In this document: positions 1 to 64,000 of the stretch, piece after piece
Numbering within the stretch: the first letter of the stretch is position 1
How the letters are laid out: every line of letters starts with the position of its first letter
NCBI GenBank assembly: GCA_041665345.1
Contig: JBAYJA010000002.1
Span: forward strand, 97,252-161,251
Origin: Patescibacteria group bacterium
Lineage (GTDB): Bacteria > Patescibacteriota > Patescibacteriia > PEXW01
Reading direction: 5' to 3'
Length of the DNA stretch: 64,000 bases
The notes under the pieces: model-generated
Told to the model about the DNA's origin: nothing
Seen by the model: the letters and a program-made list of their open reading frames with translations, nothing else
Database searches by the model: none
Translations under genes and position numbers: made by a program

Positions 1-229
1 GCGCTTTTTTGTGCAAGTCGCACATGAACAGCGAATCGATCTGCCGGGCGATCGTCGGTTCGAATCTGAGCCGGGTATTCACCTCCCGAGCGGCCAGAGT
101 GTACTTTTCCTGCATGCCGAAGATTACCGCAAACACACTGTCGGCCTTCGCCTGCAAAGACACTTCTGGTGTTTCTATTCGCTTGCTGTAGCCGTTCGAC
201 AACAGGCTGCAAAGAAGAATCGTTGCCAT
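1..229 (-). CDS. Hypothetical protein, 5' portion (gene runs off window start)
   Basis: Reverse-strand ATG at 229 opens a frame with no stop through position 1 (76 codons read: MATILLCSLLSNGYSKRIETPEVSLQAKADSVFAV...). No strong RBS and no recognisable domain. Confidence 0.25.
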   Translation of the reverse strand, partial: MATILLCSLLSNGYSKRIETPEVSLQAKADSVFAVIFGMQEKYTLAAREVNTRLRFEPTIARQIDSLFMCDLHKKA

Positions 230-405
230 CGTGAGAATAAACCAAATGGGCGGGCAACTCCTTGCTAGCGTTGTGGATTTGGGTGACTCTACTTTCATGT
301 ATCCTCCTAAAGTTTCTGTGTTTCTTCCTCAACCTCAACTCATTCAGTATGAACGAATTGAGGAAAGGAGGCGAGCAAACGAAAGGTCTGCTCGCCCCAA
401 AAAAG

Positions 406-1782
406 CTACGATTTACTAAAACCAAAAAGGACGAAGGCGATAGTTAAACAACCAATGTACAGGAGGTAACTTTTTCGCCGTTGCTGGTAGTCTAATGCTC
501 GCCAATCGTATTCGCTCGCACGTTCCTTACGGAGTTTGAATTCCGTAAGCATGAGCGACCAAAAGTATACCAACAGCAAGAAGAAAAATCCAGTCTTGAA
601 AATGAAATTCACGACCCCGCCAAAACCAAAAACAAAAATTCCGAGACGGATAACGAATTCTTTTCGAGCCACGCGTGGCGTACTCTGCAGAAGTTTCCGA
701 ATAAATCGTCCTCCATCCAAAAACCCAAGCGGGATAAGGTTGATGAGTATGATCCAGCCATTGAGCAGCAGAATAATCTGAAACTCGCTGACCGTGAATT
801 GCTGGAGGAGAGTAAGCGCGCAGGATATTCCAACGAAAACGAACTGACCGTACACGCCGGCGAGGAAGATGTGCATTTGCTCGTACCAAGGAAGTTCTTC
901 TACTTGCGCTTCAATTTTCTTTGAGAAGATTACACCACCGATGAGTGGCGTGAAGACCATTAGACAGTACATACGGTGCCGCGCCATTGCAAGCCAATGT
1001 CCCATTTCATGGACCAGGAGAATGACAAAGAGCACCGCCGCTGCAAACGAAGCATTTTCAAACGGGAGTAAGTAACTTCGCATTGCATAAATACCAAACC
1101 AGGTTACTACGGCAGACCCAATAGCTAGCACGGGGTAGCCAATTTTCCTCGCGATCGCTCCTTTACCACGGCCCCTTAGCTGTTCAACAATTTTTTGGAT
1201 TGGATCCTCATCCATTACCCAGAAATAGTAGAGCAGGCCTAGCCAGCCATGGGCAATCCCAAATGCAATGAGATTTGGTTCATGTTGGTAGAGCAGGGAG
1301 AAGATGAATCCCAGAACAACCGTCGCCGGCATGAGCCAGCGGTTCGGGACATGTAGCAGCATAAATGCAATCGCTGTCACAATAGCGATGGGGATTGGCG
1401 ACCATCCTAAGCTAGTCATCTTCATGTTTAGGTAGCCCAGAATGAGAAACTGCTGCGCAAACCCGAAGAGCGGGTAGAGCAGAGCGCTTATGGTCATGTG
1501 GCTATTCCATTTAAGTGTTCTCGGGGTGCGGAGTGCTGCGAAGAGCAGCATAATAATAACCCCGACAACCATTAGCAGGATTACCGGTCGGATCCCAGCA
1601 AACCAGTCATCCGTACGGATGCCAAGCTGTGGCCAGGAAAGTCCGGAGGCTACTTGACTATAGCCGAACCAACCTACGACCAGGACGAGTATTCCCACTT
1701 TGACCACGATTTTTTCCTTCAGTGCTGAAGGAAGGCATGCGTAGACCAGCAGACCCACAAAAACGACGATCAACTCGATCAC
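406..1782 (-). CDS. M50 / site-2-protease-like membrane zinc metalloprotease
   Basis: 458-aa polytopic membrane protein with HEMGHWLAMARH (HExxH inside a hydrophobic stretch) and the downstream NLIPLGFLDGGRF (LDG) motif typical of the M50 family. GTG start at 1782 preceded by GAGGT. The leader hairpin module lies upstream (1783-1917). Confidence 0.55.
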   Translation of the reverse strand: MIELIVVFVGLLVYACLPSALKEKIVVKVGILVLVVGWFGYSQVASGLSWPQLGIRTDDWFAGIRPVILLMVVGVIIMLLFAALRTPRTLKWNSHMTISALLYPLFGFAQQFLILGYLNMKMTSLGWSPIPIAIVTAIAFMLLHVPNRWLMPATVVLGFIFSLLYQHEPNLIAFGIAHGWLGLLYYFWVMDEDPIQKIVEQLRGRGKGAIARKIGYPVLAIGSAVVTWFGIYAMRSYLLPFENASFAAAVLFVILLVHEMGHWLAMARHRMYCLMVFTPLIGGVIFSKKIEAQVEELPWYEQMHIFLAGVYGQFVFVGISCALTLLQQFTVSEFQIILLLNGWIILINLIPLGFLDGGRFIRKLLQSTPRVARKEFVIRLGIFVFGFGGVVNFIFKTGFFFLLLVYFWSLMLTEFKLRKERASEYDWRALDYQQRRKSYLLYIGCLTIAFVLFGFSKS

Positions 1783-1917
1783 TTTCTACCTCACTTTGTT
1801 TGTGTTTATTCTCCTTTCCACAGCACAAGATTGTTCTGCGTTGGAAAGGAGAGACAGGTCAGAAATATTCCAACCTGTCATCTTTGAAAGAGCGAAGCGA
1901 GTGTAATTGTCCCGCGT

Positions 1918-3402
1918 TTACTGCTGTTTTGTGATGCGGATTAGTCGGCGTGTTATATAGTAGTACACCTGCCGGCCGGTTCCACGAACGACAATGGAAA
2001 GCAGATACTTTCCGGTTTGCAGTTTTTTGGGTAACGTGATTTTCAGCTGTAGCGTTACATCCATTTGTGTGGCGGTGCGTTTTTCCCGCAGTAAGGTTTT
2101 GGCTTTCACCCCGGTGGGTTCGTCCTTTCCTTGCTCCATCACCGCCGGCATTGTCTGTTGCCACATCCCGCTTGGGTAGGGCTGGTTCAGGCTGTCCGCA
2201 ACCACGTAGGGTTGGCCAGTGATGATTGAACCTGGTGTGGTATTGGAAACGTCTGGCAGGCGTAGCAACGTTGCTCTTACCTCAAAAGTTCCTGTGTCAG
2301 GGAGCTTTACCTCAGCGTAGAGTGGTAAAATCGTACCAGGCGTAAACCAGGCTTCGGGGTTGTTGTACAGATTGGTACTGTCTCGGACAATGCCCGGCAG
2401 TACGTTGCCACCCATAGCGCTGCTTGACTGCAGGATGAGCACGTCGCTCAGGTGGTTTTTGACTGGAATGAGAATATCAAGCCAGAGGTTACCCACATTG
2501 AGGCTATGCCCAGCCACTGTAAGTCGTGCGTGGTAGTGGCCCGGTGGAATGTCCGTCAGCCGCAAGCACCCCATTGCTCGGATCAAGTGGCGATCCTGGC
2601 GCTGCGTTGCCTGAAGAAGGCCACGCAACATTTGGAGATTTGCGGTTGTACTGTCTGCACATATTTCATTTGCTTGCAGACTGTCGAAGAGCTGAACGCG
2701 CATGGTGAGCGTGCCAGCTTCCAGAGTGAGACCAGTGAACTGATTCCCCGGAACCCAGACCGTGAACCACGCCTCCGTACTTCCATCTGGCGACGGAAAT
2801 CTGGAAACTTGGACAAACGGCCACATTGGATACGCTGTGGGAAATCCTTCATCCATTGGAATGATTCTGGTTGGGTAGTGTTCGCCAGCTTTTGACTGAC
2901 AAGCAATCTCCAACCCTTGGCGCATTGTGGCTGTTGACCGCCAGATGTAAGTCCAGATTGAGCAGGTGTCATGACCGTTGGCACAAGTGCCAGGAACGAT
3001 GAGGACATTGCTCGGTAGTCCATTGATGATAAATAGTGCCCAACGCACGTCAGGCTCAACTGCATCAATGGACGTACCAAAGTAGTTGCTCTGCGCTGCT
3101 CCTTTGCAGGCGGCAAGAGTCTGCTGGACTTCCTGCCAACGCTCAGGGTGGTCTGCTGCCCACGCGTCAACACGTTCTTGGAAGTGCCGGAGGTCTGGCA
3201 TTTTTACCAAAACCTTCTTTACAAACTTCGCATCAAGAATTTGGAAGAGTGTATACATCTCTCTGACGTATGCATCTTGTATCGAATCCTGTACTGCAAA
3301 GCTTTTCACGCCAAACTTTTGTAATGGATGAAATTGCTGTGCTTGGCAAACATGCGTCATGCCAAGAATAAGCAAAGCCATGCCAAGGCATTTCGCTACC
3401 AT
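1918..3402 (-). CDS. Secreted hypothetical protein (494 aa)
   Basis: N-terminal signal peptide MVAKCLGMALLILGMTHVCQAQQ. RBS AAGGAGG 6 nt before the ATG. The conserved two-hairpin leader module lies upstream (3403-3545). Confidence 0.55.
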   Translation of the reverse strand: MVAKCLGMALLILGMTHVCQAQQFHPLQKFGVKSFAVQDSIQDAYVREMYTLFQILDAKFVKKVLVKMPDLRHFQERVDAWAADHPERWQEVQQTLAACKGAAQSNYFGTSIDAVEPDVRWALFIINGLPSNVLIVPGTCANGHDTCSIWTYIWRSTATMRQGLEIACQSKAGEHYPTRIIPMDEGFPTAYPMWPFVQVSRFPSPDGSTEAWFTVWVPGNQFTGLTLEAGTLTMRVQLFDSLQANEICADSTTANLQMLRGLLQATQRQDRHLIRAMGCLRLTDIPPGHYHARLTVAGHSLNVGNLWLDILIPVKNHLSDVLILQSSSAMGGNVLPGIVRDSTNLYNNPEAWFTPGTILPLYAEVKLPDTGTFEVRATLLRLPDVSNTTPGSIITGQPYVVADSLNQPYPSGMWQQTMPAVMEQGKDEPTGVKAKTLLREKRTATQMDVTLQLKITLPKKLQTGKYLLSIVVRGTGRQVYYYITRRLIRITKQQ

Positions 3403-3545
3403 CGTAGCCTCCTTTTGTGTTTTTGTTCTTTTTCAAAACATAGAGTTACCTTCTATGCTTTGAAAAAGAGGCGAGTGCTGGGATGGACCAGACACTCGTC
3501 CTCGAAGAGCGAATTTTTGTGCTGCGCACCTTTTTGAAGACTGAC

Positions 3546-3995
3546 CTATTCTAGATCATTCAGGATAACGAAAATTTTTCCTCTTTCGTCAATTCTGATT
3601 TCATCCATGGCCGGGTCATCATCCAGGTTTGCTTGCGCTCCCGCGACAAAAGTTTCGCCATTGTCTTTCGACGAAATGCAGAACATGTACGGGCTGTCGT
3701 TTGGGATCTGTACTTCTTGTGTTGGCTCGGATCCTGAACGGGGCTCCAGAGCAAGTGTGGGGATGCTACTATCGGCGCAAACGGTTGCAAAATCAGAACC
3801 GTAGTAGTAACCATGCTGTGTCTTGAAATCTTCTTGCGCCTTATATATTTGCATAAGGCACGCTTTGGCTTCTCTCTGCGGTGTGTGAACAATTATTGGA
3901 ATGATCAAGGTTGCTAAGATGCCGATGATGACAACGACGATCATGAGTTCGATGAGGGTGAACCCACCCTGGTTTTTGGTAATGTGATTGCTCAC
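3546..3995 (-). CDS. Type IV pilin / pseudopilin with prepilin N-terminal methylation motif
   Basis: Short leader ending in G, then FTLIELMIVVVIIGILA (Phe+1 and Glu+5 of class III signal peptides). GTG start with AAAGGAG RBS. Immediately downstream of signal peptidase I on the same strand. Confidence 0.75.
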   Translation of the reverse strand: MSNHITKNQGGFTLIELMIVVVIIGILATLIIPIIVHTPQREAKACLMQIYKAQEDFKTQHGYYYGSDFATVCADSSIPTLALEPRSGSEPTQEVQIPNDSPYMFCISSKDNGETFVAGAQANLDDDPAMDEIRIDERGKIFVILNDLE

Positions 3996-4042
3996 GCAAT
4001 CTCCTTTCGATTTTGGGTTATTGGTTTTGAATGACGTTAATA

Positions 4043-4666
4043 CTACAGGCCGCAGAAAATTCGTTCTGCATGGAGCCCGTTATTCCAGCTCCAGTACGTG
4101 CAGACTGCGAGGCCGACAATTTGGTCATTGGGAATTGCACCCAAGTATCGGCTGTCGAAGGAATCGTCACGGTTGTCGCCCATCACAAAAAAGTGATCAT
4201 TGGGTACGACGTAGGGACCAAAGAAGTCCCGAGGGGAATTTTGCTTGGGGTAAGTCTTGGTGTCCCCATGCACTGCCTGCGGAGGCAGCGGGATAAAGAC
4301 GTTATTGACGAATAGGTCTTTATTTCGTACTTCCACCGTGTCCCCAGCAAGGGCGACGCAGCGTTTCACAAAGTCCGTGTTGCGTTCCGGCACGTGGAAG
4401 ACCACAATGTCATCGACTGCTAATGTACCCAGCTTGTAAACAATGATAAAGTCACCGGTTTGCAAGGTTGGGGTCATTGAGTCGCTGCTGATTCGAGACG
4501 CTTGCGCGCAGTACACTCGACTAAGTGTCGCAACCACAACTCCAATTACCAGCCAAAGGCAAACGGGTTTCCACCAATTCTGTACAAATTGGAGGAATTT
4601 TGTGGTTTTGATTCTCGCTCGACCGCTTTCATATGGAGCAGTCCCTCGGGTTATTTTTTTTTCCAT
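4043..4666 (-). CDS. lepB: Signal peptidase I
   Basis: Catalytic-Ser box SDSMTPTL, box D KRCVALAGDTV and box E GDNRDDSFDSRY. N-terminal TM anchor. GGAGGT RBS 6 nt before the ATG. Confidence 0.8.
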   Translation of the reverse strand: MEKKITRGTAPYESGRARIKTTKFLQFVQNWWKPVCLWLVIGVVVATLSRVYCAQASRISSDSMTPTLQTGDFIIVYKLGTLAVDDIVVFHVPERNTDFVKRCVALAGDTVEVRNKDLFVNNVFIPLPPQAVHGDTKTYPKQNSPRDFFGPYVVPNDHFFVMGDNRDDSFDSRYLGAIPNDQIVGLAVCTYWSWNNGLHAERIFCGL

Positions 4667-4777
4667 TTTCCAACCTCCATTTTTTCATTTTTTTCTTTTT
4701 CTCAAACCAGGAATGCTCATGGGTTGGGAAAAGGGGAGGAAACACTTAGGTTTCCTCCAGAAGTGCGCTCTGCTTTC

Positions 4778-4906
4778 TTACTTGCTCACCCGGCAAGCAT
4801 GAAAAAGCGGTGCGAGCACAGCACCTGGCAGCGTTGCCGGTAGGCAGCCGACTACCAAAATTCCGGCGAAAAGGTACATGACGAAGTTGCTGAAAAATTT
4901 CAACAT
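4778..4906 (-). CDS. Small hydrophobic ORF (42 aa), not in the ORF track
   Basis: ATG at 4906 preceded by GGAGGAG. Reads MLKFFSNFVMYLFAGILVVGCLPATLPGAVLAPLFHACRVSK, stop TAA at 4778-4780. It sits behind a complete copy of the hairpin leader module (4926-5001), like its neighbours. Confidence 0.3.
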   Translation of the reverse strand: MLKFFSNFVMYLFAGILVVGCLPATLPGAVLAPLFHACRVSK

Positions 4907-5008
4907 TAGCTCCTCCTGATTGATGTTTTTTCTCTTTCCTCAGCCCACAGTATGGGCTAAGGAAAGAGGTAGACTTCGGGTGAAGCTGTCTACCAAAGCT
5001 TACTGAAA

Positions 5009-5269
5009 TTACCAACGATCCATTTTTGGGATCGGGACGTACGGGATGCACCCTGCGGTGGAAAGTTGGTACTTCCCGTCCTGCAGAATGCAGGATGAGC
5101 GAAAGCCACCAGAGGCTTCGTTGAGAACGACAACGTGAAGGCCTGATTTTGTAGTATTGCGCAGTTCAAAGATGAAATGCGGAATAGTAATTTTTTCTCC
5201 AATGCGCACTGGTTTGCCGTCACATTCGACTTTGCCGGATTTCACCGTAATGAACTTTACTCTGTCCAT
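5009..5269 (-). CDS. Hypothetical protein (86 aa)
   Basis: ATG with GGAGG RBS. The leader module lies upstream (5270-5392). No recognisable domain. Confidence 0.45.
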   Translation of the reverse strand: MDRVKFITVKSGKVECDGKPVRIGEKITIPHFIFELRNTTKSGLHVVVLNEASGGFRSSCILQDGKYQLSTAGCIPYVPIPKMDRW

Positions 5270-5392
5270 GTCTAACCTCCGATTTGTGTTTTTTTCTCTT
5301 CCTCAATCCTCGAATTTACTCGAATGCTGGGGAAGAGAGGCAGATGGTTAGTCTGCCTCTGGAAAATTCTAAATGAGCATTATGACCATTCA

Positions 5393-5968
5393 TTACACAA
5401 TGGCCGGTGACAGTTCCTTTCCGACTTCCGGGGCATCGTCTTGAGGACTGCTATCCACCAGAAGTGAGATACTTCTGCCAGCAAACAGCGCTACTGCGCC
5501 AAACCCAATGATTATGAGGAGCATGTTTAATTCCATTGGAAACATATTGAAGAATAGGTCCGAGGCTGTTTCAATGAAACACGCCCAATGAGCTACTCCG
5601 ATGATGCTGCAGTAGAAAATTGCAAAACCAATTATCCGCTGAAGTTCTTTACTGTTGATTTTGAACTTCCTGGCCGTCAGACCACATGCAAGCAGTCCTA
5701 CGGTCATGGCCAAAAACTGCCAAACCGTCGATGTGTAACTTTCCGTACGATCATGCGCGCGTAGAAAGTAGTCGCCGTTCGGTGCCTGATAGACTTGGTC
5801 GATCTGGTGGCGAAGACCTAGCACGCGGATTAAGCTCAATTGTTCAGTTTGCATGCCTGGAAAGTGCTGAATCTTGAACGTTTCATTCTCAGCCGGAAAT
5901 ACCATATAAAACATGGTAATCAGGCTGAATGCAAATACGATTGCAAGGGTGGTCATGAAGATTTTCAT
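5393..5968 (-). CDS. Polytopic membrane protein (191 aa)
   Basis: At least 4 hydrophobic helices. AAAGGA RBS. Leader module 6001-6076, nearly identical to the one at 4926-5001. Confidence 0.5.
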   Translation of the reverse strand: MKIFMTTLAIVFAFSLITMFYMVFPAENETFKIQHFPGMQTEQLSLIRVLGLRHQIDQVYQAPNGDYFLRAHDRTESYTSTVWQFLAMTVGLLACGLTARKFKINSKELQRIIGFAIFYCSIIGVAHWACFIETASDLFFNMFPMELNMLLIIIGFGAVALFAGRSISLLVDSSPQDDAPEVGKELSPAIV

Positions 5969-6155
5969 TTTTCTGTCCTTTCAGATATGTATTTTATTCG
6001 TTTTTTCTCTTTCCTCAGCCCACAGCATGAGCTAAGGAAAGAGGTAGACTTCGGGTGAAGCTGTCTACCAAAGCTTGTAATGTGCAAATTGGGTTTTAGT
6101 CCCCTCTGTCACCGAAAGCGTAGCAAAGTTTGTTTCATTTTCGCCACGACAGTTG

Positions 6156-6560
6156 CTAAATGGTTCTTTGCGGTTGCTCGTCAAGCGCTGGCCAGGGAAA
6201 TCCGCCAAGAGTATAAAATTTGGCGATGACGAAAGGTCTTGAGGTCCCTCGGTCGATGAGGTTCCCAGTCTCGATTGACGTATGATAATCGTAGTACGTT
6301 TCTTCGTACACCAGGGAATCGACGAAAAGCGTGTCGGGCTTTCTCTGCTCAAAGTGGTAATCAATAGGGACCCAGCTCACGGTAAAGGGTCTCGGGGGCT
6401 CGTATGCCTTGCCGGTACTGCGATCGACCAATACATCACACACGGTGATCGAATGCTGTTCGACCTTCATTCTGGGGTAGAGGTATCCCTGATCCCAGGC
6501 ATACCAAGTGGTAAGGGCAACCATTACCACCACGATAATAATGTTTACGACGTTTCGCAT
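6156..6560 (-). CDS. Membrane-anchored hypothetical protein, paralog of 7152-7787
   Basis: N-terminal TM then WYAWDQGYLYPR, shared with the 7152 gene. Leader module upstream (6561-6665). Confidence 0.5.
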   Translation of the reverse strand: MRNVVNIIIVVVMVALTTWYAWDQGYLYPRMKVEQHSITVCDVLVDRSTGKAYEPPRPFTVSWVPIDYHFEQRKPDTLFVDSLVYEETYYDYHTSIETGNLIDRGTSRPFVIAKFYTLGGFPWPALDEQPQRTI

Positions 6561-6665
6561 TTTTTATCCTTTCAAATAAGTGATTTACGTTTTTTTCTTT
6601 TCCTCACTAATTGATTATTCAAAAGTTGAGGAAAAGAGGCGAGTGAATGGTTCACTCGCCGGTGA

Positions 6666-6953
6666 TCAGCGTAGCCACATAATGGACAGGATCAGACTCA
6701 GCAGCCCGATGATGGTAAAGGTGATGATGAGCCAGATTGGGGTCTTGCCCTGTGGATTTTTGGGTAGTTGCGCCAGGATTTTGTGGCGCAACTTTTGTGC
6801 AGCGGGGAAGTCGATACTCAGAATTCCAATGCCAGCGAGCAGCACCAGAATGCCCGGACCTGGGCCAATGAGCATCACCAGGCCGGCAATGGTGACCACC
6901 AAGCCAGCTAAGATGCGCCCGACTTTCAGCGCTGCAGTCCAGACTCTTTTCAC
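6666..6953 (-). CDS. Small membrane protein (95 aa, 2-3 TM)
   Basis: GTG start at 6953 with GGGAGG RBS. Hydrophobic throughout. Confidence 0.45.
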   Translation of the reverse strand: MKRVWTAALKVGRILAGLVVTIAGLVMLIGPGPGILVLLAGIGILSIDFPAAQKLRHKILAQLPKNPQGKTPIWLIITFTIIGLLSLILSIMWLR

Positions 6954-7151
6954 GGTGCCTCCCTGTTGGTTTTCAGTTTAGGTTCCTTTTCCAGAGCACG
7001 ATACCATATGCTCGTACGCTAGAAAAGAGAGGGGTGGTCCAGCCGGCCACCCCAACAATTATGTTCAAAATGTACTTTGCAAAATTCCTCCTGGTAATTT
7101 TTCGCCACGGAGATCTATGCTCCACGACCAGGCCGACACAGTCCTGGGCGG

Positions 7152-7787
7152 TTACTCGTTATCGTTGCCGTTTGACTCATCCTCTTCCTGTTCACGTCGT
7201 ACTCGGGAGATTGCGATCGGTATGAGTAGTAGAAGTGGAACAGATCCTAGGGCCAGTGACGGGCTGCCAGAGTATTTATACTTCGGATCGAAGAATAAAT
7301 CCCCACCATTTGAGCACCCGACCCCCATAAGTAGGGCACTCTCAAGGGAAGTTGAATCAAACCAACTTTCTTTTGAAAGGCCAGTGGTCATTCCAAGGTC
7401 AGGAGATGAGTTCATAGGTTCAATTTTCCTGCCTAAGCATGTATGGAACTCAGCAATTGTGATCGCCTTGGTACTCCCGTTGACATGCAGGAGGCCATTT
7501 ATGAAATCCGCGTGTTCCGAGTAACCGTAGTCTTTCACATATTGGATTGTATCGACGTACACGGTGTCAGGAGTACCGCTATCAATCCTAAATAATGAAA
7601 TGAACGGAAATGGATCAAGAAAAGGTTGATAGGTTGCCCCGGTGTTCTTTTCGACGATGATGGCACTGTGGTGCCAGAATTTGCCAGTCTCCTCGAATCT
7701 GGGATAAAGGTACCCCTGATCCCAGGCGTACCAAACGCCAAATGTCAGAAAGATGGCAACAAGACCGATGTTGATGATTGTTCTCAC
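7152..7787 (-). CDS. Membrane-anchored hypothetical protein, paralog of 6156-6560 (start corrected)
   Basis: The track ORF begins at 7904 but reads through the intergenic repeat. GTG at 7787 is preceded by GGAGGA, giving VRTIINIGLVAIFLTFGVWYAWDQGYLYPR.., which aligns with the N-terminus of the paralog. Confidence 0.5.
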   Translation of the reverse strand: MRTIINIGLVAIFLTFGVWYAWDQGYLYPRFEETGKFWHHSAIIVEKNTGATYQPFLDPFPFISLFRIDSGTPDTVYVDTIQYVKDYGYSEHADFINGLLHVNGSTKAITIAEFHTCLGRKIEPMNSSPDLGMTTGLSKESWFDSTSLESALLMGVGCSNGGDLFFDPKYKYSGSPSLALGSVPLLLLIPIAISRVRREQEEDESNGNDNE

Positions 7788-8003
7788 TTTTTCCTCCTCA
7801 GGAAGTTTTTGTTTACTAAATGTGTGTTTCTCTTTCCCAATCCACAATCTCTTGCGGCCTAGGAAAGAGAGGGGTGTATGACAGCCAAACCACCCCTCTA
7901 ACAATTATGTTACAAATGTACTTTCAAAATTCCTCCCGGTTGATTTTTCGTATGGAGATCTATGCTCCACGACTGGCACGACACACGCCAGCCGATTATT
8001 CAC

Positions 8004-8282
8004 CTATGCCCGTGTCTGGTCTTGGTGCAAGCGTTTTCCCCACCATTCGAAAAGAAGTCCAAGCAGGATTGCTAATCCTGCAGAAGCAAAGAATGTCTGC
8101 AGAATTTCGACTACGCTGATCCCGGTTCCTTTGTTCGTTGTGAGATCGAGAACAATGCCAATCAGGAGCGCGGTTGTCCCGATGATTTTTTGACTCAGAT
8201 TTGAGACGCTGTATAGTCTCAATATGATGATTGCCAAGAATCCCACTACGAAGCTGAAAGTTAAACTAAATACAGTGGACAT
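8004..8282 (-). CDS. Small membrane protein (92 aa)
   Basis: ATG with AAGGAGGA RBS. 2-3 TM helices. Leader module of the 8357 / 9126 subfamily lies upstream. Confidence 0.45.
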   Translation of the reverse strand: MSTVFSLTFSFVVGFLAIIILRLYSVSNLSQKIIGTTALLIGIVLDLTTNKGTGISVVEILQTFFASAGLAILLGLLFEWWGKRLHQDQTRA

Positions 8283-8434
8283 GTGTCCTCCTTGTGAATA
8301 TTGTGGTTAAATTGTTTTTTCTCAACTGCAAAACAGAATTTTCATTCTGTTCTCTAGTCGAGGGGCAGCATATTAGAAGCTGCCCAACGAAGGTGCGAAA
8401 CTTTAGTCGACGGATAGTTATGAGTTTCTTCGAG

Positions 8435-9058
8435 TCATCTCCTCGGAAGAAGTTCACAATTACCGTCTTGAAATGCTAATACGTTTGTCAAACCCCCAGA
8501 TGGTTTGACCAAGATAGTTCGCTCATCATTTTTGCACGTTGGGTCTGGGACACTGCAACTAAATAATTTAAAATCTTCTGGCCCCTTTGGAAAGGTCGAA
8601 TCTTTGGCCGTTTCTTCATCGAGAATGACGAACAATACGTCCACTTGATCATCATGATTAAATTGTCCATGAATTTCCAGGTCGACGTTTTTCAAAACGT
8701 ATACGTTGCCCTCGGGGCAAAGCAATTTTGCTCCGTAGTAGCTTCTATCAAGAGTGGCGGTATATCCCCAGCATATTTTCTGCGGTAGGCCAATCTGGTA
8801 GAGCTCAGCGGCGCCTCCGAAGGAGATGCTATACATTGTTTGGCGATAAAGGTATTCCCTGGCATATTGCCAAACACTGTCCGGAACGCAGTTCAGCTCA
8901 ACATTCAGCGAGTCAGAAATTTGTTTTAGTTTCTGTTCCAGAATTTTTTCTTCATTCGCGACCACTTGCGCCTGTATCGTCGGCATCAGCGCCAACGAAT
9001 TCACCATGACGAACATGGCGACGAGGATTGCGAAGGTAATCAATCTTTTCATTTTCAC
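8435..9058 (-). CDS. Secreted hypothetical protein (207 aa)
   Basis: Signal peptide MKMKRLITFAILVAMFVMVNSLALMPTIQAQ. AAGGAG RBS. Confidence 0.5.
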   Translation of the reverse strand: MKMKRLITFAILVAMFVMVNSLALMPTIQAQVVANEEKILEQKLKQISDSLNVELNCVPDSVWQYAREYLYRQTMYSISFGGAAELYQIGLPQKICWGYTATLDRSYYGAKLLCPEGNVYVLKNVDLEIHGQFNHDDQVDVLFVILDEETAKDSTFPKGPEDFKLFSCSVPDPTCKNDERTILVKPSGGLTNVLAFQDGNCELLPRR

Positions 9059-9170
9059 TCCTTGTTCTTAGTTTTTATGATTGTTTGTTTCTCGACTTCA
9101 GTCCAGAATCAGTATTCTGCACTCAAGTCGAGGGGCAGCATTTTTTTTAGTGCTGCCCGACGAAAGGACA

Positions 9171-9731
9171 TTAGCCAGCAAGCGCTTGCTGCTGGATATT
9201 CACCGGCACATTGGGCACGGTGAAATAATGGTCGTGCGTAAGGAAAGAGATTCCCCTCACCCAGATTCGTACCGTTCCAGTACCAGGATTGCTGGATAGT
9301 CTTCTTTCGAAGATACCTGTTCCTGTCTGCAGTTCGAAATGGAGAGGCAGACTTTCGTTCTCAGATGCGTCAAGCACCATGTCGAACGAGGCGCTCTCCA
9401 TCCCGACTTCCATGAGGTAGTCGGTGATTTCTTGTTCGAGACCCTTAATGTATTGACGTTGTTTTTCGTGGGTCTCTTCCCGTTGCTTTCGGAACTCCTC
9501 GGCTTTGTCAGGGCCACCTATGACTCTGCCGAGCCAGTAGCCGCTAAAGACCGATTCGCCTGGAACCTTTTTTGTGATTTCAACCAGGTAAAAACCCGGT
9601 TGAGTAAAGGTCACCAAGTGTTTCGCATTTCGATCTGCGAACACCAGCGGACCTCTCATTTCAGGGTGGCCAATAACTCTGCCGTCCCATTCATCCTTGT
9701 GGAAATCCACGAGAATAATCTCAGTACTCAT
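9171..9731 (-). CDS. Hypothetical cytoplasmic protein (start trimmed to the RBS-supported ATG)
   Basis: GGAGGA RBS precedes the ATG at 9731 (MSTEIILVDFH...). The ORF-track start at 9770 lacks an RBS. Confidence 0.45.
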   Translation of the reverse strand: MSTEIILVDFHKDEWDGRVIGHPEMRGPLVFADRNAKHLVTFTQPGFYLVEITKKVPGESVFSGYWLGRVIGGPDKAEEFRKQREETHEKQRQYIKGLEQEITDYLMEVGMESASFDMVLDASENESLPLHFELQTGTGIFERRLSSNPGTGTVRIWVRGISFLTHDHYFTVPNVPVNIQQQALAG

Positions 9732-9981
9732 ACTTCCTCCGAATAATTTGTTGTTTCTTTCTCTTCTCACAGCGAGCCAGGTCTACGCAATCCCGCACAA
9801 CCCTGGAGAGAGGGAAGGAAGCGGCATGACGCAGAACCTGACTCAGTGTGAGGAGAGAAGGGAAGCCGTAAGCTGTAGAGCTGTAAGCCGTAAGGTCTGC
9901 AAGATGTACAGTATGCTTTACAGTAAAGGAGTTCCTTCTTCAGTAAAAAAGCGTTTTTATACTAGAGAAGAAGGGAGATGG

Positions 9982-10254
9982 TTAGATCTCCCGAGTTTTC
10001 CTGTAGTAAAAGAACTGGCCAAGGATGATCCCCGACAGCACTATTCCGATTGTATCCGGAATCAAAATGTAGAAATCGTTGATAGTAAGTGCATGCCAAG
10101 CTCTGCAGCTATACACGCACACAGTGAGAATGGCCAAGAAAAAGGCCGTTCCGCACCGGCGCTCTTTGCGATTTTTTAGGATCTGCATGGTAAGCCCAAT
10201 TAAGACCATCAGAATCGCAAAGGTCAGCGTTGCATATCCAGATATCTTTTCCAT
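9982..10254 (-). CDS. Small membrane protein (90 aa)
   Basis: GAGGA RBS. 3 TM helices. A TTCGTA-repeat tract lies immediately upstream (10271-10304). Confidence 0.45.
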   Translation of the reverse strand: MEKISGYATLTFAILMVLIGLTMQILKNRKERRCGTAFFLAILTVCVYSCRAWHALTINDFYILIPDTIGIVLSGIILGQFFYYRKTREI

Positions 10255-10410
10255 TGTGTATTCCTCTTTTTTCGTATATTCGTACTGATTCGTAATTCGT
10301 AAATTTTGTTTCTCTTCTTCAGGGCAAAAGTATGTTTCGCGCTAGAGAAGAGTAGGGAGGAGACGAGTTGAACGTCTGCCTCCCACTTTCAGAAATGTGC
10401 TTAGAAGACT

Positions 10411-11196
10411 TTAGAAGCTGAAGCCTACTTCAGCAAAGTCTACGTTACCATCTGGGGTAAAAGCCCGTAAGGCCTTTACCCGGATGTGTTTCGTGGCGTC
10501 GAGTCTGACGCCGAGCGCGCGGTTATGGACCTCGCCGTCGTTGACGGCGTAGAACAACCGGAAGGACTTATAGTCCAAGTTCACAATCCCAGACAACTGG
10601 TCCTCGCGACCACCGTTGTACCAGGTCTTGCCACCGTAGGCATTGACCTGGAAGGTGTGCCGAATGTTTACCTTTGGCGTTGTGAACCCCGCCGTTTTGG
10701 CAAAGTCTTCTTGCCACAGTAACTCAATACCGTGGAAGGTTAGAGCCGCTGAGAACTCGTTTGTCCGTACAGCGTACAGACTAAGTGCACCACGGTTATA
10801 CCCAACACCGATACCGTTGCCGATAAAGGTGTACGAGTTATGAACGGGGAACCATAACTTCCCGTTCAATTCATTTGGGGACGGCGTAATCTGGCCGGCT
10901 GCGGTGAACGTCGCACCGACGTAGAGAGTTGCCTCCCCATCGAAGATACTCTTCGGTACGCAGCCCTGAGCCGCGATTACCGTATTCGAAGCGAGGTCGT
11001 ATTGAAACTCGCCGCGGATACTGTCAACGTGGAGGGTCAGTTTGGAAACCGCCCACCGATTCGTGAACGACTTCACAGAATCATGCGGTGCCTGGGTCAT
11101 GATATACCCACCAAACTTGACGCTGTCCACTTGCGCGAACAGCGAAGTTGCCATCACAAGGACGGCAATGATCGAAATGATAACTGACTTAAACAT
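10411..11196 (-). CDS. Secreted beta-rich protein, possible outer-membrane beta-barrel
   Basis: Signal peptide MFKSVIISIIAVLVMATSLFAQV. Alternating hydrophobic pattern, and the C-terminus ...DFAEVGFSF ends in Phe (OMP-like signature). AAGGAGA RBS. Confidence 0.45.
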   Translation of the reverse strand: MFKSVIISIIAVLVMATSLFAQVDSVKFGGYIMTQAPHDSVKSFTNRWAVSKLTLHVDSIRGEFQYDLASNTVIAAQGCVPKSIFDGEATLYVGATFTAAGQITPSPNELNGKLWFPVHNSYTFIGNGIGVGYNRGALSLYAVRTNEFSAALTFHGIELLWQEDFAKTAGFTTPKVNIRHTFQVNAYGGKTWYNGGREDQLSGIVNLDYKSFRLFYAVNDGEVHNRALGVRLDATKHIRVKALRAFTPDGNVDFAEVGFSF

Positions 11197-11330
11197 TTAA
11201 TTCTCCTTGCCCAAAGCCCTGGGCGTTTTATGTCATTTCTTAAATTATCGTTCTCAAGATTCTAACCAGTGAATTACTTCATGGGTTAGAGAGTGAGGGG
11301 GAGGCAGAATGGAACTGGCTCCCCGTAATT

Positions 11331-11681
11331 TTACAATTTTAGCCTCCTTTGCAGAATTTCTAACCCCGTCTTTTGGTTTTTCACCAAAATGATCGGCAGT
11401 TGATTCTCCCGAATGATCTGAGAAATGCTTTCGCTGAGCCCGGCGATGATGAGAAGATTGCTACTCCCCAATATTTCCCGGCAACTCTGCAGGGAATTAA
11501 TCCCCTCAGTCGTCATTTTGCCCACACCCTCCATTGAGAGGACATAGGATACCCTCGTTTTCTTTCTGACCTCTTGAACTAGGAGTGCGCCTCCTAGTTT
11601 ATCGAGCGACCCTCGGCAGGTGATGATCCTGATATCTTCATCGCCAAAATTTTTCAATGAGAGCATGCAATCTCCTTGCAT
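11331..11681 (-). CDS. STAS-domain-like protein (116 aa)
   Basis: SpoIIAA-like size and pattern. AAGGAG RBS. Paired with the downstream STAS gene. Confidence 0.4.
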   Translation of the reverse strand: MQGDCMLSLKNFGDEDIRIITCRGSLDKLGGALLVQEVRKKTRVSYVLSMEGVGKMTTEGINSLQSCREILGSSNLLIIAGLSESISQIIRENQLPIILVKNQKTGLEILQRRLKL

Positions 11682-11783
11682 TTGTTCTTGATTATTTTCG
11701 TTCTCACTGTTTCAACCCATGAACCATTTCACGAGTTGGAGGATGAGGGGGAGCCAGAGTAGTACTGACTCCCCGAAATATCG

Positions 11784-12128
11784 TTACGGTAATGCCGCTA
11801 TTCTCTCAAGGGCCGCTTTCTCGTCTTGAGCGATCTCGAAGATAGCGGACAGCTGAGTGATCTCCATCATCTCTTGGATATACGACGCCAGATCAGTGAG
11901 AACAAAGCGTCTGTTTGCCAGCCGGCAAAGCTTGAGGCAGGTGACCAAGCAGCCAAGGCCCGCGGAGGTGATAAAATCAACTTCCTTGAGGCAAAGGAGG
12001 ATTGGACCCGTTCCTTGCTTTACGATTTCCTCGACCTTCCTTTGCAGTATTTCTCTGCTTAAGATGTCGATTCGACCTTTGCAATGAAGAATGGTCGCCG
12101 AACCTTCGTTTCGGATTGTGATTTCCAT
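11784..12128 (-). CDS. STAS domain anti-sigma-factor antagonist-like protein
   Basis: VDFITSAGLGCLV motif typical of SpoIIAA / RsbV STAS domains. 114 aa. Confidence 0.55.
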   Translation of the reverse strand: MEITIRNEGSATILHCKGRIDILSREILQRKVEEIVKQGTGPILLCLKEVDFITSAGLGCLVTCLKLCRLANRRFVLTDLASYIQEMMEITQLSAIFEIAQDEKAALERIAALP

Positions 12129-12149
12129 GTTTTTTCTCCAAACTTTGGA

Positions 12150-12419
12150 TTAAATAGTTCTGTACCAACTTGCCCCATTCATTAGTTGGACATAGCGAAC
12201 CGGACAATGTTTGCAAGTCCGGGTATGGTATTTCGTTTTTGGTTCAGATGAACCAGTTGGCTGTTTCGTGAACCCGTCAATAATTTTCGCTTCCTCAATT
12301 CGATAGGTCCATACGGCCCAGTGCAGGCGACCTCGGAAGTGAATATTCGGGTTGAGGACGCAGATGAATACGGCGACTAGGAAAGCCACAAATAGTGTCA
12401 CGGTGATAAATTCGAACAT
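12150..12419 (-). CDS. Small membrane protein (89 aa) with CxxC
   Basis: N-terminal TM. C-terminal TCKHCP. AAGGAGA RBS. Confidence 0.4.
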   Translation of the reverse strand: MFEFITVTLFVAFLVAVFICVLNPNIHFRGRLHWAVWTYRIEEAKIIDGFTKQPTGSSEPKTKYHTRTCKHCPVRYVQLMNGASWYRTI

Positions 12420-12557
12420 TTTTTCTCCTTGCCCATTTCTGAGTTTTTTGCTTGTTTACTTTTTTCTCACTTCTCAGCACACTGGAATGTCCTAAGAAGT
12501 GAGAGGCAGCCGGCGGTTAATGCGACGGCTGCCTTTCTCTTAAGGTTCGTTTTTTTG

Positions 12558-13061
12558 CTAGCCAATAGCTTTGTGGAAACGTTTCCAATATTCGTCGTCC
12601 ACACAGGGTTCGCCATCGTCGGTCATCGGAACTTCCAGACTAAGGGTCCAGAGCCCGTTGTATTTTTTGGTAGCGCGGATAACGCTACCGGTTTCACGAG
12701 ATTCGAAGAGGATACTCTTCACCGTCGCATTGGTGAAGACGTAGATCCCATCGGATTCGACGCTTGTTCCGTCGGGTCGTTGGACGAATTCAGTCCCGAA
12801 TAATTCCGGACACTTCGTTAAGTTGTCTTCCATCGTCCATTCTCTTGAGCCGTTCCAATGCGGCGTATTCCAGTACGCCTCCATGAGAACAAACGGGGTT
12901 GTTACCAACCCTTTGTCCTTGATAAATTGCGCAAACCTTTCTGCACAATCTTCAGGGATGACGGCAATGCCGCGTACAGCCACAGCAACAACCTCAAAAT
13001 CAACCTCATAAATTCTCTTTATGATACTGGTTGACACTTGAATCGAACTTTCCTGTAACAT
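12558..13061 (-). CDS. Hypothetical protein (start trimmed to M12)
   Basis: GGAGAAT RBS 5 nt before the ATG at 13061 (MLQESSIQ...). No recognisable domain. Confidence 0.45.
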   Translation of the reverse strand: MLQESSIQVSTSIIKRIYEVDFEVVAVAVRGIAVIPEDCAERFAQFIKDKGLVTTPFVLMEAYWNTPHWNGSREWTMEDNLTKCPELFGTEFVQRPDGTSVESDGIYVFTNATVKSILFESRETGSVIRATKKYNGLWTLSLEVPMTDDGEPCVDDEYWKRFHKAIG

Positions 13062-13180
13062 TTTATTCTCCTTTGCCTTCTCAGGCTTGCGCAAATATTG
13101 TTTTTCTCACTTCTCAGTACACCGTTATATGTCCTAAGAAGTGAGAGGCAGCCGGCGAAAAGCGTCGGCTGCCAAGTAAC

Positions 13181-13357
13181 CTACGTCCTGGTCTGATTGC
13201 TAATTTTTAGCACCAGAATCGTGGTGATGATTACCATCACCACACTCAGGATCGAGAAGGCCAGTGTGGCCTTCATGTTCTGCGCCATCATGGCGCAGAA
13301 CGCGAGAATCAGGGTAATAGAGTGGCAGACCAATATTCTGAAGATTTTTTCTAACAT
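13181..13357 (-). CDS. Small membrane protein (58 aa; start corrected)
   Basis: The track ORF start at 13441 lies inside a leader block shared with the non-coding 11716-11745. AAGGAGA RBS precedes the ATG at 13357 (MLEKIFRILVCHSITLILAF...). Confidence 0.4.
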   Translation of the reverse strand: MLEKIFRILVCHSITLILAFCAMMAQNMKATLAFSILSVVMVIITTILVLKISNQTRT

Positions 13358-13496
13358 TTTTTTCTCCTTGCCCATAGTCTTGGGCGGTATGTTTGTGTTT
13401 ATTGTTTCAATCTCATAGATCCAACCTATGAACCATTTCACGAGTTGGAGGATGAGAGGCAGCCGGCGAAAAGCGACGGCTGCCCTCGAAATAGAG

Positions 13497-13703
13497 CTAG
13501 CGACTTTTACTGATGATTACCTCAGCGGGGACGACGCCGAGAAGAAATTCTGCGAACACTGCGAAGAAGCAGTAGACCGCGATTTCCAACCAGATCAACC
13601 CACCACCGGAAATGCCGATCATTCCGGTGATTGCCATGATCATTGCAGTGGCTACCATGACGGTAAACCATACTGTAATGAAATCCCACTTCATTTTTCT
13701 CAT
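13497..13703 (-). CDS. Small membrane protein (68 aa; start trimmed)
   Basis: AAAGGA RBS before the ATG at 13703 (MRKMKWDFITVWFTVMV...). Most upstream gene of the co-directional array. Confidence 0.4.
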   Translation of the reverse strand: MRKMKWDFITVWFTVMVATAMIMAITGMIGISGGGLIWLEIAVYCFFAVFAEFLLGVVPAEVIISKSR

Positions 13704-14680
13704 TGTTTCCTTTCGTTGGATTTCCTCACTGTCACCCGCACCAGTCCCTCCGGACTCATGCGGGCGGACAGTGTGCCCGAACGACAAACTGTTCAGGACA
13801 CTAAATAAAACAGACCCTCTTCTTTTTATAGGAGAGAGTCTGTTATTGGGTTGTAATCATAAGAATAGATAAATGAATAGTGAAATAATTGCAAATTATC
13901 CAGTCGCTTGTCGCAGCTTTCGCCGCGTTGTTTACACCAACCCACTGGTAGCGGGTAAGGTGCTCTCTCCGTCGACCCCCCAAGCGAAGAGGAGACGACT
14001 ATGGCACTATTCGGTTTTCAACGTTCGGACAGGCCGCTGAAATAACCAGTTCTAGCGTAACGGGGGAGTATATACTGGATTGCCAATCCTGTCAATACCT
14101 AAAAAGGCTAAGGTTAGCCAAAAGGGCTTAGATTAGCCAAAAATACTTATGGTAGATTGTTACGTCCCGCCACCGAGGCGGGATCCCGCCTTCCTTTCCT
14201 CAGAAGTAGAAAGTGGCGGGAAATTACGAAATGAAAGGAGTTACGCCCCGCGGAGCGGGGTCCCGCTTCGCGGGAAATATACGAATTACGAATGGGGATA
14301 CGGATGAATGGAAGGGATGGCAGGACGGGTTTGATTCTTGGATAATGACTGGTTCAAGTAATACAAGGGTTTGCCTGGTAAGGACTACCTCCCCCTACCC
14401 CCTCCTTCGAAAGGAGGGGAGGGTGTTTTTGGTTATGTACAGACCAAGGTGTATTTGTACGTTTCCTCCCCTTTCGAAGGGGAGGACAGGTGGGGTAACC
14501 CTTACCGGGTGAAAGTATGAATATGAACCCAGCTTTCTCCTTACGCCATACTTCTGCTATGGGGTATTGACAAGCTCCAAATACCATGCTACCTTTAGTT
14601 GTTTTTCAGGTAGTGCCACGCAAGGTGCAAGGAGCAACAAGCGTGGTGTTGGGTGATTAACTTTCCAAGGAGGAATTTGC

Positions 14681-14782
14681 ATGAAGCAGGGGATTATTGT
14701 GACGCCGGATATGCGTATTATTCGCACTGGCGGCTCGATCAATGATAATGCCGACGCGCTCGTTCAAGCGCGCGAGAAGTAA
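14681..14782 (+). CDS. Small peptide gene (33 aa) with internal Gly-Gly
   Basis: AAGGAGG RBS 7 nt upstream of the ATG. MKQGIIVTPDMRIIRTGGSINDNADALVQAREK. An 11-bp stem hairpin (14797-14823) follows the stop. Not in the ORF track because it is under 60 aa. Confidence 0.3.
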   Translation: MKQGIIVTPDMRIIRTGGSINDNADALVQAREK

Positions 14783-14957
14783 AGTTCGTTCAGCATCGAG
14801 CCGGTTCCATGGAGGAACCGGCTCACATTTTATCCTCCTACGTCTCGATGACGAGACTTCGGAGGACAAGTCCCTCGTTTTGCTCACGGAACTTCGAGGG
14901 CGAGCCCTCCTTTCGAAGTTTGCCTAATCATTCACCCCTCCCTATACTCACCTCACT

Positions 14958-15779
14958 ATGCGTAAAAGTGTTCTCACAATCCTAACGATTGCAGCGCTCC
15001 TCCTTATTGGTGGAGGCGTGTGGGTTAGCAAAGGCGATGATATCCGCGCTCGGTTTTTTGACGACCAACCTGAGGAATTGCCAGTTGCGGTAGAGGCTGA
15101 CCCTGAGCTTGGGAACGAGAGCACCAATGTTGTGGTGAGTAATGCAAACACGAATGTTCCAGTGGTCGCCGGGGAAACTGTGGAAGCGGTGGCTAAACTA
15201 CCCAGCCAGTACAACCTGGCTGTGCCCTTTGTGCTCCAAGCGCCCACAGCAAACTGGGACGCCGTGCACAATGAAACCTGTGAAGAAGCTGCGGTGCTCA
15301 CCGTACACTACTTCTGGACAAAGGTGAAAGGTGCAACTGCCCCACAGATTGAGACACAGTACTCCAAAATGATTGCCTACGAGAACAAGACCTTTGGCGA
15401 CTTCAAAGACACCACTGCAGCGCAGACCGCCAAGATGATCAAAGATTTGTACGGCTACAAACGCGTGGATGTGCTGCCCATGAAATCACTGAACGACGCC
15501 AAAGTGCATGTGGCTGCTGGCCGGCCGGTGATTATCCCTTCCTCAGGGAAATTGCTGAAGAACCCGAATTTTAAAAATGGCGGTCCGCTGTACCACATGC
15601 TGGTCATCCGCGGCTGGATGAAAGATGGCCGGATTATTACCAATGACCCAGGGACGCGGAAGGGGAATGGGTACGTGTACAAACCAGACATTCTCTGGAA
15701 CGCCATCCATGATTGGAATGGTGGGAAGGTGACGACGGGGAAGAAGGTAATGATCGTCGTCTACCCGAACGGCAAGTAA
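14958..15779 (+). CDS. YvpB / C39-like (Peptidase_C39_2) cysteine peptidase domain protein, membrane-anchored
   Basis: N-terminal TM. LQAPTANWDAVHNETCEEAAVLTVHYF resembles the Q...GCEx(T/A)S catalytic-Cys region of YvpB-like C39_2 proteins, with a later His (LYHMLVIRGW). Confidence 0.5.
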   Translation: MRKSVLTILTIAALLLIGGGVWVSKGDDIRARFFDDQPEELPVAVEADPELGNESTNVVVSNANTNVPVVAGETVEAVAKLPSQYNLAVPFVLQAPTANWDAVHNETCEEAAVLTVHYFWTKVKGATAPQIETQYSKMIAYENKTFGDFKDTTAAQTAKMIKDLYGYKRVDVLPMKSLNDAKVHVAAGRPVIIPSSGKLLKNPNFKNGGPLYHMLVIRGWMKDGRIITNDPGTRKGNGYVYKPDILWNAIHDWNGGKVTTGKKVMIVVYPNGK

Positions 15780-15782
15780 AAA

Positions 15783-16440
15783 ATGTAATAAACAAGCGCG
15801 GGTCTCTGTGCCCGCGCGCAGGCAGAGACGCCTGCGCTTGGGTGTTTATTATTGTCATCCTGAATCCCGTAGCGGGATGAAGGATCTCCGAAGTTGGTAT
15901 ATTGTTCGGAGATTCTTCCGCCTACGTTCAGAAACTTCGGCGGACAGGTCGTAAGACTCAGAATGACAGAAGGAGGAGGGGGTAGGCCAAAGCCCTCGCT
16001 TTGGCCTTTGCTATAAGTTGCTTTTCCCCCTCAGCCACGAGCGACCCACCTACATTGTTGCGATTTCGGCCACTGGCCCAGTGGGCGGGCAGGGGGCTCG
16101 CGGCTACCCCACGTGGGTAGGCGTGGTCCCTTGACCTCGCCTAATGGAAATCCGCCCGGGTCAAGGGACCCGGGCTACCCAAGGTGTGTGCTTGTTTCAG
16201 GACTGTCCAGCAAGATCCTTCCGCCTACGTTAAGAAACTTCGGCCACTGGCTCAGAGGGCGTACAGGTCGAAGACTTGGGATGACAGAAGGAGTGGGTAG
16301 GCGGGGCTTTCATGCCCCGCCATGTACAAAGCCAATAATCCTTGAACCAAGTGCTGAGGCATAAAAGCCTCAGCTACCCCCTTGGTTTGTAAATACCAAA
16401 AAGCCCCGGGCAGATGCACGAGGCTTGGTTTGAATGAGCG
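15783..16440. repeat. Intergenic repeat cluster sharing several blocks with 22190-22520
   Basis: AGCGCGGGTCTCTGTGCCCGCGCGCAG (15793) matches 22388. GGCGGGGCTTTCATGCCCCGC (16296) matches 22207. A roughly 70-bp block at 16040-16110 is the reverse complement of 22240-22300. Confidence 0.5.
15854..15967. mobile_element. MITE-like element, family A (114 bp)
   Basis: Terminal inverted repeats TGTCATCCTGAATC ... GACTCAGAATGACA. The internal block CTTCCGCCTACGTTCAGAAACTTCGG recurs at 16200 and 41600. Confidence 0.45.
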
Positions 16441-16445
16441 TGTTG

Positions 16446-17072
16446 TTACTTGAAGATCTGGCCGACGTACGGCAGGAGCCAGCCCATGAGGAAACCAGCG
16501 GCTACGTAGTAGAATGTCCAAAGGGTATGGCCGAGCATTGCTCCTCTGAGGAATTCATTGATGTCCATCCCGTTTTCACCGGCTGCAATGTTGATATGGC
16601 CACAGTACGCTGCAAATTTTCCAATGCGACTTCTGAGTACGACATTTTGATCGGTTCGTAATGCGTTTAAAGCACCCTTATACCGTTCAGACGATCGCAC
16701 ATTGCCGAATGGAAGTCCAAGACGTCCGGCATTAAACCCAGCGAGTGAACCTGCAACCGCAGCCGCAACAATAGGTAATCCTGCTAAAAGGAACCACCAG
16801 CTTAATCCCTGACCAATGCCCCAACCTAAGAGAAGTGGGGCAAACATATTTGGTAATCCCGGAACGTAGTTTCCAACGAACACCCAGAAGATGAGCAGCA
16901 GACTGATAGTCAAGAAAAGAGGCGGATTTGCTTGTGCTACGTTGATTATAGATTGCGAGCTAAAAGCCGTAAGCAGAGCGAAACCGATGAAGAATATCCA
17001 CCACCCGGCGGTGCACCATTTCGGAAACGTGTCCCAAAACCACACGCCTTTCATGTTCGTTTCATTTGTCAA
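16446..17072 (-). CDS. Polytopic membrane protein
   Basis: 208-aa hydrophobic ORF. GGAGG lies 12 nt before the first ATG. The start is uncertain (alternative M7). Confidence 0.45.
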   Translation of the reverse strand: MTNETNMKGVWFWDTFPKWCTAGWWIFFIGFALLTAFSSQSIINVAQANPPLFLTISLLLIFWVFVGNYVPGLPNMFAPLLLGWGIGQGLSWWFLLAGLPIVAAAVAGSLAGFNAGRLGLPFGNVRSSERYKGALNALRTDQNVVLRSRIGKFAAYCGHINIAAGENGMDINEFLRGAMLGHTLWTFYYVAAGFLMGWLLPYVGQIFK

Positions 17073-17162
17073 AGTTACCTCCTATTTGAAATCAGTCATT
17101 TGTATTTCAACACACCGTACGTGGATTTTCAGTTTTTGTCAAGGACTTGGTATACTACCCCC

Positions 17163-18134
17163 ATGTTCCAGACCCGAACTTTTGCGTTGCCTGATGGTGA
17201 GGTTATTACCTTTGGGGACACCCGGCAAGGGGAGGCTGATACCCGGCCAGTGCTTCTGCTTCTGCCTGGCCAAAAGCGTCTGCCACCCGGGCAACTTTCT
17301 GGTGACTTCATTGCTGAACAAGTTGACTTCCTGCTGCCGGAGTTCCGGGTGATCATGTGGAACTACCGGTTCAATGACTATCCAGGTGAAAAGATAAATA
17401 TTCCTCGTCTGGCACAAGACCTAGTGGCATTTTTGGCTGCGGAAAAAATTGACCAGGTGTGTTTGTACGGCTACTCGTACGGCGGCATGGTCGCCATTCG
17501 CCTGGCCAGCCTGGTGCCGCAGAAAATCAAAGCCATGGTGCTGCTCAATGCGTTTCCCTACCTCTCCTTTACCTGGTTTGGCTTCAACCGGATTACCCTG
17601 CGGTTCCTGCTCCACCTGTCGGTTATTCCCAGCAATGTTTCTTCCCACATTCGGGAAAGCATGTACCCGTCCTTTCGCCAGCACCCCAATGGGTACCACG
17701 GTATCATTGGTCGCTTTTGCAATTGGCTGAGCCACCACGCCTTGGACACCATCTGGATTCACATCTGGAGTCCGCGCATTTGGTCTGCGCTCAAAGACGA
17801 CGTGCGGCCGTTGCTCCCTAGTATTACCGCACCAACGTTGATTTTGGGTGGGCGGGCAGACGCGGCCTGCTCCTTGGAATCCGCGCGGGAATTTAAGCAG
17901 GGTTTGCCCAACAGTCAGTTGGAAGTGCTGGATAGCGCCGGGCACTACACCGTGCGCATTTGGCCAGAGTCGTTCAACCGGCCCATCCGGTCGTTTCTGG
18001 TGCAGCAGTACGGACTGCCAGAAACCGCCATGCCTATTCCACACCGAACCCCGCCGGCACCCATGCCTGCGGTTCGCCTGCTGCGAACGCTCGTGGTACA
18101 GTATTGGGAGTGGCTTCGTTCCCGCTTTCGCTAA
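17163..18134 (+). CDS. Alpha/beta hydrolase fold protein
   Basis: GYSYGG nucleophile elbow (GxSxG). The start is trimmed to the ATG at 17163 because the upstream extension overlaps the convergent membrane gene. Confidence 0.65.
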   Translation: MFQTRTFALPDGEVITFGDTRQGEADTRPVLLLLPGQKRLPPGQLSGDFIAEQVDFLLPEFRVIMWNYRFNDYPGEKINIPRLAQDLVAFLAAEKIDQVCLYGYSYGGMVAIRLASLVPQKIKAMVLLNAFPYLSFTWFGFNRITLRFLLHLSVIPSNVSSHIRESMYPSFRQHPNGYHGIIGRFCNWLSHHALDTIWIHIWSPRIWSALKDDVRPLLPSITAPTLILGGRADAACSLESAREFKQGLPNSQLEVLDSAGHYTVRIWPESFNRPIRSFLVQQYGLPETAMPIPHRTPPAPMPAVRLLRTLVVQYWEWLRSRFR

Positions 18135-18141
18135 GCTGCAA

Positions 18142-19350
18142 ATGAATATTGGCATTGTTTCGGAATCGTACTACCCGGCAGTTGGGGGGATTTCCGAACA
18201 CATCCACAACTTGGCTGCCGCGCTTCGGTTGCGCGGGCACAGTGTGAAAATAATCACCACGTCCTATGGCGAGTACGCCGATGCGCCGTACAACAGCCCG
18301 GACGTTCTTCGGATTGGGAAAGTTTTCAATTTTCATAAGAACGGTTCGCAATCGCATGTGGCCACGGGTAAGCATTTAAGCCGGCAGCTGCGTGAGATTT
18401 TTGCCAAGGAGCAATTTGACGTTCTGCACATTCACGCGCCAGAGCAGCCCATGCTGTCCCAGCTGAGTTTGCTGAACTCCACTACGGTGAATGTGGGAAC
18501 CTTCCACGCGCAGTATGACCGCAGCTTACCCCTGGGTTTCCTTCGACCCTTGGTGGCGCCGGGCATGGCACGCTTGCATGCCCGCATTGTGGTTTCGGAT
18601 GCGGCGCAGCAGTCCATTGCTAAGTACTTTCCGGAAGGCGCGTACACCACCGTACCCAATGGAGTGGACGTGGCACACTTTGCCAGTGGCAAACCTTTGG
18701 CAGAGTACGCAGACCGGCCTAACATACTCTTCGTGGGAAATTTTGTGATTCGCAAAGGGTTTGTCCATTTGCTGGAAGCCTTTTTGCACTTGCGAAAAAC
18801 CTTGCCCAAAGTTCGTTTGCTGGCAGTAGGGGATGGGAATCTTCGGCCAACCTACGAGCGCGAGCTAGGTGACTTGGTGGGTAAAGATGTGATTTTCACT
18901 GGCCGCGTGCCAAATGAAGCCTTGCCCAACTACTACGCATCCGCGCAGGTCTACTGCTCTCCAGCAACCGGGCGGGAGAGCTTTGGCATTGTGCTGCTGG
19001 AAGCCATGGCCGCGGGTCGGCCCGTGGTCGCCTCAGATATTCCTGGGTACCGGGCAGTGGTTGGCGCTACCCAAGCCGCCCGCATGGTGCCGGTGGGTGA
19101 TACCCTGGGTTTTGCTGCTGCCTTGGCGGAAGTGCTGACCCAACCCGAAAAAGCCCAAGCCATGGCCGTGGCAGGGCAGCGGGCAGCCAAGCAGTATGCC
19201 TGGGAACATATTGCAGCGCAGGTGGAGCAGGTGTACCAGCAGGCCCGAGCCGTGTACCCAGCAACCGTGCCCGTGGTACCAGGGTACCGGTGGTTGAGCG
19301 CGCTCATCCGCAGCCGCAAGTGGAAGGTAGCGCGGGAGGTGGCGCAGTAA
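18142..19350 (+). CDS. Glycosyltransferase, family 4 (GT-B)
   Basis: N-terminus MNIGIVSESYYPAVGGISEH. C-terminal EGFGIVLLEAMAAGRPVVASD motif (E-x7-E region of GT4). Internal start chosen because it sits right after the hydrolase stop. Confidence 0.75.
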   Translation: MNIGIVSESYYPAVGGISEHIHNLAAALRLRGHSVKIITTSYGEYADAPYNSPDVLRIGKVFNFHKNGSQSHVATGKHLSRQLREIFAKEQFDVLHIHAPEQPMLSQLSLLNSTTVNVGTFHAQYDRSLPLGFLRPLVAPGMARLHARIVVSDAAQQSIAKYFPEGAYTTVPNGVDVAHFASGKPLAEYADRPNILFVGNFVIRKGFVHLLEAFLHLRKTLPKVRLLAVGDGNLRPTYERELGDLVGKDVIFTGRVPNEALPNYYASAQVYCSPATGRESFGIVLLEAMAAGRPVVASDIPGYRAVVGATQAARMVPVGDTLGFAAALAEVLTQPEKAQAMAVAGQRAAKQYAWEHIAAQVEQVYQQARAVYPATVPVVPGYRWLSALIRSRKWKVAREVAQ

Positions 19351-19997
19351 TGGACCTTACCGAATCCGTCCAGCACATTTTTGCAAGCTACGGTTTCTTT
19401 GGGTTGTACGCCATCGTGGCTTTTGAGGCATTTCAATTCGTCTTCTCCACACCCATTGGCCCCATCATTGTCTTCTTGGGTGGCTTGGCAAGCCAGGGAG
19501 CTTTTTCCGTACTCACACTCTGGCTGGTGGTGTACGCCGGGGTGGTCACCGGTGACAACCTGGGTTTTCTGGTTGGCCGAAAGTTTGGCCAACCCATTCT
19601 GCACCGTTTTGGCACGAAGCTGGTGAAGAAGGAAATGCTGGAAAAAGCAGAGAAGACTTTTTCTAAGTACGGCGCAGTGGCAATTTTTTTTACTAGGTTC
19701 ATCTTCGCCACCATTGCTGCGCCGCTGAACGTCCTCGCGGGCGCATCAGACTTGCCCTGGCGCCGGTACATTGTGGCAGAAATGGGCGGGCAAATAGTTT
19801 GGACCAGCTTGTACGTGTTCCTGGGCTACTTCTTTGGAAAGCAGGTGGAGCAGTACATCAGGGTGGTTGACGATGCGAATATAACCATACTCTCCCTCAG
19901 CGCACTGATCATCATTTTACTCATCATCTGGATTCTGGGCCGAGGGATTCACCAGCACGTCCAGCACCGTAAGCGCCTGCGCCATGGAAACCAGTAG
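19350..19997 (+). CDS. DedA family membrane protein
   Basis: FTRFIFATIAAPLNVLAG DedA signature. ATG overlaps the stop of the glycosyltransferase (TAATG). Confidence 0.7.
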   Translation: MDLTESVQHIFASYGFFGLYAIVAFEAFQFVFSTPIGPIIVFLGGLASQGAFSVLTLWLVVYAGVVTGDNLGFLVGRKFGQPILHRFGTKLVKKEMLEKAEKTFSKYGAVAIFFTRFIFATIAAPLNVLAGASDLPWRRYIVAEMGGQIVWTSLYVFLGYFFGKQVEQYIRVVDDANITILSLSALIIILLIIWILGRGIHQHVQHRKRLRHGNQ

Positions 19998-20595
19998 CTT
20001 CCTCCAATTCGTGACGACCTACGGGTACTTTGGGCTGTACGCGTTGGTGGCCGTGGAAGCGTTTGAGTTCATTTTTTCTTTCCCCCTCAGTCCGTTACTA
20101 GTAACACTGGGCGCCCTCAGTAGCCAAGGTACATTCATTTTTGTTTGGCTGTGGTTGGCTGCCTGGGCCGGTGCCATGACCGGGGACATGCTGGGGTACG
20201 CCCTGGGCCGGAAAGCTGGCCGGCCTATTTTGGAACGCCTGACCCGGCGGTGGCTGAAGCCCGTGGTGCTGGAAAAGTCCGAACACTTTTTTAACAAGTA
20301 CGGAGCGTGGGCCGTCTTTTTTGGCCGGTTCATTTTTGCGTCCCTCGCCGCGCCAATCAATTTGCTCGCTGGCGTTTCAAAAATGCGGTTCCGCACTTTT
20401 TTCATTGCTGATGCCCTAGGTCAAGCAGTGTGGGCAACGGCGTACCTCACCCTGGGGTACTTCGTGGGGCCAGTGGTCATTGATTGGATCGAACGCATTG
20501 CCCGGGTCGGCACCTCCATACCGGCACTGCTCATTGTCGCCTTTCTCCTGAGCTTGTTCTTGGTGCACTTGCGGAGGAAGAGGAGGGGAGTGTAA
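19984..20595 (+). CDS. DedA family membrane protein (tandem paralog)
   Basis: FFGRFIFASLAAPINLLAGVSKM. 14-nt overlap with the previous DedA. Confidence 0.7.
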   Translation: METSSFLQFVTTYGYFGLYALVAVEAFEFIFSFPLSPLLVTLGALSSQGTFIFVWLWLAAWAGAMTGDMLGYALGRKAGRPILERLTRRWLKPVVLEKSEHFFNKYGAWAVFFGRFIFASLAAPINLLAGVSKMRFRTFFIADALGQAVWATAYLTLGYFVGPVVIDWIERIARVGTSIPALLIVAFLLSLFLVHLRRKRRGV

Positions 20596-20787
20596 AAAAT
20601 TATTTACTTAAGTCGTCATGGTTCAAGACTGACGAGCGTTTTCCATTAGGGCTACCTCCCCCTACCCCCTCCTTCGAAAGGAGGGGAGGAGTTTCTTTAG
20701 TCACCCATACTCCTAGCTATCCCAAACCTTAACCCTCACACTATACTCGCCGCTACACCGAAACCCATGCCTCAGCTTGTGCCCCCC

Positions 20788-20816
20788 TTGACACATTCCA
20801 ATACCCATGCTAGTAT
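20788..20816 (+). promoter_or_regulatory. Sigma70-type promoter (TTGACA-17-TAGTAT)
   Basis: Canonical -35 TTGACA at 20788-20793, a 17-nt spacer, then -10 TAGTAT at 20811-20816. Confidence 0.45.
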
Positions 20817-20822
20817 GGCCTG

Positions 20823-21205
20823 TACGCTTCTGAAAGTAACTGCAGAGACTGCAAGAGGCGTAGCAAGTTACCCCTTTAAAAAGTAGAAAATATTTTGGAG
20901 TTTCGTGGTTGGATTTTCAAATCCAATACCACGCTGGTGCCCCACGAAAGGCACCCAAAGCCGTACTACGCTGAGTCGTTGGTACGCACATACTCGCTCG
21001 ATGATGGGTTCATACACCTGTCGATCAACTCCTCCCGAGCGATTCTACGCCTCGTCCATGCTGGCGACGCGCTGCTGATGGCCCCCATCTTGCGGCGTGA
21101 TGGGGGCCACTGAAAGTTTGTACGTAAGTACATAGGCAGCTCACCGAACAACGAGCAACAAAAAAAGATTGATCTTACCCGGATGCTACATGCTCCGGGT
21201 TTTTT
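20823..21205 (+). ncRNA. Candidate structured non-coding RNA (about 380 nt), class unknown
   Basis: Bounded by the strong promoter and an intrinsic terminator. Only an RBS-less TTG-start ORF lies inside. Several strong internal hairpins, for example TGGCCCCCATC...GATGGGGGCCA. Confidence 0.3.
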
Positions 21206-21207
21206 CT
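21178..21207 (+). terminator. Rho-independent terminator
   Basis: CCCGGATGCTACATGCTCCGGG followed by TTTTTT. Confidence 0.55.
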
Positions 21208-21488
21208 TTGCTTTATTCCGATAAATCACCCCGAGCAAAGCCCTTGAGTCGATCGAAAGGACGTAGTCCTTGAGCTTGTCGAAAGGGCGAGCGGAGCCAG
21301 TCGAGAGGACGCAGTCCCTGAGCGGAGTTGAAGGGTGAAGTTATTGACTTGTACAAGGTATAGTCGTAAGGTAGAACCATTCTTTAACAACTCATACTCA
21401 CGGATAATCTGTGGGAGAAATTAATCACATTAGTTGTCGTCTGCGCGTCATAAAAAGAAAGTGATGTGTGCAGGGCAAGGAGGTTTGT

Positions 21489-22112
21489 ATGGCCGAAGGT
21501 TGTGGCTTTGGGGAGTCTTGGAATAAGCCCCCAGATTGGTTGGCGTACACTGGTAAGAAGTACCGGCTCATGTTGGTGAAACTCGATGGCAGTCCAGAAT
21601 CACCTAAGCACAATTATGTTTTTCTTGGGTCACATACTGAAGTGCAGTGCCTGGACACAATCCATGAAGGGGTTGTCTGCGGTTGCACAACAGTAAGCAA
21701 TCCCTTTTGCAAAGGCGCATTGCAAATGTACATTCGATTGAAAGATGGATCCCCATCACTGGAGATTTCCTGTCATAGTTGTGCTATTCAATTTTTTCCA
21801 AAAATTTCTCTGGAGTATATGAAAACTTTTTGGGCAAAATATGAGCGCTGGGTAGCGGCAGGGGCAATGGAACCAAGGGATGTTCCATTTTTTACTCCAT
21901 TTATCACGTTACCCGAACATGGTGGCGAAAGTATCCCGGTTTTGGAAATTCCAGTTCGAATAAAAGCCATACCAGTACTCCTGGGATTACTTCCTTCTGA
22001 GTATAGTCTGCAGCGTTCACATGCGGCGCTTACCCGTCGGTATGCGGATTTGATTAAGCTAACCAAGCAAGACCGCGATGCTATTTCGTCGCATCTTGGT
22101 TACAGGGGTTAA
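21489..22112 (+). CDS. Cys-rich hypothetical protein (207 aa)
   Basis: AAGGAGG RBS 5 nt before the ATG at 21489 (MAEGCGFGESW...). Multiple Cys and His. A terminator hairpin at 22125-22155 follows. Confidence 0.5.
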   Translation: MAEGCGFGESWNKPPDWLAYTGKKYRLMLVKLDGSPESPKHNYVFLGSHTEVQCLDTIHEGVVCGCTTVSNPFCKGALQMYIRLKDGSPSLEISCHSCAIQFFPKISLEYMKTFWAKYERWVAAGAMEPRDVPFFTPFITLPEHGGESIPVLEIPVRIKAIPVLLGLLPSEYSLQRSHAALTRRYADLIKLTKQDRDAISSHLGYRG

Positions 22113-22623
22113 TGTACTTTTCAACCACCGTCTCATCTGAGTCGGTGGTTTTCATTTCTTCTGAGAAATCACCCTGAGGGGAGTAAGTCTAGGGGATGAA
22201 CCTGGTTATTCTTAGCGGGGCATGAAAGCCCCGCCTACCCACGTGAGGGTGGGTAGCCGTGAGCCCCCTGTCCGCCGAAATCGCAGCGATGTAGGCGGGT
22301 CGCTCGCGGCTTGGGGTAATGTATTGCAAAGACCAAAGCGAGGGCTTTGGTCTACCCACTTTTTTACAACGGACAAAAACAAAAGCAAACCCGAGCGCGG
22401 GTCTCCGTGCCCGCGCGCAGACAGGGACGCTTGGGCTTGGAGGAATAGGGGATATAAAAAACCTGGGTGGGGGAGTCACCCAAAAAAATGAACCCCGCGG
22501 CTTAGAAAAGCCGCTCTGGGGTGCATAGTATAAGTTTATTAGAAATGACTTACTAACTTTCCTCCTTCCCAATTCGTACATTCGTATTTTCGTAGTATCT
22601 ATTCGTAATTCGTAACGCCGCTC

Positions 22624-22663
22624 TTGACACCCTCTATTAGCACTCTATACTAACGAGTGCTAA
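22624..22663 (+). promoter_or_regulatory. Sigma70 promoter overlapping a perfect CIRCE operator (HrcA binding site)
   Basis: TTGACA (22624-22629), 16 nt, TATACT (22646-22651). CIRCE TTAGCACTC-N9-GAGTGCTAA at 22637-22663 lies immediately upstream of hrcA. Confidence 0.8.
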
Positions 22664-22668
22664 CACTT

Positions 22669-23364
22669 ATGCAAGCGCTCGAAACCCGTAAAAATCAGCT
22701 TTTCCAGGCCATTGTACGGCAGCACATTGCCCTGGGTGAACCCATTGGTTCAAAAGTCCTGGTGGAGCAGGCGGGTTTGGATTGCTCGTCTGCCACGGTC
22801 CGGAATGACTTGGCGGCGTTGGAGCAGGACGGGTATTTGACCCACCCCCACACCTCTGCCGGCCGCGTGCCCACGGAAAAAGGCTGGCGGATGTACTTGG
22901 AGCAGTTTATGCAGGAAGTGCCGGTACCCAAGAAGGCGCAGGACGCGTTGGGTAAGGCGAAGGCCGAAGGGTCAGATGAAAACCACAGCTTAAAGCAGGT
23001 GGCAAAAACCCTGGCTGAGCTTTCCCAGCAAACCGCCATCATTGGTTTTGGGCCAGATGACACGTACTACACGGGTCTGTCTCATCTTTTCAATAAGCCA
23101 GAATTCGCCGAACTGGATCTCATGCAGCACTTGTCCGAAGTCATTGACCATTTGGACACTGCCATGCGCAAGCTCATGAAGAGCAGCACTGCAGAAGACG
23201 TGCGTGTCCTTGTGGGTTCCGACAATCCCATTGATGAACGCTGCAGCCTGCTGGTGATCCGGCCTCCAAATGTTGATGACCGCGTGTTTGCCCTGCTGGG
23301 TCCCATGCGCATGGACTACGACCGCCTCCTTCCTCTCGTCCGCTTTACCCGCACGTTAATTTAA
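22669..23364 (+). CDS. hrcA: Heat-inducible transcription repressor HrcA
   Basis: Sits directly behind CIRCE and upstream of grpE-dnaK. N-terminal wHTH-like region and typical length. ATG at 22669 is preferred over the GTG at 22657, which lies inside CIRCE. Confidence 0.85.
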   Translation: MQALETRKNQLFQAIVRQHIALGEPIGSKVLVEQAGLDCSSATVRNDLAALEQDGYLTHPHTSAGRVPTEKGWRMYLEQFMQEVPVPKKAQDALGKAKAEGSDENHSLKQVAKTLAELSQQTAIIGFGPDDTYYTGLSHLFNKPEFAELDLMQHLSEVIDHLDTAMRKLMKSSTAEDVRVLVGSDNPIDERCSLLVIRPPNVDDRVFALLGPMRMDYDRLLPLVRFTRTLI

Positions 23365-23370
23365 TTCTGT

Positions 23371-23853
23371 ATGACTGACGCACCTGCGCAGCCGAAGCTT
23401 GAAGAAACCGAACTGGAGAAAATGCAGAAGCAGAACCAAGAGTACTTGGATGGCTGGAAGCGCGCCAAGGCAGACTACCTGAACCTGAAGCGGGACAGTG
23501 AAAAGGAGAAAATGGAAATTGTGCAGTTTGCCAACGCGGGTTTGCTCATTGAGCTCTTTCCCATCTACGACAACCTGAAAACTGCCCTGAAGCACATCCC
23601 CGAAGGCCAGCAGAAGGAAGCCTGGGCCCAAGGGTTCCAGCATATCCTCCGGCAGTTCAAAGATTTTCTGGGCACGCTGAAGGTGGAAGAGATTGCTACG
23701 GAAGGGAAAATGTTCGACCCGCTGCTGCACGAAGCCGTAGGCAAGGAGAAGCGTGAAGGCATTCCCAGCGGGCAAATCTTGGACGAGCAGCAATCCGGCT
23801 TCACCCTGCAGGGGAAAGTGATCAGACATGCGAAGGTGACTGTCTGTGAGTAA
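23371..23853 (+). CDS. grpE: Nucleotide exchange factor GrpE
   Basis: Coiled-coil N-terminus and conserved C-terminal beta domain. Positioned between hrcA and dnaK. Confidence 0.85.
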   Translation: MTDAPAQPKLEETELEKMQKQNQEYLDGWKRAKADYLNLKRDSEKEKMEIVQFANAGLLIELFPIYDNLKTALKHIPEGQQKEAWAQGFQHILRQFKDFLGTLKVEEIATEGKMFDPLLHEAVGKEKREGIPSGQILDEQQSGFTLQGKVIRHAKVTVCE

Positions 23854-23967
23854 AAATTACGAATTACGAAAACGGTTACGAAATACGAAAAAAGATACGA
23901 ATATACGAATTACGAATAGAGAGCGGAGGTAACTTTCATCAATATTTCACCCCTTAACCAAATACAT

Positions 23968-24387
23968 ATGCCAATAGTCAAATGGACACCAGCAGGAAAC
24001 ATCTTCGATGACATGGACAGTATGTTCAACGATGCCTGGCTCCCCGTAATGCGCCAAAACTTTGCGCCAGCCGCAGACGTGTACGAGGACAAGGACAACG
24101 TGGTGGTGGAAATGCCCCTAGCGAACATTGATCCGCAGAAAGTGGACATCACCGTGGAGAACAACGTGCTTACCGTCTCCGGGAAGTCTGAGCACAAGTC
24201 CGAAGTGGATGAGAAGAGCTACTACCGTAAGGAAATCCGCACTGGTTCCTTCAGCCGCGCCATTGCCCTGCCCAAGAGCGTGCGTGGTGACAAAGCCGAA
24301 GCGAGCTATGATAAGGGTGTCCTGAAAATCGTCGTTCCCAAGGCGGAGGAAGCCAAACCGAAAACAATTAAGATCCAAGTGAAATAA
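23968..24387 (+). CDS. Hsp20 / alpha-crystallin small heat-shock protein
   Basis: Alpha-crystallin domain pattern (VYEDKDNVVVEMPLANIDPQKVDITVENNVLTVSGK...). 139 aa. Confidence 0.85.
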   Translation: MPIVKWTPAGNIFDDMDSMFNDAWLPVMRQNFAPAADVYEDKDNVVVEMPLANIDPQKVDITVENNVLTVSGKSEHKSEVDEKSYYRKEIRTGSFSRAIALPKSVRGDKAEASYDKGVLKIVVPKAEEAKPKTIKIQVK

Positions 24388-24597
24388 GCACGACGAATTA
24401 CCACCCCGGCCTCGAGTACGAGGCCGCCCCTCCTCGACGAGGAGGGGATAGGGAGGTGGAAAGTGCCACCAGCGTGATGATTGTCACCTCTTGTATCCCC
24501 TCCTTGCATAAGGAGGGGACAAAGGGGAGGTAATTCTCTCTATCTCCAACCTCTACCCATACTTCAATCCTTACCTAAACCTTCAATCTCTCCAAAC

Positions 24598-24939
24598 ATG
24601 CCCCAATTCCAGTTTCCAACCTTTAACCAGGAAAGTAAGCCAGACCATCTGCGCTTGGATGGGCATTGCCCAAACTGCGGCAAGTTGTTCGACTTCCGGA
24701 AGACCCAGGTGTTGGCGGAGGAGCAGGGCGTAACCCTCATGTACCTGAAGTGCAGCCAGTGCGCGTTGGCCGCCGTGGCGACGATGACCATGTCACCCCA
24801 AGGGTTGATGTTCCGCGGCTTGGTTACAGACCTGACGGCCCAAGACGTGCTGAAGTTCAAAGACCAAGGCAGCGTGTCGTCCGATGACATTGTGGATCTG
24901 CATATGCATTTGGACTCTGATTCGCTCACATTCTCGTAA
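24598..24939 (+). CDS. Zinc-ribbon (CxxC...CxxC) small protein inside the heat-shock operon
   Basis: HCPNCGKLF ... LKCSQCAL. Start trimmed to the ATG at 24598 after a hairpin repeat. No clear RBS. Confidence 0.4.
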   Translation: MPQFQFPTFNQESKPDHLRLDGHCPNCGKLFDFRKTQVLAEEQGVTLMYLKCSQCALAAVATMTMSPQGLMFRGLVTDLTAQDVLKFKDQGSVSSDDIVDLHMHLDSDSLTFS

Positions 24940-25090
24940 AATAGGATTTCGGTGTGGCGGCGAGTATAGGCATAGGGTGGAGGTGAAGGCAGCAGAAGCC
25001 CAAACCTTATCTCCACACCCATACTCGCCGCTCCAACGCAAACCAAACCAGTAAGTTGTCATTCCTTTACTCATTAATCTAACAACTAGT

Positions 25091-27001
25091 ATGTCCAAGA
25101 TCCTCGGTATCGACCTCGGTACAACCAACTCCTGCATGGCCATCATTGAAGGTGGTGAGCCAAAAGTTTTGGAGAACAAAGAAGGGAACCGCACCACGCC
25201 TTCTGTCGTTGCAGTATCCAAAACCGGCGAACGTCTGGTTGGCCAAGTGGCCAAGCGCCAGGCCGTTGTCAACCCAGAAAACACTCTCTATTCCATTAAG
25301 CGGCTCATTGGTCGGCACTGGAATGATGAAGAAGTCCAGCGCGACCAGAAAGTTCTGCCCTTCAAACTCAAGCAATCTGGCGATGGCGTGAAAGTGATTT
25401 TGCAAGGCAAAGAGTATGCTCCGCAGGAAATTTCAGCCATGGTTTTGCAGAAAATGAAGGAAGACGCGGAAACCAAGCTGGGTGAGAAAATCACCGAAGC
25501 AGTGATTACCGTCCCGGCCTACTTTGACGACAGTCAGCGCCAAGCCACCAAAGACGCGGGTGAAATTGCCGGCCTCAAAGTCAAGCGCATTATCAACGAG
25601 CCAACCGCAGCCGCGCTCGCCTATGGTTTCAACAAGAAGAAGGACGAGAAAATTGCAGTGTACGACCTAGGCGGCGGCACATTCGACATTTCCATTCTGG
25701 AAGTCAGCAATGACACCGTGGAAGTGAAAGCCACCAACGGGGACACCCACCTGGGCGGCGACGACTTTGACCAAATCATTATCCACTGGATAATTGACGA
25801 GTTTAAGAAAGACCAGGGGATTGACCTTGGCCAAGATCAGATGGCTTTGCAGCGCTTGAAGGAATCTGCGGAAAAAGCCAAGCACGAGCTTTCCACCACC
25901 GCGGAAACGGAAATCAACCAACCTTTCATTACCACGGACGCATCCGGCCCCAAGCACTTGGCCCTCAAACTCACCCGCGCCAAACTGGAGCAGCTGGTGG
26001 GCGATCTCGTTGAGAAAACCTTGGAACCAACCAAGAAAGCTTTGGCTGATGCCGGCCTGAAAGCCAGCGACATCAATGAAGTCATCATGGTCGGTGGTAT
26101 GACCCGCATGCCTCTGGTGCAATCCACCGTGGAAAAATTCTTTGGCAAAAAGCCGCACCTGGGTGTGAACCCAGACGAAGTGGTAGCCATCGGCGCCGCA
26201 GTTCAAGCCGGTGTGCTGCAAGGTGAAGTCCGCGACGTGCTGTTGCTGGATGTCACCCCGCTCACCCTGGGCTTAGAAACCCTGGGCGGTGTGTCCACAC
26301 CTTTGATTGACCGCAACACCACCATTCCAACCAGCAAATCCCAAGTGTTCTCCACAGCCGCGGACAACCAGACCAGCGTGGAAATTCACGTGCTGCAAGG
26401 GGAGCGACCCATGGCCAATGACAACAAGTCCCTGGGCCGGTTCATCCTCAGCGGCATTCCGCCGTCACCCCGCGGCGTGCCCCAGGTGGAAGTCACCTTT
26501 GACATTGACGCCAACGGCATCCTGAACGTGAAAGCCAAGGACAAGGCTAGCAACAAGGAGCAGAGCATTACCATCACCGCGTCGTCCGGCTTGTCCAAGG
26601 ACGAGGTGGAGAAGATGAAGCAGGAAGCGCAGGTTCACGCCGAAGAGGACAAGAAGAAGCGCGAGCTCATTGACATGCGTAACATGGCCGACAGCCTGGT
26701 CTTCACCGCGGAGAAGAGTCTCAAAGACGCGGGCGACAAAGTCCCAGCCGACGTGAAGAAGGAAATTGAGGAAAAAATGGAAGCCGTGAAAAAGGTGAAG
26801 GATGGGGATGATAAGGATGCCATCAAGAAAGCCACGGATGACCTGGGGCAGACGATACAGAAGATTGGTCAGGCGATGTATAAAGGTAGCGAGCAGGCGA
26901 GTAAGCAAGCTGGCGAGTCAGCAGGAGGGGAGAAGTCTGGCGAAGCACCCAAGGATGATAAAGGTCCGGTGGATGCGAAGTACGAGGAGGTGAAGAAGTA
27001 A
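25091..27001 (+). CDS. dnaK: Molecular chaperone DnaK (Hsp70)
   Basis: [16 protein letters not shown], the full Hsp70 signature set and a C-terminal EEVKK-like tail. 636 aa. Confidence 0.95.
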
Positions 27002-27008
27002 TTTGGTA

Positions 27009-27030
27009 GGGGCGCCGAAAGGCGCCCTTT
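27009..27030 (+). terminator. Rho-independent terminator after dnaK
   Basis: GGGGCGCC-GAAA-GGCGCCC followed by TTT. Confidence 0.5.
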
Positions 27031-27042
27031 AACACTTCATAT

Positions 27043-27615
27043 ATGATTGAATTAAAAATTACCGAAGAAGTTCGATCCTACTATTCAGAACTGCAGGGGT
27101 ATCTCTCGCAATTTCCTATTGCCAAGAGTCCAAGTGATGTAAGTGATGATTTTTCAATGGTTGAACGACTCAATGGGGTCATTGATAAATTGCAGACTTT
27201 ATGTAATGAGGATTTGAGCCGCTTCAAGGTTAGCAGCCCGCCAGGATACGATTCACAGTACTTTCTTATTTCTCAGTACCGTACATTGGTTGGTGGTTTA
27301 ATTTCTCGACTGCACGCCAAGTTTTTTTCAAATGAACCCCCACCATTTTCTGGAATGCCAAGCACAGTGAATCACTTTTCTCAAAGTCAAACACAAAACC
27401 AGTCACAAAATATGCAGCTAGTTATGGAGGTAACTGAGATAATAACAAAAAGTCTGGCCAATACTGATATTCCCCAAGATGAAAAAACGTTTTTGCAGAA
27501 GGTAAAGGAAATTTTACCAACAATCAATGGAGGATTAGACTTAGTACAGAAAGTGAGTGCAATTGCTGCACAATTAGGTATGAGCATTGAAGCGGTGAGT
27601 AGACTCCTTCGTTAG
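27043..27615 (+). CDS. Hypothetical protein (190 aa), AT-rich island, partner of the SIR2-like gene
   Basis: Markedly lower GC than the flanks. No TM and no recognisable motif. 31 nt upstream of the SIR2_2 gene on the same strand. Confidence 0.5.
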   Translation: MIELKITEEVRSYYSELQGYLSQFPIAKSPSDVSDDFSMVERLNGVIDKLQTLCNEDLSRFKVSSPPGYDSQYFLISQYRTLVGGLISRLHAKFFSNEPPPFSGMPSTVNHFSQSQTQNQSQNMQLVMEVTEIITKSLANTDIPQDEKTFLQKVKEILPTINGGLDLVQKVSAIAAQLGMSIEAVSRLLR

Positions 27616-27645
27616 TTTTTGATAAACCTCTAGAGATATAAAACC

Positions 27646-28767
27646 ATGAAGTTATTCATTTTTGGTGCGGGGGCTTCAAGAGGATCAACTAATAAGAATG
27701 TAGAGCATAATTCATTGCAGGCGCCCTTAGCTAATGAATTATTGGATGATATCTACAAATCTTATGCTGATGCTTTAGATTTAAATATTGATGTTCTAAG
27801 GGCGGATTATAAAAAGTATAAAGAGGAGGCATTACTAAATAAACAAGTGGTTAGCTTAGAAACCTGGATGACTGATTTATGGCATAAAGCACATGCGGGC
27901 GCTGGAAGTCTTACATCTGAAATCATTACATCATACAGAGGGTTTCTTGGACGGTTTGCGCATTACTTAAGGTGGATGCTCCAAGAAATTTCACAATTGA
28001 AGAGTAACTCAGAATTGTATCGTTTACTATTGATTAAACTACATGAGGAAGGTGTAAATGGTGTTGAACATGCATATGTAAATTTTAATTACGATACACT
28101 ATTTGATATTGCATATGATGATATTTGGGGGACAACGCTCTCTGACATTGATTCTTACACCTCACATCGAATTTTAAAGCCTCACGGCTCGATTAATTGG
28201 TTTGCTCAAAAGAGAGATCAAGATGGTGGAATACCTTCAAAACATGCTGATAACGATGAAAGGAATAGATATCGCGTCGCGTCGCGGAATCTCTTTAATG
28301 GGAGTCCAGTGGACCTTAAAGATCATAGGACTTATGATCCAAAGAGTACGCTATTACATAATTCCAGTTTTATTGGTAGCTCTGATTTTAAAGGGGACTA
28401 TTTTCAGCCACTAATTTTTTTGCCACTTTCGGAAAAGATGTTTGACCACATTCCTGAGTTAAGCAAAAAGATTGAAAAGGCTGCATCAGAAATACTACCA
28501 AATGTTGATCAGGTTTATTTGATTGGCTATCAGGCAAATGATAAACTGATTCATGAATGGATAAGTACATATATTAAGAAGGCGGTTCTACATGTTGTGA
28601 GTAATACAGAGGATTCATGTAATGCCTTAATGAGTAAAATGCAAGAAATGCATAAAGATGTGTTTGAAAAGGGAACGGTAACATATGATGCAAATGACAC
28701 TTCGTTTAAAAATGGCTTCTATAATTTTGTTGAGAGTTATGGTAACAAACAACAAAAAGAAACTTAG
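27646..28767 (+). CDS. SIR2_2-family (sirtuin-like) protein, candidate NAD+-depleting defence effector
   Basis: N-terminal KLFIFGAGASRGS (GAGxS Rossmann motif), VNFNYDTLFD (the (T)NYD motif) and ILKPHGSINW (HGS motif). This is the three-motif signature of the SIR2_2 family found in Thoeris ThsA, DSR and SIR2-HerA systems. The gene is AT-rich. Confidence 0.6.
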   Translation: MKLFIFGAGASRGSTNKNVEHNSLQAPLANELLDDIYKSYADALDLNIDVLRADYKKYKEEALLNKQVVSLETWMTDLWHKAHAGAGSLTSEIITSYRGFLGRFAHYLRWMLQEISQLKSNSELYRLLLIKLHEEGVNGVEHAYVNFNYDTLFDIAYDDIWGTTLSDIDSYTSHRILKPHGSINWFAQKRDQDGGIPSKHADNDERNRYRVASRNLFNGSPVDLKDHRTYDPKSTLLHNSSFIGSSDFKGDYFQPLIFLPLSEKMFDHIPELSKKIEKAASEILPNVDQVYLIGYQANDKLIHEWISTYIKKAVLHVVSNTEDSCNALMSKMQEMHKDVFEKGTVTYDANDTSFKNGFYNFVESYGNKQQKET

Positions 28768-28905
28768 AGAAAATTGGATGAAGCTTAGGAGCATGGAAAA
28801 CTACAAAAGCGTATTATTTAGGAATCGTTAGCAGATAAGGCGATTTTGTAATTTTCTTCCTCCGCCCCGCCCGCTGCGTGGGAGAAATAATGCTAGAATA
28901 GAAGC

Positions 28906-29379
28906 ATGCATAAAGACTTAAGTAAGCTTTCACGGGATATTATTGAGAGCAACCAGTATATGGTGGTTGGGACTGTTGATGCAGCCGGAAAGCCTTGGGT
29001 GTCCCCGGTGGTGTATGCATACGATAAGGAGTGGAATTTTTACTTTGTGAGTATTCCATCTTCGCGGCACGGAAAGAATATTGGCAAACAGGGGAAAGTA
29101 GCCGTTGCCATTTATGATTCACGTCAGCGTTCAGGAGAAGGGGTTGGTGTCCAACTTGATGCCGTTGCAGAGATGTTGCCACTCTCGGAGAGTGTGTCTG
29201 CAGCTAGAGTGTACTTCACCCGAAAATATCCGTACGGGAAAATTCGGCAGGTTTTCTTAATAGCGTTTAAACGGCTCATAGAACGGAAGTTGTATCGATT
29301 TTACAAAGTCACACCAAAGAAGGTGTACTTGAATGACCCAAACGCAGACACTGATGTCCGTGTGGAAGTGAAGTTATAA
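28906..29379 (+). CDS. Pyridoxamine 5'-phosphate oxidase-like FMN-binding family protein
   Basis: General-stress-26 / PNPOx-like pattern (YMVVGTVDAAGKPWVSPVVYAYD...KVAVAIYD). The GC-rich motif plus extended -10 (TGCTAGAAT) lie immediately upstream. Confidence 0.5.
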   Translation: MHKDLSKLSRDIIESNQYMVVGTVDAAGKPWVSPVVYAYDKEWNFYFVSIPSSRHGKNIGKQGKVAVAIYDSRQRSGEGVGVQLDAVAEMLPLSESVSAARVYFTRKYPYGKIRQVFLIAFKRLIERKLYRFYKVTPKKVYLNDPNADTDVRVEVKL

Positions 29380-29464
29380 AAATTCCTGAGGGTAGGTAAT
29401 GTGAAGCATTTTTTTCGCCCCGCCCCGCCCGCTGCGTGGGGAGAAAGTTTGGTATACTTGAAAT

Positions 29465-29974
29465 ATGAAAACTATCCTTACTCTTCGGCAGAAAGACGTT
29501 TACCCACGTTCTAAGGTAAAGAAGATAACGTACCATACTCGTACAGCTGCCCGCGCTATACTTTTTGATAGTCAAAACCGTATTGCCCTGGAATACGTGA
29601 GTTTACGGAACTACTACAAGTTGCCTGGCGGTGGGGTGGAAAAGGGTGAAAGTATTTTGCTTGGCCTACGTCGTGAATGTATGGAGGAAGCGGGGTGTGC
29701 CATCAAACCCGGGAAAGCCATTGGGAAAATTGTGGAGTATCGTGACCTATACAAGATTCACCAAGTTTCGTACTGCTACTTTGCAAAGGTGGTTGGGAAG
29801 AAAGGGAAGACCGCGTTCACCGGGAGTGAGAAGACAAACAAGTTTAAATTGTTATGGGTGCCGCTGGGAAAGGCAATTGCTCTCTCACGCAAAGCCAAAC
29901 CCTCGACGTACGAAAGTGGGTTTATCATCAAACGAGATTTGCAGTTCTTAGAAACGGCGAAGAGTTTGTTGTAA
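29465..29974 (+). CDS. NUDIX hydrolase
   Basis: Nudix box GGGVEKGESILLGLRRECMEEAGC. Upstream are the CGCCCCGCCCGCTGCGTGGGG motif and TGGTATACT, with the ATG only 6 nt after the -10. Confidence 0.6.
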   Translation: MKTILTLRQKDVYPRSKVKKITYHTRTAARAILFDSQNRIALEYVSLRNYYKLPGGGVEKGESILLGLRRECMEEAGCAIKPGKAIGKIVEYRDLYKIHQVSYCYFAKVVGKKGKTAFTGSEKTNKFKLLWVPLGKAIALSRKAKPSTYESGFIIKRDLQFLETAKSLL

Positions 29975-30115
29975 TACCCCGCCTCGCCCGCTGCGGCCCA
30001 CCTACGTCCACGACTTCGTCGGGACTCCGGCGCTACAGGTGGGTGTGGTACCATGGGGATATTAAAATCTATCTAAATTCTGGTAATACAATTCACTATT
30101 GCTTGAATTCACAAT

Positions 30116-30418
30116 ATGAAATCTAATACGATAAAAATAGAAAAGAAGAGGTATTTGCTCTGCCCTCAATGTCATACTTATACACGGATGAAGATGAGTA
30201 TGAATAATCCGTCGTGGTTTTTAAAACATTTTTTCATTGGTCGCTTTGCCTCAACCGTCATGGCTTCTGAAAGGAATAGTGATAAGTGGGGCGTTAATTG
30301 TAAAAAGTGTGGGAATAGAGAAGGTCTTGCAATGATGTTTCTCAAAACTGAAGTAGGTTCCAATAAAGTTGAACTAGCATATTACACGGAAGCTAATGAA
30401 AGAGTCAGCTTGATTTAA
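30116..30418 (+). CDS. Small zinc-ribbon-like protein
   Basis: CPQCHTY ... CKKCGN. AT-rich. Confidence 0.35.
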   Translation: MKSNTIKIEKKRYLLCPQCHTYTRMKMSMNNPSWFLKHFFIGRFASTVMASERNSDKWGVNCKKCGNREGLAMMFLKTEVGSNKVELAYYTEANERVSLI

Positions 30419-30501
30419 GTACTCCCCCCGCCCCGCCCGCTGCGAGCAGGGGAGTAAGAAAAGACCCGGCCAAAGTGGTCGGGTCATGCGTGCGTTTATG
30501 T

Positions 30502-30945
30502 TTACTTGCCAAACGACACATCGAGGAGCGCGTTGTGCAGGTCCGGATTGTTACACGTGATAAAATCAATTTTGTGTAAACTGTTTGGATACTTCTGCAG
30601 GAATGTCTGCCGGCCTTCCATCATTTTAACTGCAGTCTTTTTCGCAACTGCTTTTTTCCTGAAGGTGCGTTTTCCAACATGGACAATTCTGAGTGATGCT
30701 TCCTGGAATCGGCTGGAAGAAGCTGCTTGGAGACAGTGAATGACAATGGTGGGAAGCTTCTCAATTTCACTGTCCGTCACAAAGGTTGCGTGCATTATTT
30801 TGTCACCGTCATTCTTCTGACGACCAATGACAATAACTGAATGCTGCATATCCAAGGATTGTTGTGCATTGAGTGTGTCATCAGTTACACGCTGAAGAAG
30901 AAACTCTGTGAGTTTCTCATCACCGAAAATAATTCCTAATTCCAT
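30502..30945 (-). CDS. Hypothetical protein (147 aa)
   Basis: Minus-strand ORF with a terminator hairpin (rc of 30455-30485) followed by a T-run. No recognisable domain. Confidence 0.4.
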   Translation of the reverse strand: MELGIIFGDEKLTEFLLQRVTDDTLNAQQSLDMQHSVIVIGRQKNDGDKIMHATFVTDSEIEKLPTIVIHCLQAASSSRFQEASLRIVHVGKRTFRKKAVAKKTAVKMMEGRQTFLQKYPNSLHKIDFITCNNPDLHNALLDVSFGK

Positions 30946-31037
30946 ATTTGTAAAGACCTCCGTTTTGTTTTATATTCTTTAATTGAATACTGTAGATCAT
31001 AACCAACTTTCTGTCAACCCGCCCCGCCCCGCCGTAG

Positions 31038-31577
31038 GTGTATACTTCCCCTATGCCATACGATGATATAGCAAAGGTGCTGGATATACAGTTCAGTGGG
31101 AGCCCTGAGATAGTAGCCAAATTCAGGGAGCGCTTAGAAGAAGGGAAATGGACCCGTGACGAGAATCCGCAGTCGCATTTTTGCGCCTACTTTTTGCCAT
31201 ACAATCCAGAGACTAAAGAGGTGTTCATTGTGCACCACAAAAAGTCAGGACTGTGGATTGCCCCAGGTGGCCACATTGATGAGGGCGAAACACTCTTCCA
31301 GACGCTCAACCGTGAGATTGAAGAAGAGCTTGGCGTCAAGCAGTTTTTTTCTTCCAGCCAAATGCCTTTCCTGCTGACCATTACGCCAATTGAGATGCAG
31401 ACCCATCCGTGCAAAATGCATTATGATATTTGGTATCTTGTGCAGACAAATGGTAAAAATTTTCAGATTGACCCCAAGGAATTTTTGGCTACCAAGTGGT
31501 TGAGCATAGAAGCTGCCAGAAAGTACGTCACCGATCCGCCAAATCTCAAAGCTCTAGAAATGATTGAGCAATCCTAA
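31038..31577 (+). CDS. NUDIX hydrolase
   Basis: Nudix box GGHIDEGETLFQTLNREIEEELGV. Upstream GC-rich motif plus GGTGTATACT extended -10. Apparently leaderless. Confidence 0.6.
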   Translation: MYTSPMPYDDIAKVLDIQFSGSPEIVAKFRERLEEGKWTRDENPQSHFCAYFLPYNPETKEVFIVHHKKSGLWIAPGGHIDEGETLFQTLNREIEEELGVKQFFSSSQMPFLLTITPIEMQTHPCKMHYDIWYLVQTNGKNFQIDPKEFLATKWLSIEAARKYVTDPPNLKALEMIEQS

Positions 31578-31667
31578 CCTCGCCCCGCCCGCTGCGTGGG
31601 GGGATACGTAACTTTATATAGTTATGCCATTTGACAAACTTTATAAAGTTTGTTATTCTGGGTGTAT

Positions 31668-32585
31668 ATGACCATTCAGCAGAAATTACAGACCATTCAG
31701 GCCCTTACCGGCAAAACGCAGGAAACACTTGCCAAGGTGCTGGGCGTAAGCTTTCCGGCATTCAACGCCTGGTCTACCGGCAAGGCGCAGCCACGACCAA
31801 GTGCGCTCGCTCGCATTAACGCGCTGTACGTACACGTTGGCGGTAGAATGACGCCTCAGGCTTCTGGCCTGGAGGCGAAGAAGCTGACTATCCAACACCT
31901 TTCCCGCAAGCACCCAAACGTGCTGAAGAAGATTTTGGCACGCAAAGACTTGCACGATTCATTCATGTTGGCATTAACATTTCATACAAACCGTATTGAA
32001 GGTAGCACGGTGACCGAAGATGAAACTGCAGCAATTTTGTTTGACCACCAGGTCTTACGGAATCGCACTTTGGTGGAGCAGCAGGAGGTAAAAAATCACC
32101 AAGCCGCCTTAGACTATCTGCTGCACCATTTGCAGAGTGGGAAGCGTATTGATGAAGTTCTCATTTTGCGTTTGCATGGTATTTTGCTCAATGCCATTCA
32201 GACTGATGCGGGGTCATATCGTCAACATGCAGTCCGGATTGTTGGCGCAAACGTGCCTACGGCGAATTATTTGAAAGTGCCGGTGCTTATGAAGTCTTTG
32301 GCTTCTGGGTTAGAAAAGAAAGTGGCAGATAGTATTTCTGCCACTGCTGACGTCCACGCGCGCTTTGAACAGGTCCATCCTTTTGCCGATGGTAATGGAC
32401 GCATTGGGCGTTTGCTGATTACTGCAATGCTGTTGCGGGCGAACATTGCTCCCGCAATCATTGAGCAGCGTCAACGTCGCACCTACATGCGTAGTCTAAA
32501 TGTTGCCCAAACGACATCGGATAGCATCCCATTGCAGGAGTTTCTCAGTGATGCGGTATTGAAAGGGTACGCGCTACTTGTGTAG
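31668..32585 (+). CDS. Fic / Doc family protein with N-terminal HTH
   Basis: Fic motif HPFADGNGRIGR. N-terminal XRE-like HTH (TQETLAKVLGVSFPAFNAWSTGKAQP). Confidence 0.75.
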   Translation: MTIQQKLQTIQALTGKTQETLAKVLGVSFPAFNAWSTGKAQPRPSALARINALYVHVGGRMTPQASGLEAKKLTIQHLSRKHPNVLKKILARKDLHDSFMLALTFHTNRIEGSTVTEDETAAILFDHQVLRNRTLVEQQEVKNHQAALDYLLHHLQSGKRIDEVLILRLHGILLNAIQTDAGSYRQHAVRIVGANVPTANYLKVPVLMKSLASGLEKKVADSISATADVHARFEQVHPFADGNGRIGRLLITAMLLRANIAPAIIEQRQRRTYMRSLNVAQTTSDSIPLQEFLSDAVLKGYALLV

Positions 32586-32730
32586 TTTCGTATAGTTTTT
32601 TTTGTAGTCAACCCCCCCCACCTACGCAATAGCTACGGTGGGCAGGCGCCCCGCCCGCTGCGTGGGGTTGCAATTATTTTTATCTTTGCCTATAGTGCGT
32701 TGATAACGCTCTTTCCATGTGGAGGTTTCC

Positions 32731-33153
32731 ATGCCTGAAGATGAGAAGCCGAGCAGCTTGCCAGGGAACGAGAGGTACATCGTTGATTTTCTCTACGTCC
32801 AGAAGGGTTGGTTCTCCTGTTTAGGACCAATTCGGAAGTATCGTCTCCTTGGTGATGTTCTGGGTTTTCGAAAGGGACAGATAGTAGATGATCAAGAATT
32901 GCAACACGCATGTGTCGCTGCTTTACAGGCACGGCCAAGAAAGGCTCCAGGACATTCTGACAGCAATGATACTGATTACGAGCTTCCCACAGTGACGTGC
33001 CCACGTTGTGGAGCAGAAGTGTATCGGCTGATTGCATGTCATTGGTGTGAAAACAGCATTTGCACGCACTGTTGCTATGAAGATGAACTGTACGGAAAGT
33101 TCTGTGATGAGAGCTGCTATAGCGGCCGTTGGAATTCTGATAATTACGATTAA
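32731..33153 (+). CDS. Cys-rich zinc-finger-like protein
   Basis: CPRCGAEVYRLIACHWCENSICTHCCYEDELYGKFCDESCYSGRW. GGAGG RBS before the ATG at 32731. Confidence 0.45.
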   Translation: MPEDEKPSSLPGNERYIVDFLYVQKGWFSCLGPIRKYRLLGDVLGFRKGQIVDDQELQHACVAALQARPRKAPGHSDSNDTDYELPTVTCPRCGAEVYRLIACHWCENSICTHCCYEDELYGKFCDESCYSGRWNSDNYD

Positions 33154-33271
33154 AGACTAGGCAATGCTTAGTCTTTTTTTCTTTAAATTTTTCAAGAAAC
33201 TGACATACCTTGGCACGGGGAAATAAGAAAAGACCCATCTGGTGAAGATGGGCTTTTCAAAGGGCATCCAA

Positions 33272-33658
33272 TTACACCCTCGATCTTTTCAATTGGTATA
33301 ATTTTAGGGCAAAATGCAGGAGGGCGGTTCCAAGATACGCAGTCAATACCCATTTTGTTGCATCTGATATTCCCCAGATAAGGATGTGAGTGAACGTCAC
33401 GGCAAGGGCAAGGTTCATGAGTGTGCAGGTTGCAAACGGTAGTGCGGCAAATGTTCTGGTTGTAAAGTAACGCGTTTGACGCAGCTCTCTCACGGCGAAT
33501 CCGAGCATGAACCCAGACACGATGAGGAAGAAACAAGCCACTGCGAGCATTGCCCAATGGTCTTGCATGGGCGGAGTAAAGTATCGCTTGCACCCCAGAA
33601 CCCCGGCGAGCCCAGCAGCAATGGAAAAAAGAAAGAAAATACGAGTCGAGTCTTTCAA
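33272..33658 (-). CDS. Membrane protein (128 aa, 4 TM)
   Basis: Hydrophobic ORF. A terminator hairpin with GAAAAGACCCATCTGGTG..ATGGGCTTTTC lies downstream at 33225-33260. Confidence 0.45.
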   Translation of the reverse strand: MKDSTRIFFLFSIAAGLAGVLGCKRYFTPPMQDHWAMLAVACFFLIVSGFMLGFAVRELRQTRYFTTRTFAALPFATCTLMNLALAVTFTHILIWGISDATKWVLTAYLGTALLHFALKLYQLKRSRV

Positions 33659-33804
33659 TTGGTAACCTCCAATGTAAAAATTTTTATGTTCCCAATAACC
33701 TATATCGTTAGAGTTGTTTTGTCAACCCCCGCCAGCTGTGATTCGGGATAAGAAAAGACCCATCTGGTGAGGATGGGCTTTTCAAAGAGAGTGTTGTGTT
33801 TGGG

Positions 33805-34224
33805 TTAAACCTTGGGTTGCGGATTGGCCTTGAGCGCTTTTTCCTTTGCTTGAAACGCAGCGAGTGCTCCTTCACCACCTTTTTTCGTGATAGCGTCGTG
33901 CAAGTGCTGAGTTGTCCAATCACCGTAGGTGACCATTCCGCAGATGTGATTCATCCGGAGGTGGTAGAGCGCACCTGGGAAAACCCCGCAGGGAATATCA
34001 TTCAGACGGATGAATTCATCTACACCCTCGCTCATCGGACAAGCCGAGCAGATGAGCTTGTCGTAGAGATCCTGGTAGAACACGCGTTTGCATTTGTCAT
34101 ACCAGTCAAAGTAGTAGGTCTTCCCTTCAGGTGCCGGCGGACGTTCTTGGCCATTTTCTACTTTTGGCATCTGGGTGGGCAGGATGACATTGAATTTTTC
34201 CGCGACTTCCAGCGCGAGTTTCAT
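33805..34224 (-). CDS. Hypothetical Cys/His-rich protein (139 aa)
   Basis: ATG overlaps the stop of an upstream 54-aa ORF (ATGA). A terminator-like repeat lies downstream (33750-33785). Confidence 0.4.
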   Translation of the reverse strand: MKLALEVAEKFNVILPTQMPKVENGQERPPAPEGKTYYFDWYDKCKRVFYQDLYDKLICSACPMSEGVDEFIRLNDIPCGVFPGALYHLRMNHICGMVTYGDWTTQHLHDAITKKGGEGALAAFQAKEKALKANPQPKV

Positions 34225-34385
34225 GGAGAGCTCGTCGGCTTCACATACCTGGCCATGATGCTTCCGTCTTTGTCCTCGATACGCCCATGACTCATGTCAT
34301 GCCGTGTATGCCAGGAAAAACCACCCAGCGACTCTATTGCTTGCCAGTACTCCAGCTCTGTTTCGGGCTGTTTTTCAAGCTTCAT
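34221..34385 (-). CDS. Small ORF (54 aa), translationally coupled to 33805-34224, or an N-terminal fragment of a frameshifted gene
   Basis: GGAGGA RBS 4 nt before the ATG at 34385. The stop TGA overlaps the downstream ATG. Confidence 0.3.
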   Translation of the reverse strand: MKLEKQPETELEYWQAIESLGGFSWHTRHDMSHGRIEDKDGSIMARYVKPTSSP

Positions 34386-34512
34386 TGTATCCTCCTTAGT
34401 TATTTCAAGTTTCTATTTCGTAGTAGTTTTTCAGATAATGTAATAACTGTCAACCCCCCACCTACGCAGCAGCTATGGTGGGCAGGCGCCCCGCCCGCTG
34501 TAGCGTCCCTTC

Positions 34513-34675
34513 TGTCATTGCGAGCTCCAGCAGGAGCGTGGCAATCCCGATGAACTTCGGAACCAGGCTTGTACAATAGCCTGGCTCTTGATACAACGGG
34601 ATTGCCCGCCTGCATCGCCTCTGCGATTTCGGCGGGCAGGCCGCGTCACTCGATGACTCGTTCCTCGCAATGACA
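34513..34675. mobile_element. MITE-like element, family B (TGTCATTGCGAG ... CTCGCAATGACA)
   Basis: Terminal inverted repeats with internal sub-palindromes (GTGGCAATCCCG / CGGGCAGGCCGCG). The right inverted repeat overlaps the ATG of the GIY-YIG gene. An inverted copy lies at 61426-61539 and a half copy at 43819-43873. Confidence 0.5.
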
Positions 34676-34987
34676 AATGAAAACGTGCAAGAACGGTATT
34701 ACTATGTCTACATCATGACCAACGAGCGCAACACGACGCTCTACACTGGCGTGACCAATGATTTGCCCCGGCGGGTCATGGAGCATAAGGAGAAGACATT
34801 TCCCAAAAGCTTCAGTGCCAAGTACAACCTGACCAAGCTGGTGTACTACGAAGCTGGTGAAGATATCAGCGGCGCCATTGAACGGGAGAAGCAAATAAAA
34901 TCCTGGTCGCGAAAGAAGAAGGAGGAAGTCATCACCAGCGTCAATCCCACGTGGAAGGATTTGACTGCAGAGCTACTTGAGGGATAA
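34670..34987 (+). CDS. GIY-YIG nuclease superfamily protein (UPF0213-like)
   Basis: YYYVYIMTNERNTTLYTGVTNDLPRRVMEHKEK is the canonical GIY-YIG N-terminal motif. 105 aa. Confidence 0.7.
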   Translation: MTNENVQERYYYVYIMTNERNTTLYTGVTNDLPRRVMEHKEKTFPKSFSAKYNLTKLVYYEAGEDISGAIEREKQIKSWSRKKKEEVITSVNPTWKDLTAELLEG

Positions 34988-35486
34988 GGAAAGACCAAGA
35001 AACTGGGGGACTTTTACGGTCCCCATGCGTTTACATTTCTTGTAATAAAAAACACCCGGCTAGGAAAACCTTTAAGGAGGTTCTCAGAGCCGGGGTGGCA
35101 CGACAGGAGTCGCGGAAGTCAAAAGAACGATAGTTCTCATTTACTATTGTATCAGCTTCGTGGAAATATGCAAATCGGATGATTTTTGGGTAGCTGCTAA
35201 ATTGCTTTGATTAACGGAGGTAATAGTTTTGTAAATAAAAGACCGGGTTTCACGAATGAAACCCGGGGTGATACTGCTCTTGCAATCCAGCCAGAACCAA
35301 CTAGTGAATGGGAATGATGCTCAAGTGAACCTGAGTCTCGCTACCTCACCAAGGTGAGGGTCTCGGCAAAAACTTCTCAACGGTTCAGGGATACAAAACC
35401 CCATTCAAATGCGGAAACTATTACTGGTGAAAGGAGCAGCATTAAATATTTTGATAAACCGAGACTAACTTACTCCTGGGCAACTG

Positions 35487-35837
35487 TCAAGGTGCAAGCT
35501 TGTCGGTCAGGACAGGCGGATATAGAGGTTGGGATATTGCCCCGCTTTCAACTTCCGCAAGTATCACGGTATACCCCAGTGCTTGCAGGGCGAGCAAGAA
35601 CGCAGTTACCTTCCGTGGCGGTTTATTGCTAATCATTTGCGCAAGTAAACGGAAGGCGGTTCGTTTTGACATTTTGCCACGTACTTGCAGTTCGTTGGCA
35701 ATATCCGCAACCGCGCCAAACTTTTGAGCTCTTTTATTGTCGATGACTGTCCTGAACTGCTGCAGGAGCTCTGGCAGGGGCTGCGTTAAATCAAGCGGTT
35801 GCAATACCGTGGGTTGGACAATTTGTGTTTCTTCCAT
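35487..35837 (-). CDS. Hypothetical protein (116 aa)
   Basis: Minus-strand ORF. No recognisable domain. Confidence 0.35.
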   Translation of the reverse strand: MEETQIVQPTVLQPLDLTQPLPELLQQFRTVIDNKRAQKFGAVADIANELQVRGKMSKRTAFRLLAQMISNKPPRKVTAFLLALQALGYTVILAEVESGAISQPLYPPVLTDKLAP

Positions 35838-35986
35838 TTTTCTCTCCAGGTGAACAATTTTCCTCTAGTGTAGGCTTGGTGTGAAGATTGTCAAGCTTCC
35901 GTGTGGCAAATATTCACTTGACGAAGTTGCACGAACGTTCTACAGTGGTGGGAAAATAAGCACTTTAAAAATTGGAGGAAATGTAT

Positions 35987-36514
35987 ATGTTCTCAGAAAG
36001 TATTCCTGATGAGGAGCGTCAGCGATTACAAGAAATTCCAAAATTCTTCATTATAACTGCGCTCATTGGGGCAGCGCTGACGGCTTACGCATTGCATCAT
36101 TTCCCCGCAATACTTCAAGCTTCACTCCTAGATCGTTTGCTCATGCTGTGCCTCCTAAGTTCATCGACGCTATTTGTCAGTGCCAATGGATGTTTGGTTG
36201 AGTATAGACGAACTCTTATACATTTAGCCATTTTCGTTGGTGTGAATCTCTCAGTGTATTTTGGATGCCGTGCATACTTTATTTCCCCGGAGGAATTGAG
36301 CACCTTCTTTGTCCTCCTGTACTCAGGAATTGCAATTGTACTGGCAAGTTTACTCACGCAATCAAGCGTCATGCGGATCACGACGAGAGACGGTTCATAC
36401 GCCAAAATGTTCAAGCAGCATATCATGCCACGGGTGCGAAGATTACTGTTTCGTTCCTTTATGATGGCGGTTGGACTTCAGATTGCGGTTTACCTATACT
36501 TTGCAATTTTGTAA
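35987..36514 (+). CDS. Membrane protein
   Basis: GGAGGA RBS 7 nt before the ATG at 35987. Multiple TM helices. Confidence 0.45.
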   Translation: MFSESIPDEERQRLQEIPKFFIITALIGAALTAYALHHFPAILQASLLDRLLMLCLLSSSTLFVSANGCLVEYRRTLIHLAIFVGVNLSVYFGCRAYFISPEELSTFFVLLYSGIAIVLASLLTQSSVMRITTRDGSYAKMFKQHIMPRVRRLLFRSFMMAVGLQIAVYLYFAIL

Positions 36515-36620
36515 ACAAACGAGAGTAGTCGTCCTCAAGTTTTTTGTTTGACATTGGCAGCAGATATGCTAAAAAACGAATATAACCAAAAACCACAAAA
36601 GATGAGAAAGGAGATGAAAG

Positions 36621-37025
36621 ATGAGAAGATCATTACTCACGGATCCAGGCAATTGGTGGCACGATGATTACCAACGGTACCCAATTCTGGCGTATGCTGC
36701 TCTCTGCCTGCTGATTCTCTGGCTAAAACTCAGTAACGCATTCCCCATGAGTTGGGAACAGGGGCTACTACCCCTCATTGCTGTGGGTATAGTGACCATC
36801 CTCTACTACATTGGCAAGGGGTTGAATCACACTATCCCAGACGCGGTGCTGTGCCTAGGTATGCGCTGGCGTCAACTGGCGCCCGGAAATACCATGATCA
36901 CACAATCGGCCAATGGGCTACGGGTTGCACTCACAAACCTTAGTTGGTCGGTAACGCCCTTCAAGGCATACGGTCAGAAAATGACCGAAAGTCGCAGTCG
37001 GCAAGGTTTCTGGTTAAAACCATAG
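36621..37025 (+). CDS. Membrane protein (134 aa)
   Basis: AGGAGATGAAAGATG context. Hydrophobic N-terminal half. Confidence 0.4.
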   Translation: MRRSLLTDPGNWWHDDYQRYPILAYAALCLLILWLKLSNAFPMSWEQGLLPLIAVGIVTILYYIGKGLNHTIPDAVLCLGMRWRQLAPGNTMITQSANGLRVALTNLSWSVTPFKAYGQKMTESRSRQGFWLKP

Positions 37026-37108
37026 TACGTATTTTTTTTGAGGCTGTCGCACGACGGCCTCTTTTCTATTATACTCATTCCATCTATCCACCAACTATTT
37101 TCTCATAT

Positions 37109-37381
37109 ATGCAACTCAAAGATTTTATTACCTACACGCTCACCAGCATTGCCCAAGGCGTGGATGAGGCAAATAAGTACACGGGTCAGCAGTTCCAAAT
37201 TGTGCGGACGGGCAAAGAATCCTACGTGGATTTTGACGTGGCCGTCACCTCCACCAAAGAGAAGAAGGGGAAAGCGGGGATTGTGGTGTGGGTGGTGGGT
37301 GCCGGCGGTGAACGAAACCGCAAGACCCAACAGGTGAGTAGGATTAAGTTCAAGGTGAATTATCGGGGGAAGAAGCTGTAA
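37109..37381 (+). CDS. Small hypothetical protein (about 90 aa)
   Basis: ATG at 37109 downstream of a terminator hairpin (37040-37063) and a TATACT -10. No RBS, possibly leaderless. Confidence 0.3.
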   Translation: MQLKDFITYTLTSIAQGVDEANKYTGQQFQIVRTGKESYVDFDVAVTSTKEKKGKAGIVVWVVGAGGERNRKTQQVSRIKFKVNYRGKKL

Positions 37382-37535
37382 AGGCGTAGAGAATTTTTAC
37401 AAACCAGAGCGCCCTCTCCAGGGCGCGATGCATGTTTTTGGTGCACGGTATCGGTTGTGTGTTATATGTTGTTTGTTGGTTGTTGATAAAAAAGACCCAC
37501 CTGGTTTGGGTGGGTCTGGCCTGCTTTACGTTATA

Positions 37536-37781
37536 CTACCTTACACAAAGCCAATAGTTCACCGCATCGTATGATGGCCGCCGTAGGAGGAGAGTGGTCT
37601 GCTGTCCCTTTTTGATAAAGGTGTCTGGACCGCTGTCACGGACATCGATGGTCATTTTCAGGACCTCAGCATGGGTGAATTGTCGCGTTGGATCATCCAC
37701 GCAGTGCAAGTGCATCGTGTTTACGCGAATTTCAATTGCTTGAATAGTACTTGATAAGAAAAGGACTTCATTTGTGGACAC
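37536..37781 (-). CDS. Small protein (81 aa), paralog of 37914-38162
   Basis: Shares the ...DAVN(Y/D)WL C-terminal motif with its neighbour. Followed by a strong intrinsic terminator (GACCCACCC..GGTGGGTC then T6). Confidence 0.45.
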   Translation of the reverse strand: MSTNEVLFLSSTIQAIEIRVNTMHLHCVDDPTRQFTHAEVLKMTIDVRDSGPDTFIKKGQQTTLLLRRPSYDAVNYWLCVR

Positions 37782-37913
37782 AGTACCTCCTGGTTTTTTT
37801 TGTGTTCAGCAGAGTGTAGCATTAGGTTGCAAACCGTCAAGCGCACATAAAAAAGACCCACCCTCCTCCGCCACTGCTTTGGAGGGCAGGCCAGGTAAGG
37901 GTGGGTTTGATAC

Positions 37914-38162
37914 TTACACTTTTCCTTTTAACCAGTCATTGACTGCATCGGCGGTTTCCTTGCAAAGGCTAAGAGAGTCAATACCATTGCGTTGCAAAAG
38001 CATGTCACGGCCAGTCGAGTTCACGGTAATCTTCATTTTCCGCACTTCCTCGATGAGTCCTTTCCATTCTGTATGGTGGGCGGTAATCAGTATTATGTGT
38101 TTTGGAAACACACTGACCGAAAGAATTGTCGCAATGGAAAAAAGTGAATCTGGTTTTTTCAC
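37914..38162 (-). CDS. Small protein (82 aa), tandem paralog
   Basis: Part of a tandemly duplicated unit of about 380 bp (gene plus conserved upstream block TGTTCAGCAGAGTGTAGCATT... plus terminator). Confidence 0.45.
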   Translation of the reverse strand: MKKPDSLFSIATILSVSVFPKHIILITAHHTEWKGLIEEVRKMKITVNSTGRDMLLQRNGIDSLSLCKETADAVNDWLKGKV

Positions 38163-38323
38163 ACGGTTCCTCCTTGGTTTTGGTGTTCAGCAGAGTGTAG
38201 CATTCGGCTACTAGCCGTCAAGGCGTGTAAAAAAAGACCCACCCTCCTTCGCTGCTGCTTTGGAGGGCAGGTCGAGGAGTGGTGAGTCTTTATAATGTGC
38301 TTCACGAGCACGTGACGCTACTT

Positions 38324-38575
38324 TCAGCCGGGCCATTCGTTGGCCCAGGCGGAGAGGAGCTTGGTGGTGTCGTAGGTCAGATGAAAGGTGCACCTTGATC
38401 CTTCTTCAACCACACGCTCATTCTCATTGGTTGTGTGAATGCTGACCATATTCGAACATTGACCAACAGAAAGTTCGAATTCGCGGCCATCTGTGCACTG
38501 AATGGTTACAGTGTCTTTCCCGGGAGCGATGTTGAGTACAGGGTGTTCTTTTTTTCTAACGTCCGTGTCAGCCAT
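38324..38575 (-). CDS. Small hypothetical protein (83 aa)
   Basis: ORF with a terminator downstream (38225-38290) and the same conserved upstream block. Confidence 0.4.
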   Translation of the reverse strand: MADTDVRKKEHPVLNIAPGKDTVTIQCTDGREFELSVGQCSNMVSIHTTNENERVVEEGSRCTFHLTYDTTKLLSAWANEWPG

Positions 38576-38698
38576 GGTTCCTCCACTTGATTTTTATGTG
38601 GTCTTTTTGTATAATCTGCTTTCGTCTCCCTATCCTACGTCGCCGGTTTCGCAGCGTCAATATGCTACACTGGCAGTAGGTGTAACCCCCTTTTTCCT

Positions 38699-38989
38699 AT
38701 GAACCAAGCCCAACAATTGCAAATAAAAATTGATGACATCACCATGAAAGGTGTGTACGCCAACATGATGAGCATTGCCCACACCAAGGAAGAATTTGTT
38801 TTGGATTTCCTGCACATTGCGGCAGCGCAGCAGCAGGGCATTGCCGTGGCGCGGGTGGTTGTTTCCCCTGGGCACGCCAAGCGCATTTTGAGCGCCATCA
38901 AGGAAAACCTGGAAAAGTACGAAGCGGCTTTTGGGAAAATTGAAGCCGCCAAGGAGCCAACCTCTGGTGGGGTTGGGTTCCAGGCGTAA
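38699..38989 (+). CDS. DUF3467-like small protein
   Basis: KGVYANMMSIAHTKEEFVLDF pattern, reminiscent of the DUF3467 family. 96 aa. Confidence 0.4.
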   Translation: MNQAQQLQIKIDDITMKGVYANMMSIAHTKEEFVLDFLHIAAAQQQGIAVARVVVSPGHAKRILSAIKENLEKYEAAFGKIEAAKEPTSGGVGFQA

Positions 38990-39006
38990 CCTACATTTGG
39001 AGTAGT

Positions 39007-40194
39007 ATGGCCACCCCCTCCTCACTCGCGCAAAAAATGACCAAATCCACAGCACCAACACCAAGTCCACTGACGTGGAAATTTGTGGTTATGGGTGTGG
39101 TGCCGGTGGTGAGTAGCGTGCTGTTGTGGTGGACGCTGCACATAGCGTTGCTTGGACCCAATGACGCGCTGACCACGGTTGAGCGCCTGATGCAGTACAG
39201 CGTGAGTTTGATTTTTTTCTGTATTACCCTGGCCTTGTTTGGCGTCTTTGCTATGGCCGCTGGCCGTCGGCGCTGGTGGGCTTCGCTCGTTTCCGGTGCG
39301 CTGAGTTCCATCACCTTGCTCCCATTCTTCCCGTGGCGCTGGGCAACCTTGGCTGCTGCGCTCATTACCTTGTGTGGGTATGCACTGTGGTCATGGAACG
39401 TGGCTGGGGATGTGGCCATCCGGCGGAAGTTCCAACCACATTACACCATCCATGCCGGATTTGGCACAGGGTTGATTCTCCTCCTGGTGGGAGTGTCGAT
39501 GTGCTACTATACTTCGTTGGGTCAAAAAGATGCTTCTGCTGCGACATTCCGGGAAAATTTGATTAGCTCTGGTCGTGAGGGAATTGATTCTGTGCTGGCG
39601 AATCAAGTGGAGGGGTACCGGGGAGAAATGACCTTGGATGAATTTTTGGGTTTGGTGGCAACGGATAAGCTTGGGGAATTTGTCCTCCCTCAGGTGACGG
39701 AGACATTGGACAATGACCGAGCCAAGCAGGAAGCGTACAGGAAATTGCAGACTGAATTGCGGAAGCTGAACCCTAGTTTGCCAGCCACGCAGACAAATGC
39801 AATGGGCGCTGAGCTGGACAAGCAACTGGAAGCTGAACGGCAAGCGCTGTTGCAGGCAACGTTGGCTAAACTCAGTGATGTGCAGCGGCAACTCTTAGAT
39901 GAAGCACGCCATGAATTTGTGCAAACTTTTCGCATTCAGGCTGCCGGTACGGAAACGATGGACGCGGTCATTGATAAAATTCTCTTACGAAATATTTCCA
40001 CCTACGTGGATCCGTACGAAGATTTCTTGCCACCGTTGCTTGCGCTCTCTTTCTTCTTTGTCATTGAGCTGATTAGTATTATCTACCGGTATATCATTTT
40101 TGCTTTGGCGCCGCTCATTGCCTGGGTGTACCAGAAAATGGGTGCCCTGCGCTTGCGGGTGGTTCAGGCAGATGTTGAGGAAGTGGTGGTGTAG
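39007..40194 (+). CDS. Polytopic membrane protein (395 aa)
   Basis: N-terminal helices, a central coiled-coil-like region and a C-terminal TM. Ends 6 nt before dnaJ. Confidence 0.5.
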
Positions 40195-40199
40195 CGCGT

Positions 40200-41324
40200 A
40201 TGGAAAAAGACTACTACTCCATTCTTGGGATTTCTCGCTCCGCGAGTGCGGATGAGGTGAAGAAAGCCTTTCGGAAGAAAGCGCACGAATTTCACCCTGA
40301 CAAATCCCACGGTGACGAGGCAAAGTTTAAGGAAGTGAATGAGGCGTACCAGGTTTTGTCGAACCAGGAAAAGCGCCAGCAGTATGACCAGTACGGCCAA
40401 ACCTTTGACGATGCTCGCCGGCAGGGTGGTGGCCCTGGTGCGGGTGCTGGGTTTGGCGGTTTTGGTGGATTTGGCCAGGGCGGGTTCCAAGGCAACGTGG
40501 ATATGGGCGACCTGGGAGATATGTTTGGTGACCTATTTGGCTTTGGGGGTGGGCGGAGTCGTCGCAGCACCCGGCAACGTGGTGGTGCAGATATCCAGGC
40601 AGACATCCAGCTCACTTTCCGGGAGGCATCGTTTGGCGTGGAAAAGCAATTTGAACTATTGAAAGAAGTTGTGTGCGATCACTGCAAAGGTAACGGGGCA
40701 GAACCTGGTGCCAAGGTAGAAACGTGCAGTACGTGCAAGGGTCAAGGTCAGGTGCAGCGCGTGGTGAATTCCATGTTCGGCCAAATGGCGCAGACTGTCG
40801 TTTGTCCAACTTGCGAAGGGCAAGGGAGTGTCCCAACCCAGAAGTGTCGGACGTGTGGGGGTGATGGCCGAGTCCGTCGTGAAACCATGATCAAAGTTTC
40901 GGTCCCGGCTGGGATTGATGACGGTGAGCGCATACGCCTCACTGGTCAAGGGGAGGCAGGTGAACGTGGGGCAGCGGCAGGGGATTTGTACCTCCGTATT
41001 CGGGTAACACCGGATGCACGGTACGAACGGGATGGGGCAAACGTGGTTTCCACCGCCCACATTACTTTTTCCCAGGCAGCACTTGGAGCGAAAGTCGACG
41101 TCGAAACTTTGGATGGCGCAGTGGTCATGAAAATTCCCTCAGGAACCCAGAGCGGCAAAGTGTTCCGCTTGAAAGACAAAGGCATTCCGCATCTGCGCAA
41201 ACGCGGCCGGGGGGATCACCTGGTCACCGTTGTCGTTGACGTGCCCACGAAGTTATCCGGTAAACGCAAAGCACTACTGAAACAACTTGCAGAAATTGAG
41301 GGGAGTGAGGTAGAGGAGGGGTAG
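40200..41324 (+). CDS. dnaJ: Molecular chaperone DnaJ
   Basis: J-domain with HPD (DYYSILGI...FHPDK), a G/F-rich region and four CxxCxGxG zinc-finger repeats. Confidence 0.9.
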
Positions 41325-41514
41325 AGGTATAAAGCTGCTCCGACGCTTTGGTCGGAGCCCCGAGTGAGTCAGACGAATCGAGGGGTAGAGATCTTGGAAG
41401 CCTGTGGCAATTCCGCTAGAACACAGAACTGTCAGTTACCTCACCTCAAGCAGCAGCTTCTCTAAGCTGCGGTGTTATTAAGACCAAAGTGAGAACTTGG
41501 ACCTACCTTTTTTC

Positions 41515-41652
41515 TGTCATCCTGAATCATATGACCTGTCCACCGAAGCAGCAGCGTAGGTGGGAGGATCCCCAGGCTATGGATAAACTTCAGAGATTCT
41601 CCCGCCTACGTTAAGAAACTTCGGCTGACTGGTCGTCAGACTCAGAATGACA
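41515..41652. mobile_element. MITE-like element, family A (138 bp)
   Basis: TGTCATCCTGAATC ... GACTCAGAATGACA termini, with the internal block CTCCCGCCTACGTTAAGAAACTTCGG. Confidence 0.45.
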
Positions 41653-41825
41653 AAGGGGAAGGAGAAAGTTTTGGTTTTGGATGGTGGATGGAAGATGAGA
41701 AATGCAACTAAATAGCCTAAACCTATACCTCTCCCAAACCTCCACCCTCTAACTCCACACGCCGCGACACCTAAAACCTACCAACACACTTGCGAAACTA
41801 GTGAGAATCCATTAGGGTATGAAAA

Positions 41826-42200
41826 ATGGTTACAGCGAACATTGGAGAGGAGAAAACTTTGATAAAGATTAAAGACGGCATTGTGTACCTGAGTGTGCAG
41901 GAAATCGCAAAACGCCTGGGCGTGACCACACGGACAGTTGCACGGTGGAAAAAACTCGGCTATGTCGAAGTGTTTTGCGGGAATCCTACCAAACCTCATG
42001 CACCAGAGACCGCCGTGAAGTATCCCTTACCATTTCAGCGTGTCTTCCCGGCTGATTGCCACAAGTACCTTGCCATTGATGACGCGAATCGGTTGTTCCT
42101 ATTGCATGGCATTCACCCACTGGTTTTTGCAGCCCCGAAGGTGTATGAACTGCAGGAGTTGCTCAAAGAGCTGGCGAAGGGCAAGCAGAAGTCTGAATAG
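41826..42200 (+). CDS. HTH DNA-binding protein (MerR / excisionase-like)
   Basis: LSVQEIAKRLGVTTRTVARW helix-turn-helix. Tandem terminator hairpins follow (42248-42285 and 42298-42330). Confidence 0.4.
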   Translation: MVTANIGEEKTLIKIKDGIVYLSVQEIAKRLGVTTRTVARWKKLGYVEVFCGNPTKPHAPETAVKYPLPFQRVFPADCHKYLAIDDANRLFLLHGIHPLVFAAPKVYELQELLKELAKGKQKSE

Positions 42201-42340
42201 CCAAGAAGTGGTATTCCGCAAGTACTCTCCCACACCCGTGGGAGTACCATCACCCGCAGCGCCTGTTTGGAAATCAGGGCTGCGGTGTTTTTTTACACAA
42301 ACACCCGCCCTGAATTTGTCAGAGGGCGGGTGGAAATGTA

Positions 42341-43027
42341 CTAAGCAAGTTTTAGGCGGCCAATCCGCTGCAACGCCAGGAAGGTAATCCCAATGGATAT
42401 TTCTTCTGGAACACGTCCTGCGCTGATGAGTTTCAGCCAATCAGCTAAGGGGATCAACATGACTTTCAAATATTCATTTTCATCGAGCTTGATGTGTTCA
42501 ATAACAATTGGCTCTTCGGCATACCCCAGGAACGGAAAGTAGCGCTGGGTGTTTCCTCTGGTGCTTAATGGAATCCCATCGGTGGAGAGTGGGTGGAGGT
42601 TTGCTAGGATGATTCCTGTTTCCTCTTCGAATTCCCTTTTTGCGCAAGCTGCCATGTCGCCATGGTCAACGGCAGAAACGACACCAGTAGGCGGGACTAA
42701 AGATATAACCTCAGCCCCATGCCTCCACTCAACAATGATTGGCAATACATCGCCTGGCAGAATGCAGAAAACTGTTGAACAGTTTTCTGCAACGGTACGG
42801 AAACCCCGGAATGTAGCCCCATTAGGTTTTTCTAAGGTCAGCACTTCCGTTTTGGGTGAAAACTCAAGTTCGTGGATTTGCTCCTCACTCAATTGGCCTT
42901 GGCGGTAGCGGTCAAAATCAACTGGCGGGGCTAGATGCTTCCAGGGACGAATTCCTGAGTGAAGAAGGTATTCGTCAAGTTGATACGAACGGACAATAGG
43001 CATTCCCCACTGCATTTCAAATTGCAT
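42341..43027 (-). CDS. NUDIX hydrolase
   Basis: Nudix box residues REFEEETGI within GDMAACAKREFEEETGIIL. Confidence 0.55.
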   Translation of the reverse strand: MQFEMQWGMPIVRSYQLDEYLLHSGIRPWKHLAPPVDFDRYRQGQLSEEQIHELEFSPKTEVLTLEKPNGATFRGFRTVAENCSTVFCILPGDVLPIIVEWRHGAEVISLVPPTGVVSAVDHGDMAACAKREFEEETGIILANLHPLSTDGIPLSTRGNTQRYFPFLGYAEEPIVIEHIKLDENEYLKVMLIPLADWLKLISAGRVPEEISIGITFLALQRIGRLKLA

Positions 43028-43158
43028 TGCTGCTCCTTTGTAGACTCGTTTATATTTCCAAATATCGTATACCTTTTCCTATCCGATGTCAATGGAAGTA
43101 CTAGTGTACATTGAGAAAAAAAATGGTATACTCATACCATCGTCAGGAGGAAACGAAC

Positions 43159-43725
43159 ATGGACACAACTTCCATTGGAGGAGTAGCACAAAGTGCATTC
43201 AGCAGTATCAACTGGGCACAGCCCACCTGGGACTTGTTCATTATCATGTTCTTCATTATTGCTGCGTTCCTCTATGGGCTCAGTTTGGGCCGGGATCGAA
43301 TCATAGTCATCATGGTGTCCATCTACATGGCCTTGGCCATTGTCAGCGCGGCACCATTCCTGGGTCCAACCACAACGATAGTTCTCAACACCCCAGTGGT
43401 CATTAAGATCAGCGTCTTTTTGGGAATCTTCGTGCTGCTGTTCTTCTTCATGTCTCGGTCTGCCTTGCTCCGTACCATTGCCTCGTCCGATGATAAAGGC
43501 AAATGGTGGCAGGTGCTCATTTACTCCATTCTCCACATTGGTTTACTGGTCAGCGTGACGCTGAATTACTTGCCCTCTGGAGCTGTGGAAAAATTAGCGC
43601 CGCTTACCCGCGCAGTCTTTGCTACCCCCAACGCTCGCTTTGGCTGGGTGATTGCCCCCATCATTGCCATGGTTCTCTTTGGCGGTGCGGCCAAGGAGAA
43701 GAAGAAGTTTAAGTACGAGGTGTAG
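43159..43725 (+). CDS. Membrane protein
   Basis: AGGAGGA RBS 8 nt before the ATG at 43159. 5-6 TM helices. Confidence 0.5.
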   Translation: MDTTSIGGVAQSAFSSINWAQPTWDLFIIMFFIIAAFLYGLSLGRDRIIVIMVSIYMALAIVSAAPFLGPTTTIVLNTPVVIKISVFLGIFVLLFFFMSRSALLRTIASSDDKGKWWQVLIYSILHIGLLVSVTLNYLPSGAVEKLAPLTRAVFATPNARFGWVIAPIIAMVLFGGAAKEKKKFKYEV

Positions 43726-43949
43726 GGAGGTAGCAAGATAGCAAGATGGCGAGTTAGCGCGCTGGTATGAAGGCGCTTTTTTGTCTACCACAGGTGGTAA
43801 GGTGAATTATTTTACCCTCTGTCATTGCGAGGAACGAGTCATCGAGTGGCGTGGCAATCTTGCTGTCACACGGAATAAGTATAAAAAAAGCCGCCCGGTG
43901 GTGCCAGGCGGTGGTACTTCAATGGAAGGTTGAGTAATGGGGCAGACAG

Positions 43950-44345
43950 TTATGCAGTGGCCTGATTTGGTCTCGACAATTTGTAACTGATAGCAGCGAG
44001 TATGGCTCCTAAGACCAGGCAAAATGCTGCAACGTGCCATTCAAACGGGAGTTGTTCGTGTAGCACTCTCCGGTTATAGACAAGGATGTTGTCGAAAACC
44101 AGATTTATAGTGCAGAGACTGAGCGCCACAATGCCAATGAGGCAGGAAACTGCTTTCCGGTTGCTCCCGTCAACCCTTACGAGCAGGGTAATGAGCATCG
44201 AAAGCGAGAGAAGCAAACCGCCGTTCGTCATGAGCTGGTAGTGCTCATTTTTTGGAAGCAGGGCGTCTGTACTAAATATGAGCACGGACCCAATCAGCGA
44301 TAATGCAGTGAGCCGAAAAACAATGTACATCTCTTTCATGTACAA
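43950..44345 (-). CDS. Membrane protein (131 aa)
   Basis: 4 TM helices. Followed on the minus strand by a conserved terminator (rc of AAAAAAAGCCGCCCGGTGGTGCCAGGCGG). Confidence 0.45.
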   Translation of the reverse strand: MYMKEMYIVFRLTALSLIGSVLIFSTDALLPKNEHYQLMTNGGLLLSLSMLITLLVRVDGSNRKAVSCLIGIVALSLCTINLVFDNILVYNRRVLHEQLPFEWHVAAFCLVLGAILAAISYKLSRPNQATA

Positions 44346-44439
44346 TTCCTTTCCTAAAGATCATTTTTTCCATCTTAGAGTCCGTTTTGGCATTTGTCAA
44401 ATAATAAAACCGCCCAGTTGAGCCAGGCGGCAAAGGTGA

Positions 44440-44811
44440 TTACACCTGTAGATTACCAAAGCAATCTATGTGGAGGGTAACGTTACTTTCACTGTATCCC
44501 TTCCCCTCGATTTCCAGAAGAGAACCTTGCATTCGAAGCTTAGCATCCCCAACTGCTACTAAGCAGAAATCCCCATCATTTTCTAGACCATAGTAGTAAT
44601 AGAAGTTTATTTTTTTATCCTTGGTCAAGAGAATGTAAAAGAATAAATTGGGAAGGACATAGGACCCATTACCACCAAGCGTTACTGATCCGGAGAAAGC
44701 AATCGCTTGGTTTTTTTCAGCAGCCTCTACAAAAGCTAGTGGCCAATCGTAGGGGTCGAGATCAGACCGAACTGCTGGAATTCCCATGCTTGAATTTCCT
44801 TTAGTGTTCAC
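44440..44811 (-). CDS. Hypothetical protein (123 aa)
   Basis: ORF followed by the terminator variant CCGCCCAGTTGAGCCAGGCGG. Confidence 0.4.
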   Translation of the reverse strand: MNTKGNSSMGIPAVRSDLDPYDWPLAFVEAAEKNQAIAFSGSVTLGGNGSYVLPNLFFYILLTKDKKINFYYYYGLENDGDFCLVAVGDAKLRMQGSLLEIEGKGYSESNVTLHIDCFGNLQV

Positions 44812-44909
44812 TCATTCCTCCTTTACAGAACTTTTTTTCAGCCTAGCTCTGTACATAAAGAACGTCAAATAGAAAAAGCCGCCCGGATTTTTCCAGGCGG
44901 CGAATGCTG

Positions 44910-45260
44910 CTACAGAATTTGGATCATTCCTTTTGTATCTAGACATAAAACGATCAATGTATCGTCAACAGTCTTGCCGATTATGTACAGGTCATCGTCT
45001 AGTTCTTGAACAAGAGAAACCCTGCGGTAATAGACAGTGAAAAGATCCCCTCGTTGATTATCTAACGTTAAAGTGACTCGGAGACCTTTTTTTCTAAAGC
45101 CTAGCTCCCTTTCTAGTATTAGGGTTGTGCCGCTATCTTTAGTCTCGAGTTGCAGCGTTTCTACGGAGATGGTTTTGTCCCCTTGCTTCCCGATTTCCTT
45201 GTCGTGTTTTACAAATTGTTTGCTAAAGTAGGCCTCGATGATCTGTTTAAATTTTTCCAT
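44910..45260 (-). CDS. Hypothetical protein (116 aa)
   Basis: ORF followed by the terminator variant GCCGCCCGGATTTTTCCAGGCGGC. Confidence 0.4.
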   Translation of the reverse strand: MEKFKQIIEAYFSKQFVKHDKEIGKQGDKTISVETLQLETKDSGTTLILERELGFRKKGLRVTLTLDNQRGDLFTVYYRRVSLVQELDDDLYIIGKTVDDTLIVLCLDTKGMIQIL

Positions 45261-45366
45261 TTTTCCTCCAATTTCTTTGTGCCTACCTTAGAATAAGAGG
45301 AATAATTTGTCAAAAAAGGACCGCCCGGTGGTGCCAGGCGGCTTCAATGAAAGAAACTGCTGCGTA

Positions 45367-45810
45367 TTAGCCCTGAACGTCATCCTCAACGCTGAAACTG
45401 CCATCTCGGTAGAAGTAAACGGCTCGTTCCACGCCTGGGAGAGGCTCAGTGATAACGGCCAGTTCATTTTCGGGGTCATTGAGATTAGGGTATTCAATGG
45501 CCACGATTCTTTCGACGGATGCGTGACTTAGAGCAGCTTCGTCGGCCGCTTTGGGTGACCCAGGAATGAGCGCGCACAAGCGCTGGGTAAATCTGAGTCC
45601 AAAAGAGCCTTTCTGTTTACCATAATGAATGCAAACCAGCAGGCTGATTCCTTCCAAGCGCTTGTGTTGCATTGGTACCAAGAAACTTGCAAGTCGGAAG
45701 CCTCCTGGAAGTTCTTCGGAAAAATGTGTGAATCCGCCATTTTTCTCGAAAAATGTTTTTAATTCCTTAACAATGCGCTCGGGACTCAAAGGAGTTCTCA
45801 AGAAATCCAT
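45367..45810 (-). CDS. Hypothetical protein (147 aa)
   Basis: ORF followed by the terminator CCGCCCGGTGGTGCCAGGCGG, identical to the copies at 43892 and 45900. Confidence 0.4.
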   Translation of the reverse strand: MDFLRTPLSPERIVKELKTFFEKNGGFTHFSEELPGGFRLASFLVPMQHKRLEGISLLVCIHYGKQKGSFGLRFTQRLCALIPGSPKAADEAALSHASVERIVAIEYPNLNDPENELAVITEPLPGVERAVYFYRDGSFSVEDDVQG

Positions 45811-45932
45811 ATGTACCTTTCTTTCGCTGTTTATATTTGTTAATACATGAAATTAGCATAGTTGTCGTTTTCTGTCAATACTTTTTAGTAGAGCAGAAAA
45901 CCGCCCGGTGGTGCCAGGCGGTCGATTCTTGT

Positions 45933-46358
45933 TTAAGGTACACTGAGAATGTATGTAGCTTGCCGGTTCTGCACTAAGCAGATTTGGAAGGAGGCTGACA
46001 TGCCCATAAAAGTTCCGCGGATTTTAAGCCAGCGGCAAACAAGTTTTGACTGCTTGGTCCAATTTTGATTGGAAATGAGAAATGGAGGTTTTGTGCGTTT
46101 TAGTTGGCGTACCTCGTTGACAGAGTAGATTAGAGATCTCTTGGTATTTTTCGAATCAAACTCACAAGCAGTGAGAGTAAGTAGCCCACCAAGGAAATAA
46201 ACAGTAAACTTTCCGTGATGCCTATACTTACTTTGGAAGGGGACTGTTGCTGTGAAAATATCTTTTTCAGTTTTTTTCACCTTGAAGAATGCCTGTAGTT
46301 GCTTGATAATTTCGGTATCTTCCATTTTTTTTGGAAAATTTCGCTTTTGCTTCTGCAT
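45933..46358 (-). CDS. Hypothetical protein (141 aa)
   Basis: ORF followed by the same terminator. Confidence 0.4.
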   Translation of the reverse strand: MQKQKRNFPKKMEDTEIIKQLQAFFKVKKTEKDIFTATVPFQSKYRHHGKFTVYFLGGLLTLTACEFDSKNTKRSLIYSVNEVRQLKRTKPPFLISNQNWTKQSKLVCRWLKIRGTFMGMSASFQICLVQNRQATYILSVP

Positions 46359-46443
46359 CTGACTATCCTTATTTTTAGGGTACTTTCTTGTTTAGCTTGG
46401 AAATGTAGCTTACTATAGAGGTAACGTCAATTGCTTTTCAAAT

Positions 46444-47823
46444 ATGCCCCTCAAACTCTTCAATACCCTCACCCGGAAGGTGGAGGAATTCAAACCCATC
46501 AACCCACCCCACGTGGGATTCTACGCCTGCGGACCAACAGTATACGGCCGGGCCCACCTGGGGAATTTACGCACGTACCTATTTGTGGATGTGCTCCATC
46601 GCACACTAGAAAATAGTGGATTTGATGTTGACTTCGTCATGAATATCACAGACGTTGGTCATCTTACGTCAGACGCAGACGAGGGTGAGGATAAGATGGA
46701 AAAAGGCGCGGCGCGAGACCATGTGAGTGTGTGGGACGTTGCGAAAAAGTACACAGAGCTTTTTAAAGAAGATATGCAAGAGCTGCACATTTGGGAGCCA
46801 GACCAATGGCTACGGGCCACGGATAATATCCCAGAGCAAATTGCACTCATTGAGCGGCTGGAGGCTGAAGGGTACACGTACAAGACCTCAGATGGGGTGT
46901 ACTTTGATACGAGTAAGTTCTCAAAGTACGGTGCCCTGGCCAAGCTGAATCTCAAAGGGCAGAAAGCCGGAGCTCGGGTGGCGGAGAATCAGGAGAAGCG
47001 AAACCCAACAGACTTTGCCTTGTGGAAGTTTTCACCTCGGGATAGCCAGCGCCAAATGGAGTGGGAGAGCCCGTGGGGGATTGGTTTCCCAGGTTGGCAC
47101 CTGGAGTGCAGCGCCATGAGCATGAAAGCCCTTGGTTCCAGTTTTGATTTGCACGCTGGTGGAGTGGATCACATTCCCGTGCACCACACCAATGAGATTG
47201 CCCAGAGTGAAGCAGCAACGGGGAAGCCATTTGTGCGCACCTGGGTGCACGGAGAATTTTTGCTCATTGATGATGGGAAGATGTCAAAATCTTTAGACAA
47301 TACGTACACGCTGGAAAATTTGGAAGAGAAGAAATTGAGCCCACTGGCGTTCCGCTTGTATTGCCTTGGCGCGCACTACCGCAGTAAATTGAATTTTACG
47401 TGGGAGGCTTTAGCGAAGACCCAAAAGGTGTTGGAAGATTTGCATCAACGCATTGCTGCACTGGATGGCGCGCCCAATATCGGCATTCGGAAGTATGAGG
47501 AAAAGTTTTTTGCGGCTATGCAGAACGATCTGAACACGCCCCAAGCTCTGGCAGTACTGTGGGAACTCCTCAAGAGTAATGAACCTGCAGCAGCCAAACG
47601 TGCTTCTGTGGTCAAGATGGATGAAATATTGGGACTGGGTTTGGCAACCATTGAACCACTGGTTCTGGTTATTCCTGCGGCTATTCAAAAGCTGGTTGCT
47701 GAGCGGGAGGCTGCACGCAAGGCAAAGGACTGGGCAAAGAGTGACGAACTGCGGAAGCAAATTGAGCAAGCCGGTTTTTCACTCAAGGACACCGCGGACG
47801 GCCAGGTGCTGGGCAAGGGGTAA
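46444..47823 (+). CDS. cysS: Cysteine--tRNA ligase
   Basis: HIGH-class motif (GRAHLGN), KMSKS (GKMSKSLDN) and a class I Rossmann fold. 459 aa. Confidence 0.9.
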   Translation: MPLKLFNTLTRKVEEFKPINPPHVGFYACGPTVYGRAHLGNLRTYLFVDVLHRTLENSGFDVDFVMNITDVGHLTSDADEGEDKMEKGAARDHVSVWDVAKKYTELFKEDMQELHIWEPDQWLRATDNIPEQIALIERLEAEGYTYKTSDGVYFDTSKFSKYGALAKLNLKGQKAGARVAENQEKRNPTDFALWKFSPRDSQRQMEWESPWGIGFPGWHLECSAMSMKALGSSFDLHAGGVDHIPVHHTNEIAQSEAATGKPFVRTWVHGEFLLIDDGKMSKSLDNTYTLENLEEKKLSPLAFRLYCLGAHYRSKLNFTWEALAKTQKVLEDLHQRIAALDGAPNIGIRKYEEKFFAAMQNDLNTPQALAVLWELLKSNEPAAAKRASVVKMDEILGLGLATIEPLVLVIPAAIQKLVAEREAARKAKDWAKSDELRKQIEQAGFSLKDTADGQVLGKG

Positions 47824-47911
47824 AAAAGAACTCCATTTGCTGTGTAGGAGTTTGACGAAACGACTTTTTTGTGGTATCATATAGATACTTCAACAGATAA
47901 AAAGCAAAAAT

Positions 47912-48988
47912 ATGTCGGAAATACCTCAGTCTTCGTCTGCAGTTGCAACGAAGCAACGCATTGGGCTTGCAGTGAGTCTGTACGTCGGTTTTGCGGTACT
48001 CACTGCCGGAGCTGTGGGCGGATCTTTGGCTGCAGCGCTTTTTATTAAACCAGGAACACCAACGCCTACGCCAATTCCAATGAAAGTAAGTTACGTGCAG
48101 ACAGCATCAGTGCAGCTGCAATCAGCAGGGAGCCCGACAATAAGTTTTTTTACCTGGGAAGGTGTTAATCGAGTCGACTTTGGTGCTTTGTTTGGATCAA
48201 CAACGATTTTTACTCCTGGGAACCAGGCAACAAGTCGGCTTCCACTAGGTGTTACCGTTACAAATCCTCATCCTGCAATGGTTGTGGTCATTGCGGCAAA
48301 TGCAACGGAGAGCGGAAATGTCTATTCACTCATTCCCACAGCCCATGCGCAGGTTCAGGTTGGTACTGCTTCGAGTATCTGCATACCCGCAGTGAATGCA
48401 GCGAATTCAGGTGCGCTCATAAATATCAATACAAATACGAATCAATCTACGACGACGTACTACATTGATGCAAATGGAAACGCTTATGCGAATCCGAATT
48501 TAACTGGAGTCCTCAATCCAGTACCATGTGAAACTGTGCTTCAGAAAGCAATGATAGCTGACGGCATGACTGGCGCAACGTTAAATGCAGCATATCCTTC
48601 CGATGCCAGTCCAATGCTGGGTTTGTATGCTGGTGGGTATCCCATTGGCGCTCTTACCAGCAATACAACCACAGTGACGCCAGTTGAGGATCCAAACAAT
48701 GATCATCCATACCCTGGCGCGAAAAGCCCTTTGACCATGATTTTGGGAAGTACGCAAACGCAACCCATCTCCGCCCCCTCGCGCGTGCTGCAGCCACGGC
48801 TGACGGTCGGGACTGTGGTTTCAAGTAGTCAGGATTTGTGCATTCCTACATTTACTTTACCTGGTTCTGGTGGATCAGAGGGGAATGCAGTGGCATTTTT
48901 CTACGATCGATTTGGTAATCCCTATACGGATATTTTCCTCAGTCAGCGAGCAGCGTGCATTTTACCGCCAACTCCAGTGAATCAGTAA
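47912..48988 (+). CDS. Membrane-anchored secreted protein, Thr/Asn/Pro-rich (358 aa)
   Basis: N-terminal TM or signal-anchor. Low-complexity T/N/P-rich ectodomain. Confidence 0.5.
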   Translation: MSEIPQSSSAVATKQRIGLAVSLYVGFAVLTAGAVGGSLAAALFIKPGTPTPTPIPMKVSYVQTASVQLQSAGSPTISFFTWEGVNRVDFGALFGSTTIFTPGNQATSRLPLGVTVTNPHPAMVVVIAANATESGNVYSLIPTAHAQVQVGTASSICIPAVNAANSGALININTNTNQSTTTYYIDANGNAYANPNLTGVLNPVPCETVLQKAMIADGMTGATLNAAYPSDASPMLGLYAGGYPIGALTSNTTTVTPVEDPNNDHPYPGAKSPLTMILGSTQTQPISAPSRVLQPRLTVGTVVSSSQDLCIPTFTLPGSGGSEGNAVAFFYDRFGNPYTDIFLSQRAACILPPTPVNQ

Positions 48989-49050
48989 AATCCTCATAGT
49001 ATGTACAAAACCCCTTCCCAAGTGGAGGGGGTTTTGCTATAGATACGTGC

Positions 49051-50025
49051 ATGGAGAACTTCTGGAACACACTCCCGAAGCCGATTTTAGCGCTGGCCCC
49101 CATGGCTGGGGTGACCGACTCGGCCTTCCGGCAAATGTGCAAACTTGGCGGCGCTGATGTGCTGTATACGGAGTTTGTGTCCACAGACGCGATTGTCTAC
49201 GAGAGTAAGAAGACCTTTGCCATGCTGAAGTTTAATCCCAGCGAGCAGCCTGTGGTTTGCCAGGTGTTTGGAAAAAAACCGGAACATTACTACAAGAGCG
49301 CCAAGGTGTTGGCCGAGCTTGGGTTTGCTGGCGTGGATATTAATTTTGGCTGCCCAGCGTACAAAGTGGTGAAGCATGGTGGGGGAGTGACGCTCATGCG
49401 TGATTTGAAAGTTGTACGAGAATTAGTCCAGGCAACCTGTGAGGGTTCGCCCATTCCGGTATCCGTTAAAATACGCGCCAGTATTTGCAAAGAAGGTTGT
49501 GCGGTGGACGATCCAGAAGGGCAGGTGACGGCTTTGGACCTGGTGGAGGCAATTAAAGATTTACCCGTAGCGACCGTGATGGTGCATGGCCGGAGCTTTG
49601 AACGTCCCTTTGACGGCAGCCCCAATGTGGAGGTAATAACTCAGGTCGTAAAAGCCTTTCCAGGGGTGGTTTTGGCTAATGGCGGGGTTTATTCGCCTGA
49701 AGAGGCAAAGGCTCTCCTAGAGCAAACTGGGGCCGCTGGCGTGGCTATTGCACGGGGTTCCTGGGGCCGGCCCTGGCTTTTCCAGCAGGTAAAGGACTAC
49801 CTAAAAACAGGGGCATACCAAGCCCCGGATTGGGAGGAATTGCAGCGGCGGATGCAGACGCATGCACAGATTGCTTTTGCGTCCACAGGGAGCCACGGGC
49901 TCATTGAACTGCGAAAGCACCTTGCCTGGTACGTGAAGGGTTTGGACAATGCCAAGGAGTTGCGCTCCAAGTTGGTACGGGTCACAACACTCGCGGAGGT
50001 AGAAAGTGCTTTAGAGGATGCATAA
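49051..50025 (+). CDS. dus: tRNA-dihydrouridine synthase
   Basis: LALAPMAGVTDSAFRQMC Dus N-terminal motif. TIM-barrel flavoenzyme pattern. Confidence 0.85.
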   Translation: MENFWNTLPKPILALAPMAGVTDSAFRQMCKLGGADVLYTEFVSTDAIVYESKKTFAMLKFNPSEQPVVCQVFGKKPEHYYKSAKVLAELGFAGVDINFGCPAYKVVKHGGGVTLMRDLKVVRELVQATCEGSPIPVSVKIRASICKEGCAVDDPEGQVTALDLVEAIKDLPVATVMVHGRSFERPFDGSPNVEVITQVVKAFPGVVLANGGVYSPEEAKALLEQTGAAGVAIARGSWGRPWLFQQVKDYLKTGAYQAPDWEELQRRMQTHAQIAFASTGSHGLIELRKHLAWYVKGLDNAKELRSKLVRVTTLAEVESALEDA

Positions 50026-50053
50026 AAAGGCGACCGGGGGTCGCCTTTTCAAT

Positions 50054-50257
50054 TTACAACGTAAATGTCACATCGGCCTTACATACTTCGTTCGGGCATG
50101 ATGCCGTGTAAAAGTCACCGTCGCGTTGGTCAGAGGTGAATTTTACTTTATCACCAGCTTCTAACCTGAACTCACATTTACACGTTCGGCAATCTAGTTT
50201 TTTGCCCACCCAAGGCTCGCGTGGATTCAATCTTCCTTCTTTTAGGATTTTTGTCAT
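50054..50257 (-). CDS. Small Cys-rich protein (67 aa)
   Basis: GGAGGAAAA RBS 4 nt before the ATG. CRTCKC ... C ... C pattern. Confidence 0.4.
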   Translation of the reverse strand: MTKILKEGRLNPREPWVGKKLDCRTCKCEFRLEAGDKVKFTSDQRDGDFYTASCPNEVCKADVTFTL

Positions 50258-50349
50258 TTTTCCTCCATTGATTTTAATTTTTTCGTCAGCACGAGTTTAG
50301 TATAGGTCTTAGACAATGTCAATAGGTTCTCTCTAAACCCTTTTTTCAC

Positions 50350-51061
50350 TGTCATTCTGAGTCCTCCAGCAGGAGGGCGAAGAATCTCCGAAGCTCGTCG
50401 TTACCATCAGGCAGATGCCGTCACGGACATACTACGTCTATATCCTCACCAATAAGCATCACACGGTGTTGCATACTGGGGTGACGAATGACCTGGAGCG
50501 ACGGGTGACCCTGTCCGCCCACGTAGCAAAATTGGTTTAATTTGAAAAAAGCTTGAAGCATATAGTACAGACTTGACTCGGTAAGGGTTGCCCTCTTCAC
50601 CACCGGGGTGCTTCCGATGGGCCGCACCCGTCTCCGACCCCTTGGAAAGGGGAGGACAGATACTAAGACACCTTGGTCAGGAATGAGCCACAAACTTGTC
50701 CCCTCCTTGCAAAAGGAGGGGGTTGGGGGTGGTAACCCTTCCCGGGGTGACACTGTTATACAAACCAAGTAGGCAAAATGGCCACAGCCTGTTTCTGTAT
50801 TACCGGAAGATTGCCACGTCCCGCATGTGCGGGACTCGCAATGACAGAATAGAGAGAAGGAGAGGGATCGAAATATAGTACCAAGACTGCAGAACGTCTC
50901 CCTCGCCCTCTGAGGGAGAGGGAACAAGGGAGAGGGGGCACCCTCATGGGTCGATCACATCTAAAAAACCAAGCACGAAGAAAGAGCACGGTTAGTCTTC
51001 TTGGTTCCGTGTAACAGCAAGATTCTTCGACGCAGACTCCTCAGAATGACAAGAGAGAAAA
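50350..51061. mobile_element. Composite repeat region: family-A inverted repeats enclosing a GIY-YIG remnant and a family-B right inverted repeat
   Basis: TGTCATTCTGAGTC at 50350 and GACTCCTCAGAATGACA at 51045-51061. Inside are CTCGCAATGACA (50838) and the hairpin repeats shared with 14380-14520. Confidence 0.4.
50411..50539 (+). pseudogene. Truncated GIY-YIG nuclease remnant (43 codons)
   Basis: MPSRTYYVYILTNKHHTVLHTGVTNDLERRV matches the N-terminus of the intact GIY-YIG gene at 34670, but terminates after the motif. Confidence 0.5.
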
Positions 51062-51139
51062 CAAAAGTCCGACCTTGCGGTCGGGCTTTTGGGTATACCT
51101 GAGAAACGGTACACTTTTATTTTTTTCGCACGCTGATAC

Positions 51140-51616
51140 TTACTGAGTTAAAAGGCCGGCTACTGTTTGCACACTGAAGTCGCCAGTGCCTTCGGTGGTG
51201 ATGCTCACCCACCCACTGCCACCCCAACTTGCGGGGATGCTCTTGTTAACGCAGCTTGCTACCTTCGAATTCAAATCTTGCAGCTTGCTGGCGTCAGAGT
51301 ACTTGGTGACTAATGCTGTGGTCTTCGCTGCTGCCGTGGTCTTCGCGTCAGCTAGGGCTGCGGTGTTCTCTGCTTGAACGGTTGCAATGAGACAACCATG
51401 CCCAGCTGCCCACGCGCCCTGCGTGTAGACCGCTTCTTGCGCCTTGGCATCCTTATCACGGAAAGCGGCAAGGTTTGGACCAATTTCATCTGTAGCATTA
51501 TTAATTGCCCAGATGAAGAAAATGCCTAGCAAGAACACGAAGATGAAAGCGACAGCCAACACGATAGGGGAGCCGTAGGTCAGCTTTGGGTCAAAAAGTG
51601 TTTCGTTTTTTGCCAT
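51140..51616 (-). CDS. Membrane-anchored protein (158 aa)
   Basis: N-terminal TM. Ala/Thr-rich ectodomain. Confidence 0.45.
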   Translation of the reverse strand: MAKNETLFDPKLTYGSPIVLAVAFIFVFLLGIFFIWAINNATDEIGPNLAAFRDKDAKAQEAVYTQGAWAAGHGCLIATVQAENTAALADAKTTAAAKTTALVTKYSDASKLQDLNSKVASCVNKSIPASWGGSGWVSITTEGTGDFSVQTVAGLLTQ

Positions 51617-51678
51617 AATTCTTCACCTCCTTCCAATTGTAACTGCTTTGTTGTGTTCGTTTTCAGCGGGGAACCTAC

Positions 51679-52638
51679 TCAGCCTTTGGCGGCCATCCGT
51701 GCTTCTTCCAAAGGTAGTTCCACAAAATCTTTCACCACAATCCGTAGGTCTTCCAGTGTAACCTCTGTGGGTCCAGTATTCTTCTTCCCCACTTCAATTT
51801 GTGCTAGGTGGACACGGGAACCGGCTTCATCCAGTACATCAATTGCTTTGTCAGGGAACACGCGATCTCGTAGGTGTTCCTTTGCTAGCTGGATTATAGC
51901 TTCCAGCACGGCATCTGAATAGCGGACGTTGTGGTACGTTTCGTACTTGCCTTTGAGACCCCGCATAATTTCCAGAGTTTGCTCTGGGGACGGTTCATCA
52001 ATGAGCACAGGCTGAAACCGGCGTTCAAGGGTTTGGTCTTTCTCCACGTACTTCTGGTACTCTTCCAGGGTTGTTGCACCAACCACCTGCAATTCACCCC
52101 GGGCCAGGGCAGGCTTCAAAATGTCCGCTGCATCAATGGCGCCTGTGGCTTCACCCGCTTCTGCCAAAGTGTGGAGCTCATCAATGAACAAGACAATGTG
52201 TCGTTCCGCGGCAATGATTTCATCCACCAGAGCCTTCAATCGCTTTTCAAATTCCCCACGGTACTTGGTGCCCGCAACTAATCCAGAAAGGTCCAGAGCA
52301 AGCACGCGTTTGTGCTTCAGGGTTTCTGGTACATTCCCGCTGGCAATTTCGTTGGCCAACTCTTCTACAATTGCCGTTTTGCCCACTCCGGATTTGCCAA
52401 TTAGTACAGGGTTATTCTTCGTGCGACGGGAGAGAATTTCGATAACGCGGTAGATCTCGTGCTTCCGACCAATCACTGGATCCAGTTTGCCAGCAGTGGC
52501 CAAAGCGGTGAGGTCTTTGGCGTACAAATCCAAAATGCGGCCAGAGGACTTTACATTCACATCACCTTGACGACGCAACAGTAAAAAGGTGAGCAGGATT
52601 GCTAAAGCAATGATGCCAACAATTGTATAGGGGCTCAT
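51679..52638 (-). CDS. ClpB-like AAA+ ATPase, D1 domain only, with N-terminal TM anchor
   Basis: [20 protein letters not shown] (Walker A), LFIDELHTL (Walker B), sensor and arginine-finger region, and the ClpB pre-D1 linker [23 protein letters not shown]. It lacks the M-domain and D2 and begins with the hydrophobic [21 protein letters not shown]. Confidence 0.6.
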
Positions 52639-52796
52639 ATACGAATTTTCCAGACGAGATAGGTGAGCCCAAACCCCAGCAGGACGCTGCCTGTGAAGGT
52701 GAGTGTCGCAATGCGGAAAGCAAGACTCACTCGGCTGAGGGTGGTCATCGCAGCAGTGGCTTGCGTTTGTACGGCAACGTCGGTCATAGGAAGCAT
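52635..52796 (-). CDS. Small membrane ORF (53 aa) overlapping the start of the ClpB-like gene
   Basis: ATG-initiated hydrophobic ORF whose stop overlaps the downstream ATG (TATATGA). Confidence 0.25.
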
Positions 52797-52805
52797 AGCT
52801 TTATC

Positions 52806-53741
52806 TTACAACCAACGCTTACGTTTGAAAATGTAGACCGAGAGTCCAGTGATAATTGCCAGCAGGCCAAGCAAACCGTAGAAGCCATTGTCCGTATCCA
52901 CCAGGGGAGTGCGGGCAAGTCGCGCGGCGATTATTGTCGTTGCAAGTGTGAGGGTGAAAATGATCACGGAGATCGTGGTATACGTCTTCATGATGTCATT
53001 CAACCGGAAGGAGATGAGTGATTCATTGGTCTGCTGTAGAGCCTCCACCGATTCTTTGAATGCTTCCAAGTGATCCCAAATTTCTTTGGTACGTTCCACT
53101 GCATTATTGAGCAGCGCATTTGCGGTTTCAGGTTCGGTAAGTTGTAGCACGCGGTTTGCAACTTCCATCTTCTTCACCACATTCTTGTGCGCCTGCATGA
53201 TCTTGCGGAAGTCGGTGATGTTCCGGCGGGTGACCAGAATTTCTTTCACCATCGACTTTTCCGATCCACGGAAAATCAGCCGTTCAATGGCATGCAAGTC
53301 CATGGAAATATGGTCGAGCATGGGCAAACAGGCATTCAGTTGTCTGTTCGTAAGCTCGGCGGTCAACAGCAGTGGATTATCCAGGTGCGCTTGTGGGTGC
53401 GCGTTCAGGGCTTTTACTTCTGTAAACAGATGCTGTACAGAATGCAGCCGTTCATCATGGATGGTGATGATCAGGTCTTTCTGAATGAAGAAGTCAATTT
53501 CCGTGGGCTCAATTTCTCGCGTCTTCCGGTTGAAGACCGGGAAGAGGAGTACCAGGAAGGCATACTTTTCATGTATCTCGAGCTTCGGCCGCTGGCCATT
53601 ACTCACGCAGTCTTTGATATCCAAAGCTTGGAAGTACGGAAAATGCTCCCGGAGGTAGGAGACCTCAGGGGTGTCGTCTGCAGTTGCGCCCGTGATATTT
53701 ATCCAGCGGAAAGAACCCGCTGAAACTTCACGAATTGCCAT
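52806..53741 (-). CDS. CorA-like divalent cation transporter (non-canonical, GMN motif not seen)
   Basis: CorA-like architecture: a large cytoplasmic N-domain, two C-terminal TM helices and the C-terminal FKRKRWL. The YGMNF signature is replaced by ...DTDNGFYG. Confidence 0.55.
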   Translation of the reverse strand: MAIREVSAGSFRWINITGATADDTPEVSYLREHFPYFQALDIKDCVSNGQRPKLEIHEKYAFLVLLFPVFNRKTREIEPTEIDFFIQKDLIITIHDERLHSVQHLFTEVKALNAHPQAHLDNPLLLTAELTNRQLNACLPMLDHISMDLHAIERLIFRGSEKSMVKEILVTRRNITDFRKIMQAHKNVVKKMEVANRVLQLTEPETANALLNNAVERTKEIWDHLEAFKESVEALQQTNESLISFRLNDIMKTYTTISVIIFTLTLATTIIAARLARTPLVDTDNGFYGLLGLLAIITGLSVYIFKRKRWL

Positions 53742-53866
53742 ATAGAAGAGTGATTTTTCTTTTTGATATATATATCATAGCACGAATTGGTAATAAATGC
53801 AAGTTTGTATTGTAATATGAAAATCCTCACCTTGTGGGGGTGAGGATTTGGATAAGGATCTATATG

Positions 53867-54295
53867 TTACCAGGGAGGGCAAATTGAATTTGCGTACAAG
53901 TTTACTTTGGCAGAGTGTTCATCTCTTCGGAGCACGTCGCATCCTTCGCAAGTAGACCAGGTGACCACTGCCCGAATTTCTACGGTACCCCGGGCATCAT
54001 TTGCTAGCCAGGTGTTGCTCACTTCCTTTCCAGCAACGAAGTACTTTATTTTGCTTACGTATCCCTGGGTTTCAAAAACTGGTACGTATACAAACGCAAC
54101 ACCTCCTTCTGACCAAGGAACAGAATACAACTGTCCCTCATAGAGGCTTTTTCTCGTACCGTTTTCAAAAACCAATTTCAAGCCGCCGTAGCTTGGGAGA
54201 TCAGTGTTTTGAATTGTCAACCCGCCTTGAATAACCATTGAACAACCGGCTATGCAAAAGCAGCAGATCAGCATGAAAAGAAATAAATGTTTCAT
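53867..54295 (-). CDS. Lipoprotein (142 aa)
   Basis: Signal peptide with lipobox IAGC. Confidence 0.45.
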   Translation of the reverse strand: MKHLFLFMLICCFCIAGCSMVIQGGLTIQNTDLPSYGGLKLVFENGTRKSLYEGQLYSVPWSEGGVAFVYVPVFETQGYVSKIKYFVAGKEVSNTWLANDARGTVEIRAVVTWSTCEGCDVLRRDEHSAKVNLYANSICPPW

Positions 54296-54298
54296 GGC

Positions 54299-54712
54299 TT
54301 ACCTCACACCTACTTCCAAAGTAATTTCCAAGTACTCGTGTGGATCGAGTAGAACAGTCCACTCATATGATTGTCCTGCATAGTCTAAGACAATAAACAA
54401 ACTCGTGGCACCCGGAGGTGCATGTCCAACGAAACTACTGGTGGTGAGGTCGATTGATTTATATCTTGGTTGTACAGTTGCAGGAGAATAGGTGACACCC
54501 AAATGTCCACCATAGATGTCCCGTCCACTTGGGGTTTTGAAGTGAATTTTGAAGTTCGGCCGAAAGTGAATGCCCTGCGTTTCCATTCGTGCATCGAGAG
54601 ATGCGCTTTTACCAATCGAGCCAGGAATGGTTTTCCAAAGTTTCGCCACGGCACAACCATCAATCCACCATGCGCACATGCACAGCAATGCAATGAAAAT
54701 TAAATTTTTCAT
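54299..54712 (-). CDS. Lipoprotein (137 aa)
   Basis: Signal peptide with lipobox-like IDGC. Confidence 0.45.
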   Translation of the reverse strand: MKNLIFIALLCMCAWWIDGCAVAKLWKTIPGSIGKSASLDARMETQGIHFRPNFKIHFKTPSGRDIYGGHLGVTYSPATVQPRYKSIDLTTSSFVGHAPPGATSLFIVLDYAGQSYEWTVLLDPHEYLEITLEVGVR

Positions 54713-54812
54713 GTTCTCTTTTCCTTTCAGTTTTTTTGTTTTTCAAATCAAGCTACCTTACCTTAGATATGGTGAAATGTCAAGGTTGAGTGGGAGGTGA
54801 AAAAATGGTATA

Positions 54813-55361
54813 ATGTGTTCACCTATGCCTGTCCAAAATGCTGCTACACCAGGAGTGCCCATGCCGGAAAAAGAGCCGGAGGATATTTTTGCCTTTCAAG
54901 GGGAAACTCCAGCTACGCCAGAAGGTCGGGTGGAGGTACGCGTTGAACAACCTGTAGAAAAACGTGAGACTCGGCCAGAAGTTGCTCCAGTAAAGGAACA
55001 GCCCGAAGTTCCTGTTGCACATGAGACACCTACCACCCAACCTGTAACGAACCAAGCGTTGCCAGTGCAAGCGGCTGACCAGCGGCTCATTCAGGTGGAG
55101 AAGATTTTAGCTGAAGGATTGGAGGAGATTTACAAAACCTTGCCGTCGGCTGAGCAACAGCGTTTTCGGATTGAAGGGGAAAAGGCGGCACACGAAGTTG
55201 CCACGCTGATGGGGCAAGTCAAAGTGCGGGTGCAGCAAATCATCACGGTTATCAGAAAGTGGCTTTCCGTTTTGCCTGGGGTGAACAAGTACTTCATTGA
55301 GCAGGAAGCAAAAATTAAAGCACAACGCATTCTGCTTCTCCGTGACCCAGAAAAGTTGTGA
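54813..55361 (+). CDS. Pro/Glu-rich protein with C-terminal coiled-coil
   Basis: PEV/PV repeats. The stop overlaps the GTG start of the downstream coupling-protein gene. Confidence 0.4.
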   Translation: MCSPMPVQNAATPGVPMPEKEPEDIFAFQGETPATPEGRVEVRVEQPVEKRETRPEVAPVKEQPEVPVAHETPTTQPVTNQALPVQAADQRLIQVEKILAEGLEEIYKTLPSAEQQRFRIEGEKAAHEVATLMGQVKVRVQQIITVIRKWLSVLPGVNKYFIEQEAKIKAQRILLLRDPEKL

Positions 55362-57913
55362 TTGGCGCTTTTTTCATTTCCGCAGCACACGCCCAGTTTC
55401 TGGATGAGCCGGCGGTCGTTGAAACCAGCTTCCCGTGGCTGGTCGTTGTACTTGTGGTGATTGTCGTCCTTTTGGTGTTGGTTGGACTCGTCCTGCTCCG
55501 GCAGCGCCGTCGGAAGGGCACGCCAGGGAATTTGCAAAAAGTATTTTTGCGCGTGACTTTACCCAAAGAGCAGCAAGAAGAGGAGAATGGCCAGGCTGCT
55601 TCTCGTGTGCAGCAAATGCAGGAGCAGATTAGCGTTGGTGAATCCTTCCTCTCCTTTTTGGCAAATATGCGAGCGCAGCGGTGGTACGCCACCTTGGGTC
55701 AAGGCCGTAGCGATCACTTCAGTTTGGAAATTGCCGCCATCAACGGTGAGATTTGCTTCTACGTGGTGGTGCCGCAGGTGATGCAGGAATTCATGGTGCA
55801 GCAAATCCACGCCCAGTACCCCAGCGCGGAAGTCCTGCCAGTGCCGGAGTACAATCCATTCCAACCCCGAGCTGTGACTTTGGGTGCGGCAATTGGCGTT
55901 TCTAAGAATCCACTGTTGCCTATTCTAACCTACCGGCGCATGGATGTGGATCCACTTGCCGGTCTGTTGAACATTCTGGGGAAGCTTGGGCAGGGTGAGT
56001 CTGTGGTCATTCAGTACGTCTGCCGTTCTTCTCACCCCCGGTGGCACGCTCGTGCAGGTTCGATGATTCGCGGCATTCGGGAGGGGAAGAGTACGTCGGT
56101 TGCCGGTGGGTTAGCAAAGTCGGTTGCGTCTGAGGTTATTCACACCTTCATCCCCAAAGGGAAGAAAGATGATTTGGCAGATATTCCCAAGCAACTCTCG
56201 CCCGTACAGGAGGAGCTTATTAACCGGATTCAGGAGAAGAGCGCAAAGCCTGCGTTTGACGTGAATGTCCGCATTATCGTTTCCTGCCAGAATGCGCATA
56301 CTGCCACTGCGCGCCTGCAAAATGTGGTGGACGCCTTTGGACAGTACACAGCGTCGGATACAGGGAATGGGTTTCGGAAGCGGAGCTCAGGAACCAATGA
56401 TACAATTGTCCGTTCCTTCATCTATCGGGCTTTTGATGCAAAGCGTTTTGCCTTCCATCGCATCATGTCCTTACTTACTACAGAGGAAATGGCGAGTATG
56501 TGGCACTTGCCACTGGCGAGTACGGAAACGCCAAACGTGCGCTGGATTTTGTACCGTACCGCGCCACCCCCACTTACGATTCCTAAATCTGGCATCCTGT
56601 TGGGCATCAGCCGGTACCGTGGGGATGAAACGCCTATTCGGATAGCGCGGGAAGACCGGCGACGGCATGCCTACGTGATTGGAAAATCTGGTGTAGGAAA
56701 ATCTGTGCTCATGGCGAACATGGCCTTGCAGGACATTGCCAATGGTGACGGCGTCTGCGTGGTGGATCCACACGGAGATTTGGTGATGGATATTCTTGCT
56801 CGGCTGCCCGTAAACCGGAAAGACGACGTCATCTACTTCAATCCTTCTGATACTGAACACCCGGTGGGTTTGAACATGCTGGAGGCGGATACGCCCGAGG
56901 AGCAGGATTTTGCCGTGCAGGAAATGATTGCAATTTTCATGAAGCTGTTCCCGCCGGAAGTCATTGGTCCCATGTTTGAGCACAACATGCGGAATGTGAT
57001 GCTCACGCTCATGGCGGACAAAGAAAACCCCGGGACGATTGTAGAAATTCCACGCATGTTTACCGACCCAGCTTTTCAGAAAATGAAGGTAGCAAATGTA
57101 ACTGATCCAATTGTCCGGTCCTTCTGGGAAAAGGAAATGGCCAAGACTAGTGATTTCCACAAGAGTGAAATGCTGGGCTACTTGATTAGCAAAGTTGGGC
57201 GCTTCGTAGAAAATGCCATGATGCGGAATGTGATTGGCCAGCCGCGCAGTGGCTTTGACTTCCGGAAGATAATGGATGAAGGGAAAATTCTCCTGGTAAA
57301 CTTGTCCAAGGGAACGACTGGCGAAGTGAATGCAAACCTGTTGGGGTTAATTATTGTAAGCAAACTGCAGATGACGGCTTTGCGCCGGGCAAATCTACCT
57401 CAGGAGCAGCGCCGAGATTTCTTTCTGCACATTGATGAATTTCAAAACTTCATTACCGACTCTGTGGCGACAATCCTCTCTGAAGCTCGGAAGTACCGTT
57501 TGAATCTCACCATTGGCCACCAGTACGTTGGCCAGCTGGTGCAAGGCGCGGACACGAAGATTCGCGATGCGGTCTTTGGGAACGTCGGCACCATCATTGC
57601 CTTCCGGGTGGGTGTGGAAGATGCCGAGACCTTTGCTCAAGCCTTTGCTCCAACCTTCAGTGCGTACGACGTCACGAATGTGGAAAAGTACACGGCGATT
57701 GTGAAGTTACTGGTGGACAATGCCTCATCTAAGCCATTTACCATGCAAACTTTGGCATTGAATCCTGAAGTGCCAGGCCAGGCGCAACAGCTCATTGAGC
57801 TGTCACGCATGCGGTACGGTCGCGCTCGTCAGCAGGTGGAAAGTGAAATTTTGGAACGTTCCAAGTTGGGCGTGAGCGCCCCGCCACCAATGGTCGCGGA
57901 GAAGAAGGCGTAG
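55358..57913 (+). CDS. Type IV secretion / conjugation coupling protein-like ATPase (VirD4 / TraG / TraD family)
   Basis: N-terminal TM segments. Walker A GKSGVGKS. Walker B-like HIDEFQNF. Large all-alpha domain. 851 aa. Confidence 0.6.
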   Translation: MIGAFFISAAHAQFLDEPAVVETSFPWLVVVLVVIVVLLVLVGLVLLRQRRRKGTPGNLQKVFLRVTLPKEQQEEENGQAASRVQQMQEQISVGESFLSFLANMRAQRWYATLGQGRSDHFSLEIAAINGEICFYVVVPQVMQEFMVQQIHAQYPSAEVLPVPEYNPFQPRAVTLGAAIGVSKNPLLPILTYRRMDVDPLAGLLNILGKLGQGESVVIQYVCRSSHPRWHARAGSMIRGIREGKSTSVAGGLAKSVASEVIHTFIPKGKKDDLADIPKQLSPVQEELINRIQEKSAKPAFDVNVRIIVSCQNAHTATARLQNVVDAFGQYTASDTGNGFRKRSSGTNDTIVRSFIYRAFDAKRFAFHRIMSLLTTEEMASMWHLPLASTETPNVRWILYRTAPPPLTIPKSGILLGISRYRGDETPIRIAREDRRRHAYVIGKSGVGKSVLMANMALQDIANGDGVCVVDPHGDLVMDILARLPVNRKDDVIYFNPSDTEHPVGLNMLEADTPEEQDFAVQEMIAIFMKLFPPEVIGPMFEHNMRNVMLTLMADKENPGTIVEIPRMFTDPAFQKMKVANVTDPIVRSFWEKEMAKTSDFHKSEMLGYLISKVGRFVENAMMRNVIGQPRSGFDFRKIMDEGKILLVNLSKGTTGEVNANLLGLIIVSKLQMTALRRANLPQEQRRDFFLHIDEFQNFITDSVATILSEARKYRLNLTIGHQYVGQLVQGADTKIRDAVFGNVGTIIAFRVGVEDAETFAQAFAPTFSAYDVTNVEKYTAIVKLLVDNASSKPFTMQTLALNPEVPGQAQQLIELSRMRYGRARQQVESEILERSKLGVSAPPPMVAEKKA

Positions 57914-57923
57914 GGCAGTATTT

Positions 57924-60857
57924 ATGAAAGGATCCAGAAAACGTATGCACCAGGAAACTGAAGTTACAACGCGAGGTCTTACATTGACCCAGGTGACTGC
58001 GGGAATTTACCTGGTGACCAGTGTCCTTGCAACTGGGGCTATTGCTGCAGCATTACTGGTGCAGTTGTCTACGAAAACACCCGCGACAAAGCCTGCTCTG
58101 ACCGCCTGTACTCCAGTAGCTGTCCAGACACCCATGCAGCTAGCGAATGCATCCACTACCACCCGCAAAGCAATTACCACCTCTTTTCAGGTGGTAAACC
58201 AAAAGGTGCTAGATGCCCAAGCAGCAAAGCTCACTGATGCACAGCTCATCCAAGCGGCAAAGAATCGGAAAGAGTACTTTTTGAAAATGGCCGCCTTGGA
58301 TCCCGCCAGCTTGCTCAAGAACCTCTCCTCAGCATCCGTCAGAAATCGTTTAGCAGGAATAAGCACGAATTGTGTGGAGCAGAAAGAAATTGCGGAAGGA
58401 GTTGTGGAAATCCAAATTGCTGAAGATCTCATTGGGGAACGAGACTGGCATTTTTACGCGCTCAAACAAGCAGACGGTACACGCCTCCAGTTATTCCCAG
58501 CGAAAGGGGAACTAAAAATTTCCGCTGGCTCGCAAATTCGGGTGCAGGGTTTCAAACTTGATGATAAAGTAGTTTTTGATGCAACGCGCGATATAGCCGC
58601 AGTTCCGTCAGCAAGCCCTGATGATAGTGGGTATGTAGTGCAAAACTATCGCAGTCCTAGTGTTGTGCAGGGTGAGCAAAAGACTTTGGTTATTCTGGGA
58701 ACTTTTGCAAATAGCAGCACGCCAACCGGGGACGTGAGTGTGGTAAATGTGCAAGAGAAAATGCAAGAGGTGAATAATTACTTTGTGGAAGTTTCAAACC
58801 AGCGGATGAACATTGCTGCACTGCAAGCCGATGGTCAAGCAGCAGATGTCCGAGGTTGGTACAATTTAGATATTCCAGAAAGTTGCGATCGAAATATTGT
58901 TGTTGCCTCTGCGATTCGTGCTGCCGATGCTGAAATTGATTTCAGCGCTTATTATAACGTCATTGTCTACGCCCCAATTGAAACTTTACCCTGTGGGTTC
59001 AGCGGTGTGGCATCGCTAGGTGGCAATGAGCAAATGGTAACAAATGATGGCACAGTTTCTTTAGCAATGGCATGGATAATATTCAAAACTGAATTTTTCC
59101 CAATGTACTTCATGGGGACGACCACCCATGAGATGGGGCATCTTATAGGCCTGCAGCATGCAGCACGTCTTTACAATAGAACTTTTCCATTAAATGATGG
59201 GACAGACATTATTGGACAATATGGAGATCCGTACGATGTTATGGGTAATGTACAAAGGCACGGGTCCTTTAATGGCCCACATAAAGAATTTTTAGGCTGG
59301 ATGCAACCTGAGAATAGTAGGACGGTGTTGGCTAGTGGGGACTACACTATTTACCCTTTAGAATTCAATGGCGGCGGTACCCAACTTGTAAAGATTCCAC
59401 GCTCCTCAAATCAGTTTATTACTATTGAATACCGACAGCCGATTGGTGTCGATTTTGACTTGCCAGTGAGCGTTTACACCGGTGGACTTGTGCATTTAAT
59501 GAATCAGGATAACACCATGACCACGATGCTTGATGTTGATGACCCAACGAGCGATGAAAGTTACGTACTGGGGATTGGGCAATCAGTAACTGACCCACGT
59601 TCTGGGACGGTTATTCAGGTTTTGAGTGCAACGAGTGAAAGTTTACAAATACGTGTGAACATTGGGAATGTTGATTTTATACCACCTGTATTTTCCCATA
59701 ATTTCATTAGTGGATCTAGCATTTCGGGACCTTTCCAGATAATGGTTTCAGCTACTGACGAATCTCAGATTGAAAAAGTTGTTGTTGAGTTGGATGGTCT
59801 TAATATTCTGCTGTGTGAAGATTTTTCATTCCCATACCAGTGTACTTGCAGTCTTCCAGAAGATTTATCCGATGGTAATTATTACCTGCGAATAAAAGTT
59901 TTCGATCGTGTTGGGAATATCGGGATAAAATACGTTTCGTTCCTGTCCACCCAACATGGTGACGTGGGTTTGTTTTCAGATATTCCAAATGGTGCGTACA
60001 TAAAAAATGGTATGCCCGCAACACTTCTAGTGCGTGGGATTACCCCTTTGTCTCTCCCTGGATCAAGTGTAGATATGTGCCTCATGCCATCTAGCGGAGT
60101 AGTCCCAATTTATTGCCGGTATGATTATGATGCTCCATTTACGTATACGCTTTCGACCACAGGGATTAGTAATGGATATCATCGCGTACGTTTTTCTTTT
60201 TATGATGAGGTTTTTCACTACTGGGAACTAACACGAAATGTGGTTATTGACACAATTGCGCCATTTGGCTCATTTAGTTACCCCGATCCTGGAGTGGTGA
60301 TATCAGACAATATTTTTACGAGCCAGGTTTACTATGAAGATCAATTTGGTACTGAGAAGATAGAGTTCTTTAAGGGAGACGAACAAGAGCCATTAGTCAC
60401 CATTCATATTCCTCAAGATTTCACTTACTTAAATTTACACGATTTTCCTGAAGGGGAAACAACATTACGTGCAAAAATTTATGATTTTTCTGGAAATACC
60501 CGGGACGTAGAAACAACTTTTCGGGTAATGTACAATCGTCCTTGTGGTGATGTTGATGCTTCTGGTGTCACAGATATCACCGATGCTGTTTTTTTAATAA
60601 ACTACCTGTTCGGTGGTTCATCCCAGAATCCCTCCCCGTACAGATTTGGAGATCCTGACGGGAGTGGATTCATTTCTGTTTCTGATGCGGTGTACCTCAT
60701 CAATTACATCTTTGGGGGTGGACCAGCCCCGGTCTGTGGGTTGCAAGGCTTTGTGAAAAAAGCGCCGGATATGACCGAAGGGTGGACTTTGGAATCCTTC
60801 AAGCAGAAGTATCCGCAGGCCTTTACCAGCCAGGCTGAGGGCAAGCCGCAAGATTGA
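57924..60857 (+). CDS. Secreted metzincin-like zinc metalloprotease with C-terminal dockerin repeats
   Basis: N-terminal TM or signal. HEMGHLIGLQH equals the HExxHxxGxxH metzincin signature. C-terminus DVDASGVTDITDAVFLINYLFGG / DPDGSGFISVSDAVYLINYIFGG are two dockerin-type Ca-binding repeats. 977 aa. Confidence 0.6.
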   Translation: MKGSRKRMHQETEVTTRGLTLTQVTAGIYLVTSVLATGAIAAALLVQLSTKTPATKPALTACTPVAVQTPMQLANASTTTRKAITTSFQVVNQKVLDAQAAKLTDAQLIQAAKNRKEYFLKMAALDPASLLKNLSSASVRNRLAGISTNCVEQKEIAEGVVEIQIAEDLIGERDWHFYALKQADGTRLQLFPAKGELKISAGSQIRVQGFKLDDKVVFDATRDIAAVPSASPDDSGYVVQNYRSPSVVQGEQKTLVILGTFANSSTPTGDVSVVNVQEKMQEVNNYFVEVSNQRMNIAALQADGQAADVRGWYNLDIPESCDRNIVVASAIRAADAEIDFSAYYNVIVYAPIETLPCGFSGVASLGGNEQMVTNDGTVSLAMAWIIFKTEFFPMYFMGTTTHEMGHLIGLQHAARLYNRTFPLNDGTDIIGQYGDPYDVMGNVQRHGSFNGPHKEFLGWMQPENSRTVLASGDYTIYPLEFNGGGTQLVKIPRSSNQFITIEYRQPIGVDFDLPVSVYTGGLVHLMNQDNTMTTMLDVDDPTSDESYVLGIGQSVTDPRSGTVIQVLSATSESLQIRVNIGNVDFIPPVFSHNFISGSSISGPFQIMVSATDESQIEKVVVELDGLNILLCEDFSFPYQCTCSLPEDLSDGNYYLRIKVFDRVGNIGIKYVSFLSTQHGDVGLFSDIPNGAYIKNGMPATLLVRGITPLSLPGSSVDMCLMPSSGVVPIYCRYDYDAPFTYTLSTTGISNGYHRVRFSFYDEVFHYWELTRNVVIDTIAPFGSFSYPDPGVVISDNIFTSQVYYEDQFGTEKIEFFKGDEQEPLVTIHIPQDFTYLNLHDFPEGETTLRAKIYDFSGNTRDVETTFRVMYNRPCGDVDASGVTDITDAVFLINYLFGGSSQNPSPYRFGDPDGSGFISVSDAVYLINYIFGGGPAPVCGLQGFVKKAPDMTEGWTLESFKQKYPQAFTSQAEGKPQD

Positions 60858-61399
60858 GCGTGTTTATACCCATCCTGCTATTTTTAGTATTTCTGCTCGT
60901 CGCCACCGCTGCTTACGCCGGGTACCGGGCTGCACCGTGGTTACCCACCCGCGCAGCTGATGCGCAACGGTTGGTGGATTTGGCCGGGGTCCAAAGTGGT
61001 GACGTAGTTTACGAGCTTGGAGCAGGTGATGGGCGGGTGTTGCTCCCATTCACAAAAACCCAAGCAAAGTCCATTGTTGGTTTTGAGATATCCCTTGTCC
61101 CATATTTGATTGGGCTTTTTCGGATCCGAAAATTTCGGCCCAGGGTTGCGTTGCGCTTCCGGGATTTCTTCAAAGTCTCGTTCAATGAGGCGCAGGTTGT
61201 TTACTGCTTTCTTACCCCCAAAGCTATGGCAGCGCTGGCGCCGAAGTTCCGGCAGGAATTACAACCAGGGACGCGGGTGCTCTCTTACGCTTTTCCCATT
61301 CCTGGTTGGGAGCCGGAGCAGGTGAGTAAGCCCACGCCGGAGCAGATGGCGATTTATAAGTACATCGTGGGGGAGAGCCGTAGAGCTGTAGAGCGGTAG
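60854..61399 (+). CDS. Class I SAM-dependent methyltransferase with N-terminal TM
   Basis: Motif I VVYELGAGDGRVLL. ATGA overlap with the upstream gene. Confidence 0.5.
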   Translation: MSVFIPILLFLVFLLVATAAYAGYRAAPWLPTRAADAQRLVDLAGVQSGDVVYELGAGDGRVLLPFTKTQAKSIVGFEISLVPYLIGLFRIRKFRPRVALRFRDFFKVSFNEAQVVYCFLTPKAMAALAPKFRQELQPGTRVLSYAFPIPGWEPEQVSKPTPEQMAIYKYIVGESRRAVER

Positions 61400-61425
61400 G
61401 CAGAGAGATCTGTGTACGTGCTATT

Positions 61426-61539
61426 TGTCGTTGCGAGGAACGAGTCATCGAGTGACGCGGCAATCCCGTTGAACTTTGGAACCAAACTGGTTCTATATAC
61501 GTCGGGATTGCCACGCTCCTGCTGGAGCTCGCAATGACA
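61426..61539. mobile_element. MITE-like element, family B, inverted orientation (114 bp)
   Basis: TGTCGTTGCGAGGAACGAGTCATCGAGTGACGCGGCAATCCCG ... CGGGATTGCCACGCTCCTGCTGGAGCTCGCAATGACA, matching the 34513-34675 element in reverse complement. Confidence 0.5.
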
Positions 61540-61620
61540 GAGGGAGGGGCTTGACCCCTCTCCAATCCCCATGGTACATTCTGCCTAGGAAAACACACCT
61601 CCACATCCTCTAATAAACAT

Positions 61621-62298
61621 ATGCCAGAACAAACCCCAGACCCCATAGCAATCGTCAAACAGCTGCTCGCTGAGGCCAAAGCCTCCCTCCAGTCCGCCGA
61701 GCAGGTTTTAGCGTCCCTTGGGGGCGAAGCCGGTGAAGCGGTGAACATTGCCGCCCTGGCGCGGAAGGCGGGTTCTTCGTCTATAACCGGTGACAGCCGG
61801 GTGATTGAAGGGCTTTTTGATGGCCAGCACATGGTTGGCCCAGATGGGAAGCAGTACTCGGTGCCGGCAAACTACGCCTCAAAGTCGAAGCTCGTTGAAG
61901 GCGATAAATTGAAGCTCACCATTACCGGTGACGGTTCCTTCATCTACAAGCAGATTGGCCCAACGGAACGCGTTCGGGTGGTTGGCAAGTTGGTACGGGA
62001 TGAGCAGACAGATGAATTCCAAGTTGTGGCTAACGGTGTGAATTACCGGGTGCTGCTCGCCAGTATTACCTACTTCAAAGGTGACGTGGGTGATGACGTG
62101 GTCATTCTCCTACCCGAAGGTCGGCAAGCGCGCTGGGCAGCCGTAGAAAATATCATTAAGAAGATTCCTGGGCAAGAGTATGTTCCGCCAGTGGTTGACC
62201 CTGTGGTTGCCCCACGGGAAATGCTACCCGATGTATCTGAAGATGAGCCAGTTGCAGTGCAGAGTCCAGAGTCGCAGGATAAGATTGACGAGATTTAA
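61621..62298 (+). CDS. Hypothetical protein (225 aa)
   Basis: No recognisable motif. A terminator hairpin at 62310-62340 follows. Confidence 0.45.
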   Translation: MPEQTPDPIAIVKQLLAEAKASLQSAEQVLASLGGEAGEAVNIAALARKAGSSSITGDSRVIEGLFDGQHMVGPDGKQYSVPANYASKSKLVEGDKLKLTITGDGSFIYKQIGPTERVRVVGKLVRDEQTDEFQVVANGVNYRVLLASITYFKGDVGDDVVILLPEGRQARWAAVENIIKKIPGQEYVPPVVDPVVAPREMLPDVSEDEPVAVQSPESQDKIDEI

Positions 62299-62368
62299 TC
62301 ACTTTCTTGGAATAGCAAAACCGCTCCTTCCGGAGCGGTTTTGCATTTGAAGGTTTCAGGAACCTGGA

Positions 62369-62680
62369 TTACCAGGAATTGCGACCCCCACCGAAGTTAC
62401 CACCACCGCCACCGGTGCGTGGAGGGCGGTTCTCCATCGGGCGCGCTTCGTTGACGGTCAACGTGCGGCCTTCGAAGTCCTTACCGTTCCACAGCTCGAT
62501 AGCTTTTGCAGCATCTTCATCGGCTGCCATTTCCACGAAGCCGAAGCCTCGGGAGCGGCCAGTGACTTTGTCCGTGATGATTGTCGCGGACGTCACAGCA
62601 CCGGCTTGTTCAAACGCTTGACGAAGGCCATCCTCCGTCGTGTTGTAGGGGATGCCCCCCACGTAGAGTTTCTTTGCCAT
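62369..62680 (-). CDS. RRM-type RNA-binding protein with Gly-rich tail
   Basis: RNP2 LYVGGI, RNP1 RGFGFVEM, C-terminal GGGGNFGGGRNSW. Confidence 0.8.
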   Translation of the reverse strand: MAKKLYVGGIPYNTTEDGLRQAFEQAGAVTSATIITDKVTGRSRGFGFVEMAADEDAAKAIELWNGKDFEGRTLTVNEARPMENRPPRTGGGGGNFGGGRNSW

Positions 62681-62805
62681 TGTTGCTTGTATATTCTAAA
62701 ACGAAAACGTAAGTCGACCGATTCTCGCACACTTGTCGAACTCTTTGGCAAGAGGGACACACGTGGAGAACTTACGCAGAAAGTATACAGGAATGGGAGA
62801 AATTG

Positions 62806-63210
62806 TCAATCCCCATGGCTTGCACCCCGTTTGCTGGGCTTTACATGTTTTACGTACTCCGTAATGAGGTAGAGGCAGAGCACCGTACCCGTAATAATTG
62901 GTAGGTCTTCAGGGAGGTGGTAGGGGTTTGTGGCAGGAGCAAAGGTCATAACACAGGTCAATCCAATGAGGGTGACCAGCCAGAGGAGCACGAAAAGTTC
63001 GCCTTTGAGGTTTTTGCTTGAGAAGTGTTTGCGGAGCCGGGAAATTTCTTTGTCACCCACGTAGGTAGCAACGAGGGTAACGTAGAGCGTTGAAAGAGCA
63101 GTGGGGACGTGAAATTCTTGATGGGTAAAAAATTCCACTAGCACTAAAAGCCACACCACGATACTCAGGGTATCGAAAAGGAAGAGAAAGGTGCGGAGGC
63201 GATACATCAC
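62806..63210 (-). CDS. Membrane protein (134 aa, 4 TM)
   Basis: Hydrophobic ORF. Confidence 0.4.
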   Translation of the reverse strand: MMYRLRTFLFLFDTLSIVVWLLVLVEFFTHQEFHVPTALSTLYVTLVATYVGDKEISRLRKHFSSKNLKGELFVLLWLVTLIGLTCVMTFAPATNPYHLPEDLPIITGTVLCLYLITEYVKHVKPSKRGASHGD

Positions 63211-63231
63211 GCAGGCAGCAGGTTACTCCGG

Positions 63232-64000
63232 TTAGAGTTGCTCAGTTGTCTGTTGGGTAGCCGTGAAAACTTGGGGGTACTTTCCTTTGAATTGTTCGTA
63301 CGTCATCCCCTGCGTTGGATTCACTGCACGTTTGACGCTGGTGCTCCCGGTTGGGCATTTTGGTGCTGACCCACCGGCGAAGATGTAGTTGATGAGGTAC
63401 ACCGCATCGGTGATGCTCACTTCGCCTGAGGCATCTACATCACCTTGGCTTAAGGGTGTTGGTACTGACCCACCGGCGAAGATGTAGTTGATGAGGTACA
63501 CCGCATCGGTGATGGTGACTAGGTTGTCTCCGTCAACGTCTCCATTCGTTCGGGTTGTGCCGTCCGTACAGCTGGTGTCAACATTGCACGCTTGGTTTGG
63601 TGACCCATCAGCGCACATACCCACGCAGGCTGGGTCGGCGGTGCTTCCATCTGCAGTTGGGAGGCAAAGGGTAGGAATTGTGGGACGTAAGGTTTGGTTC
63701 TGTTTCACATGTGGCCACTGCGCACTACGTACAGAGGTCGCAATCTCTCCATCCCAGCGGAAGATGTAGCTTGTATTTGTCGCCGGAACCAAGATTTCAG
63801 GCTTTCCGTCAACGTCGAAATCCGCTACTACTGGTGGGCGATAACCAGTAATCGATGCATTGGTTGCGTATGGGGAACCCGAAGTATGCTGGCCATCTGC
63901 ATTTAATATCGCAACTTGGCAATTGGTTTGGGTGGACGAATTCGTGGTCACCACAATCTCTGGGGATAGATCTCCGTTTACATCGTTTAATAATACATTT
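63232..64000 (-). CDS. Secreted FG-GAP-like / dockerin-repeat protein, C-terminal part (gene continues past window end)
   Basis: The frame stays open upstream of the annotated start to position 64000 (...DVNGDLSPEIVVTTNSS...). FG-GAP-like DFDVDGKPEILVPA. Two dockerin repeats: DVDGDNLVTITDAVYLINYIFAGG and DVDASGEVSITDAVYLINYIFAGG. Confidence 0.5.
   Translation of the reverse strand, partial: NVLLNDVNGDLSPEIVVTTNSSTQTNCQVAILNADGQHTSGSPYATNASITGYRPPVVADFDVDGKPEILVPATNTSYIFRWDGEIATSVRSAQWPHVKQNQTLRPTIPTLCLPTADGSTADPACVGMCADGSPNQACNVDTSCTDGTTRTNGDVDGDNLVTITDAVYLINYIFAGGSVPTPLSQGDVDASGEVSITDAVYLINYIFAGGSAPKCPTGSTSVKRAVNPTQGMTYEQFKGKYPQVFTATQQTTEQL

Follow-up and report, generated by a model that had tools for sequence, protein, structure and literature searches.

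Two-hairpin modules between the genes of a long Patescibacteria operon: candidate RNA punctuation and cassette-like gene turnover

The window analysed here is a 64-kb stretch of a 1.07-Mb contig from a Patescibacteria/CPR bacterium with a tiny genome; with 10 kb of left flank, ~74 kb of this contig was scanned. The genes of the locus form a single long polycistronic operon. On the minus strand of the window (13801-323) we found 22 co-directional genes, 19 two-hairpin modules and 1 atypical module, and our gene calls match those on the source contig. This bears out the original prediction that all genes from 13703 leftward lie on the minus strand, but its end of the array at 406 was set too early. 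The 22nd gene (g22) is truncated at the window edge, and the array runs 2 kb past it through a module, g23 (FHA), g24 (FHA-TM), a module and g25 (64 aa), closing at a canonical terminator. In all (window and left flank), the array has 25 co-directional genes and 21 modules in 16.5 kb.

The products are chiefly small membrane or secreted proteins, and among them are signal peptidase I, a pilin-like protein, a porin-like barrel, a CPBP/M50 protease, STAS and FHA proteins. Two STAS proteins had been proposed; g5 is one, and g6 was not confirmed. The proposed OM barrel (g7) is backed by a porin-like model of moderate confidence. The features are given below in order along the minus strand; HP1 and HP2 are the two hairpins of a module, and z compares its fold with dinucleotide shuffles.

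13730..13801, minus: module before g1 (HP1+HP2, divergent sequence, without A-tract; z -6.2; upper HP2 conserved in L007/L008)
13497..13703, minus: g1, 68-aa membrane protein
13411..13484, minus: module before g2, chimeric (HP1 96% like that of g3, HP2 85% like that of g6)
13181..13357, minus: g2, 58-aa membrane protein
13105..13173, minus: module before g3 (z -7.9; R2 28 bits)
12558..13061, minus: g3, 167 aa, no Pfam match
12465..12533, minus: module before g4, near-copy of the g3 module (z -7.7; R2 34.7 bits)
12419-12150, minus: g4, 89 aa, homolog in the L010 array
12128-11784, minus: g5, STAS, 114 aa (PF01740, E 1.5e-14), 21 nt after g4
11703..11774, minus: module before g6 (z -5.7)
11331..11666, minus: g6, 111 aa, no Pfam match, no BLAST similarity to g5
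11253..11324, minus: module before g7 (z -5.3)
10411..11196, minus: g7, 261 aa, signal peptide, porin-like beta-barrel (model of moderate confidence)
10312..10384, minus: module before g8, 2-nt junction (z -6.2)
9982..10254, minus: g8, 90 aa, SemiSWEET-like (MtN3_slv), L044 ortholog 94% identical
9755..9992, minus: atypical intergenic region before g9 (degenerate module 9992-9927, short tandem repeats, long HP2-like hairpin 9862-9755)
9171..9731, minus: g9, 186 aa, missing at this position in L044; 31%-identical homolog elsewhere in the L044 array
9091..9158, minus: module before g10 (z -10.2)
8435..9052, minus: g10, 205 aa, secreted
8321..8385, minus: module before g11 (z -7.5; compensatory and G·U changes versus the g10 module)
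8004..8282, minus: g11, 92-aa membrane protein
7829..7996, minus: extra element E (~100 nt, about 7996-7901) and module before g12 (7898-7829)
7152..7787, minus: g12, 211 aa, paralog of g14
6983..7151, minus: second copy of element E (about 7151-7056) and module before g13 (7053-6983)
6666..6953, minus: g13, 95 aa, PGPGW membrane protein
6596..6660, minus: module before g14 (z -10.3)
6156..6560, minus: g14, 134 aa
6007..6069, minus: module before g15 (77-nt unit 97% identical to the g17 module)
5393..5968, minus: g15, 191-aa membrane protein
5295..5359, minus: module before g16 (z -4.6; R2 32.5 bits)
5009..5269, minus: g16, 86 aa
4932..4994, minus: module before g17 (z -7.6)
4778..4906, minus: g17, 42-aa membrane peptide
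4695..4758, minus: module before g18, 2-nt junction in the MFE fold (z -4.1; R2 29.9 bits)
4666-4043, minus: g18, signal peptidase I, 207 aa
3995-3546, minus: g19, type-IV-pilin-like protein, 149 aa, 47 nt after g18
3427..3501, minus: module before g20 (z -9.2)
1918..3402, minus: g20, 494 aa, secreted; only homologs 40-43%, in unrelated genomes and module-free contexts
1810..1879, minus: module before g21 (z -6.8)
406..1782, minus: g21, 458 aa, CPBP (Rce1-like) + M50 protease fusion
323..396, minus: module before g22 (z -9.1)
2..298, minus: g22, 166 aa, cut by the window edge

Transcription of the array would start from one control region:

14180..14263, minus: upstream copy of a direct repeat of ~86 nt (blastn 89.5% over 86 nt, same orientation)
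14106..14140, minus: two operator-like palindromic repeats TTGGCTAAYCTWAGCC (14125-14140 and 14106-14121; 2 matches versus 0.14 expected)
14067..14095, minus: sigma70-type promoter TTGACA-17-TATACT (11/12 match, best in 1-14500; kept in relatives)
13803..14062, minus: structured leader RNA of ~255 nt (5-genome alignment; RNAalifold 57 pairs, 15 with compensatory changes)

This promoter is the sole strong one of the array; all other sites were at shuffle level, and no internal promoter was found within the array. The operator-like repeats lie 10 nt upstream of the -35 hexamer and are kept with fixed spacing in L007, L008, L010, L012 and L036; used as a query, their pattern retrieved 12 metagenome loci. 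The leader, which matched no Rfam family, ends in a canonical intrinsic terminator (hairpin and U-tract, 13842-13803), and GGAGAGAG near 13965 is complementary to the 5' arm of this terminator, CTCTCTCC. Canonical terminators are confined to the ends of the leader and of the operon. The second copy of the ~86-nt repeat (L001 13882-13967) lies outside the window, 0.4 kb beyond the terminator of the operon, so the two copies bracket the whole operon.

RNAfold gave the same topology upstream of 19 window genes (g1-g4, g6-g8, g10-g18 and g20-g22), with an atypical version in front of g9. The module-free boundaries in the window, before g5 and g19, have short gaps (21 and 47 nt). HP1 is GC-rich and abuts HP2, a stem of 13-19 bp; the junction is 0 nt in 18/20 modules. 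HP1 had been placed 0-30 nt after the stop codon with 7-9 bp; we measured 5-105 nt (median 16.5) and 7-12 bp. The arms of HP2 are pyrimidine-rich on the 5' side and purine-rich on the 3' side. The predicted pair TCTCYTTYCC/GGRAARGAGA occurs in only about half of the HP2s, and in the rest the arm is CTCACTTCTTAG, CTCGACTTGAG or CTCATCCTCCAAC, paired with a complementary arm. HP2 is followed by a single-stranded A-rich tail ending in AAAC, with the SD and start codon 24-57 nt later. A role in stability alone would leave the consistent pyrimidine/purine bias of the HP2 arms and the conservation of the AAAC tail unexplained.

Several boundaries carry additional features. In the degenerate g9 module HP1 overlaps the g8 stop codon, and the long HP2-like hairpin of this region terminates in GAGAAGAGAAAGAAAC; L044 has this hairpin at 95% identity, with the tail joined directly to the g10-type leader. 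Element E contains the palindrome GGAGCATAGATCTCC. HP1 of the g13 module and HP1 of the LepB module in L044 share 96% identity.

Chance palindromes do not account for the hairpins. All 19 window modules outfolded dinucleotide shuffles (z -4.1 to -10.3; 0-1 of 200 shuffles equally good), and a covariance model ranked every array module top, exclusively on the sense strand. The best non-array match in the rest of the 64 kb reached 14-16 bits (E > 1), and the models found no module outside arrays in the ~0.6 Mb examined in all, which included roughly ±10-kb slices of related genomes. The modules appear operon-specific within the ~74 kb of the 1.07-Mb contig and the relatives' slices.

Imperfect palindromes repeated in intergenic DNA could be selfish or neutral elements (REP/BIME-, MITE-, Correia- or ERIC-like) that spread locally and are tolerated between genes. 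Near-identical copies do occur at the non-adjacent g15 and g17, and one assembly break falls within a module. We consider this origin very unlikely, as the modules have a single orientation and are invariably placed after a stop codon and ahead of the next SD. None was found in the ~57 kb scanned elsewhere in this genome or in non-array DNA of relatives. Their architecture is retained despite almost complete sequence divergence, stems evolve much more slowly than loops, and neither terminal inverted repeats, target duplications nor a nearby Y1/RAYT gene was found.

The hairpins had been described as lacking a U-tract and not being ordinary terminators. This is mostly right, since most HP1s have no U-run; still, the 8 nt after HP1 are pyrimidine-rich (mean 3.9 U), with U4-5 runs in four modules. 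HP1 could then be a weak or regulated intrinsic terminator after each gene, modulated by HP2, which yields graded expression along the array or needs processive antitermination from the conserved leader RNA. Its GC-rich stem close behind stop codons, at least 5 U in the following 8 nt in 8/21 modules, the four U-runs and, ahead of the array, a structured leader that is conserved and ends in a terminator of its own all fit such an attenuator. However, bona fide terminators of the same genomes have runs of 4-7 U, while another 8/21 modules have at most 3 U after HP1, none in a run. HP2 is left without a role because its 3' arm is synthesised after the termination decision, and so are the 0-nt junction and the AAAC tail. 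The same modules also occur in L012, L033 and L037 despite an unrelated leader. Attenuation is unlikely in our judgement, if the least so of the alternatives.

Control of translation was also considered, in which an anti-SD-like 5' arm of HP2 would pair alternately with the HP2 3' arm and with the actual SD, or in which the module would serve as an RNA thermometer. By inspection, a resemblance to the 16S 3' end (e.g. CGCCUCCUUUCC) is seen in about half of the HP1-3'/HP2-5' arms, whose partners are SD-like; in one L007 module the SD lies within the HP2 3' arm. But the MFE folds of this array's 21 modules all leave the SD unpaired, 10-45 nt 3' of HP2. The resemblance is missing from the other HP2 families, and a conserved alternative pairing is absent. 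This was the least probable explanation considered.

The modules were compared on both strands. The sense fold was more stable than the antisense fold in 27/35 modules (p 0.002), and G·U pairs numbered 73 on the sense versus 43 on the antisense strand (p 0.007; 42 versus 16 in the window modules alone), although module counts are not independent because modules are related by duplication. In orthologous L007/L008 modules, 24.6% of unpaired versus about 7% of paired positions had changed (odds ratio 4.1, p 8e-6), and 9 changed pairs were still pairable on the sense strand versus 2 pairable on the antisense only. Compensatory changes were few in sequence-based alignments of module subfamilies (4/50 pairs); the covariation count from the seed alignment is circular, because the arms came from each sequence's own predicted fold. 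Selection on the sense RNA is indicated by the G·U asymmetry and by the rates of substitution in loops versus stems, and module evolution carries the signature of a coding-strand RNA structure rather than a DNA site.

The locus architecture (two palindromic operators, sigma70 promoter, structured terminator-ended leader, module-punctuated array) recurs in at least 8 related Patescibacteria genomes. The relatives have the flank gene, promoter and leader in common, with arrays of 4-25 largely different genes; L012, L033 and L037 have an unrelated leader and the same modules. The g7 family is among the few common to several arrays, CPBP homologs are present in L010, L036 and L041, and the LepB-pilin pair (g18-g19) is retained in L044. 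An identical, non-variable gene order was looked for in relatives; gene order varies, with endpoints at modules. Between L007 and L008, one gene has been replaced behind the same module and L007 has an extra unit of module and STAS gene. Compared with L044, the window has g9 and its module as an insertion bounded precisely by two GAGAAAC tails, and a stretch of six genes (g12-g17) separating one module from lepB; a g9-like gene is at a different position. Ortholog identities span 31 to 94%, and modules are 89-96% identical where adjacent genes are 70-78%. HP1 and HP2 types reassort (g2, L044-LepB and L044-FHA modules), and indel and replacement endpoints coincide with module edges. In these comparisons genes were gained, lost, swapped and moved between modules that serve as fixed joints. 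Cassette-like behaviour of the locus, in line with the original reading, is supported.

Such turnover would also be expected if the modules were DNA recombination sites, attC analogues folded as single strands and served by a hypothetical recombinase, and the locus a platform for cassette capture. A single promoter ahead of co-directional, promoterless small ORFs, hypervariable content between conserved flanks, indel endpoints at the GAGAAAC tail and the HP1|HP2 junction, and the reassortment of hairpin types are all in line with this. So are near-identical modules flanking g3, g22 and g15-g16, homologs of g20 only outside the clade, and the 86-nt direct repeat bracketing the operon. Against it, no RYYYAAC...GTTRRRY pair was found (0 versus 2.6 expected), in agreement with the original prediction, and no recombinase or integrase domain among the window ORFs scanned or the annotations of the 10 kb beyond. 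Arm variability is far too great for sequence-specific binding, and some breakpoints (L007 versus L008) lie at a start codon instead of a module edge. Integron recombination acts on the bottom strand, whereas the G·U bias and stem conservation fit coding-strand RNA. Homologous recombination between similar modules explains all of these observations too, and we regard dedicated recombination sites as quite unlikely. The locus resembles an integron in its cassette-like gene turnover and differs in that attC cores and an integrase were not found. With these and the RNA-type evolution, membership of the integrons was rejected, and this part of the prediction did not stand.

The explanation we favour, with a probability of roughly 0.5, is that the module may be a clade-specific intercistronic RNA punctuation that serves mRNA processing, stability or insulation and doubles as a recombination joint; we infer the processing, stabilisation and insulation roles from its anatomy and by analogy. 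HP1 would be the 3' stem-loop of the upstream cistron, and HP2 would serve the downstream one as 5' stem-loop and leader. Both could form a punctuation or insulator for selective mRNA processing and stabilisation, with cleavage at or beside the helix junction or in the A-rich tail releasing hairpin-capped segments. The module would also provide every gene with a context-independent translation start. The name "leader module" given originally is apt for HP2, the tail and the SD, which behave like a 5' leader belonging to the gene that follows; HP1 behaves like a 3' element of the gene before it. Recombination between modules, probably homologous or microhomology-mediated, could shuffle whole gene units because every unit has the same short conserved edges (the CC|YCTC junction and the GAGAAAAC tail) and similar stems.

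The array is encoded on the minus strand, where 22 co-directional genes run from 13703 to the left edge of the window. The starts and stops called here are the same as the gene calls on the source record (ENA ERZ27249449 k141_1145919, a 1.07-Mb metagenomic contig). Numbering the genes g1-g25 in transcription order, the source contig (L001) showed that the array goes on past this edge: g22, which the edge cuts, is followed by a module, two FHA genes, another module and a 64-aa gene, after which a textbook terminator (GAGCCCCGATGTATAAGTCGGGGCTTTTTTTGCG; L001) closes the array. In a promoter scan, TTGACA-17-TATACT at 14095-14067 (minus) at the array head was the sole strong sigma70-like site in 1-14500 and the single site scoring 11/12. 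The remaining promoter-like matches inside the array were at shuffle level (18 found versus 15.3 ± 3.5 expected). With one strong promoter at the head and a terminator past g25, the array is therefore a single operon of ~16.5 kb with 25 genes. Besides the products below, it encodes two FHA proteins and several soluble proteins that were assigned to no known family. A second STAS protein (g6), claimed in the original prediction, was not confirmed.

Array genes with assigned products
g1, g2, g4, g11, g13 (PGPGW), g15, g17; minus strand; small membrane proteins
g5; minus strand; STAS protein, the sole one
g7; 10411-11196, minus strand; porin-like barrel
g8; 9982-10254, minus strand; 90-aa 3-TM protein, SemiSWEET-like (MtN3_slv 24.3 versus a Pfam gathering score of 23.7 bits)
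g10, g20 (the latter 1918-3402); minus strand; secreted proteins
g18; minus strand; signal peptidase I
g19; minus strand; type-IV-pilin-like protein
g21; minus strand; CPBP+M50 protease fusion

All intergenic regions were folded, and one shared topology was found before 21 of the 25 genes (19 within the window). HP1 is a GC-rich hairpin of 7-12 bp that lies 5-105 nt past the stop (median 16.5). It is followed by HP2, a hairpin of 13-19 bp usually made of a lower and an upper stem, and the spacing between the two is 0 nt in 18 of 20 modules. The 5' arm of HP2 is pyrimidine-rich and begins (T)CTC, and its 3' arm is purine-rich and ends GAG(A). SD-mimic switches are one rival reading of the modules. 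The SD or start comes 24-57 nt downstream of HP2 (median 35), behind a single-stranded A-rich tail that ends in AAAC. All 19 window modules were far more stable than their dinucleotide shuffles (z from -4.1 to -10.3). At three boundaries the module is missing, and these are the short gaps (21, 47 and ~25 nt); the g9 boundary is atypical, with a degenerate module overlapping the g8 stop and a long HP2-like hairpin. The arms TCTCYTTYCC/GGRAARGAGA, originally described as common to the second hairpin, hold for about half of the HP2s; the others have quite different arms, each with a matching partner.

Several further structures accompany the modules. A third small hairpin abuts the SD after a subset of them (consensus ...GGGC/AAGGAGAA...; for example at the starts of g2, g4 and g7, at 13357, 12419 and 11196); it also occurs in the related loci L008, L010 and L012, and is conserved across genomes before g7 orthologs. 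The long hairpin before g9 (9755-9862, minus; arms TTCTCTCCTCACA.../...TGTGAGAAGAGAA) is 95% identical in the related array L044, versus 78% for the neighbouring genes, and is preceded by CTTACGG/CTTACAG short tandem repeats at ~9905-9870. Element E, an extra sequence of ~100 nt, immediately precedes the g12 and g13 modules (~7901-7996 and ~7056-7151, minus) and the L044 lepB module (2075-2170). Two small hairpins, among them the palindrome GGAGCATAGATCTCC, lie within it together with an SD-like GGAGGAATTTTG; L012 also has a related motif, GCATAGATCTC. Inspection of the HP1 flanks and the tail for a three-way-junction, tRNA-like or ribozyme-like fold revealed no consistent complementarity.

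Two covariance models of the module (R1 and R2) were built from loop-masked, equal-length rows containing helix bases and tail only, because whole-module MAFFT alignments were not structure-consistent. MAFFT shifted the modules with a CCCC/CTC junction, and the seeds were made without them; the models still recovered them. Every array module ranked top, copies outside the seeds included, and on the sense strand only; the best score in the other 50 kb of the window was 14-16 bits (E > 1). Across ~74 kb of the source genome and the loci of relatives (~±10 kb each), all significant matches fell within arrays on the sense strand. Selfish repeats are a rival explanation for such reiterated palindromes; within the ~74 kb of the source genome, the module was not found dispersed or in both orientations, as REP/BIME or MITE families would be. 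Dropping the CTC/AAC constraints made a hairpin scanner useless (dozens of matches on both strands), and three plus-strand matches of the stricter one were coding-region artefacts. Rfam gave no match at gathering thresholds in the whole window, the array head reaching only chance level (E 0.4-0.9), and the tRNA/tmRNA searches were empty. Viral contigs scanned for the operator/promoter yielded none, and two weak single matches in scans for one module type were taken as chance. A literature search found no publication describing the module. Both the module and the leader at the array head lie outside Rfam, and each could be defined as a new RNA motif.

On another rival reading, HP1 might be a leaky attenuator, read through with the help of the leader. 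The original prediction held that no U-tract follows the hairpins, which is right for most copies: the 8 nt after HP1 contain 3.9 U on average in a C/U mixture, with 3 U or fewer in 8 copies. It is wrong for 4 of 21, which carry a run of U4-5. Runs of 4-7 U mark the true terminators of these genomes, at the leader end and at operon ends; the module has the hairpin of an intrinsic terminator and mostly lacks the U run directly behind it. The promoter scan detected no credible promoter inside any module, and taking the 3' arm of HP2 as the -35 of internal promoters was inconsistent across modules.

The modules could also be attC-like recombination sites. The absence of canonical attC cores noted originally was borne out, since no RYYYAAC...GTTRRRY pair 40-130 nt apart was found on either strand of 1-14000 (2.6 expected). 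The conserved AAAC sits 3' of the hairpin without a GTT partner. The nearby recombinase that had been envisaged did not turn up: neither the 44 Pfam-scanned ORFs of the window nor the annotated genes of the 10-kb left flank contain an integrase/recombinase domain, and the window neighbours are housekeeping genes (hrcA-grpE-dnaK-dnaJ, cysS, dus and corA). The integron-like description is kept for the layout of co-directional promoterless genes whose content and order vary between relatives; membership of the integrons is rejected because these searches of 1-14000 and of the scanned or annotated genes gave neither attC cores nor an integrase/recombinase domain.

Whether the module works as RNA or as DNA was addressed by three tests. 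First, the sense fold was more stable than the antisense fold in 27 of 35 modules (p 0.002), and G·U pairs numbered 73 in sense versus 43 in antisense (p 0.007; 42 versus 16 in the window alone), the module copies behind both counts not being independent. This sense-strand bias is not a composition artefact, because complementation leaves the composition of the arms symmetric. Second, six orthologous module pairs of the related loci L007 and L008 were compared, and 24.6% of the unpaired positions differed versus ~7% of the paired ones (odds ratio 4.1, p 8e-6). The changed pairs were 8 switches from G-C/A-U to G·U, 1 compensatory change and 2 A·C changes, which would be tolerable only on the opposite strand. 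Third, sequence-based alignments of module subfamilies contained compensatory and wobble changes, with loops diverging freely. Together, the three tests point to selection on the sense (coding-strand) RNA. A covariation result of 97.9% paired positions with 12/12 pairs covarying was discounted, because the arms came from each sequence's own predicted hairpins.

The divergent neighbour of the array is a C39-like peptidase gene (14958-15779), whose relatives were found only in Patescibacteria/CPR genomes, with labels including Kerfeldbacteria, Uhrbacteria, Paceibacter and 'Patescibacteria group'. The closest ones (L007, L008, L010 and L012; 69-77% amino-acid identity) have the entire plan of the locus in common: along the array strand, two TTGGCTAAYCTWAGCC palindromes, promoter, leader, module-separated genes and a canonical terminator. 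A metagenome search with the operator-promoter string gave 12 loci, and those with enough downstream sequence have modules (L033, L036, L037 and L041). Two more arrays, L044 and L045, were reached via g7 homologs. The more distant CPR loci L013-L031 have no modules. An independent assembly of the same population (L002, Logan SRR6484324 contig, starting at L001 6798) matches the source at 100% identity and has its break within the g17 module; near-identical g15/g17 modules therefore fragment short-read assemblies, and such arrays are likely under-represented in MAGs.

The two TTGGCTAAYCTWAGCC palindromes at 14106-14140 (minus) stand a fixed 10 nt upstream of the -35 hexamer, are conserved in all related loci and have no further copies in the window; they are probably a transcription-factor operator. 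Behind the promoter lies the leader, with counterparts as follows.

Leader and its counterparts
13803-14062, minus strand; leader or stand-alone RNA of ~255 nt with its own strong promoter and canonical terminator
L007 ~9180-9470; leader counterpart
L008 ~3380-3670; leader counterpart
L010 ~8950-9270; leader counterpart
L036 ~2790-3090; leader counterpart

When the leaders of the five genomes were aligned, RNAalifold gave a multi-helix domain of ~160 nt with a long-range closing helix and a GNRA hairpin, and compensatory changes were present in 15 of its 57 pairs. The terminator 5' arm CTCTCTCC could pair with an invariant, complementary GGAGAGAG to form a possible antiterminator. The leader, which has no match in Rfam, looks like a riboswitch or attenuator. 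A different leader stands behind the same promoter in L012, L033 and L037. The operon is also bracketed by a direct repeat of ~86 nt (89.5% identity; window 14180-14263 and L001 13882-13967), whose copies are ~85 nt from the promoter on its upstream side and ~430 nt past the terminator and are accompanied by CGTAATTCGTA-type short repeats. No tRNA gene was found at either end of the bracketed operon.

Despite the conserved head, array size ranges widely, from ~4 genes in L036 and ~5 in L010 to 25 in the source, and the recurrent families are few (the g7 barrel, a g4-like protein, CPBP proteases and LepB(-pilin)). L007 and L008 are homologous over the stretch that starts at the promoter and stops at the second gene's start codon, and then carry unrelated genes behind the same module; L007 additionally has a unit of a module plus a STAS gene. 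The closest relative found was L044 (g8 94%, the best-conserved array gene; g7 81%), with an array of g7, g8, a 151-aa gene, lepB, pilin, a 187-aa gene, FHA and g25. It is without g9, g11-g17 and g20-g23, and of g10 only the signal-peptide part is kept. Its 187-aa gene, located after the pilin gene, is a 31% homolog of g9. In L044 the long g9-type hairpin ends ...GAGAAAC and joins the g10-type leader directly, and at this join the window has 'spacer-SD-g9-HP1-HP2...GAGAAAC' intercalated. The single lepB module of L044 combines HP1 of the g13 module (96%) with HP2 of the g12 module (81%), and its FHA module combines a g20-like HP1 (78%) with the g22/g23 HP2 (95%). The g2 module of the window is likewise chimeric (HP1 of g3 type, 96%; HP2 of g6 type, 85%), and near-copies of whole modules flank g3, g22 and g15-g16. 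Between the window and L044, modules are 89-96% identical versus 70-78% for the adjacent coding DNA, and between L045 and L007 they are likewise the better conserved part.

These comparisons showed that the module is an exchange point for insertion, deletion and replacement of neighbouring ORFs. Breakpoints were resolved to a few nt in only two or three cases, because the relatives are fairly divergent. Since the exchange points lie at the HP1/HP2 junction and in the HP2 tail, the data suggest that each unit moves with HP2-tail-SD at its 5' end and with HP1 at its 3' end. By analogy with the promoter-early stem-loops (PeSLs) of T4-type phages, for which recombination of the homologous/microhomology kind is documented (PMC2839356, PMC4122927), the simplest mechanism would be homologous or microhomology recombination between modules; a dedicated structure-specific recombinase would be a less simple alternative.

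PeSLs resemble the module as short conserved stem-loop cassettes between small, mostly ORFan genes of a hypervariable region, where recombination leads to insertion, deletion or replacement of units between close relatives. In the phage hyperplastic regions they carry a strong sigma70 promoter and an effective terminator (PMC2839356, PMC4122927). In contrast, the module here has no promoter and no U-run terminator, consists of two abutting hairpins, and lies in a single transcription unit of a bacterial chromosome. Integrons share co-directional promoterless genes behind one promoter, each with an imperfect palindrome variable in sequence and conserved in structure, as well as content that varies widely among relatives and unit edges at a short conserved motif beside the palindrome. 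The array differs from them in having no intI, no R''/R' cores, two hairpins rather than one bulged stem, and the signature of selection on coding-strand RNA. REP/BIME, ERIC and Correia elements are dispersed genome-wide in both orientations, and their sequences are kept similar. They too are reiterated imperfect palindromes, co-transcribed in operons as RNA hairpins, with a possible effect on flanking mRNA stability and a role as recombination substrates; the module, however, is confined to one operon type and orientation, fixed relative to the SD and conserved mainly in structure. TIGR arrays (PMC12045711) were rejected as unrelated in layout.

At the RNA level, the early region of phage T7 also has a structured element between nearly every gene of a long polycistronic transcript. 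Those RNase III sites are single hairpins with an internal loop, whose cleavage leaves a stabilising 3' hairpin upstream, whereas the module here has two hairpins. Rhodobacter puf, E. coli malEFG-REP and Clostridium cip-cel are cases of selective RNA processing and stabilisation (SRPS). There, intercistronic hairpins in a long operon cap the processed segments and set cistron stoichiometry, which is the function proposed here, and the array likewise has stable intercistronic hairpins in a single transcription unit. Known cases are individual unrelated hairpins, in contrast to one two-hairpin design at 21 of 25 gene starts, conserved across genomes. SRPS stem-loops in operons have been surveyed (PMC10667835). 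By these analogies, the nearest counterparts of the module are SRPS hairpins and T7 RNase III punctuation as far as RNA is concerned, and PeSLs and attC sites in evolutionary terms. It lacks the defining traits of integrons (cores and integrase), terminators (U run), PeSLs (promoter) and REP/MITE families (distribution). This intercistronic RNA module of two hairpins is reiterated and tied, in a Patescibacteria clade, to a leader-controlled operon of hypervariable content.

Most likely, the module is an element for selective RNA processing and stabilisation; we infer this because the 3' stem-loop of one cistron abuts the 5' stem-loop of the next, followed by a single-stranded A-rich stretch and a free SD, the layout that such processing requires. 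An endonuclease would cut either within the tail or at the helix junction or right next to it. The upstream segments would then be left capped against 3' exonucleases, those downstream would start with a hairpin or with a leader bound by ribosomes, and each translation start would be shielded from the sequence upstream. Such a processing and insulation role would explain why the units that persist in the array each carry a module. If the modules insulate and stabilise cistrons in this way, they would be a natural plug-and-play operon part of interest to RNA and synthetic biologists.

A bolder version, which we regard as quite unlikely, makes the modules the borders of true mobile cassettes. 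The clade would then have a capture platform that is integrase-less or served by an unknown recombinase, one folded element would be both the recombination site and the RNA punctuation that makes captured genes expressible, and the riboswitch-like leader and operator-controlled promoter would gate the platform.

If the modules also serve as recombination joints, they would explain the fast turnover of membrane and secreted proteins in this clade, and a second independent case of gene shuffling organised by regulatory hairpins would stand beside integrons and phage PeSLs. CPR/Patescibacteria are epibionts that are abundant and mostly uncultured, with genomes of ~1 Mb. For the diversification of their envelope and surface proteins, the locus offers a compact solution: one regulated promoter and leader, and a string of interchangeable units, each framed by a portable RNA module.

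Among 5.8 billion proteins, g21 had no homolog except itself, and g20 had only five, at 40-43% identity, one of them from a Zixibacteria MAG. Their contexts, sometimes with tandem paralogs, are all unrelated, and neither modules nor synteny were found there (Zixibacteria and others). Few distant homologs, all in unrelated contexts, suggest that g20 was acquired into the array by horizontal transfer. The g7 protein has a signal peptide and a C-terminal Phe; its AlphaFold model is an all-beta barrel (pLDDT 67, pTM 0.62), and the PDB structures closest to it are general porins (R. blastica porin, TM 0.61-0.63; OmpU; OmpT). Patescibacteria are generally regarded as having no outer membrane, so a porin-like protein there is unexpected; the family recurs among related arrays. 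In L045, an OmpA-domain protein is encoded just beyond the array. Dockerin modules are unusual for CPR. At 55358-60857, the window encodes a TraG/VirD4-like coupling ATPase of 851 aa and, after it, a Big_7/dockerin protein of 977 aa; nearby, at 63232-63954, is another dockerin/FG-GAP protein.

Follow-up and report, generated by a model that had tools for sequence, protein, structure and literature searches.

Two-hairpin intergenic units and gene shuffling in an operon-like array of small cell-envelope genes of a Patescibacteria chromosome

The same composite two-hairpin unit occupies, on the mRNA strand, 21 of the 21 intergenic gaps longer than 50 nt in a co-directional gene array of an uncultured ultra-small bacterium of the Patescibacteria (CPR), and between related genomes the array genes have been shuffled, with DNA homology starting and stopping at unit edges. 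The array comprises ~25 small genes in ~15.5 kb of the chromosome, and most of it lies on the minus strand at positions 1-13,700 of the window, as the whole stretch of 64,000 nucleotides analysed is called here. The interpretation favoured, at slightly better than even, is that the units are intercistronic RNA punctuation of one long operon, and that their shared ends serve as short recombination homologies.

The gene array and its intergenic units

The array runs ~1.6 kb past the left edge of the window to a canonical terminator, and its end lies at 17599-17640 in L001. Open reading frames, translations and Pfam matches describe its products as small and mostly membrane or secreted proteins, with hydrophobic segments in 19 of 25, and Pfam also identifies an S26 signal peptidase, a pilin, two STAS proteins and an Rce1/M50-like protease. 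The region is regarded as the core of an operon-like array for small cell-envelope proteins.

On the mRNA, the unit follows the order SL1, SL2, A/C-rich linker, Shine-Dalgarno sequence (SD) and ATG. SL1 is a GC-rich GG...CC hairpin, and SL2 is a hairpin with a pyrimidine 5' arm (CUCUUUCC) and a purine 3' arm (GGAAAGAG); the spacer between them is zero in every unit. Sequence varies from unit to unit while the architecture is constant. The register of the units relative to the SD downstream is fixed, and as few as 19-26 nt separate the end of SL2 from the ATG. The composite unit was not found in the three short coupled intergenic regions of the array (21, 28 and 47 nt). Within the window, 19 intergenic regions have this architecture, every one of them on the minus strand from 324 to 13,485, a set which extends the list of shared blocks given in an earlier note on this DNA. 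The features are as follows.

14067-14095, minus strand: near-consensus sigma70-type promoter, TTGACA-17-TATACT; position conserved in L093 and L094
13802-14062, minus strand: conserved structured leader or small RNA of ~250 nt, ending in a hairpin and T-run terminator (13810-13850)
1-13703, minus strand: co-directional gene array, 21 genes inside the window (open reading frames and translations)
13411-13485, minus strand: W01; SL1 13458-13485 (GGGCAGCCG...CGGCTGCC), common to W02 and W03; SL2 13411-13457 (TCTCATCCTCCAACTCG...), common to W05
13105-13173, minus strand: W02; SL1 13147-13173; SL2 13105-13146
12465-12533, minus strand: W03; SL1 12505-12533; SL2 12465-12504
11703-11774, minus strand: W05; SL1 11748-11774, GGGGAG type; SL2 11703-11747, W01 type
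11253-11324, minus strand: W06, upstream of gene A, repeat family D5; SL1 11298-11324; SL2 11253-11297
10312-10384, minus strand: W07, between gene A and the following gene B; orthologous units in all related genomes; SL1 10355-10384; SL2 10312-10354
9933-9992, minus strand: W08a; SL1 9973-9992, overlapping the end of gene B; SL2 9933-9972
9757-9865, minus strand: "unit b", a long hairpin of ~105 nt, 95-97% identical in L086 and L088; similar long hairpin in L093, L094 and L096
9091-9158, minus strand: W09; SL1 9133-9158, GGGCAGC...GCTGCCC; SL2 9091-9132, CTCGACT...AGTCGAG
8321-8385, minus strand: W10, repeat family D6; SL1 8363-8385 and SL2 8321-8362, both of W09 types
7830-7990, minus strand: W11, a long unit; conserved upstream segment with near-invariant block ACCAGGAGGAATTTTG.AAAGTACATTTGTAACATAATTGTT; SL1 7869-7898; SL2 7830-7868
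6983-7140, minus strand: W12, a long unit with W11-type conserved upstream segment, apex replaced; SL1 7031-7053; SL2 6983-7030
6596-6660, minus strand: W13; SL1 6638-6660; SL2 6596-6637
6007-6069, minus strand: W14, upstream of the 191-aa gene, family D4; SL1 6043-6069, GGTAGAC...GTCTACC; SL2 6007-6042
5296-5359, minus strand: W15; SL1 5337-5359; SL2 5296-5336, of a type that also precedes gene F in L087
4932-4994, minus strand: W16, upstream of the 42-aa gene, family D4, 97% identical to W14; SL1 4968-4994; SL2 4932-4967; type also precedes S26 in L088 and gene H in L087
4695-4758, minus strand: W17, upstream of the S26 peptidase gene; SL1 4735-4758; SL2 4695-4734
3427-3498, minus strand: W19, upstream of gene H (494 aa); SL1 3472-3498; SL2 3427-3471
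1810-1879, minus strand: W20, upstream of gene R (458 aa); SL1 1853-1879; SL2 1810-1852
324-398, minus strand: W21; SL1 370-398; SL2 324-369, common to the next unit beyond the window edge and to L086

The same architecture is found at the same locus in six related genomes and is conserved across seven arrays. Among the related loci compared (L086, L087, L088, L089 and the distant L093, L094 and L096), it has been kept in the distant three despite an A protein that is only ~40% identical. A strict architectural scanner, used to count units in the array, the rest of the window and control loci, returned 10 distinct units, all on one strand, within 13 kb of array, one marginal match in the other 50 kb of the window, ~15 matches in 1.43 Mb of control loci and none in 7 kb of L086 outside the array. 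The units match no Rfam family.

These counts bear on a reading in which selfish or neutral repeats of the REP/BIME, BOX or MITE kind have colonised the locus, any effect on expression being incidental. BOX elements of pneumococci are mosaic palindromic intercistronic modules. The enterobacterial REP/BIME elements and tagged REPs (PMC3733652) are likewise intercistronic mosaics of palindromic modules, lying downstream of coding regions among unidirectional genes, and such repeats are transcribed within mRNAs and can stabilise the upstream cistron, as the units may also do; several near-identical unit copies per genome would suit this origin as well. REPs, however, are spread genome-wide in high copy, often as inverted pairs, with GTAG/CGTC tags and RAYT transposases, whereas the units are limited to one locus, share one orientation and are mostly untagged (a GTAG/CGTC-like tag in only 6 of 37). 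Their fixed register with the SD, the invariable absence of an SL1-SL2 spacer and the persistence of the architecture where proteins have diverged so far also make colonisation by repeats quite improbable, and a different, genuinely REP-like family of GC palindromes is present elsewhere in the window.

Folding, translation and transcription signals

As sense RNA, the units fold with 4.7 kcal/mol greater stability than as antisense, and they have 90 G.U pairs in the sense and 37 in the antisense orientation (Wilcoxon p=3e-4); the G.U bias would also fit single-stranded DNA of the sense strand. Given the sense-strand folding bias, the units most likely serve mainly as RNA, and recombination would follow from that role. 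The SD is predicted to be unpaired with a probability of 0.65 when the unit is present and of 0.67 in the leader by itself, and deletion of the SL2 3' arm in silico lowers the value to 0.35 (p~1e-6), a result which is partly built in, as any freed pyrimidine tract tends to pair with the SD.

SL1 may serve the upstream cistron by forming a hairpin at its 3' end against exonucleases, and possibly by acting as a leaky attenuator. The pyrimidine tract that follows would be folded at once into SL2 by the matching purine tract, so that SL2 may act as an insulator sequestering this anti-SD-like tail from the ribosome-binding site of the following cistron; another possible function of SL2 is as the mark of a processing site or of a protected 5' end. 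An unstructured A/C-rich linker would then lead to a strong SD. Through this design of SL1, SL2 and linker, each cistron would constitute a self-contained expression cassette in one long transcript. Loop sequences are conserved alongside the stems (e.g., SL1 loop AGCTTCACCCGAA), which a pure stability role would not require and which may reflect recognition of the sequence by a partner (an RNA-binding protein, a nuclease or a recombinase).

The long transcript probably starts at the promoter at 14095-14067 and passes through the conserved leader, which has 66 predicted pairs, 16 of them with compensatory changes, and no Rfam match. Since an invariant leader block (GGAGAGAG) is complementary to the 5' arm of the terminator (CTCTCTCC), the leader is a candidate attenuator in which a terminator/antiterminator switch would feed the array. 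A canonical terminator separates the nearest strong promoter from the first array gene, so entry into the array would depend on putative read-through or antitermination.

It could alternatively be supposed that every gene is its own transcription unit, with SL1 as terminator and an unrecognised promoter in each unit, in the manner of the promoter-early stem-loop (PeSL) cassettes by which T4-type phages shuffle genes (Arbiol, Comeau and Krisch, 2010, PMC2839356; Comeau et al., 2014, PMC4122927). A GC hairpin, SD and start codon between ORFan-like genes, together with insertions, deletions and replacements at the elements, are PeSL features, and the promoters of CPR bacteria are little studied. 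The canonical promoters and T-run terminators of this genome nevertheless bracket the array, and textbook TTGAC(A/G)-17-TAnnnT promoters and T-run terminators occur elsewhere in the same genomes, whereas the units hold no sigma70-like hexamer pair and only 2 array intergenic regions contain weak matches, reaching 9/12. The 19-26 nt between SL2 and ATG leave no space for a promoter and 5' UTR, and SL1 tails are poor, C/T-mixed U-tracts (4.1 T and 3.4 C in 8 nt, against 6.4 T and 0.4 C in canonical terminators). Separate transcription units are thus unlikely.

Mosaic units and gene order

The intergenic blocks reported as shared in the earlier note are real and far beyond chance. The pair described as 76 bp with 2 differences extends over 77 nt with 2 mismatches (4925-5001 and 6000-6076, family D4), and the genes behind it, said to be unrelated, encode 42 and 191 aa without BLASTP similarity. 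The repeated 30-nt block CATGAACCATTTCACGAGTTGGAGGATGAG occurs exactly at 11718-11747, 2 nt from the position first given, and with 1 mismatch at 13427-13456, none being expected in shuffles; as had been noticed, its copies are fused to different GC hairpins (GGGGAG...CTCCCC and GGCAGCCG...CGGCTGCC), the latter type being found again at 12505-12533 and 13147-13173. The recurrence of GTCGAGGGGCAGCA...GCTGCCC was located at 8357 and 9127 (chance expectation none), preceding unrelated genes of 92 and 205 aa. The blocks at 7017-7129 and 7861-7973 are indeed similar, but "near-identical" overstates an identity of ~80% with gaps (80.6% between 7984-8110 and 8829-8950 in L001).

SL1 and SL2 types combine independently, and a single unit type is found ahead of unrelated genes (42 aa, 191 aa, S26, H and R). 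The blocks had been termed leader modules; the sharing holds but they are not simple leaders, as SL1 tends to accompany the 3' end of the upstream gene. The last ~25-45 nt (linker and SD) travel with the downstream gene, and SL2, mid-unit, is the most promiscuous part.

Between genomes, array gene families have been reordered, gained and lost with orientation kept, and in four related arrays four different units stand ahead of the orthologous S26 peptidase gene. Breakpoints fall at three sites: at about -29 nt relative to the start codon, where SL1 meets SL2, and ahead of SL1. Since W08a is a direct repeat of the base of W07's SL2, gene B is flanked by similar units; in L088 the gene is absent and one unit is left. 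Identity between genomes is 84-97% for the units; housekeeping DNA (the dnaK region) reaches 85% and array coding sequences 70-78%. One orthologous unit has 3 compensated pairs, a modest covariation from an alignment partly out of register.

Plain tandem duplication of gene plus spacer, with later decay or divergence of the ORFs, could explain why similar units tend to be neighbours (W01-W03, W09/W10, W11/W12, W14/W16, W21/W22) and why the array has one paralogous pair (211 and 134 aa). Those two paralogues, however, are preceded by units that differ, SL1 and SL2 types assort independently of each other, the unit next to a given orthologue changes from genome to genome, and similarity ends at unit edges. 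As similar units in the window lie between coding sequences without residual DNA or protein similarity, their sharing is not explained by duplications that include the flanking genes. Tandem duplication is already largely refuted and highly improbable, and the comparative data support the earlier view that the modules move independently of the ORFs, by recombination at the modules or inside them.

A test for a conserved short core at the block edges had also been proposed. Short conserved tracts do coincide with these edges (CC|TCTYTYCC and GGAARAG|AAAAAC), but no recombinase and no attC-like core were found, and the tracts look like microhomology shared for functional reasons. Because all unit types must keep these ends, they would form short direct homologies repeated ~20 times, at which recombination or template switching may delete, insert, reorder and swap genes and half-units; such exchange could generate both the mosaic within the window and the shuffled gene order between genomes.

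Dedicated sites for site-specific or single-stranded DNA recombination, integron-like or hairpins of the IS200/IS605 type, would instead fold in single-stranded DNA and be cut at a fixed core. Integron arrays consist of small, co-oriented, promoterless, unrelated ORFs, with an attC fold that is better conserved than its sequence. The layout here is similar, with apparently promoterless genes between structured imperfect palindromes whose structure is the more conserved, cassette content that differs among relatives, strand-asymmetric folding and breakpoints near a short conserved ..AAAC motif. It differs in lacking an integrase and attI, in having two abutting hairpins in place of the single bulged R''-L''/L'-R' hairpin, and in heterogeneous breakpoints at three unit positions; paired RYYYAAC...GTTRRRY cores were found in 0 of 24 intergenic regions, and neither the 64-kb window nor the flanks of related loci yielded a recombinase of the tyrosine, serine or HUH type. 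The favoured strand is the coding one and the purine and pyrimidine arms relate directly to the SD, which renders dedicated recombination sites very unlikely.

Relation to known intercistronic elements

If the units are RNA punctuation, they can be compared with short structured elements between the cistrons of polycistronic RNAs. Phage T7 RNase III sites and the malE-malF REP stabiliser are intercistronic processing or stabilising elements. The plastid IEE is another (Zhou, Karcher and Bock, 2007, PMC2230500). Like these, the units would yield stable, independently translatable messages with an insulated downstream ribosome-binding site; cleavage and stabilisation have been demonstrated for those elements and are inferred here, and they are not known to share the constant pair of hairpins in which a decoy purine arm locks an anti-SD-like tract. 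Tandem or clustered-hairpin intrinsic terminators (Gupta and Pal, 2021, PMC8355165) also place two adjacent hairpins downstream of a stop codon, but the units have no U-tract after either hairpin, an A-run follows SL2, and the co-directional array around them has canonical terminators nowhere but at its ends.

The PeSLs of T4-type phages are likewise conserved composite intergenic elements of ~60-100 nt that contain a GC-rich stem-loop and whose last part is the SD and start codon of the following gene; they form dense direct repeats between small genes of unknown function in a hyper-variable region, and the breakpoints of insertions, deletions and replacements between close relatives fall inside them. 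The defining features of PeSLs are an early promoter of consensus sigma70 type and an efficient terminator (PMC2839356, PMC4122927), whereas the units have no promoter, only a poor U-tract, and an obligatory second hairpin with pyrimidine and purine arms, and reside in a bacterial (CPR) chromosome, apparently within one operon. In both systems the element gives each gene its own expression signals, so that shuffled genes would stay expressed. By analogy, the swapping, loss and reordering of genes at two-hairpin spacers may represent a counterpart of the regulatory cassettes of T4-type phages, here in a bacterial chromosome and without promoters.

Architecture and confinement of the intergenic units

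The array of small genes at window positions 1-13,703, where every gene lies on the minus strand, is punctuated by an intergenic element with two hairpins, here termed the unit. On the coding strand it runs from the stop codon through a variable 3' stretch to a first hairpin (SL1), a second hairpin (SL2), an A/C-rich linker, a Shine-Dalgarno sequence (SD) and the next start codon. SL1 is GC-rich, with GG at its start and CC at its end, and SL2 follows it with a spacer of zero. The 5' arm of SL2 is a pyrimidine run of 7-10 nt (TCTTTCC, TCTCACTTC and CTCGACT among others), and a matching run of purines (...GGAAAGAG) makes up the 3' arm, the apex being variable. The linker that follows is unstructured (AAAAAAC, AAACA) and in some units precedes a small third hairpin (SL3). 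SL1 and SL2 have been detected in every unit and an SD lies 5-9 nt before the start codon in nearly all of them, the distance from SL2 to the ATG being 19-45 nt, with the shortest at 19-26 nt. A unit is present in 21 of the 21 array intergenic regions (IGRs) longer than 50 nt, and 19 units lie inside the window; the three IGRs that lack one, all at coupled junctions, measure only 21, 28 and 47 nt (STAS-STAS, FHA-FHA and S26 peptidase-pilin). The array ORFs themselves are co-oriented, mostly small and unrelated, and apparently without promoters of their own.

Scanners specific to this architecture were used instead of a generic tandem-hairpin scan, which was too noisy (147 matches against about 65 in shuffles). 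The strict version, which required a GG..CC hairpin abutting a pyrimidine/purine-armed hairpin and then an A/C-rich tail, recovered 10 distinct units at window 323-13,173, all on the minus strand, and one marginal match in the remaining 50 kb. The same scanner gave about 15 matches in 1.43 Mb of loci from 80 other genomes, with about 0.07 expected per 13 kb. In both the 64-kb window and the related locus L086, all units share one orientation and are restricted to the array. No Rfam family was matched at gathering thresholds in the whole window, nor at E<=1 in window 1-14200, and scans of viral contigs found no unit matches; a pattern scan of metagenomes for the commonest SL2 type yielded three unrelated chance matches. 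No account of such units was found in the CPR literature of the library searched, itself incomplete.

Two variant forms have been observed. In the 'long' units, a block of 42 nt (ACCAGGAGGAATTTTGTAAAGTACATTTGTAACATAATTGTT) stands 5' of SL1 and hardly varies among its five copies, which come from four genomes:

Copies of the 42-nt block of the long units
Window, about 7900-7945, minus strand
Window, about 7055-7100, minus strand
L086, 2130-2175
L087, 1204-1249
L088, 2345-2390

The block contains an SD-like AGGAGG followed by TTG and then TAA (a start-stop) or a mini-ORF of five codons. As for a promoter in the block, the best -10-like hexamer found by reading, CATAAT, lacks an acceptable -35 at a distance of 16-18 nt, and the consensus scan was silent. 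At junctions in two more distant loci (L093 9603-9667 and L096 7978-8046), SL1 (CCGCCCAACC...GGTTGGGCGG) precedes TTCTCTT-AGAA-AGGAGAA, in which the SD itself forms the purine arm of the second hairpin. These junctions may represent a version of the unit that is 'un-insulated', either ancestral or regulatory.

The window derives from a 1.08-Mb metagenome contig (ENA ERZ27249449 k141_1145919), labelled 'Patescibacteria group bacterium' in the source record at NCBI. Pfam scans of the window proteins have identified hrcA-grpE-dnaK, dnaJ and cysS, a bacterial chromosome context. The best match of its DnaK is 94% to a Patescibacteria/CPR MAG (GCA_964493065.1), with 72-78% to Kerfeld-, Uhr-, Magasanik- and Moranbacteria. 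A locus extracted from the same contig (L001), in coding orientation, runs 4.6 kb beyond the left edge of the window, and about 1.6 kb past that edge the array ends at a textbook terminator of a hairpin and T7, followed by a textbook promoter of the next genes; the arrangement at the array end in L086 is identical. A divergent Peptidase_C39_2 gene adjoins the array in the window and in related loci. A large Big_7 protein is also encoded directly past the array in L001 and L086. Elsewhere in the window (55358-60857 and 63232-63954), a TrwB/TraG-like type IV coupling-protein homologue of 851 aa adjoins a protein of 977 aa that has Big_7 and dockerin domains, and a further dockerin/FG-GAP protein is encoded there; these genes add putative functions in DNA transfer or at the cell surface in the vicinity of the locus.

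Mosaic units and shuffled genes

All-vs-all BLASTN of the IGRs revealed that the two hairpins are shared independently among the window units (W01 to W21, with W22 the next unit past the left edge). W01, W02 and W03 have a common SL1 (GGCAGCCG..CGGCTGCC); W01 and W05 have a common SL2 with different SL1s, as W21 and W22 share SL2 and not SL1. Both hairpins are common to W02 and W03, and likewise to W09 and W10, while the long units W11 and W12 share an upstream segment of about 100 nt and SL1 but differ at the SL2 apex. W14 matches W16 at 97% identity along 77 nt. The repeated blocks that the earlier note had singled out are exact or nearly exact copies, with zero in shuffles, except that a 113-bp pair it described as near-identical is actually about 80% identical. 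Segmental duplication that included the coding sequence, with paralogues since decayed, was the case that the same note had set against its reading, and it has been rejected. Similarity is confined to the units and ends at their edges, the W14/W16 block stopping exactly past GAGAAAAAAC, and genes adjoining similar units have no relationship by BLASTP. The upstream units of the sole paralogous gene pair (211 and 134 aa) differ.

Related arrays were found through homologues of the S26 peptidase and of protein A. L086 belongs to the MAG that gave the 94% DnaK match, and L087, L088 and L089 are further related arrays; L093, L094 and L096 are more distant (A protein about 40% identical, GC 52-57%). 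P0124, a further relative, enters at the protein level only, with an A protein 65% identical. L002, L003 and L005, at 99.98% identity, come from the same strain and carry no evolutionary information. SL1, SL2, the A-rich linker (with SL3 in some), and the SD are kept at the same locus in all related arrays, where orientation is constant and gene order varies:

Gene order in four genomes (letters are array gene labels, S being the S26 peptidase and P the pilin; bracketed numbers are ORF lengths in aa)
Window: A B C D E F [95] F' [191] [86] [42] S P H R ...
L086: A B D S P C FHA 64
L087: A B D E' F S P C R [A24] H
L088: (unit)(no B)(unit b) [294] D E F S P

In these four genomes, four different units stand upstream of the S26 orthologue. 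Conversely, the W14/W16 type of unit stands, whole or in part, upstream of the 42-aa and 191-aa genes in the window, of S26 in L088, and of H, R and S26 in L087.

Three classes of breakpoint have been recognised. The first lies about 25-45 nt 5' of the start codon, at the SL2 end or the A-run, as for gene H, whose homology between the window and L087 starts at -29. The second falls at the SL1/SL2 junction or within the shared pyrimidine tract: R and SL1 are common to the window and L087 with a different SL2, and C, SL1 and TCCTTTCCT are common to L086 and L087 with SL2 divergent beyond. The third is located upstream of SL1. Together, these classes suggest that SL1 tends to stay with the upstream gene and the SD-proximal linker with the downstream gene, SL2 being the swap zone. 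Gene B lies between two directly repeated units with the same SL2 base (TCTTCTCTAG...CTGAAGAAG), and in L088 it is absent and a single unit is left. This loss fits the pattern expected of recombination between the flanking units, the variable spacers barring a base-exact reconstruction. The proposal of the earlier note, that modules shared by unrelated genes point to recombination at or within them, is supported and sharpened by the shuffled gene order, the breakpoints at units and the unrelated genes behind similar units.

Between the window and the genome of L086, the hrcA-dnaK region has a nucleotide identity of 85%, which serves as baseline, and the array coding sequences one of 70-78%, compared to 84-97% for the units. 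By this comparison, the non-coding units are held at or above the housekeeping level, in contrast to the fast evolution of the surrounding proteins. In the same two genomes (window 4043-4666 and 25091-27001 vs L086/L006), the S26 peptidase, pilin and FHA proteins are 54%, 39% and 34% identical, against 94% for DnaK; protein B (90 aa) is 94% conserved. The divergence of the array proteins suggests diversifying selection or allele replacement at an envelope locus. A 458-aa array protein had no relatives, itself being the sole match in a protein search and a scan of genome contigs. Also well conserved is 'unit b', a long hairpin of about 105 nt that is 95-97% identical between genomes whose dnaK region reaches just 85%, above any array gene:

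Occurrences of 'unit b'
Window, 9757-9865, minus strand
L086, 1473-1581
L088, 205-301
L087, 551-673

A similar long hairpin (CTCCTCACGCAGGATCAGG...CCTGATCCGCCGTGAGGAG) is found in L093, L094 and L096. The 73-aa ORF called across 'unit b' in L086 is probably spurious.

Transcription signals and RNA structure

At the upstream end of the array, a near-consensus promoter (TTGACA-17-TATACT, 14095-14067) is followed by about 250 nt without a credible ORF and then by a hairpin with a T-run (13850-13810). Beyond this terminator, about 100 nt with a long GC hairpin lead to the first array gene. The layout is conserved in two of the more distant loci:

Promoter, structured leader RNA and terminator
Window, 13802-14095, minus strand
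L093, about 1367-1651
L094, about 8092-8380

RNAalifold predicted 66 pairs in the leader, 16 of them with compensatory changes, from three sequences only. An invariant GGAGAGAG in the leader is the exact complement of the terminator 5' arm CTCTCTCC, and no Rfam family was matched by the leader RNA. These features make the leader a candidate for a new attenuator or riboswitch-like element that would gate the array. It may instead be a free-standing small RNA, so that the leader promoter is only a candidate transcription start of the array.

Per-gene promoters have been rejected: a consensus scan of the coding strand of the array IGRs gave only two weak (9/12) matches, and promoters of the same genomes are obvious elsewhere. 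Since internal promoters are absent and canonical signals occur only at the array ends, we infer that the array is probably co-transcribed. Where an intrinsic terminator has a GC-rich hairpin directly followed by a U-tract, SL1 provides the hairpin and its tail is C/U-mixed (4.1 T and 3.4 C in 8 nt, TTTT in only 5 of 37, compared to 6.4 T and 0.4 C in 8 nt for canonical terminators of this genome), and it could act as a weak attenuator. Unlike the array units, the cassettes at window 37536-38575 (minus strand) are true terminator-promoter cassettes from simple tandem duplication. There, three small paralogous genes in tandem, of 81, 82 and 83 aa, are split by repeats of a canonical terminator (GACCTGCCCTCC...GGAGGGTGGGTC and a T-run), a promoter (TTGACGG...TACACT) and a leader.

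Across 37 curated units, the sense fold is on average 4.7 kcal/mol more stable than the antisense fold, with 90 G.U pairs in sense vs 37 in antisense (Wilcoxon p=3e-4, the units not being independent). This bias in the predicted folds points to structure in the sense strand, most simply in mRNA. In the orthologous unit 3' of gene A, the helices are kept across seven genomes with three compensated pairs, a conservative count as the MAFFT alignment is partly out of register, by two columns between the close and distant groups. The alternative that the hairpins act as single-stranded DNA exposed during replication is weakly disfavoured: by GC skew the plus strand is seemingly leading, and the exposed lagging-strand template would carry the antisense, less stable hairpins. 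The array strand (1-13703) is also opposite to that of most other genes (15000-64000), and its direction opposes that suggested by the steadily rising cumulative GC skew; its transcription may be head-on to replication.

A thermodynamic test addressed the accessibility of the SD, whose predicted mean P(unpaired) was 0.65 in the intact unit vs 0.67 in the leader alone. Deletion of the SL2 purine arm in silico lowered it to 0.35 (p~1e-6) and a transversion mutant to 0.26. Once the arm is deleted, the pyrimidine tract becomes available for pairing with the SD, an outcome partly built into the composition of the arms. In these models, insulation of the SD offers a rationale for the conserved pyrimidine/purine asymmetry.

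Known systems and proposed role

Conserved regulatory spacers that double as recombination joints are a kind of element already known, here encountered in a little-studied lineage. The PeSL cassettes of T4-type phages carry, in each element, a consensus sigma70-like early promoter, a stem-loop, an SD and a start codon; they flank ORFans in hyperplastic regions, where recombination between them explains indels and replacements (PMC2839356, PMC4122927). The array units likewise have a GC-rich stem-loop with an SD and start codon downstream, and genes are reordered, gained and lost with breakpoints at units, as with gene B in L088. However, a sigma70-like promoter is absent, the 19-45 nt between SL2 and the ATG leaving no room for one, the second hairpin is obligatory, and the array resides in a bacterial chromosome rather than a T4-like phage, with zero matches in viral contigs. 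For these reasons the units are placed outside the PeSL family, even if by analogy they would work like its members.

Co-oriented, promoterless, mostly small and unrelated ORFs also recall integron cassettes. Their attC sites have complementary cores (R'' RYYYAAC, R' GTTRRRY), and an integron integrase (a tyrosine recombinase) and attI are adjacent. Paired cores were found in 0 of 24 array IGRs on either strand, and an integron cassette array has been rejected; Pfam detected no recombinase domains in window proteins or flanking genes of L001, L004, L086, L093 and L094. REP and BIME elements are genome-wide and high in copy number, often form inverted pairs and are associated with a RAYT transposase. 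Each REP palindrome measures 20-40 bp and bears an unpaired tag, GTAG or CGTC, at one of its ends (PMC3733652). The units have features in common with REP/BIME mosaics (PMC3733652) but are confined to the array in one orientation (window, L086) and mostly untagged, a GTAG/CGTC-like tetranucleotide lying near an SL1 end in only 6 of 37, and this class has also been rejected. IGRs outside the array are dotted with GC-rich palindromes of a second family unrelated to the units (CCCCTCCTTTCGAAGGAGGGG with TAGGGGGAGGT adjacent to it, and others); they have the look of true REP-type repeats belonging to this genome:

Second palindrome family
Window, 14391-14493
Window, 20575-20691
Window, 24407-24521
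Window, 50698-50745
L001, 17599-18321

Intercistronic processing or stabilising elements, such as T7 RNase III sites and the plastid IEE (PMC2230500), act within a polycistronic transcript, where endonucleolytic cleavage gives rise to stable monocistronic mRNAs. The units have features in common with this class, to which they may belong.

We lean towards the units being intercistronic RNA punctuation of one long operon, an RNA mechanism being plausible. SL1 would close the upstream cistron with a 3' hairpin that stabilises it or works as a leaky attenuator; SL2 would insulate the downstream cistron and possibly also serve as a processing or 5'-protective hairpin; and the A/C-rich linker would provide ribosomes with an open landing pad. 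Because every type of unit has to retain the same ends, the array holds about 20 direct repeats of short homologies, at which recombination would produce mosaic modules and shuffled gene content. The conservation of loops as well as stems might be due to recognition of the connector by a sequence-specific factor (an RNA-binding protein, nuclease or recombinase), and leaves room for a dedicated trans-acting partner. A wider and considerably more speculative proposal, on the whole doubtful, is of a cassette system not described before, without integrase or per-gene promoters, in which the units would be the joints. A standardised two-hairpin RNA 'connector' would ensure expression of whichever gene follows it, direct repeats would give CPR episymbionts the means to remove, rearrange and trade genes for surface proteins at one locus, a dedicated factor may recognise the connector, and the new riboswitch-like leader (13802-14062) would gate the array.

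CPR/Patescibacteria account for much of bacterial diversity and live attached to host cells, dependent on pili and surface proteins. To our knowledge, almost nothing is known about how they regulate and diversify the genes for these structures. At this locus, a standard 'connector' is kept at or above housekeeping conservation while the genes that it separates evolve fast and shuffle. If the RNA roles are true, the units would constitute a natural form of operon insulation, with a decoy arm neutralising an anti-SD-like tail, of interest to synthetic biology, and a parallel, in bacteria, to the PeSL mechanism of phages, whose expression signals also serve as joints for recombination. Together with its candidate new cis-regulatory leader, the locus provides a testable handle on surface variation in uncultured episymbionts.

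Follow-up and report, generated by a model that had tools for sequence, protein, structure and literature searches.

The SIR2 proteins of Thoeris (ThsA), DSR1/DSR2, SIR2-APAZ/pAgo (SPARSA) and Avs5 each carry, or are paired with, a dedicated sensor, which is a SLOG or Macro domain, a large C-terminal domain, APAZ together with pAgo, and STAND, respectively. In SIR2-HerA (Nezha) the HerA protein is needed for activation, and the eukaryotic protein FAM118B is activated by the formation of filaments. In PsSIR2, the SIR2 subunit of a SIR2-HerA system, a small domain (residues 53-130) auto-inhibits the NADase and N163, D165 and H212 are the putative catalytic residues; SIR2 catalytic mutants lose the protection from phage T7 (PMC11472057). 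A simpler arrangement is found in AbiH, a sirtuin-like abortive-infection protein of Lactococcus that is encoded by a single gene (PMC13064643) and that has been listed as a sirim (bioRxiv 10.1101/2024.09.18.613514). Bonhomme et al. place every known anti-phage SIR2 protein in the SIRim branch, which is distinguished from the classical sirtuins by at least seven strands and by the absence of the Zn-binding Cys tetrad (bioRxiv 10.1101/2024.09.18.613514).

The variable stretch between dnaK and dnaJ

The stretch of DNA that was analysed (64 kb, hereafter the window) contains downstream of dnaK two intact ORFs on the + strand, at the positions where they had been predicted. Gene A (27043-27615) encodes a protein of 190 aa, and gene B (27646-28767) a stand-alone protein of 373 aa with a SIR2 fold of the SIRim type, which is predicted to be an NAD+ glycohydrolase. 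Both products are recorded in the databases as hypothetical proteins of Patescibacteria (identical entries). The order of the genes upstream of A is hrcA (22657), grpE (23371), hsp20 (23968), a small ORF and dnaK (25091-27001, + strand), the last being taken from the ORF call, with PF00012 found for the HSP70 gene of a relative (locus L001). A GC-rich stem-loop, GGGGCGCC-GAAA-GGCGCCCU (27009-27030, + strand), is located just past the dnaK stop codon; with its short U tract it resembles a terminator, and it folds with -22.2 kcal/mol (z -5.2 versus shuffles). The start of A lies 41 nt behind the dnaK stop and its ATG 13 nt behind the stem-loop, and the gap between A and B is 30 nt. A terminator-like site was absent between A and B in a scan for sigma-70 promoters and terminators that was otherwise uninformative. 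Downstream of B a repeated CCGCCCCGCCCGCTGCGTGGG motif is present.

The genes dnaK and dnaJ are usually a pair. In the window dnaJ is found at 40200-41324 (+ strand; Pfam DnaJ, DnaJ_C and DnaJ_CXXCXGXG), so this pair is split by 13 kb of variable content. Comparison with two relatives (L001 and L008) revealed that the content of the whole gap (27002-40199) varies between relatives, dnaK and dnaJ being its left and right anchors; L001 has the same frame with a shorter and different filling. Apart from A and B, which are positioned at the dnaK-proximal edge, the gap contains a PNPOx-like protein, two NUDIX hydrolases, a zinc-ribbon protein, an HTH-Fic protein, a GIY-YIG protein and many small ORFs without assigned function.

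A and B had been described as clearly AT-richer than the genes around them, and this was borne out by their GC contents (0.393 for A and 0.357 for B, against 0.543 for dnaK and 0.454 for the PNPOx gene). The mean of the window is 0.490 (sd 0.039, windows of 1.1 kb) and B is the lowest-GC stretch of 1.1 kb within it. The low GC of both genes is a family trait. In the B family the gene is AT-richer than its flanks at 17 of the 19 loci compared, the mean difference being 8.9 points whatever the GC of the host; in the A family this is so at 34 of the 38 loci, with a mean difference of 5.3 points. This pattern fits mobile accessory genes. Diverged relatives hold A or B at the same position behind dnaK, where dnaK is approximately 84-90 %, A 50-70 % and B 54 % identical to the window, and A and B are therefore not a recent insertion of two genes. 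The proposed horizontal acquisition holds in so far as both genes are compositionally foreign, but insertion is too simple a description. Neither a tRNA nor an Rfam family was detected in the 64-kb window, and direct repeats flanking A and B were not found. Scans of IMG/VR with the profiles of both families yielded no viral copies of either, and an origin from phage, or a function in anti-defence, found no support.

Fold, active site and closest relatives of B

B had been assigned to SIR2_2 because of three motifs, all of which are present in the expected order and are invariant in an alignment of 32 family members. The first is the glycine-rich NAD-binding loop F6-G7-A8-G9-A10-S11 that follows strand 1 (27661-27678, + strand). 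The second, N146-F-N148-Y-D150 (28081-28095, + strand), contains N148 and D150, which align to the catalytic N163 and D165 of PsSIR2 (8w9l), and the third, K178-P-H180-G-S182 (28177-28191, + strand), contains H180, which aligns to the catalytic H212. A GYxxxD motif of the SIR2_2 type, G294-Y-Q-A-N-D299 (28525-28542, + strand), could be added to these, with G294, Y295 and D299 invariant. As consecutive blocks the invariant columns read F6-G-A-G-A-S11, F147-N148-Y-D150, K178-x-H180-G-S182-x-N-W and G294-Y..D299.

The profile searches gave a less clear picture. The SIR2_2 model PF13289 matches B with E 4.7e-4 and 20.7 bits, which is below its gathering threshold of 24.5 bits, and covers residues 143-185 only; at E <= 0.01 it matches 24 of the 32 family members, the best with 6.8e-7. 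PADLOC returned for B weak matches to generic SIR2 models only (E 1e-7) and weak matches to Aga_SIR2 in three of the 32 members, and no match to NCBIfam or PHROGs was found for B. A direct search with B against the sequences of the PDB retrieved nothing relevant, and the family profile only a marginal match to PsSIR2 (E 0.023). At the level of sequence the similarity of B to characterised SIR2 defence proteins is marginal. Because the Pfam match is weak and sub-gathering, the SIR2 assignment of B rests on the structure model and the conserved residues, not on the HMM; membership of SIR2_2 is upheld by the fold and the intact NAD-site residues but not by the Pfam score.

Modelling of B alone with AlphaFold2, using the family alignment, resulted in a high-confidence model (pLDDT 91.9, pTM 0.91) that consists of one globular domain with a Rossmann sheet of eight strands. 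When this model was compared with the PDB by Foldseek, all 24 of the 24 matches at E <= 1e-3 were to the SIR2 subunit of SIR2-HerA (best E 1.7e-7), followed by sirtuins. After strand 1 the model contains an all-helical insertion (residues 35-137; 27748-28056, + strand), in which DSSP assigns helices to residues 35-42, 48-64, 71-82, 91-116 and 119-137. This insertion is the counterpart of the variable loop or 'small domain' known from SIR2 proteins, and it is the candidate for the regulatory or sensor part. No extra domain was found in B (SLOG, Macro, APAZ, STAND or TIR) nor a long C-terminal sensor region; the 373 aa are occupied by one SIR2 fold, in agreement with the original prediction that a SLOG-type or other sensor domain is missing. 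B contains one Cys and the family members zero to six, without a conserved Cys column, which implies that the zinc module of the protein-deacylating sirtuins is absent from B. With eight strands in the model and no Zn-binding Cys tetrad, B is placed in the SIRim branch. Together, the model and the conserved residues indicate that B is a real, divergent SIR2-fold enzyme that is predicted to cleave NAD.

Homologues of B form 79 clusters at 90 % identity among 5.8 billion proteins, all stand-alone proteins of 337-378 aa, and occur in only a handful of the species representatives of GTDB. Their distribution is rare and patchy and mostly confined to Patescibacteria (Levy-, Woyke-, Roizman-, Gottesman-, Kerfeld-, Peri- and Saccharibacteria). 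At 30-35 % identity, the members retain their complete length and every one of the catalytic and NAD-site residues.

The nearest solved structures, the SIR2 subunits of SIR2-HerA (PDB 8w9l, 8yhx, 8j4u and 8sub), resemble B in size (360-400 aa), in the catalytic Asn, Asp and His and in having a helical 'small domain' inserted after strand 1, but are only about 15 % identical to B in sequence and are barely detected by its profile. A gene for a HerA-type ATPase (DUF87/FtsK-HerA) was found neither beside B nor at the other family loci, as judged from gene tables and Pfam scans; the sole weak DUF87 match in the window belongs to a T4SS coupling protein at a distance of 27 kb. Therefore B lacks the defining feature of SIR2-HerA although it is nearest to it by fold. 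That all nearest structures are HerA-associated subunits while HerA is absent nearby could be explained if B were an orphaned and decaying, non-functional remnant of a SIR2-HerA-type system that has lost HerA. Such a remnant, however, would not be expected to keep its full length and its catalytic and NAD-site residues in about 79 clusters, and a HerA neighbour was found in none of the family members examined. Conservation of this kind throughout a family without HerA implies long-term purifying selection, and decay is considered highly improbable.

By architecture B is nearest to AbiH, which is likewise the product of a single gene without a partner, has about 350 aa and consists essentially of one SIR2/SIRim-like domain; it is also near to stand-alone SIRim proteins such as FAM118B. 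The AbiH model (PF14253) matched none of the 32 B-family members at E <= 0.01, and B itself not at E <= 0.1. The two proteins come from different phyla, and their likeness is one of architecture and of a shared superfamily. The structural match of B to FAM118B/SIRanc is much weaker than that to the bacterial SIR2-HerA subunits. B differs from Thoeris, DSR1/DSR2, SPARSA and Avs5 in that it has no sensor and that none is encoded nearby. Pfam scans of B and its neighbours gave no SLOG or Macro domain in B and no TIR-type ThsB beside it, and neither an APAZ domain nor a neighbouring short pAgo of the SPARSA type was present. The DSR proteins are about 1000 aa long with a large C-terminal sensor region, and B is indeed much shorter, as had been noted. 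The suggestion that B represents an undescribed architecture, on the other hand, had to be abandoned, since AbiH already provides a sirtuin-like defence protein of about 350 aa that stands alone (PMC13064643; bioRxiv 10.1101/2024.09.18.613514).

Distribution of the A and B families

The 190-aa product of A had been reported to lack a recognisable domain, which was confirmed by the absence of matches in Pfam, NCBIfam, PHROGs and PADLOC. An exhaustive profile search revealed a large family. Clustered at 50 % identity it has 499 representatives, and 214 of these match at E <= 1e-30, as against the 79 clusters of B that were counted at 90 % identity. Nearly all members are 180-195 aa long and without fusions, and the mean column identity in the family alignment A2 is 53 %. 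Two motifs stand out, an N-terminal YSELQGYLSQxP and a near-invariant EPxPFSGMPST that is followed by a Q-rich linker. The AlphaFold2 model of A (pLDDT 87.7) consists of two helical domains (residues 1-95 and 113-190); the linker is disordered, with values below 50 for residues 105-116. No significant match to this fold was found in the PDB (Foldseek, best E 0.86).

A and B had been proposed to form a two-gene module. Profiles were built for both families and every locus that was fetched was scanned with both. The 23 other loci with a true B-family gene were obtained from species-representative genomes and by look-up of exact proteins, and approximately 5-6 kb was scanned in each; the 85 other A loci comprised 80 metagenome loci and five look-ups, at least 42 of which had at least 1.2 kb downstream. 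An A-family gene was found in none of the 23 B loci (within the 5-6 kb scanned), and a B-family gene in none of the 85 A loci (at least 42 with the 1.2 kb downstream). The two families were therefore never together at any other locus examined, and the claim of a conserved pair was not sustained. The same is seen at the position of the window itself in relatives that share its hrcA-grpE-hsp20-dnaK context (L008, L070 and L001). In L008, dnaK (about 90 % by tblastx) is followed by A (70 %), an unrelated membrane-like ORF and an IS30-type element, without B, and in L070 the 3' end of dnaK is followed by A (about 50-55 %), also without B. The converse is found in L001/L009, where B (54 %) comes directly after dnaK (about 84 %) and A is missing. 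This indicates that A is neither required by nor specific to B.

A conserved partner was not found for either family. No conserved neighbour was present in the A family, and for B, clustering by BLAST of the upstream and downstream genes in 18-22 loci of the family and in 41 that are more distant gave none. Genes tightly linked upstream of B members encode unrelated Pfam domains or none, and many B-family genes are monocistronic and flanked by genes on the opposite strand. Some observations nevertheless fit a lineage-specific two-component system in which the NADase B would be under the control of A, acting as a small regulator, antitoxin or sensor. In the window the genes share the strand and a low GC content and are separated by the short spacer without a terminator, so that co-transcription or a lineage-specific link is possible. 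In L154, which contains the closest B homologue (68 %), a gene for a 117-aa protein is located 35 nt upstream in the place of A and shows a faint likeness to the N-terminal domain of A (residues 13-65; hhalign probability 34 % over 48 columns, HMMER 8 bits). This protein is an orphan, and since a profile cannot be made without homologues its likeness to A was not strengthened. TIR-domain proteins are another NADase-type effector, and in L074 an A-family gene is located 111 nt upstream of one. Against this, the two families did not meet once in 23 B loci and 85 A loci, relatives have only one of the two genes at the same position, many B genes are monocistronic, and the genes upstream of the other B members are mutually unrelated. 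Control of B by A is consequently regarded as quite unlikely.

The A family is often embedded in restriction-modification or defence islands or in mobile regions. A member directly follows a complete hsdR-hsdS-hsdM operon and precedes Mrr and BglII-type nucleases in L156; others are located between an MTase-S fusion and GmrSD (L107), after Mrr (L111), or beside an integrase or transposase (L155 and L120). One idea is that the A family supplies a module of defence that has gone unrecognised, a small sensor or adaptor protein that carries a conserved PFSGMP linear motif and that would team up with different effectors from genome to genome (NAD+-degrading ones such as the SIR2-like B in the window and the TIR protein in L074, and in other cases restriction enzymes). 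A and B of the window would in that case be a real two-component NADase immune system that is specific to the lineage. This is thought to be very unlikely. The view to which we incline, with fair but limited assurance for its two parts jointly, is that A and B are two independent accessory genes that have become adjacent by chance and that B is a phage-triggered NADase.

Predicted function of B and place of the two families

The NADase and defence roles of B are derived from homology. B would be a suicide effector against phages, a single-protein defence enzyme that depletes NAD+, and this is held to be somewhat more probable than the other functions together. In the mechanism proposed, B is an NAD+ glycohydrolase that would be kept inactive by the helical insertion of residues 35-137. 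When a phage infects, one of its products, self-assembly or both would turn B on, after which the active enzyme would deplete NAD+ and cause abortive infection. The insertion would be the natural candidate for the switch or for the surface to which the trigger binds; alternatively, activation could take place by self-assembly, as in the filaments of FAM118B or the rings of SIR2 proteins. B would then act like the SIR2 protein of SIR2-HerA, ThsA, DSR2 and probably AbiH, but without HerA, SLOG or another partner. Support for this is given by the high-confidence model with eight strands, the invariant motifs, the alignment of N148, D150 and H180 with N163, D165 and H212 of PsSIR2 and the lack of a Zn tetrad.

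For the B family the signal from the gene neighbourhoods is weak. One B homologue follows a KAP NTPase and is near resolvase and HTH genes, and more distant full-length relatives in other phyla adjoin HsdR or an AAA_13 ATPase. In the B family proper, the 90 neighbouring proteins in 18 loci are mostly ordinary, without a clear enrichment for defence. Such ordinary neighbours would also suit a housekeeping or stress-related NAD-dependent enzyme of reduced genomes (a protein ADP-ribosyltransferase, a deacylase or an enzyme of NAD turnover) that is perhaps linked to the heat-shock operon. At least two diverged genomes have B immediately behind the hrcA-grpE-hsp20-dnaK cluster, and NUDIX hydrolases, which act on products of the ADP-ribose type, are encoded 0.7-2.3 kb downstream of it in the window. 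A non-immune enzyme of this kind is difficult to reconcile with a family that is so rare and patchy (79 clusters in a set of 5.8 billion proteins, and very few of the GTDB species representatives), that is AT-rich relative to its hosts and that has no conserved context. The linkage to dnaK, moreover, is limited to one small clade, and B is without the Zn and substrate-binding module that protein-modifying sirtuins use. A function outside immunity is on balance unlikely. The original prediction of a defence role is accordingly plausible for B, as a protein of the SIRim type with an intact NAD site, but not for A and B as a module.

The B family is best filed as a new, unannotated and CPR-centred family among the SIRim NADase effectors with a stand-alone architecture, and not as a new two-gene system. 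It escapes the standard tools, being sub-threshold in Pfam, absent from NCBIfam and represented in PADLOC by weak matches to generic SIR2 models. The lesson of the locus is that close adjacency in a single genome did not equal a module. The A family, with its approximately 500 clusters, is a large uncharacterised resident of restriction-modification and defence islands and merits a study of its own. In Patescibacteria (CPR) the genomes are tiny and few defence systems have been recognised, and a search for literature that combines Patescibacteria, defence systems and SIR2 returned none. If the role proposed for B is true, CPR-centred SIR2 NADases without a partner would add a single-protein system of NAD depletion to the CPR repertoire, and B would be a compact model for how a SIR2 protein can sense infection without HerA, SLOG, pAgo or STAND modules.

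Genes and repeats downstream of gene B

The segment between 27620 and 32900, which comprises gene B (encoding the SIR2-type predicted NADase) and a series of small genes separated by a repeated motif, was missing entirely from L008, a relative that carries dnaK and gene A. Comparison with L008 (5463-7360) revealed at the place of the missing block an IS30-type element (rve + HTH_38). Beyond this block the two sequences are weakly alike again, first near 32917 and then in the GIY-YIG gene (34685-34966).

The small genes 3' of gene B encode PNPOx, NUDIX, Zn-ribbon, 147-aa, NUDIX, HTH-Fic and 144-aa proteins. Each intergenic spacer among them contains one copy of a GC-rich motif, CCGCCCCGCCCGCTGCGTGGG, which recurs on the + strand within 28862-32666. 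When at most 3 mismatches were allowed, 5 copies were present versus 0 expected, and the core of the motif, CGCCCGCTGCG, occurred in 6 exact copies. The motif was not found elsewhere in the window nor in the 154 fetched loci, relatives included, and its folding was no better than that of shuffled sequences. It looks like either the recombination site of a cassette array or a shared operator. Besides, a 47-nt repeat at 32614-32660 was found again at 34454-34500 (94 %).

Just downstream of the SIR2-like gene are located the two NUDIX hydrolases (29465-29974 and 31038-31577) and the HTH-Fic protein (31650-32585; Fic E 4.9e-16). Single-gene defence by a Fic domain protein is known (SoFic), and some NUDIX enzymes process ADP-ribose. 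The HTH-Fic and NUDIX genes could be of functional relevance to the putative NADase B.

A further repeat was observed among the small ORFs that precede dnaJ, where a segment of roughly 110 nt occurs twice (37797-37906 and 38178-38287; 381-nt spacing, 83-87 % identity), with terminator-like ends of the AAAAAAGACCCACC type.

Relatives of gene B in other loci

In locus L150 (2830-6501) the B-family gene is separated by 14 nt from a preceding 718-aa KAP-family NTPase and by 2 nt from the 156-aa unknown protein that follows; MerR and HTH genes as well as a serine recombinase are found nearby. This may represent a separate local multi-gene arrangement around a B-family gene. The contig of the closest B homologue, L154, contains at 3-545 a trypsin-like protease fragment with a GNSGGP motif, the C-terminal tail of which is identical to that of the DnaK of the window. 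The shared tail may reflect a scar left by recombination at the 3' end of dnaK, or else a chimeric assembly.

A linear motif and the neighbours of family A

Protein A possesses a near-invariant linear motif, PFSGMPST (27343-27375, residues 101-111), which adjoins its disordered, Q-rich linker and is kept across hundreds of clusters. It resembles a short docking site for some partner.

In L074 (4621-6447) the A-family gene is followed, after 111 nt, by the gene of a 392-aa protein with a TIR_2 domain, and L075 shows the same arrangement; apart from the window, no other instance of an A gene next to an NADase-type effector was seen. In L156 (1-9358) HsdR, HsdS and HsdM make up a complete Type I RM operon. 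The A-family gene lies 35 nt 3' of it and is followed by a 147-aa unknown protein, an Mrr-type nuclease and an endonuclease of the BglII type. L156 is clearly a defence island that hosts the A family.
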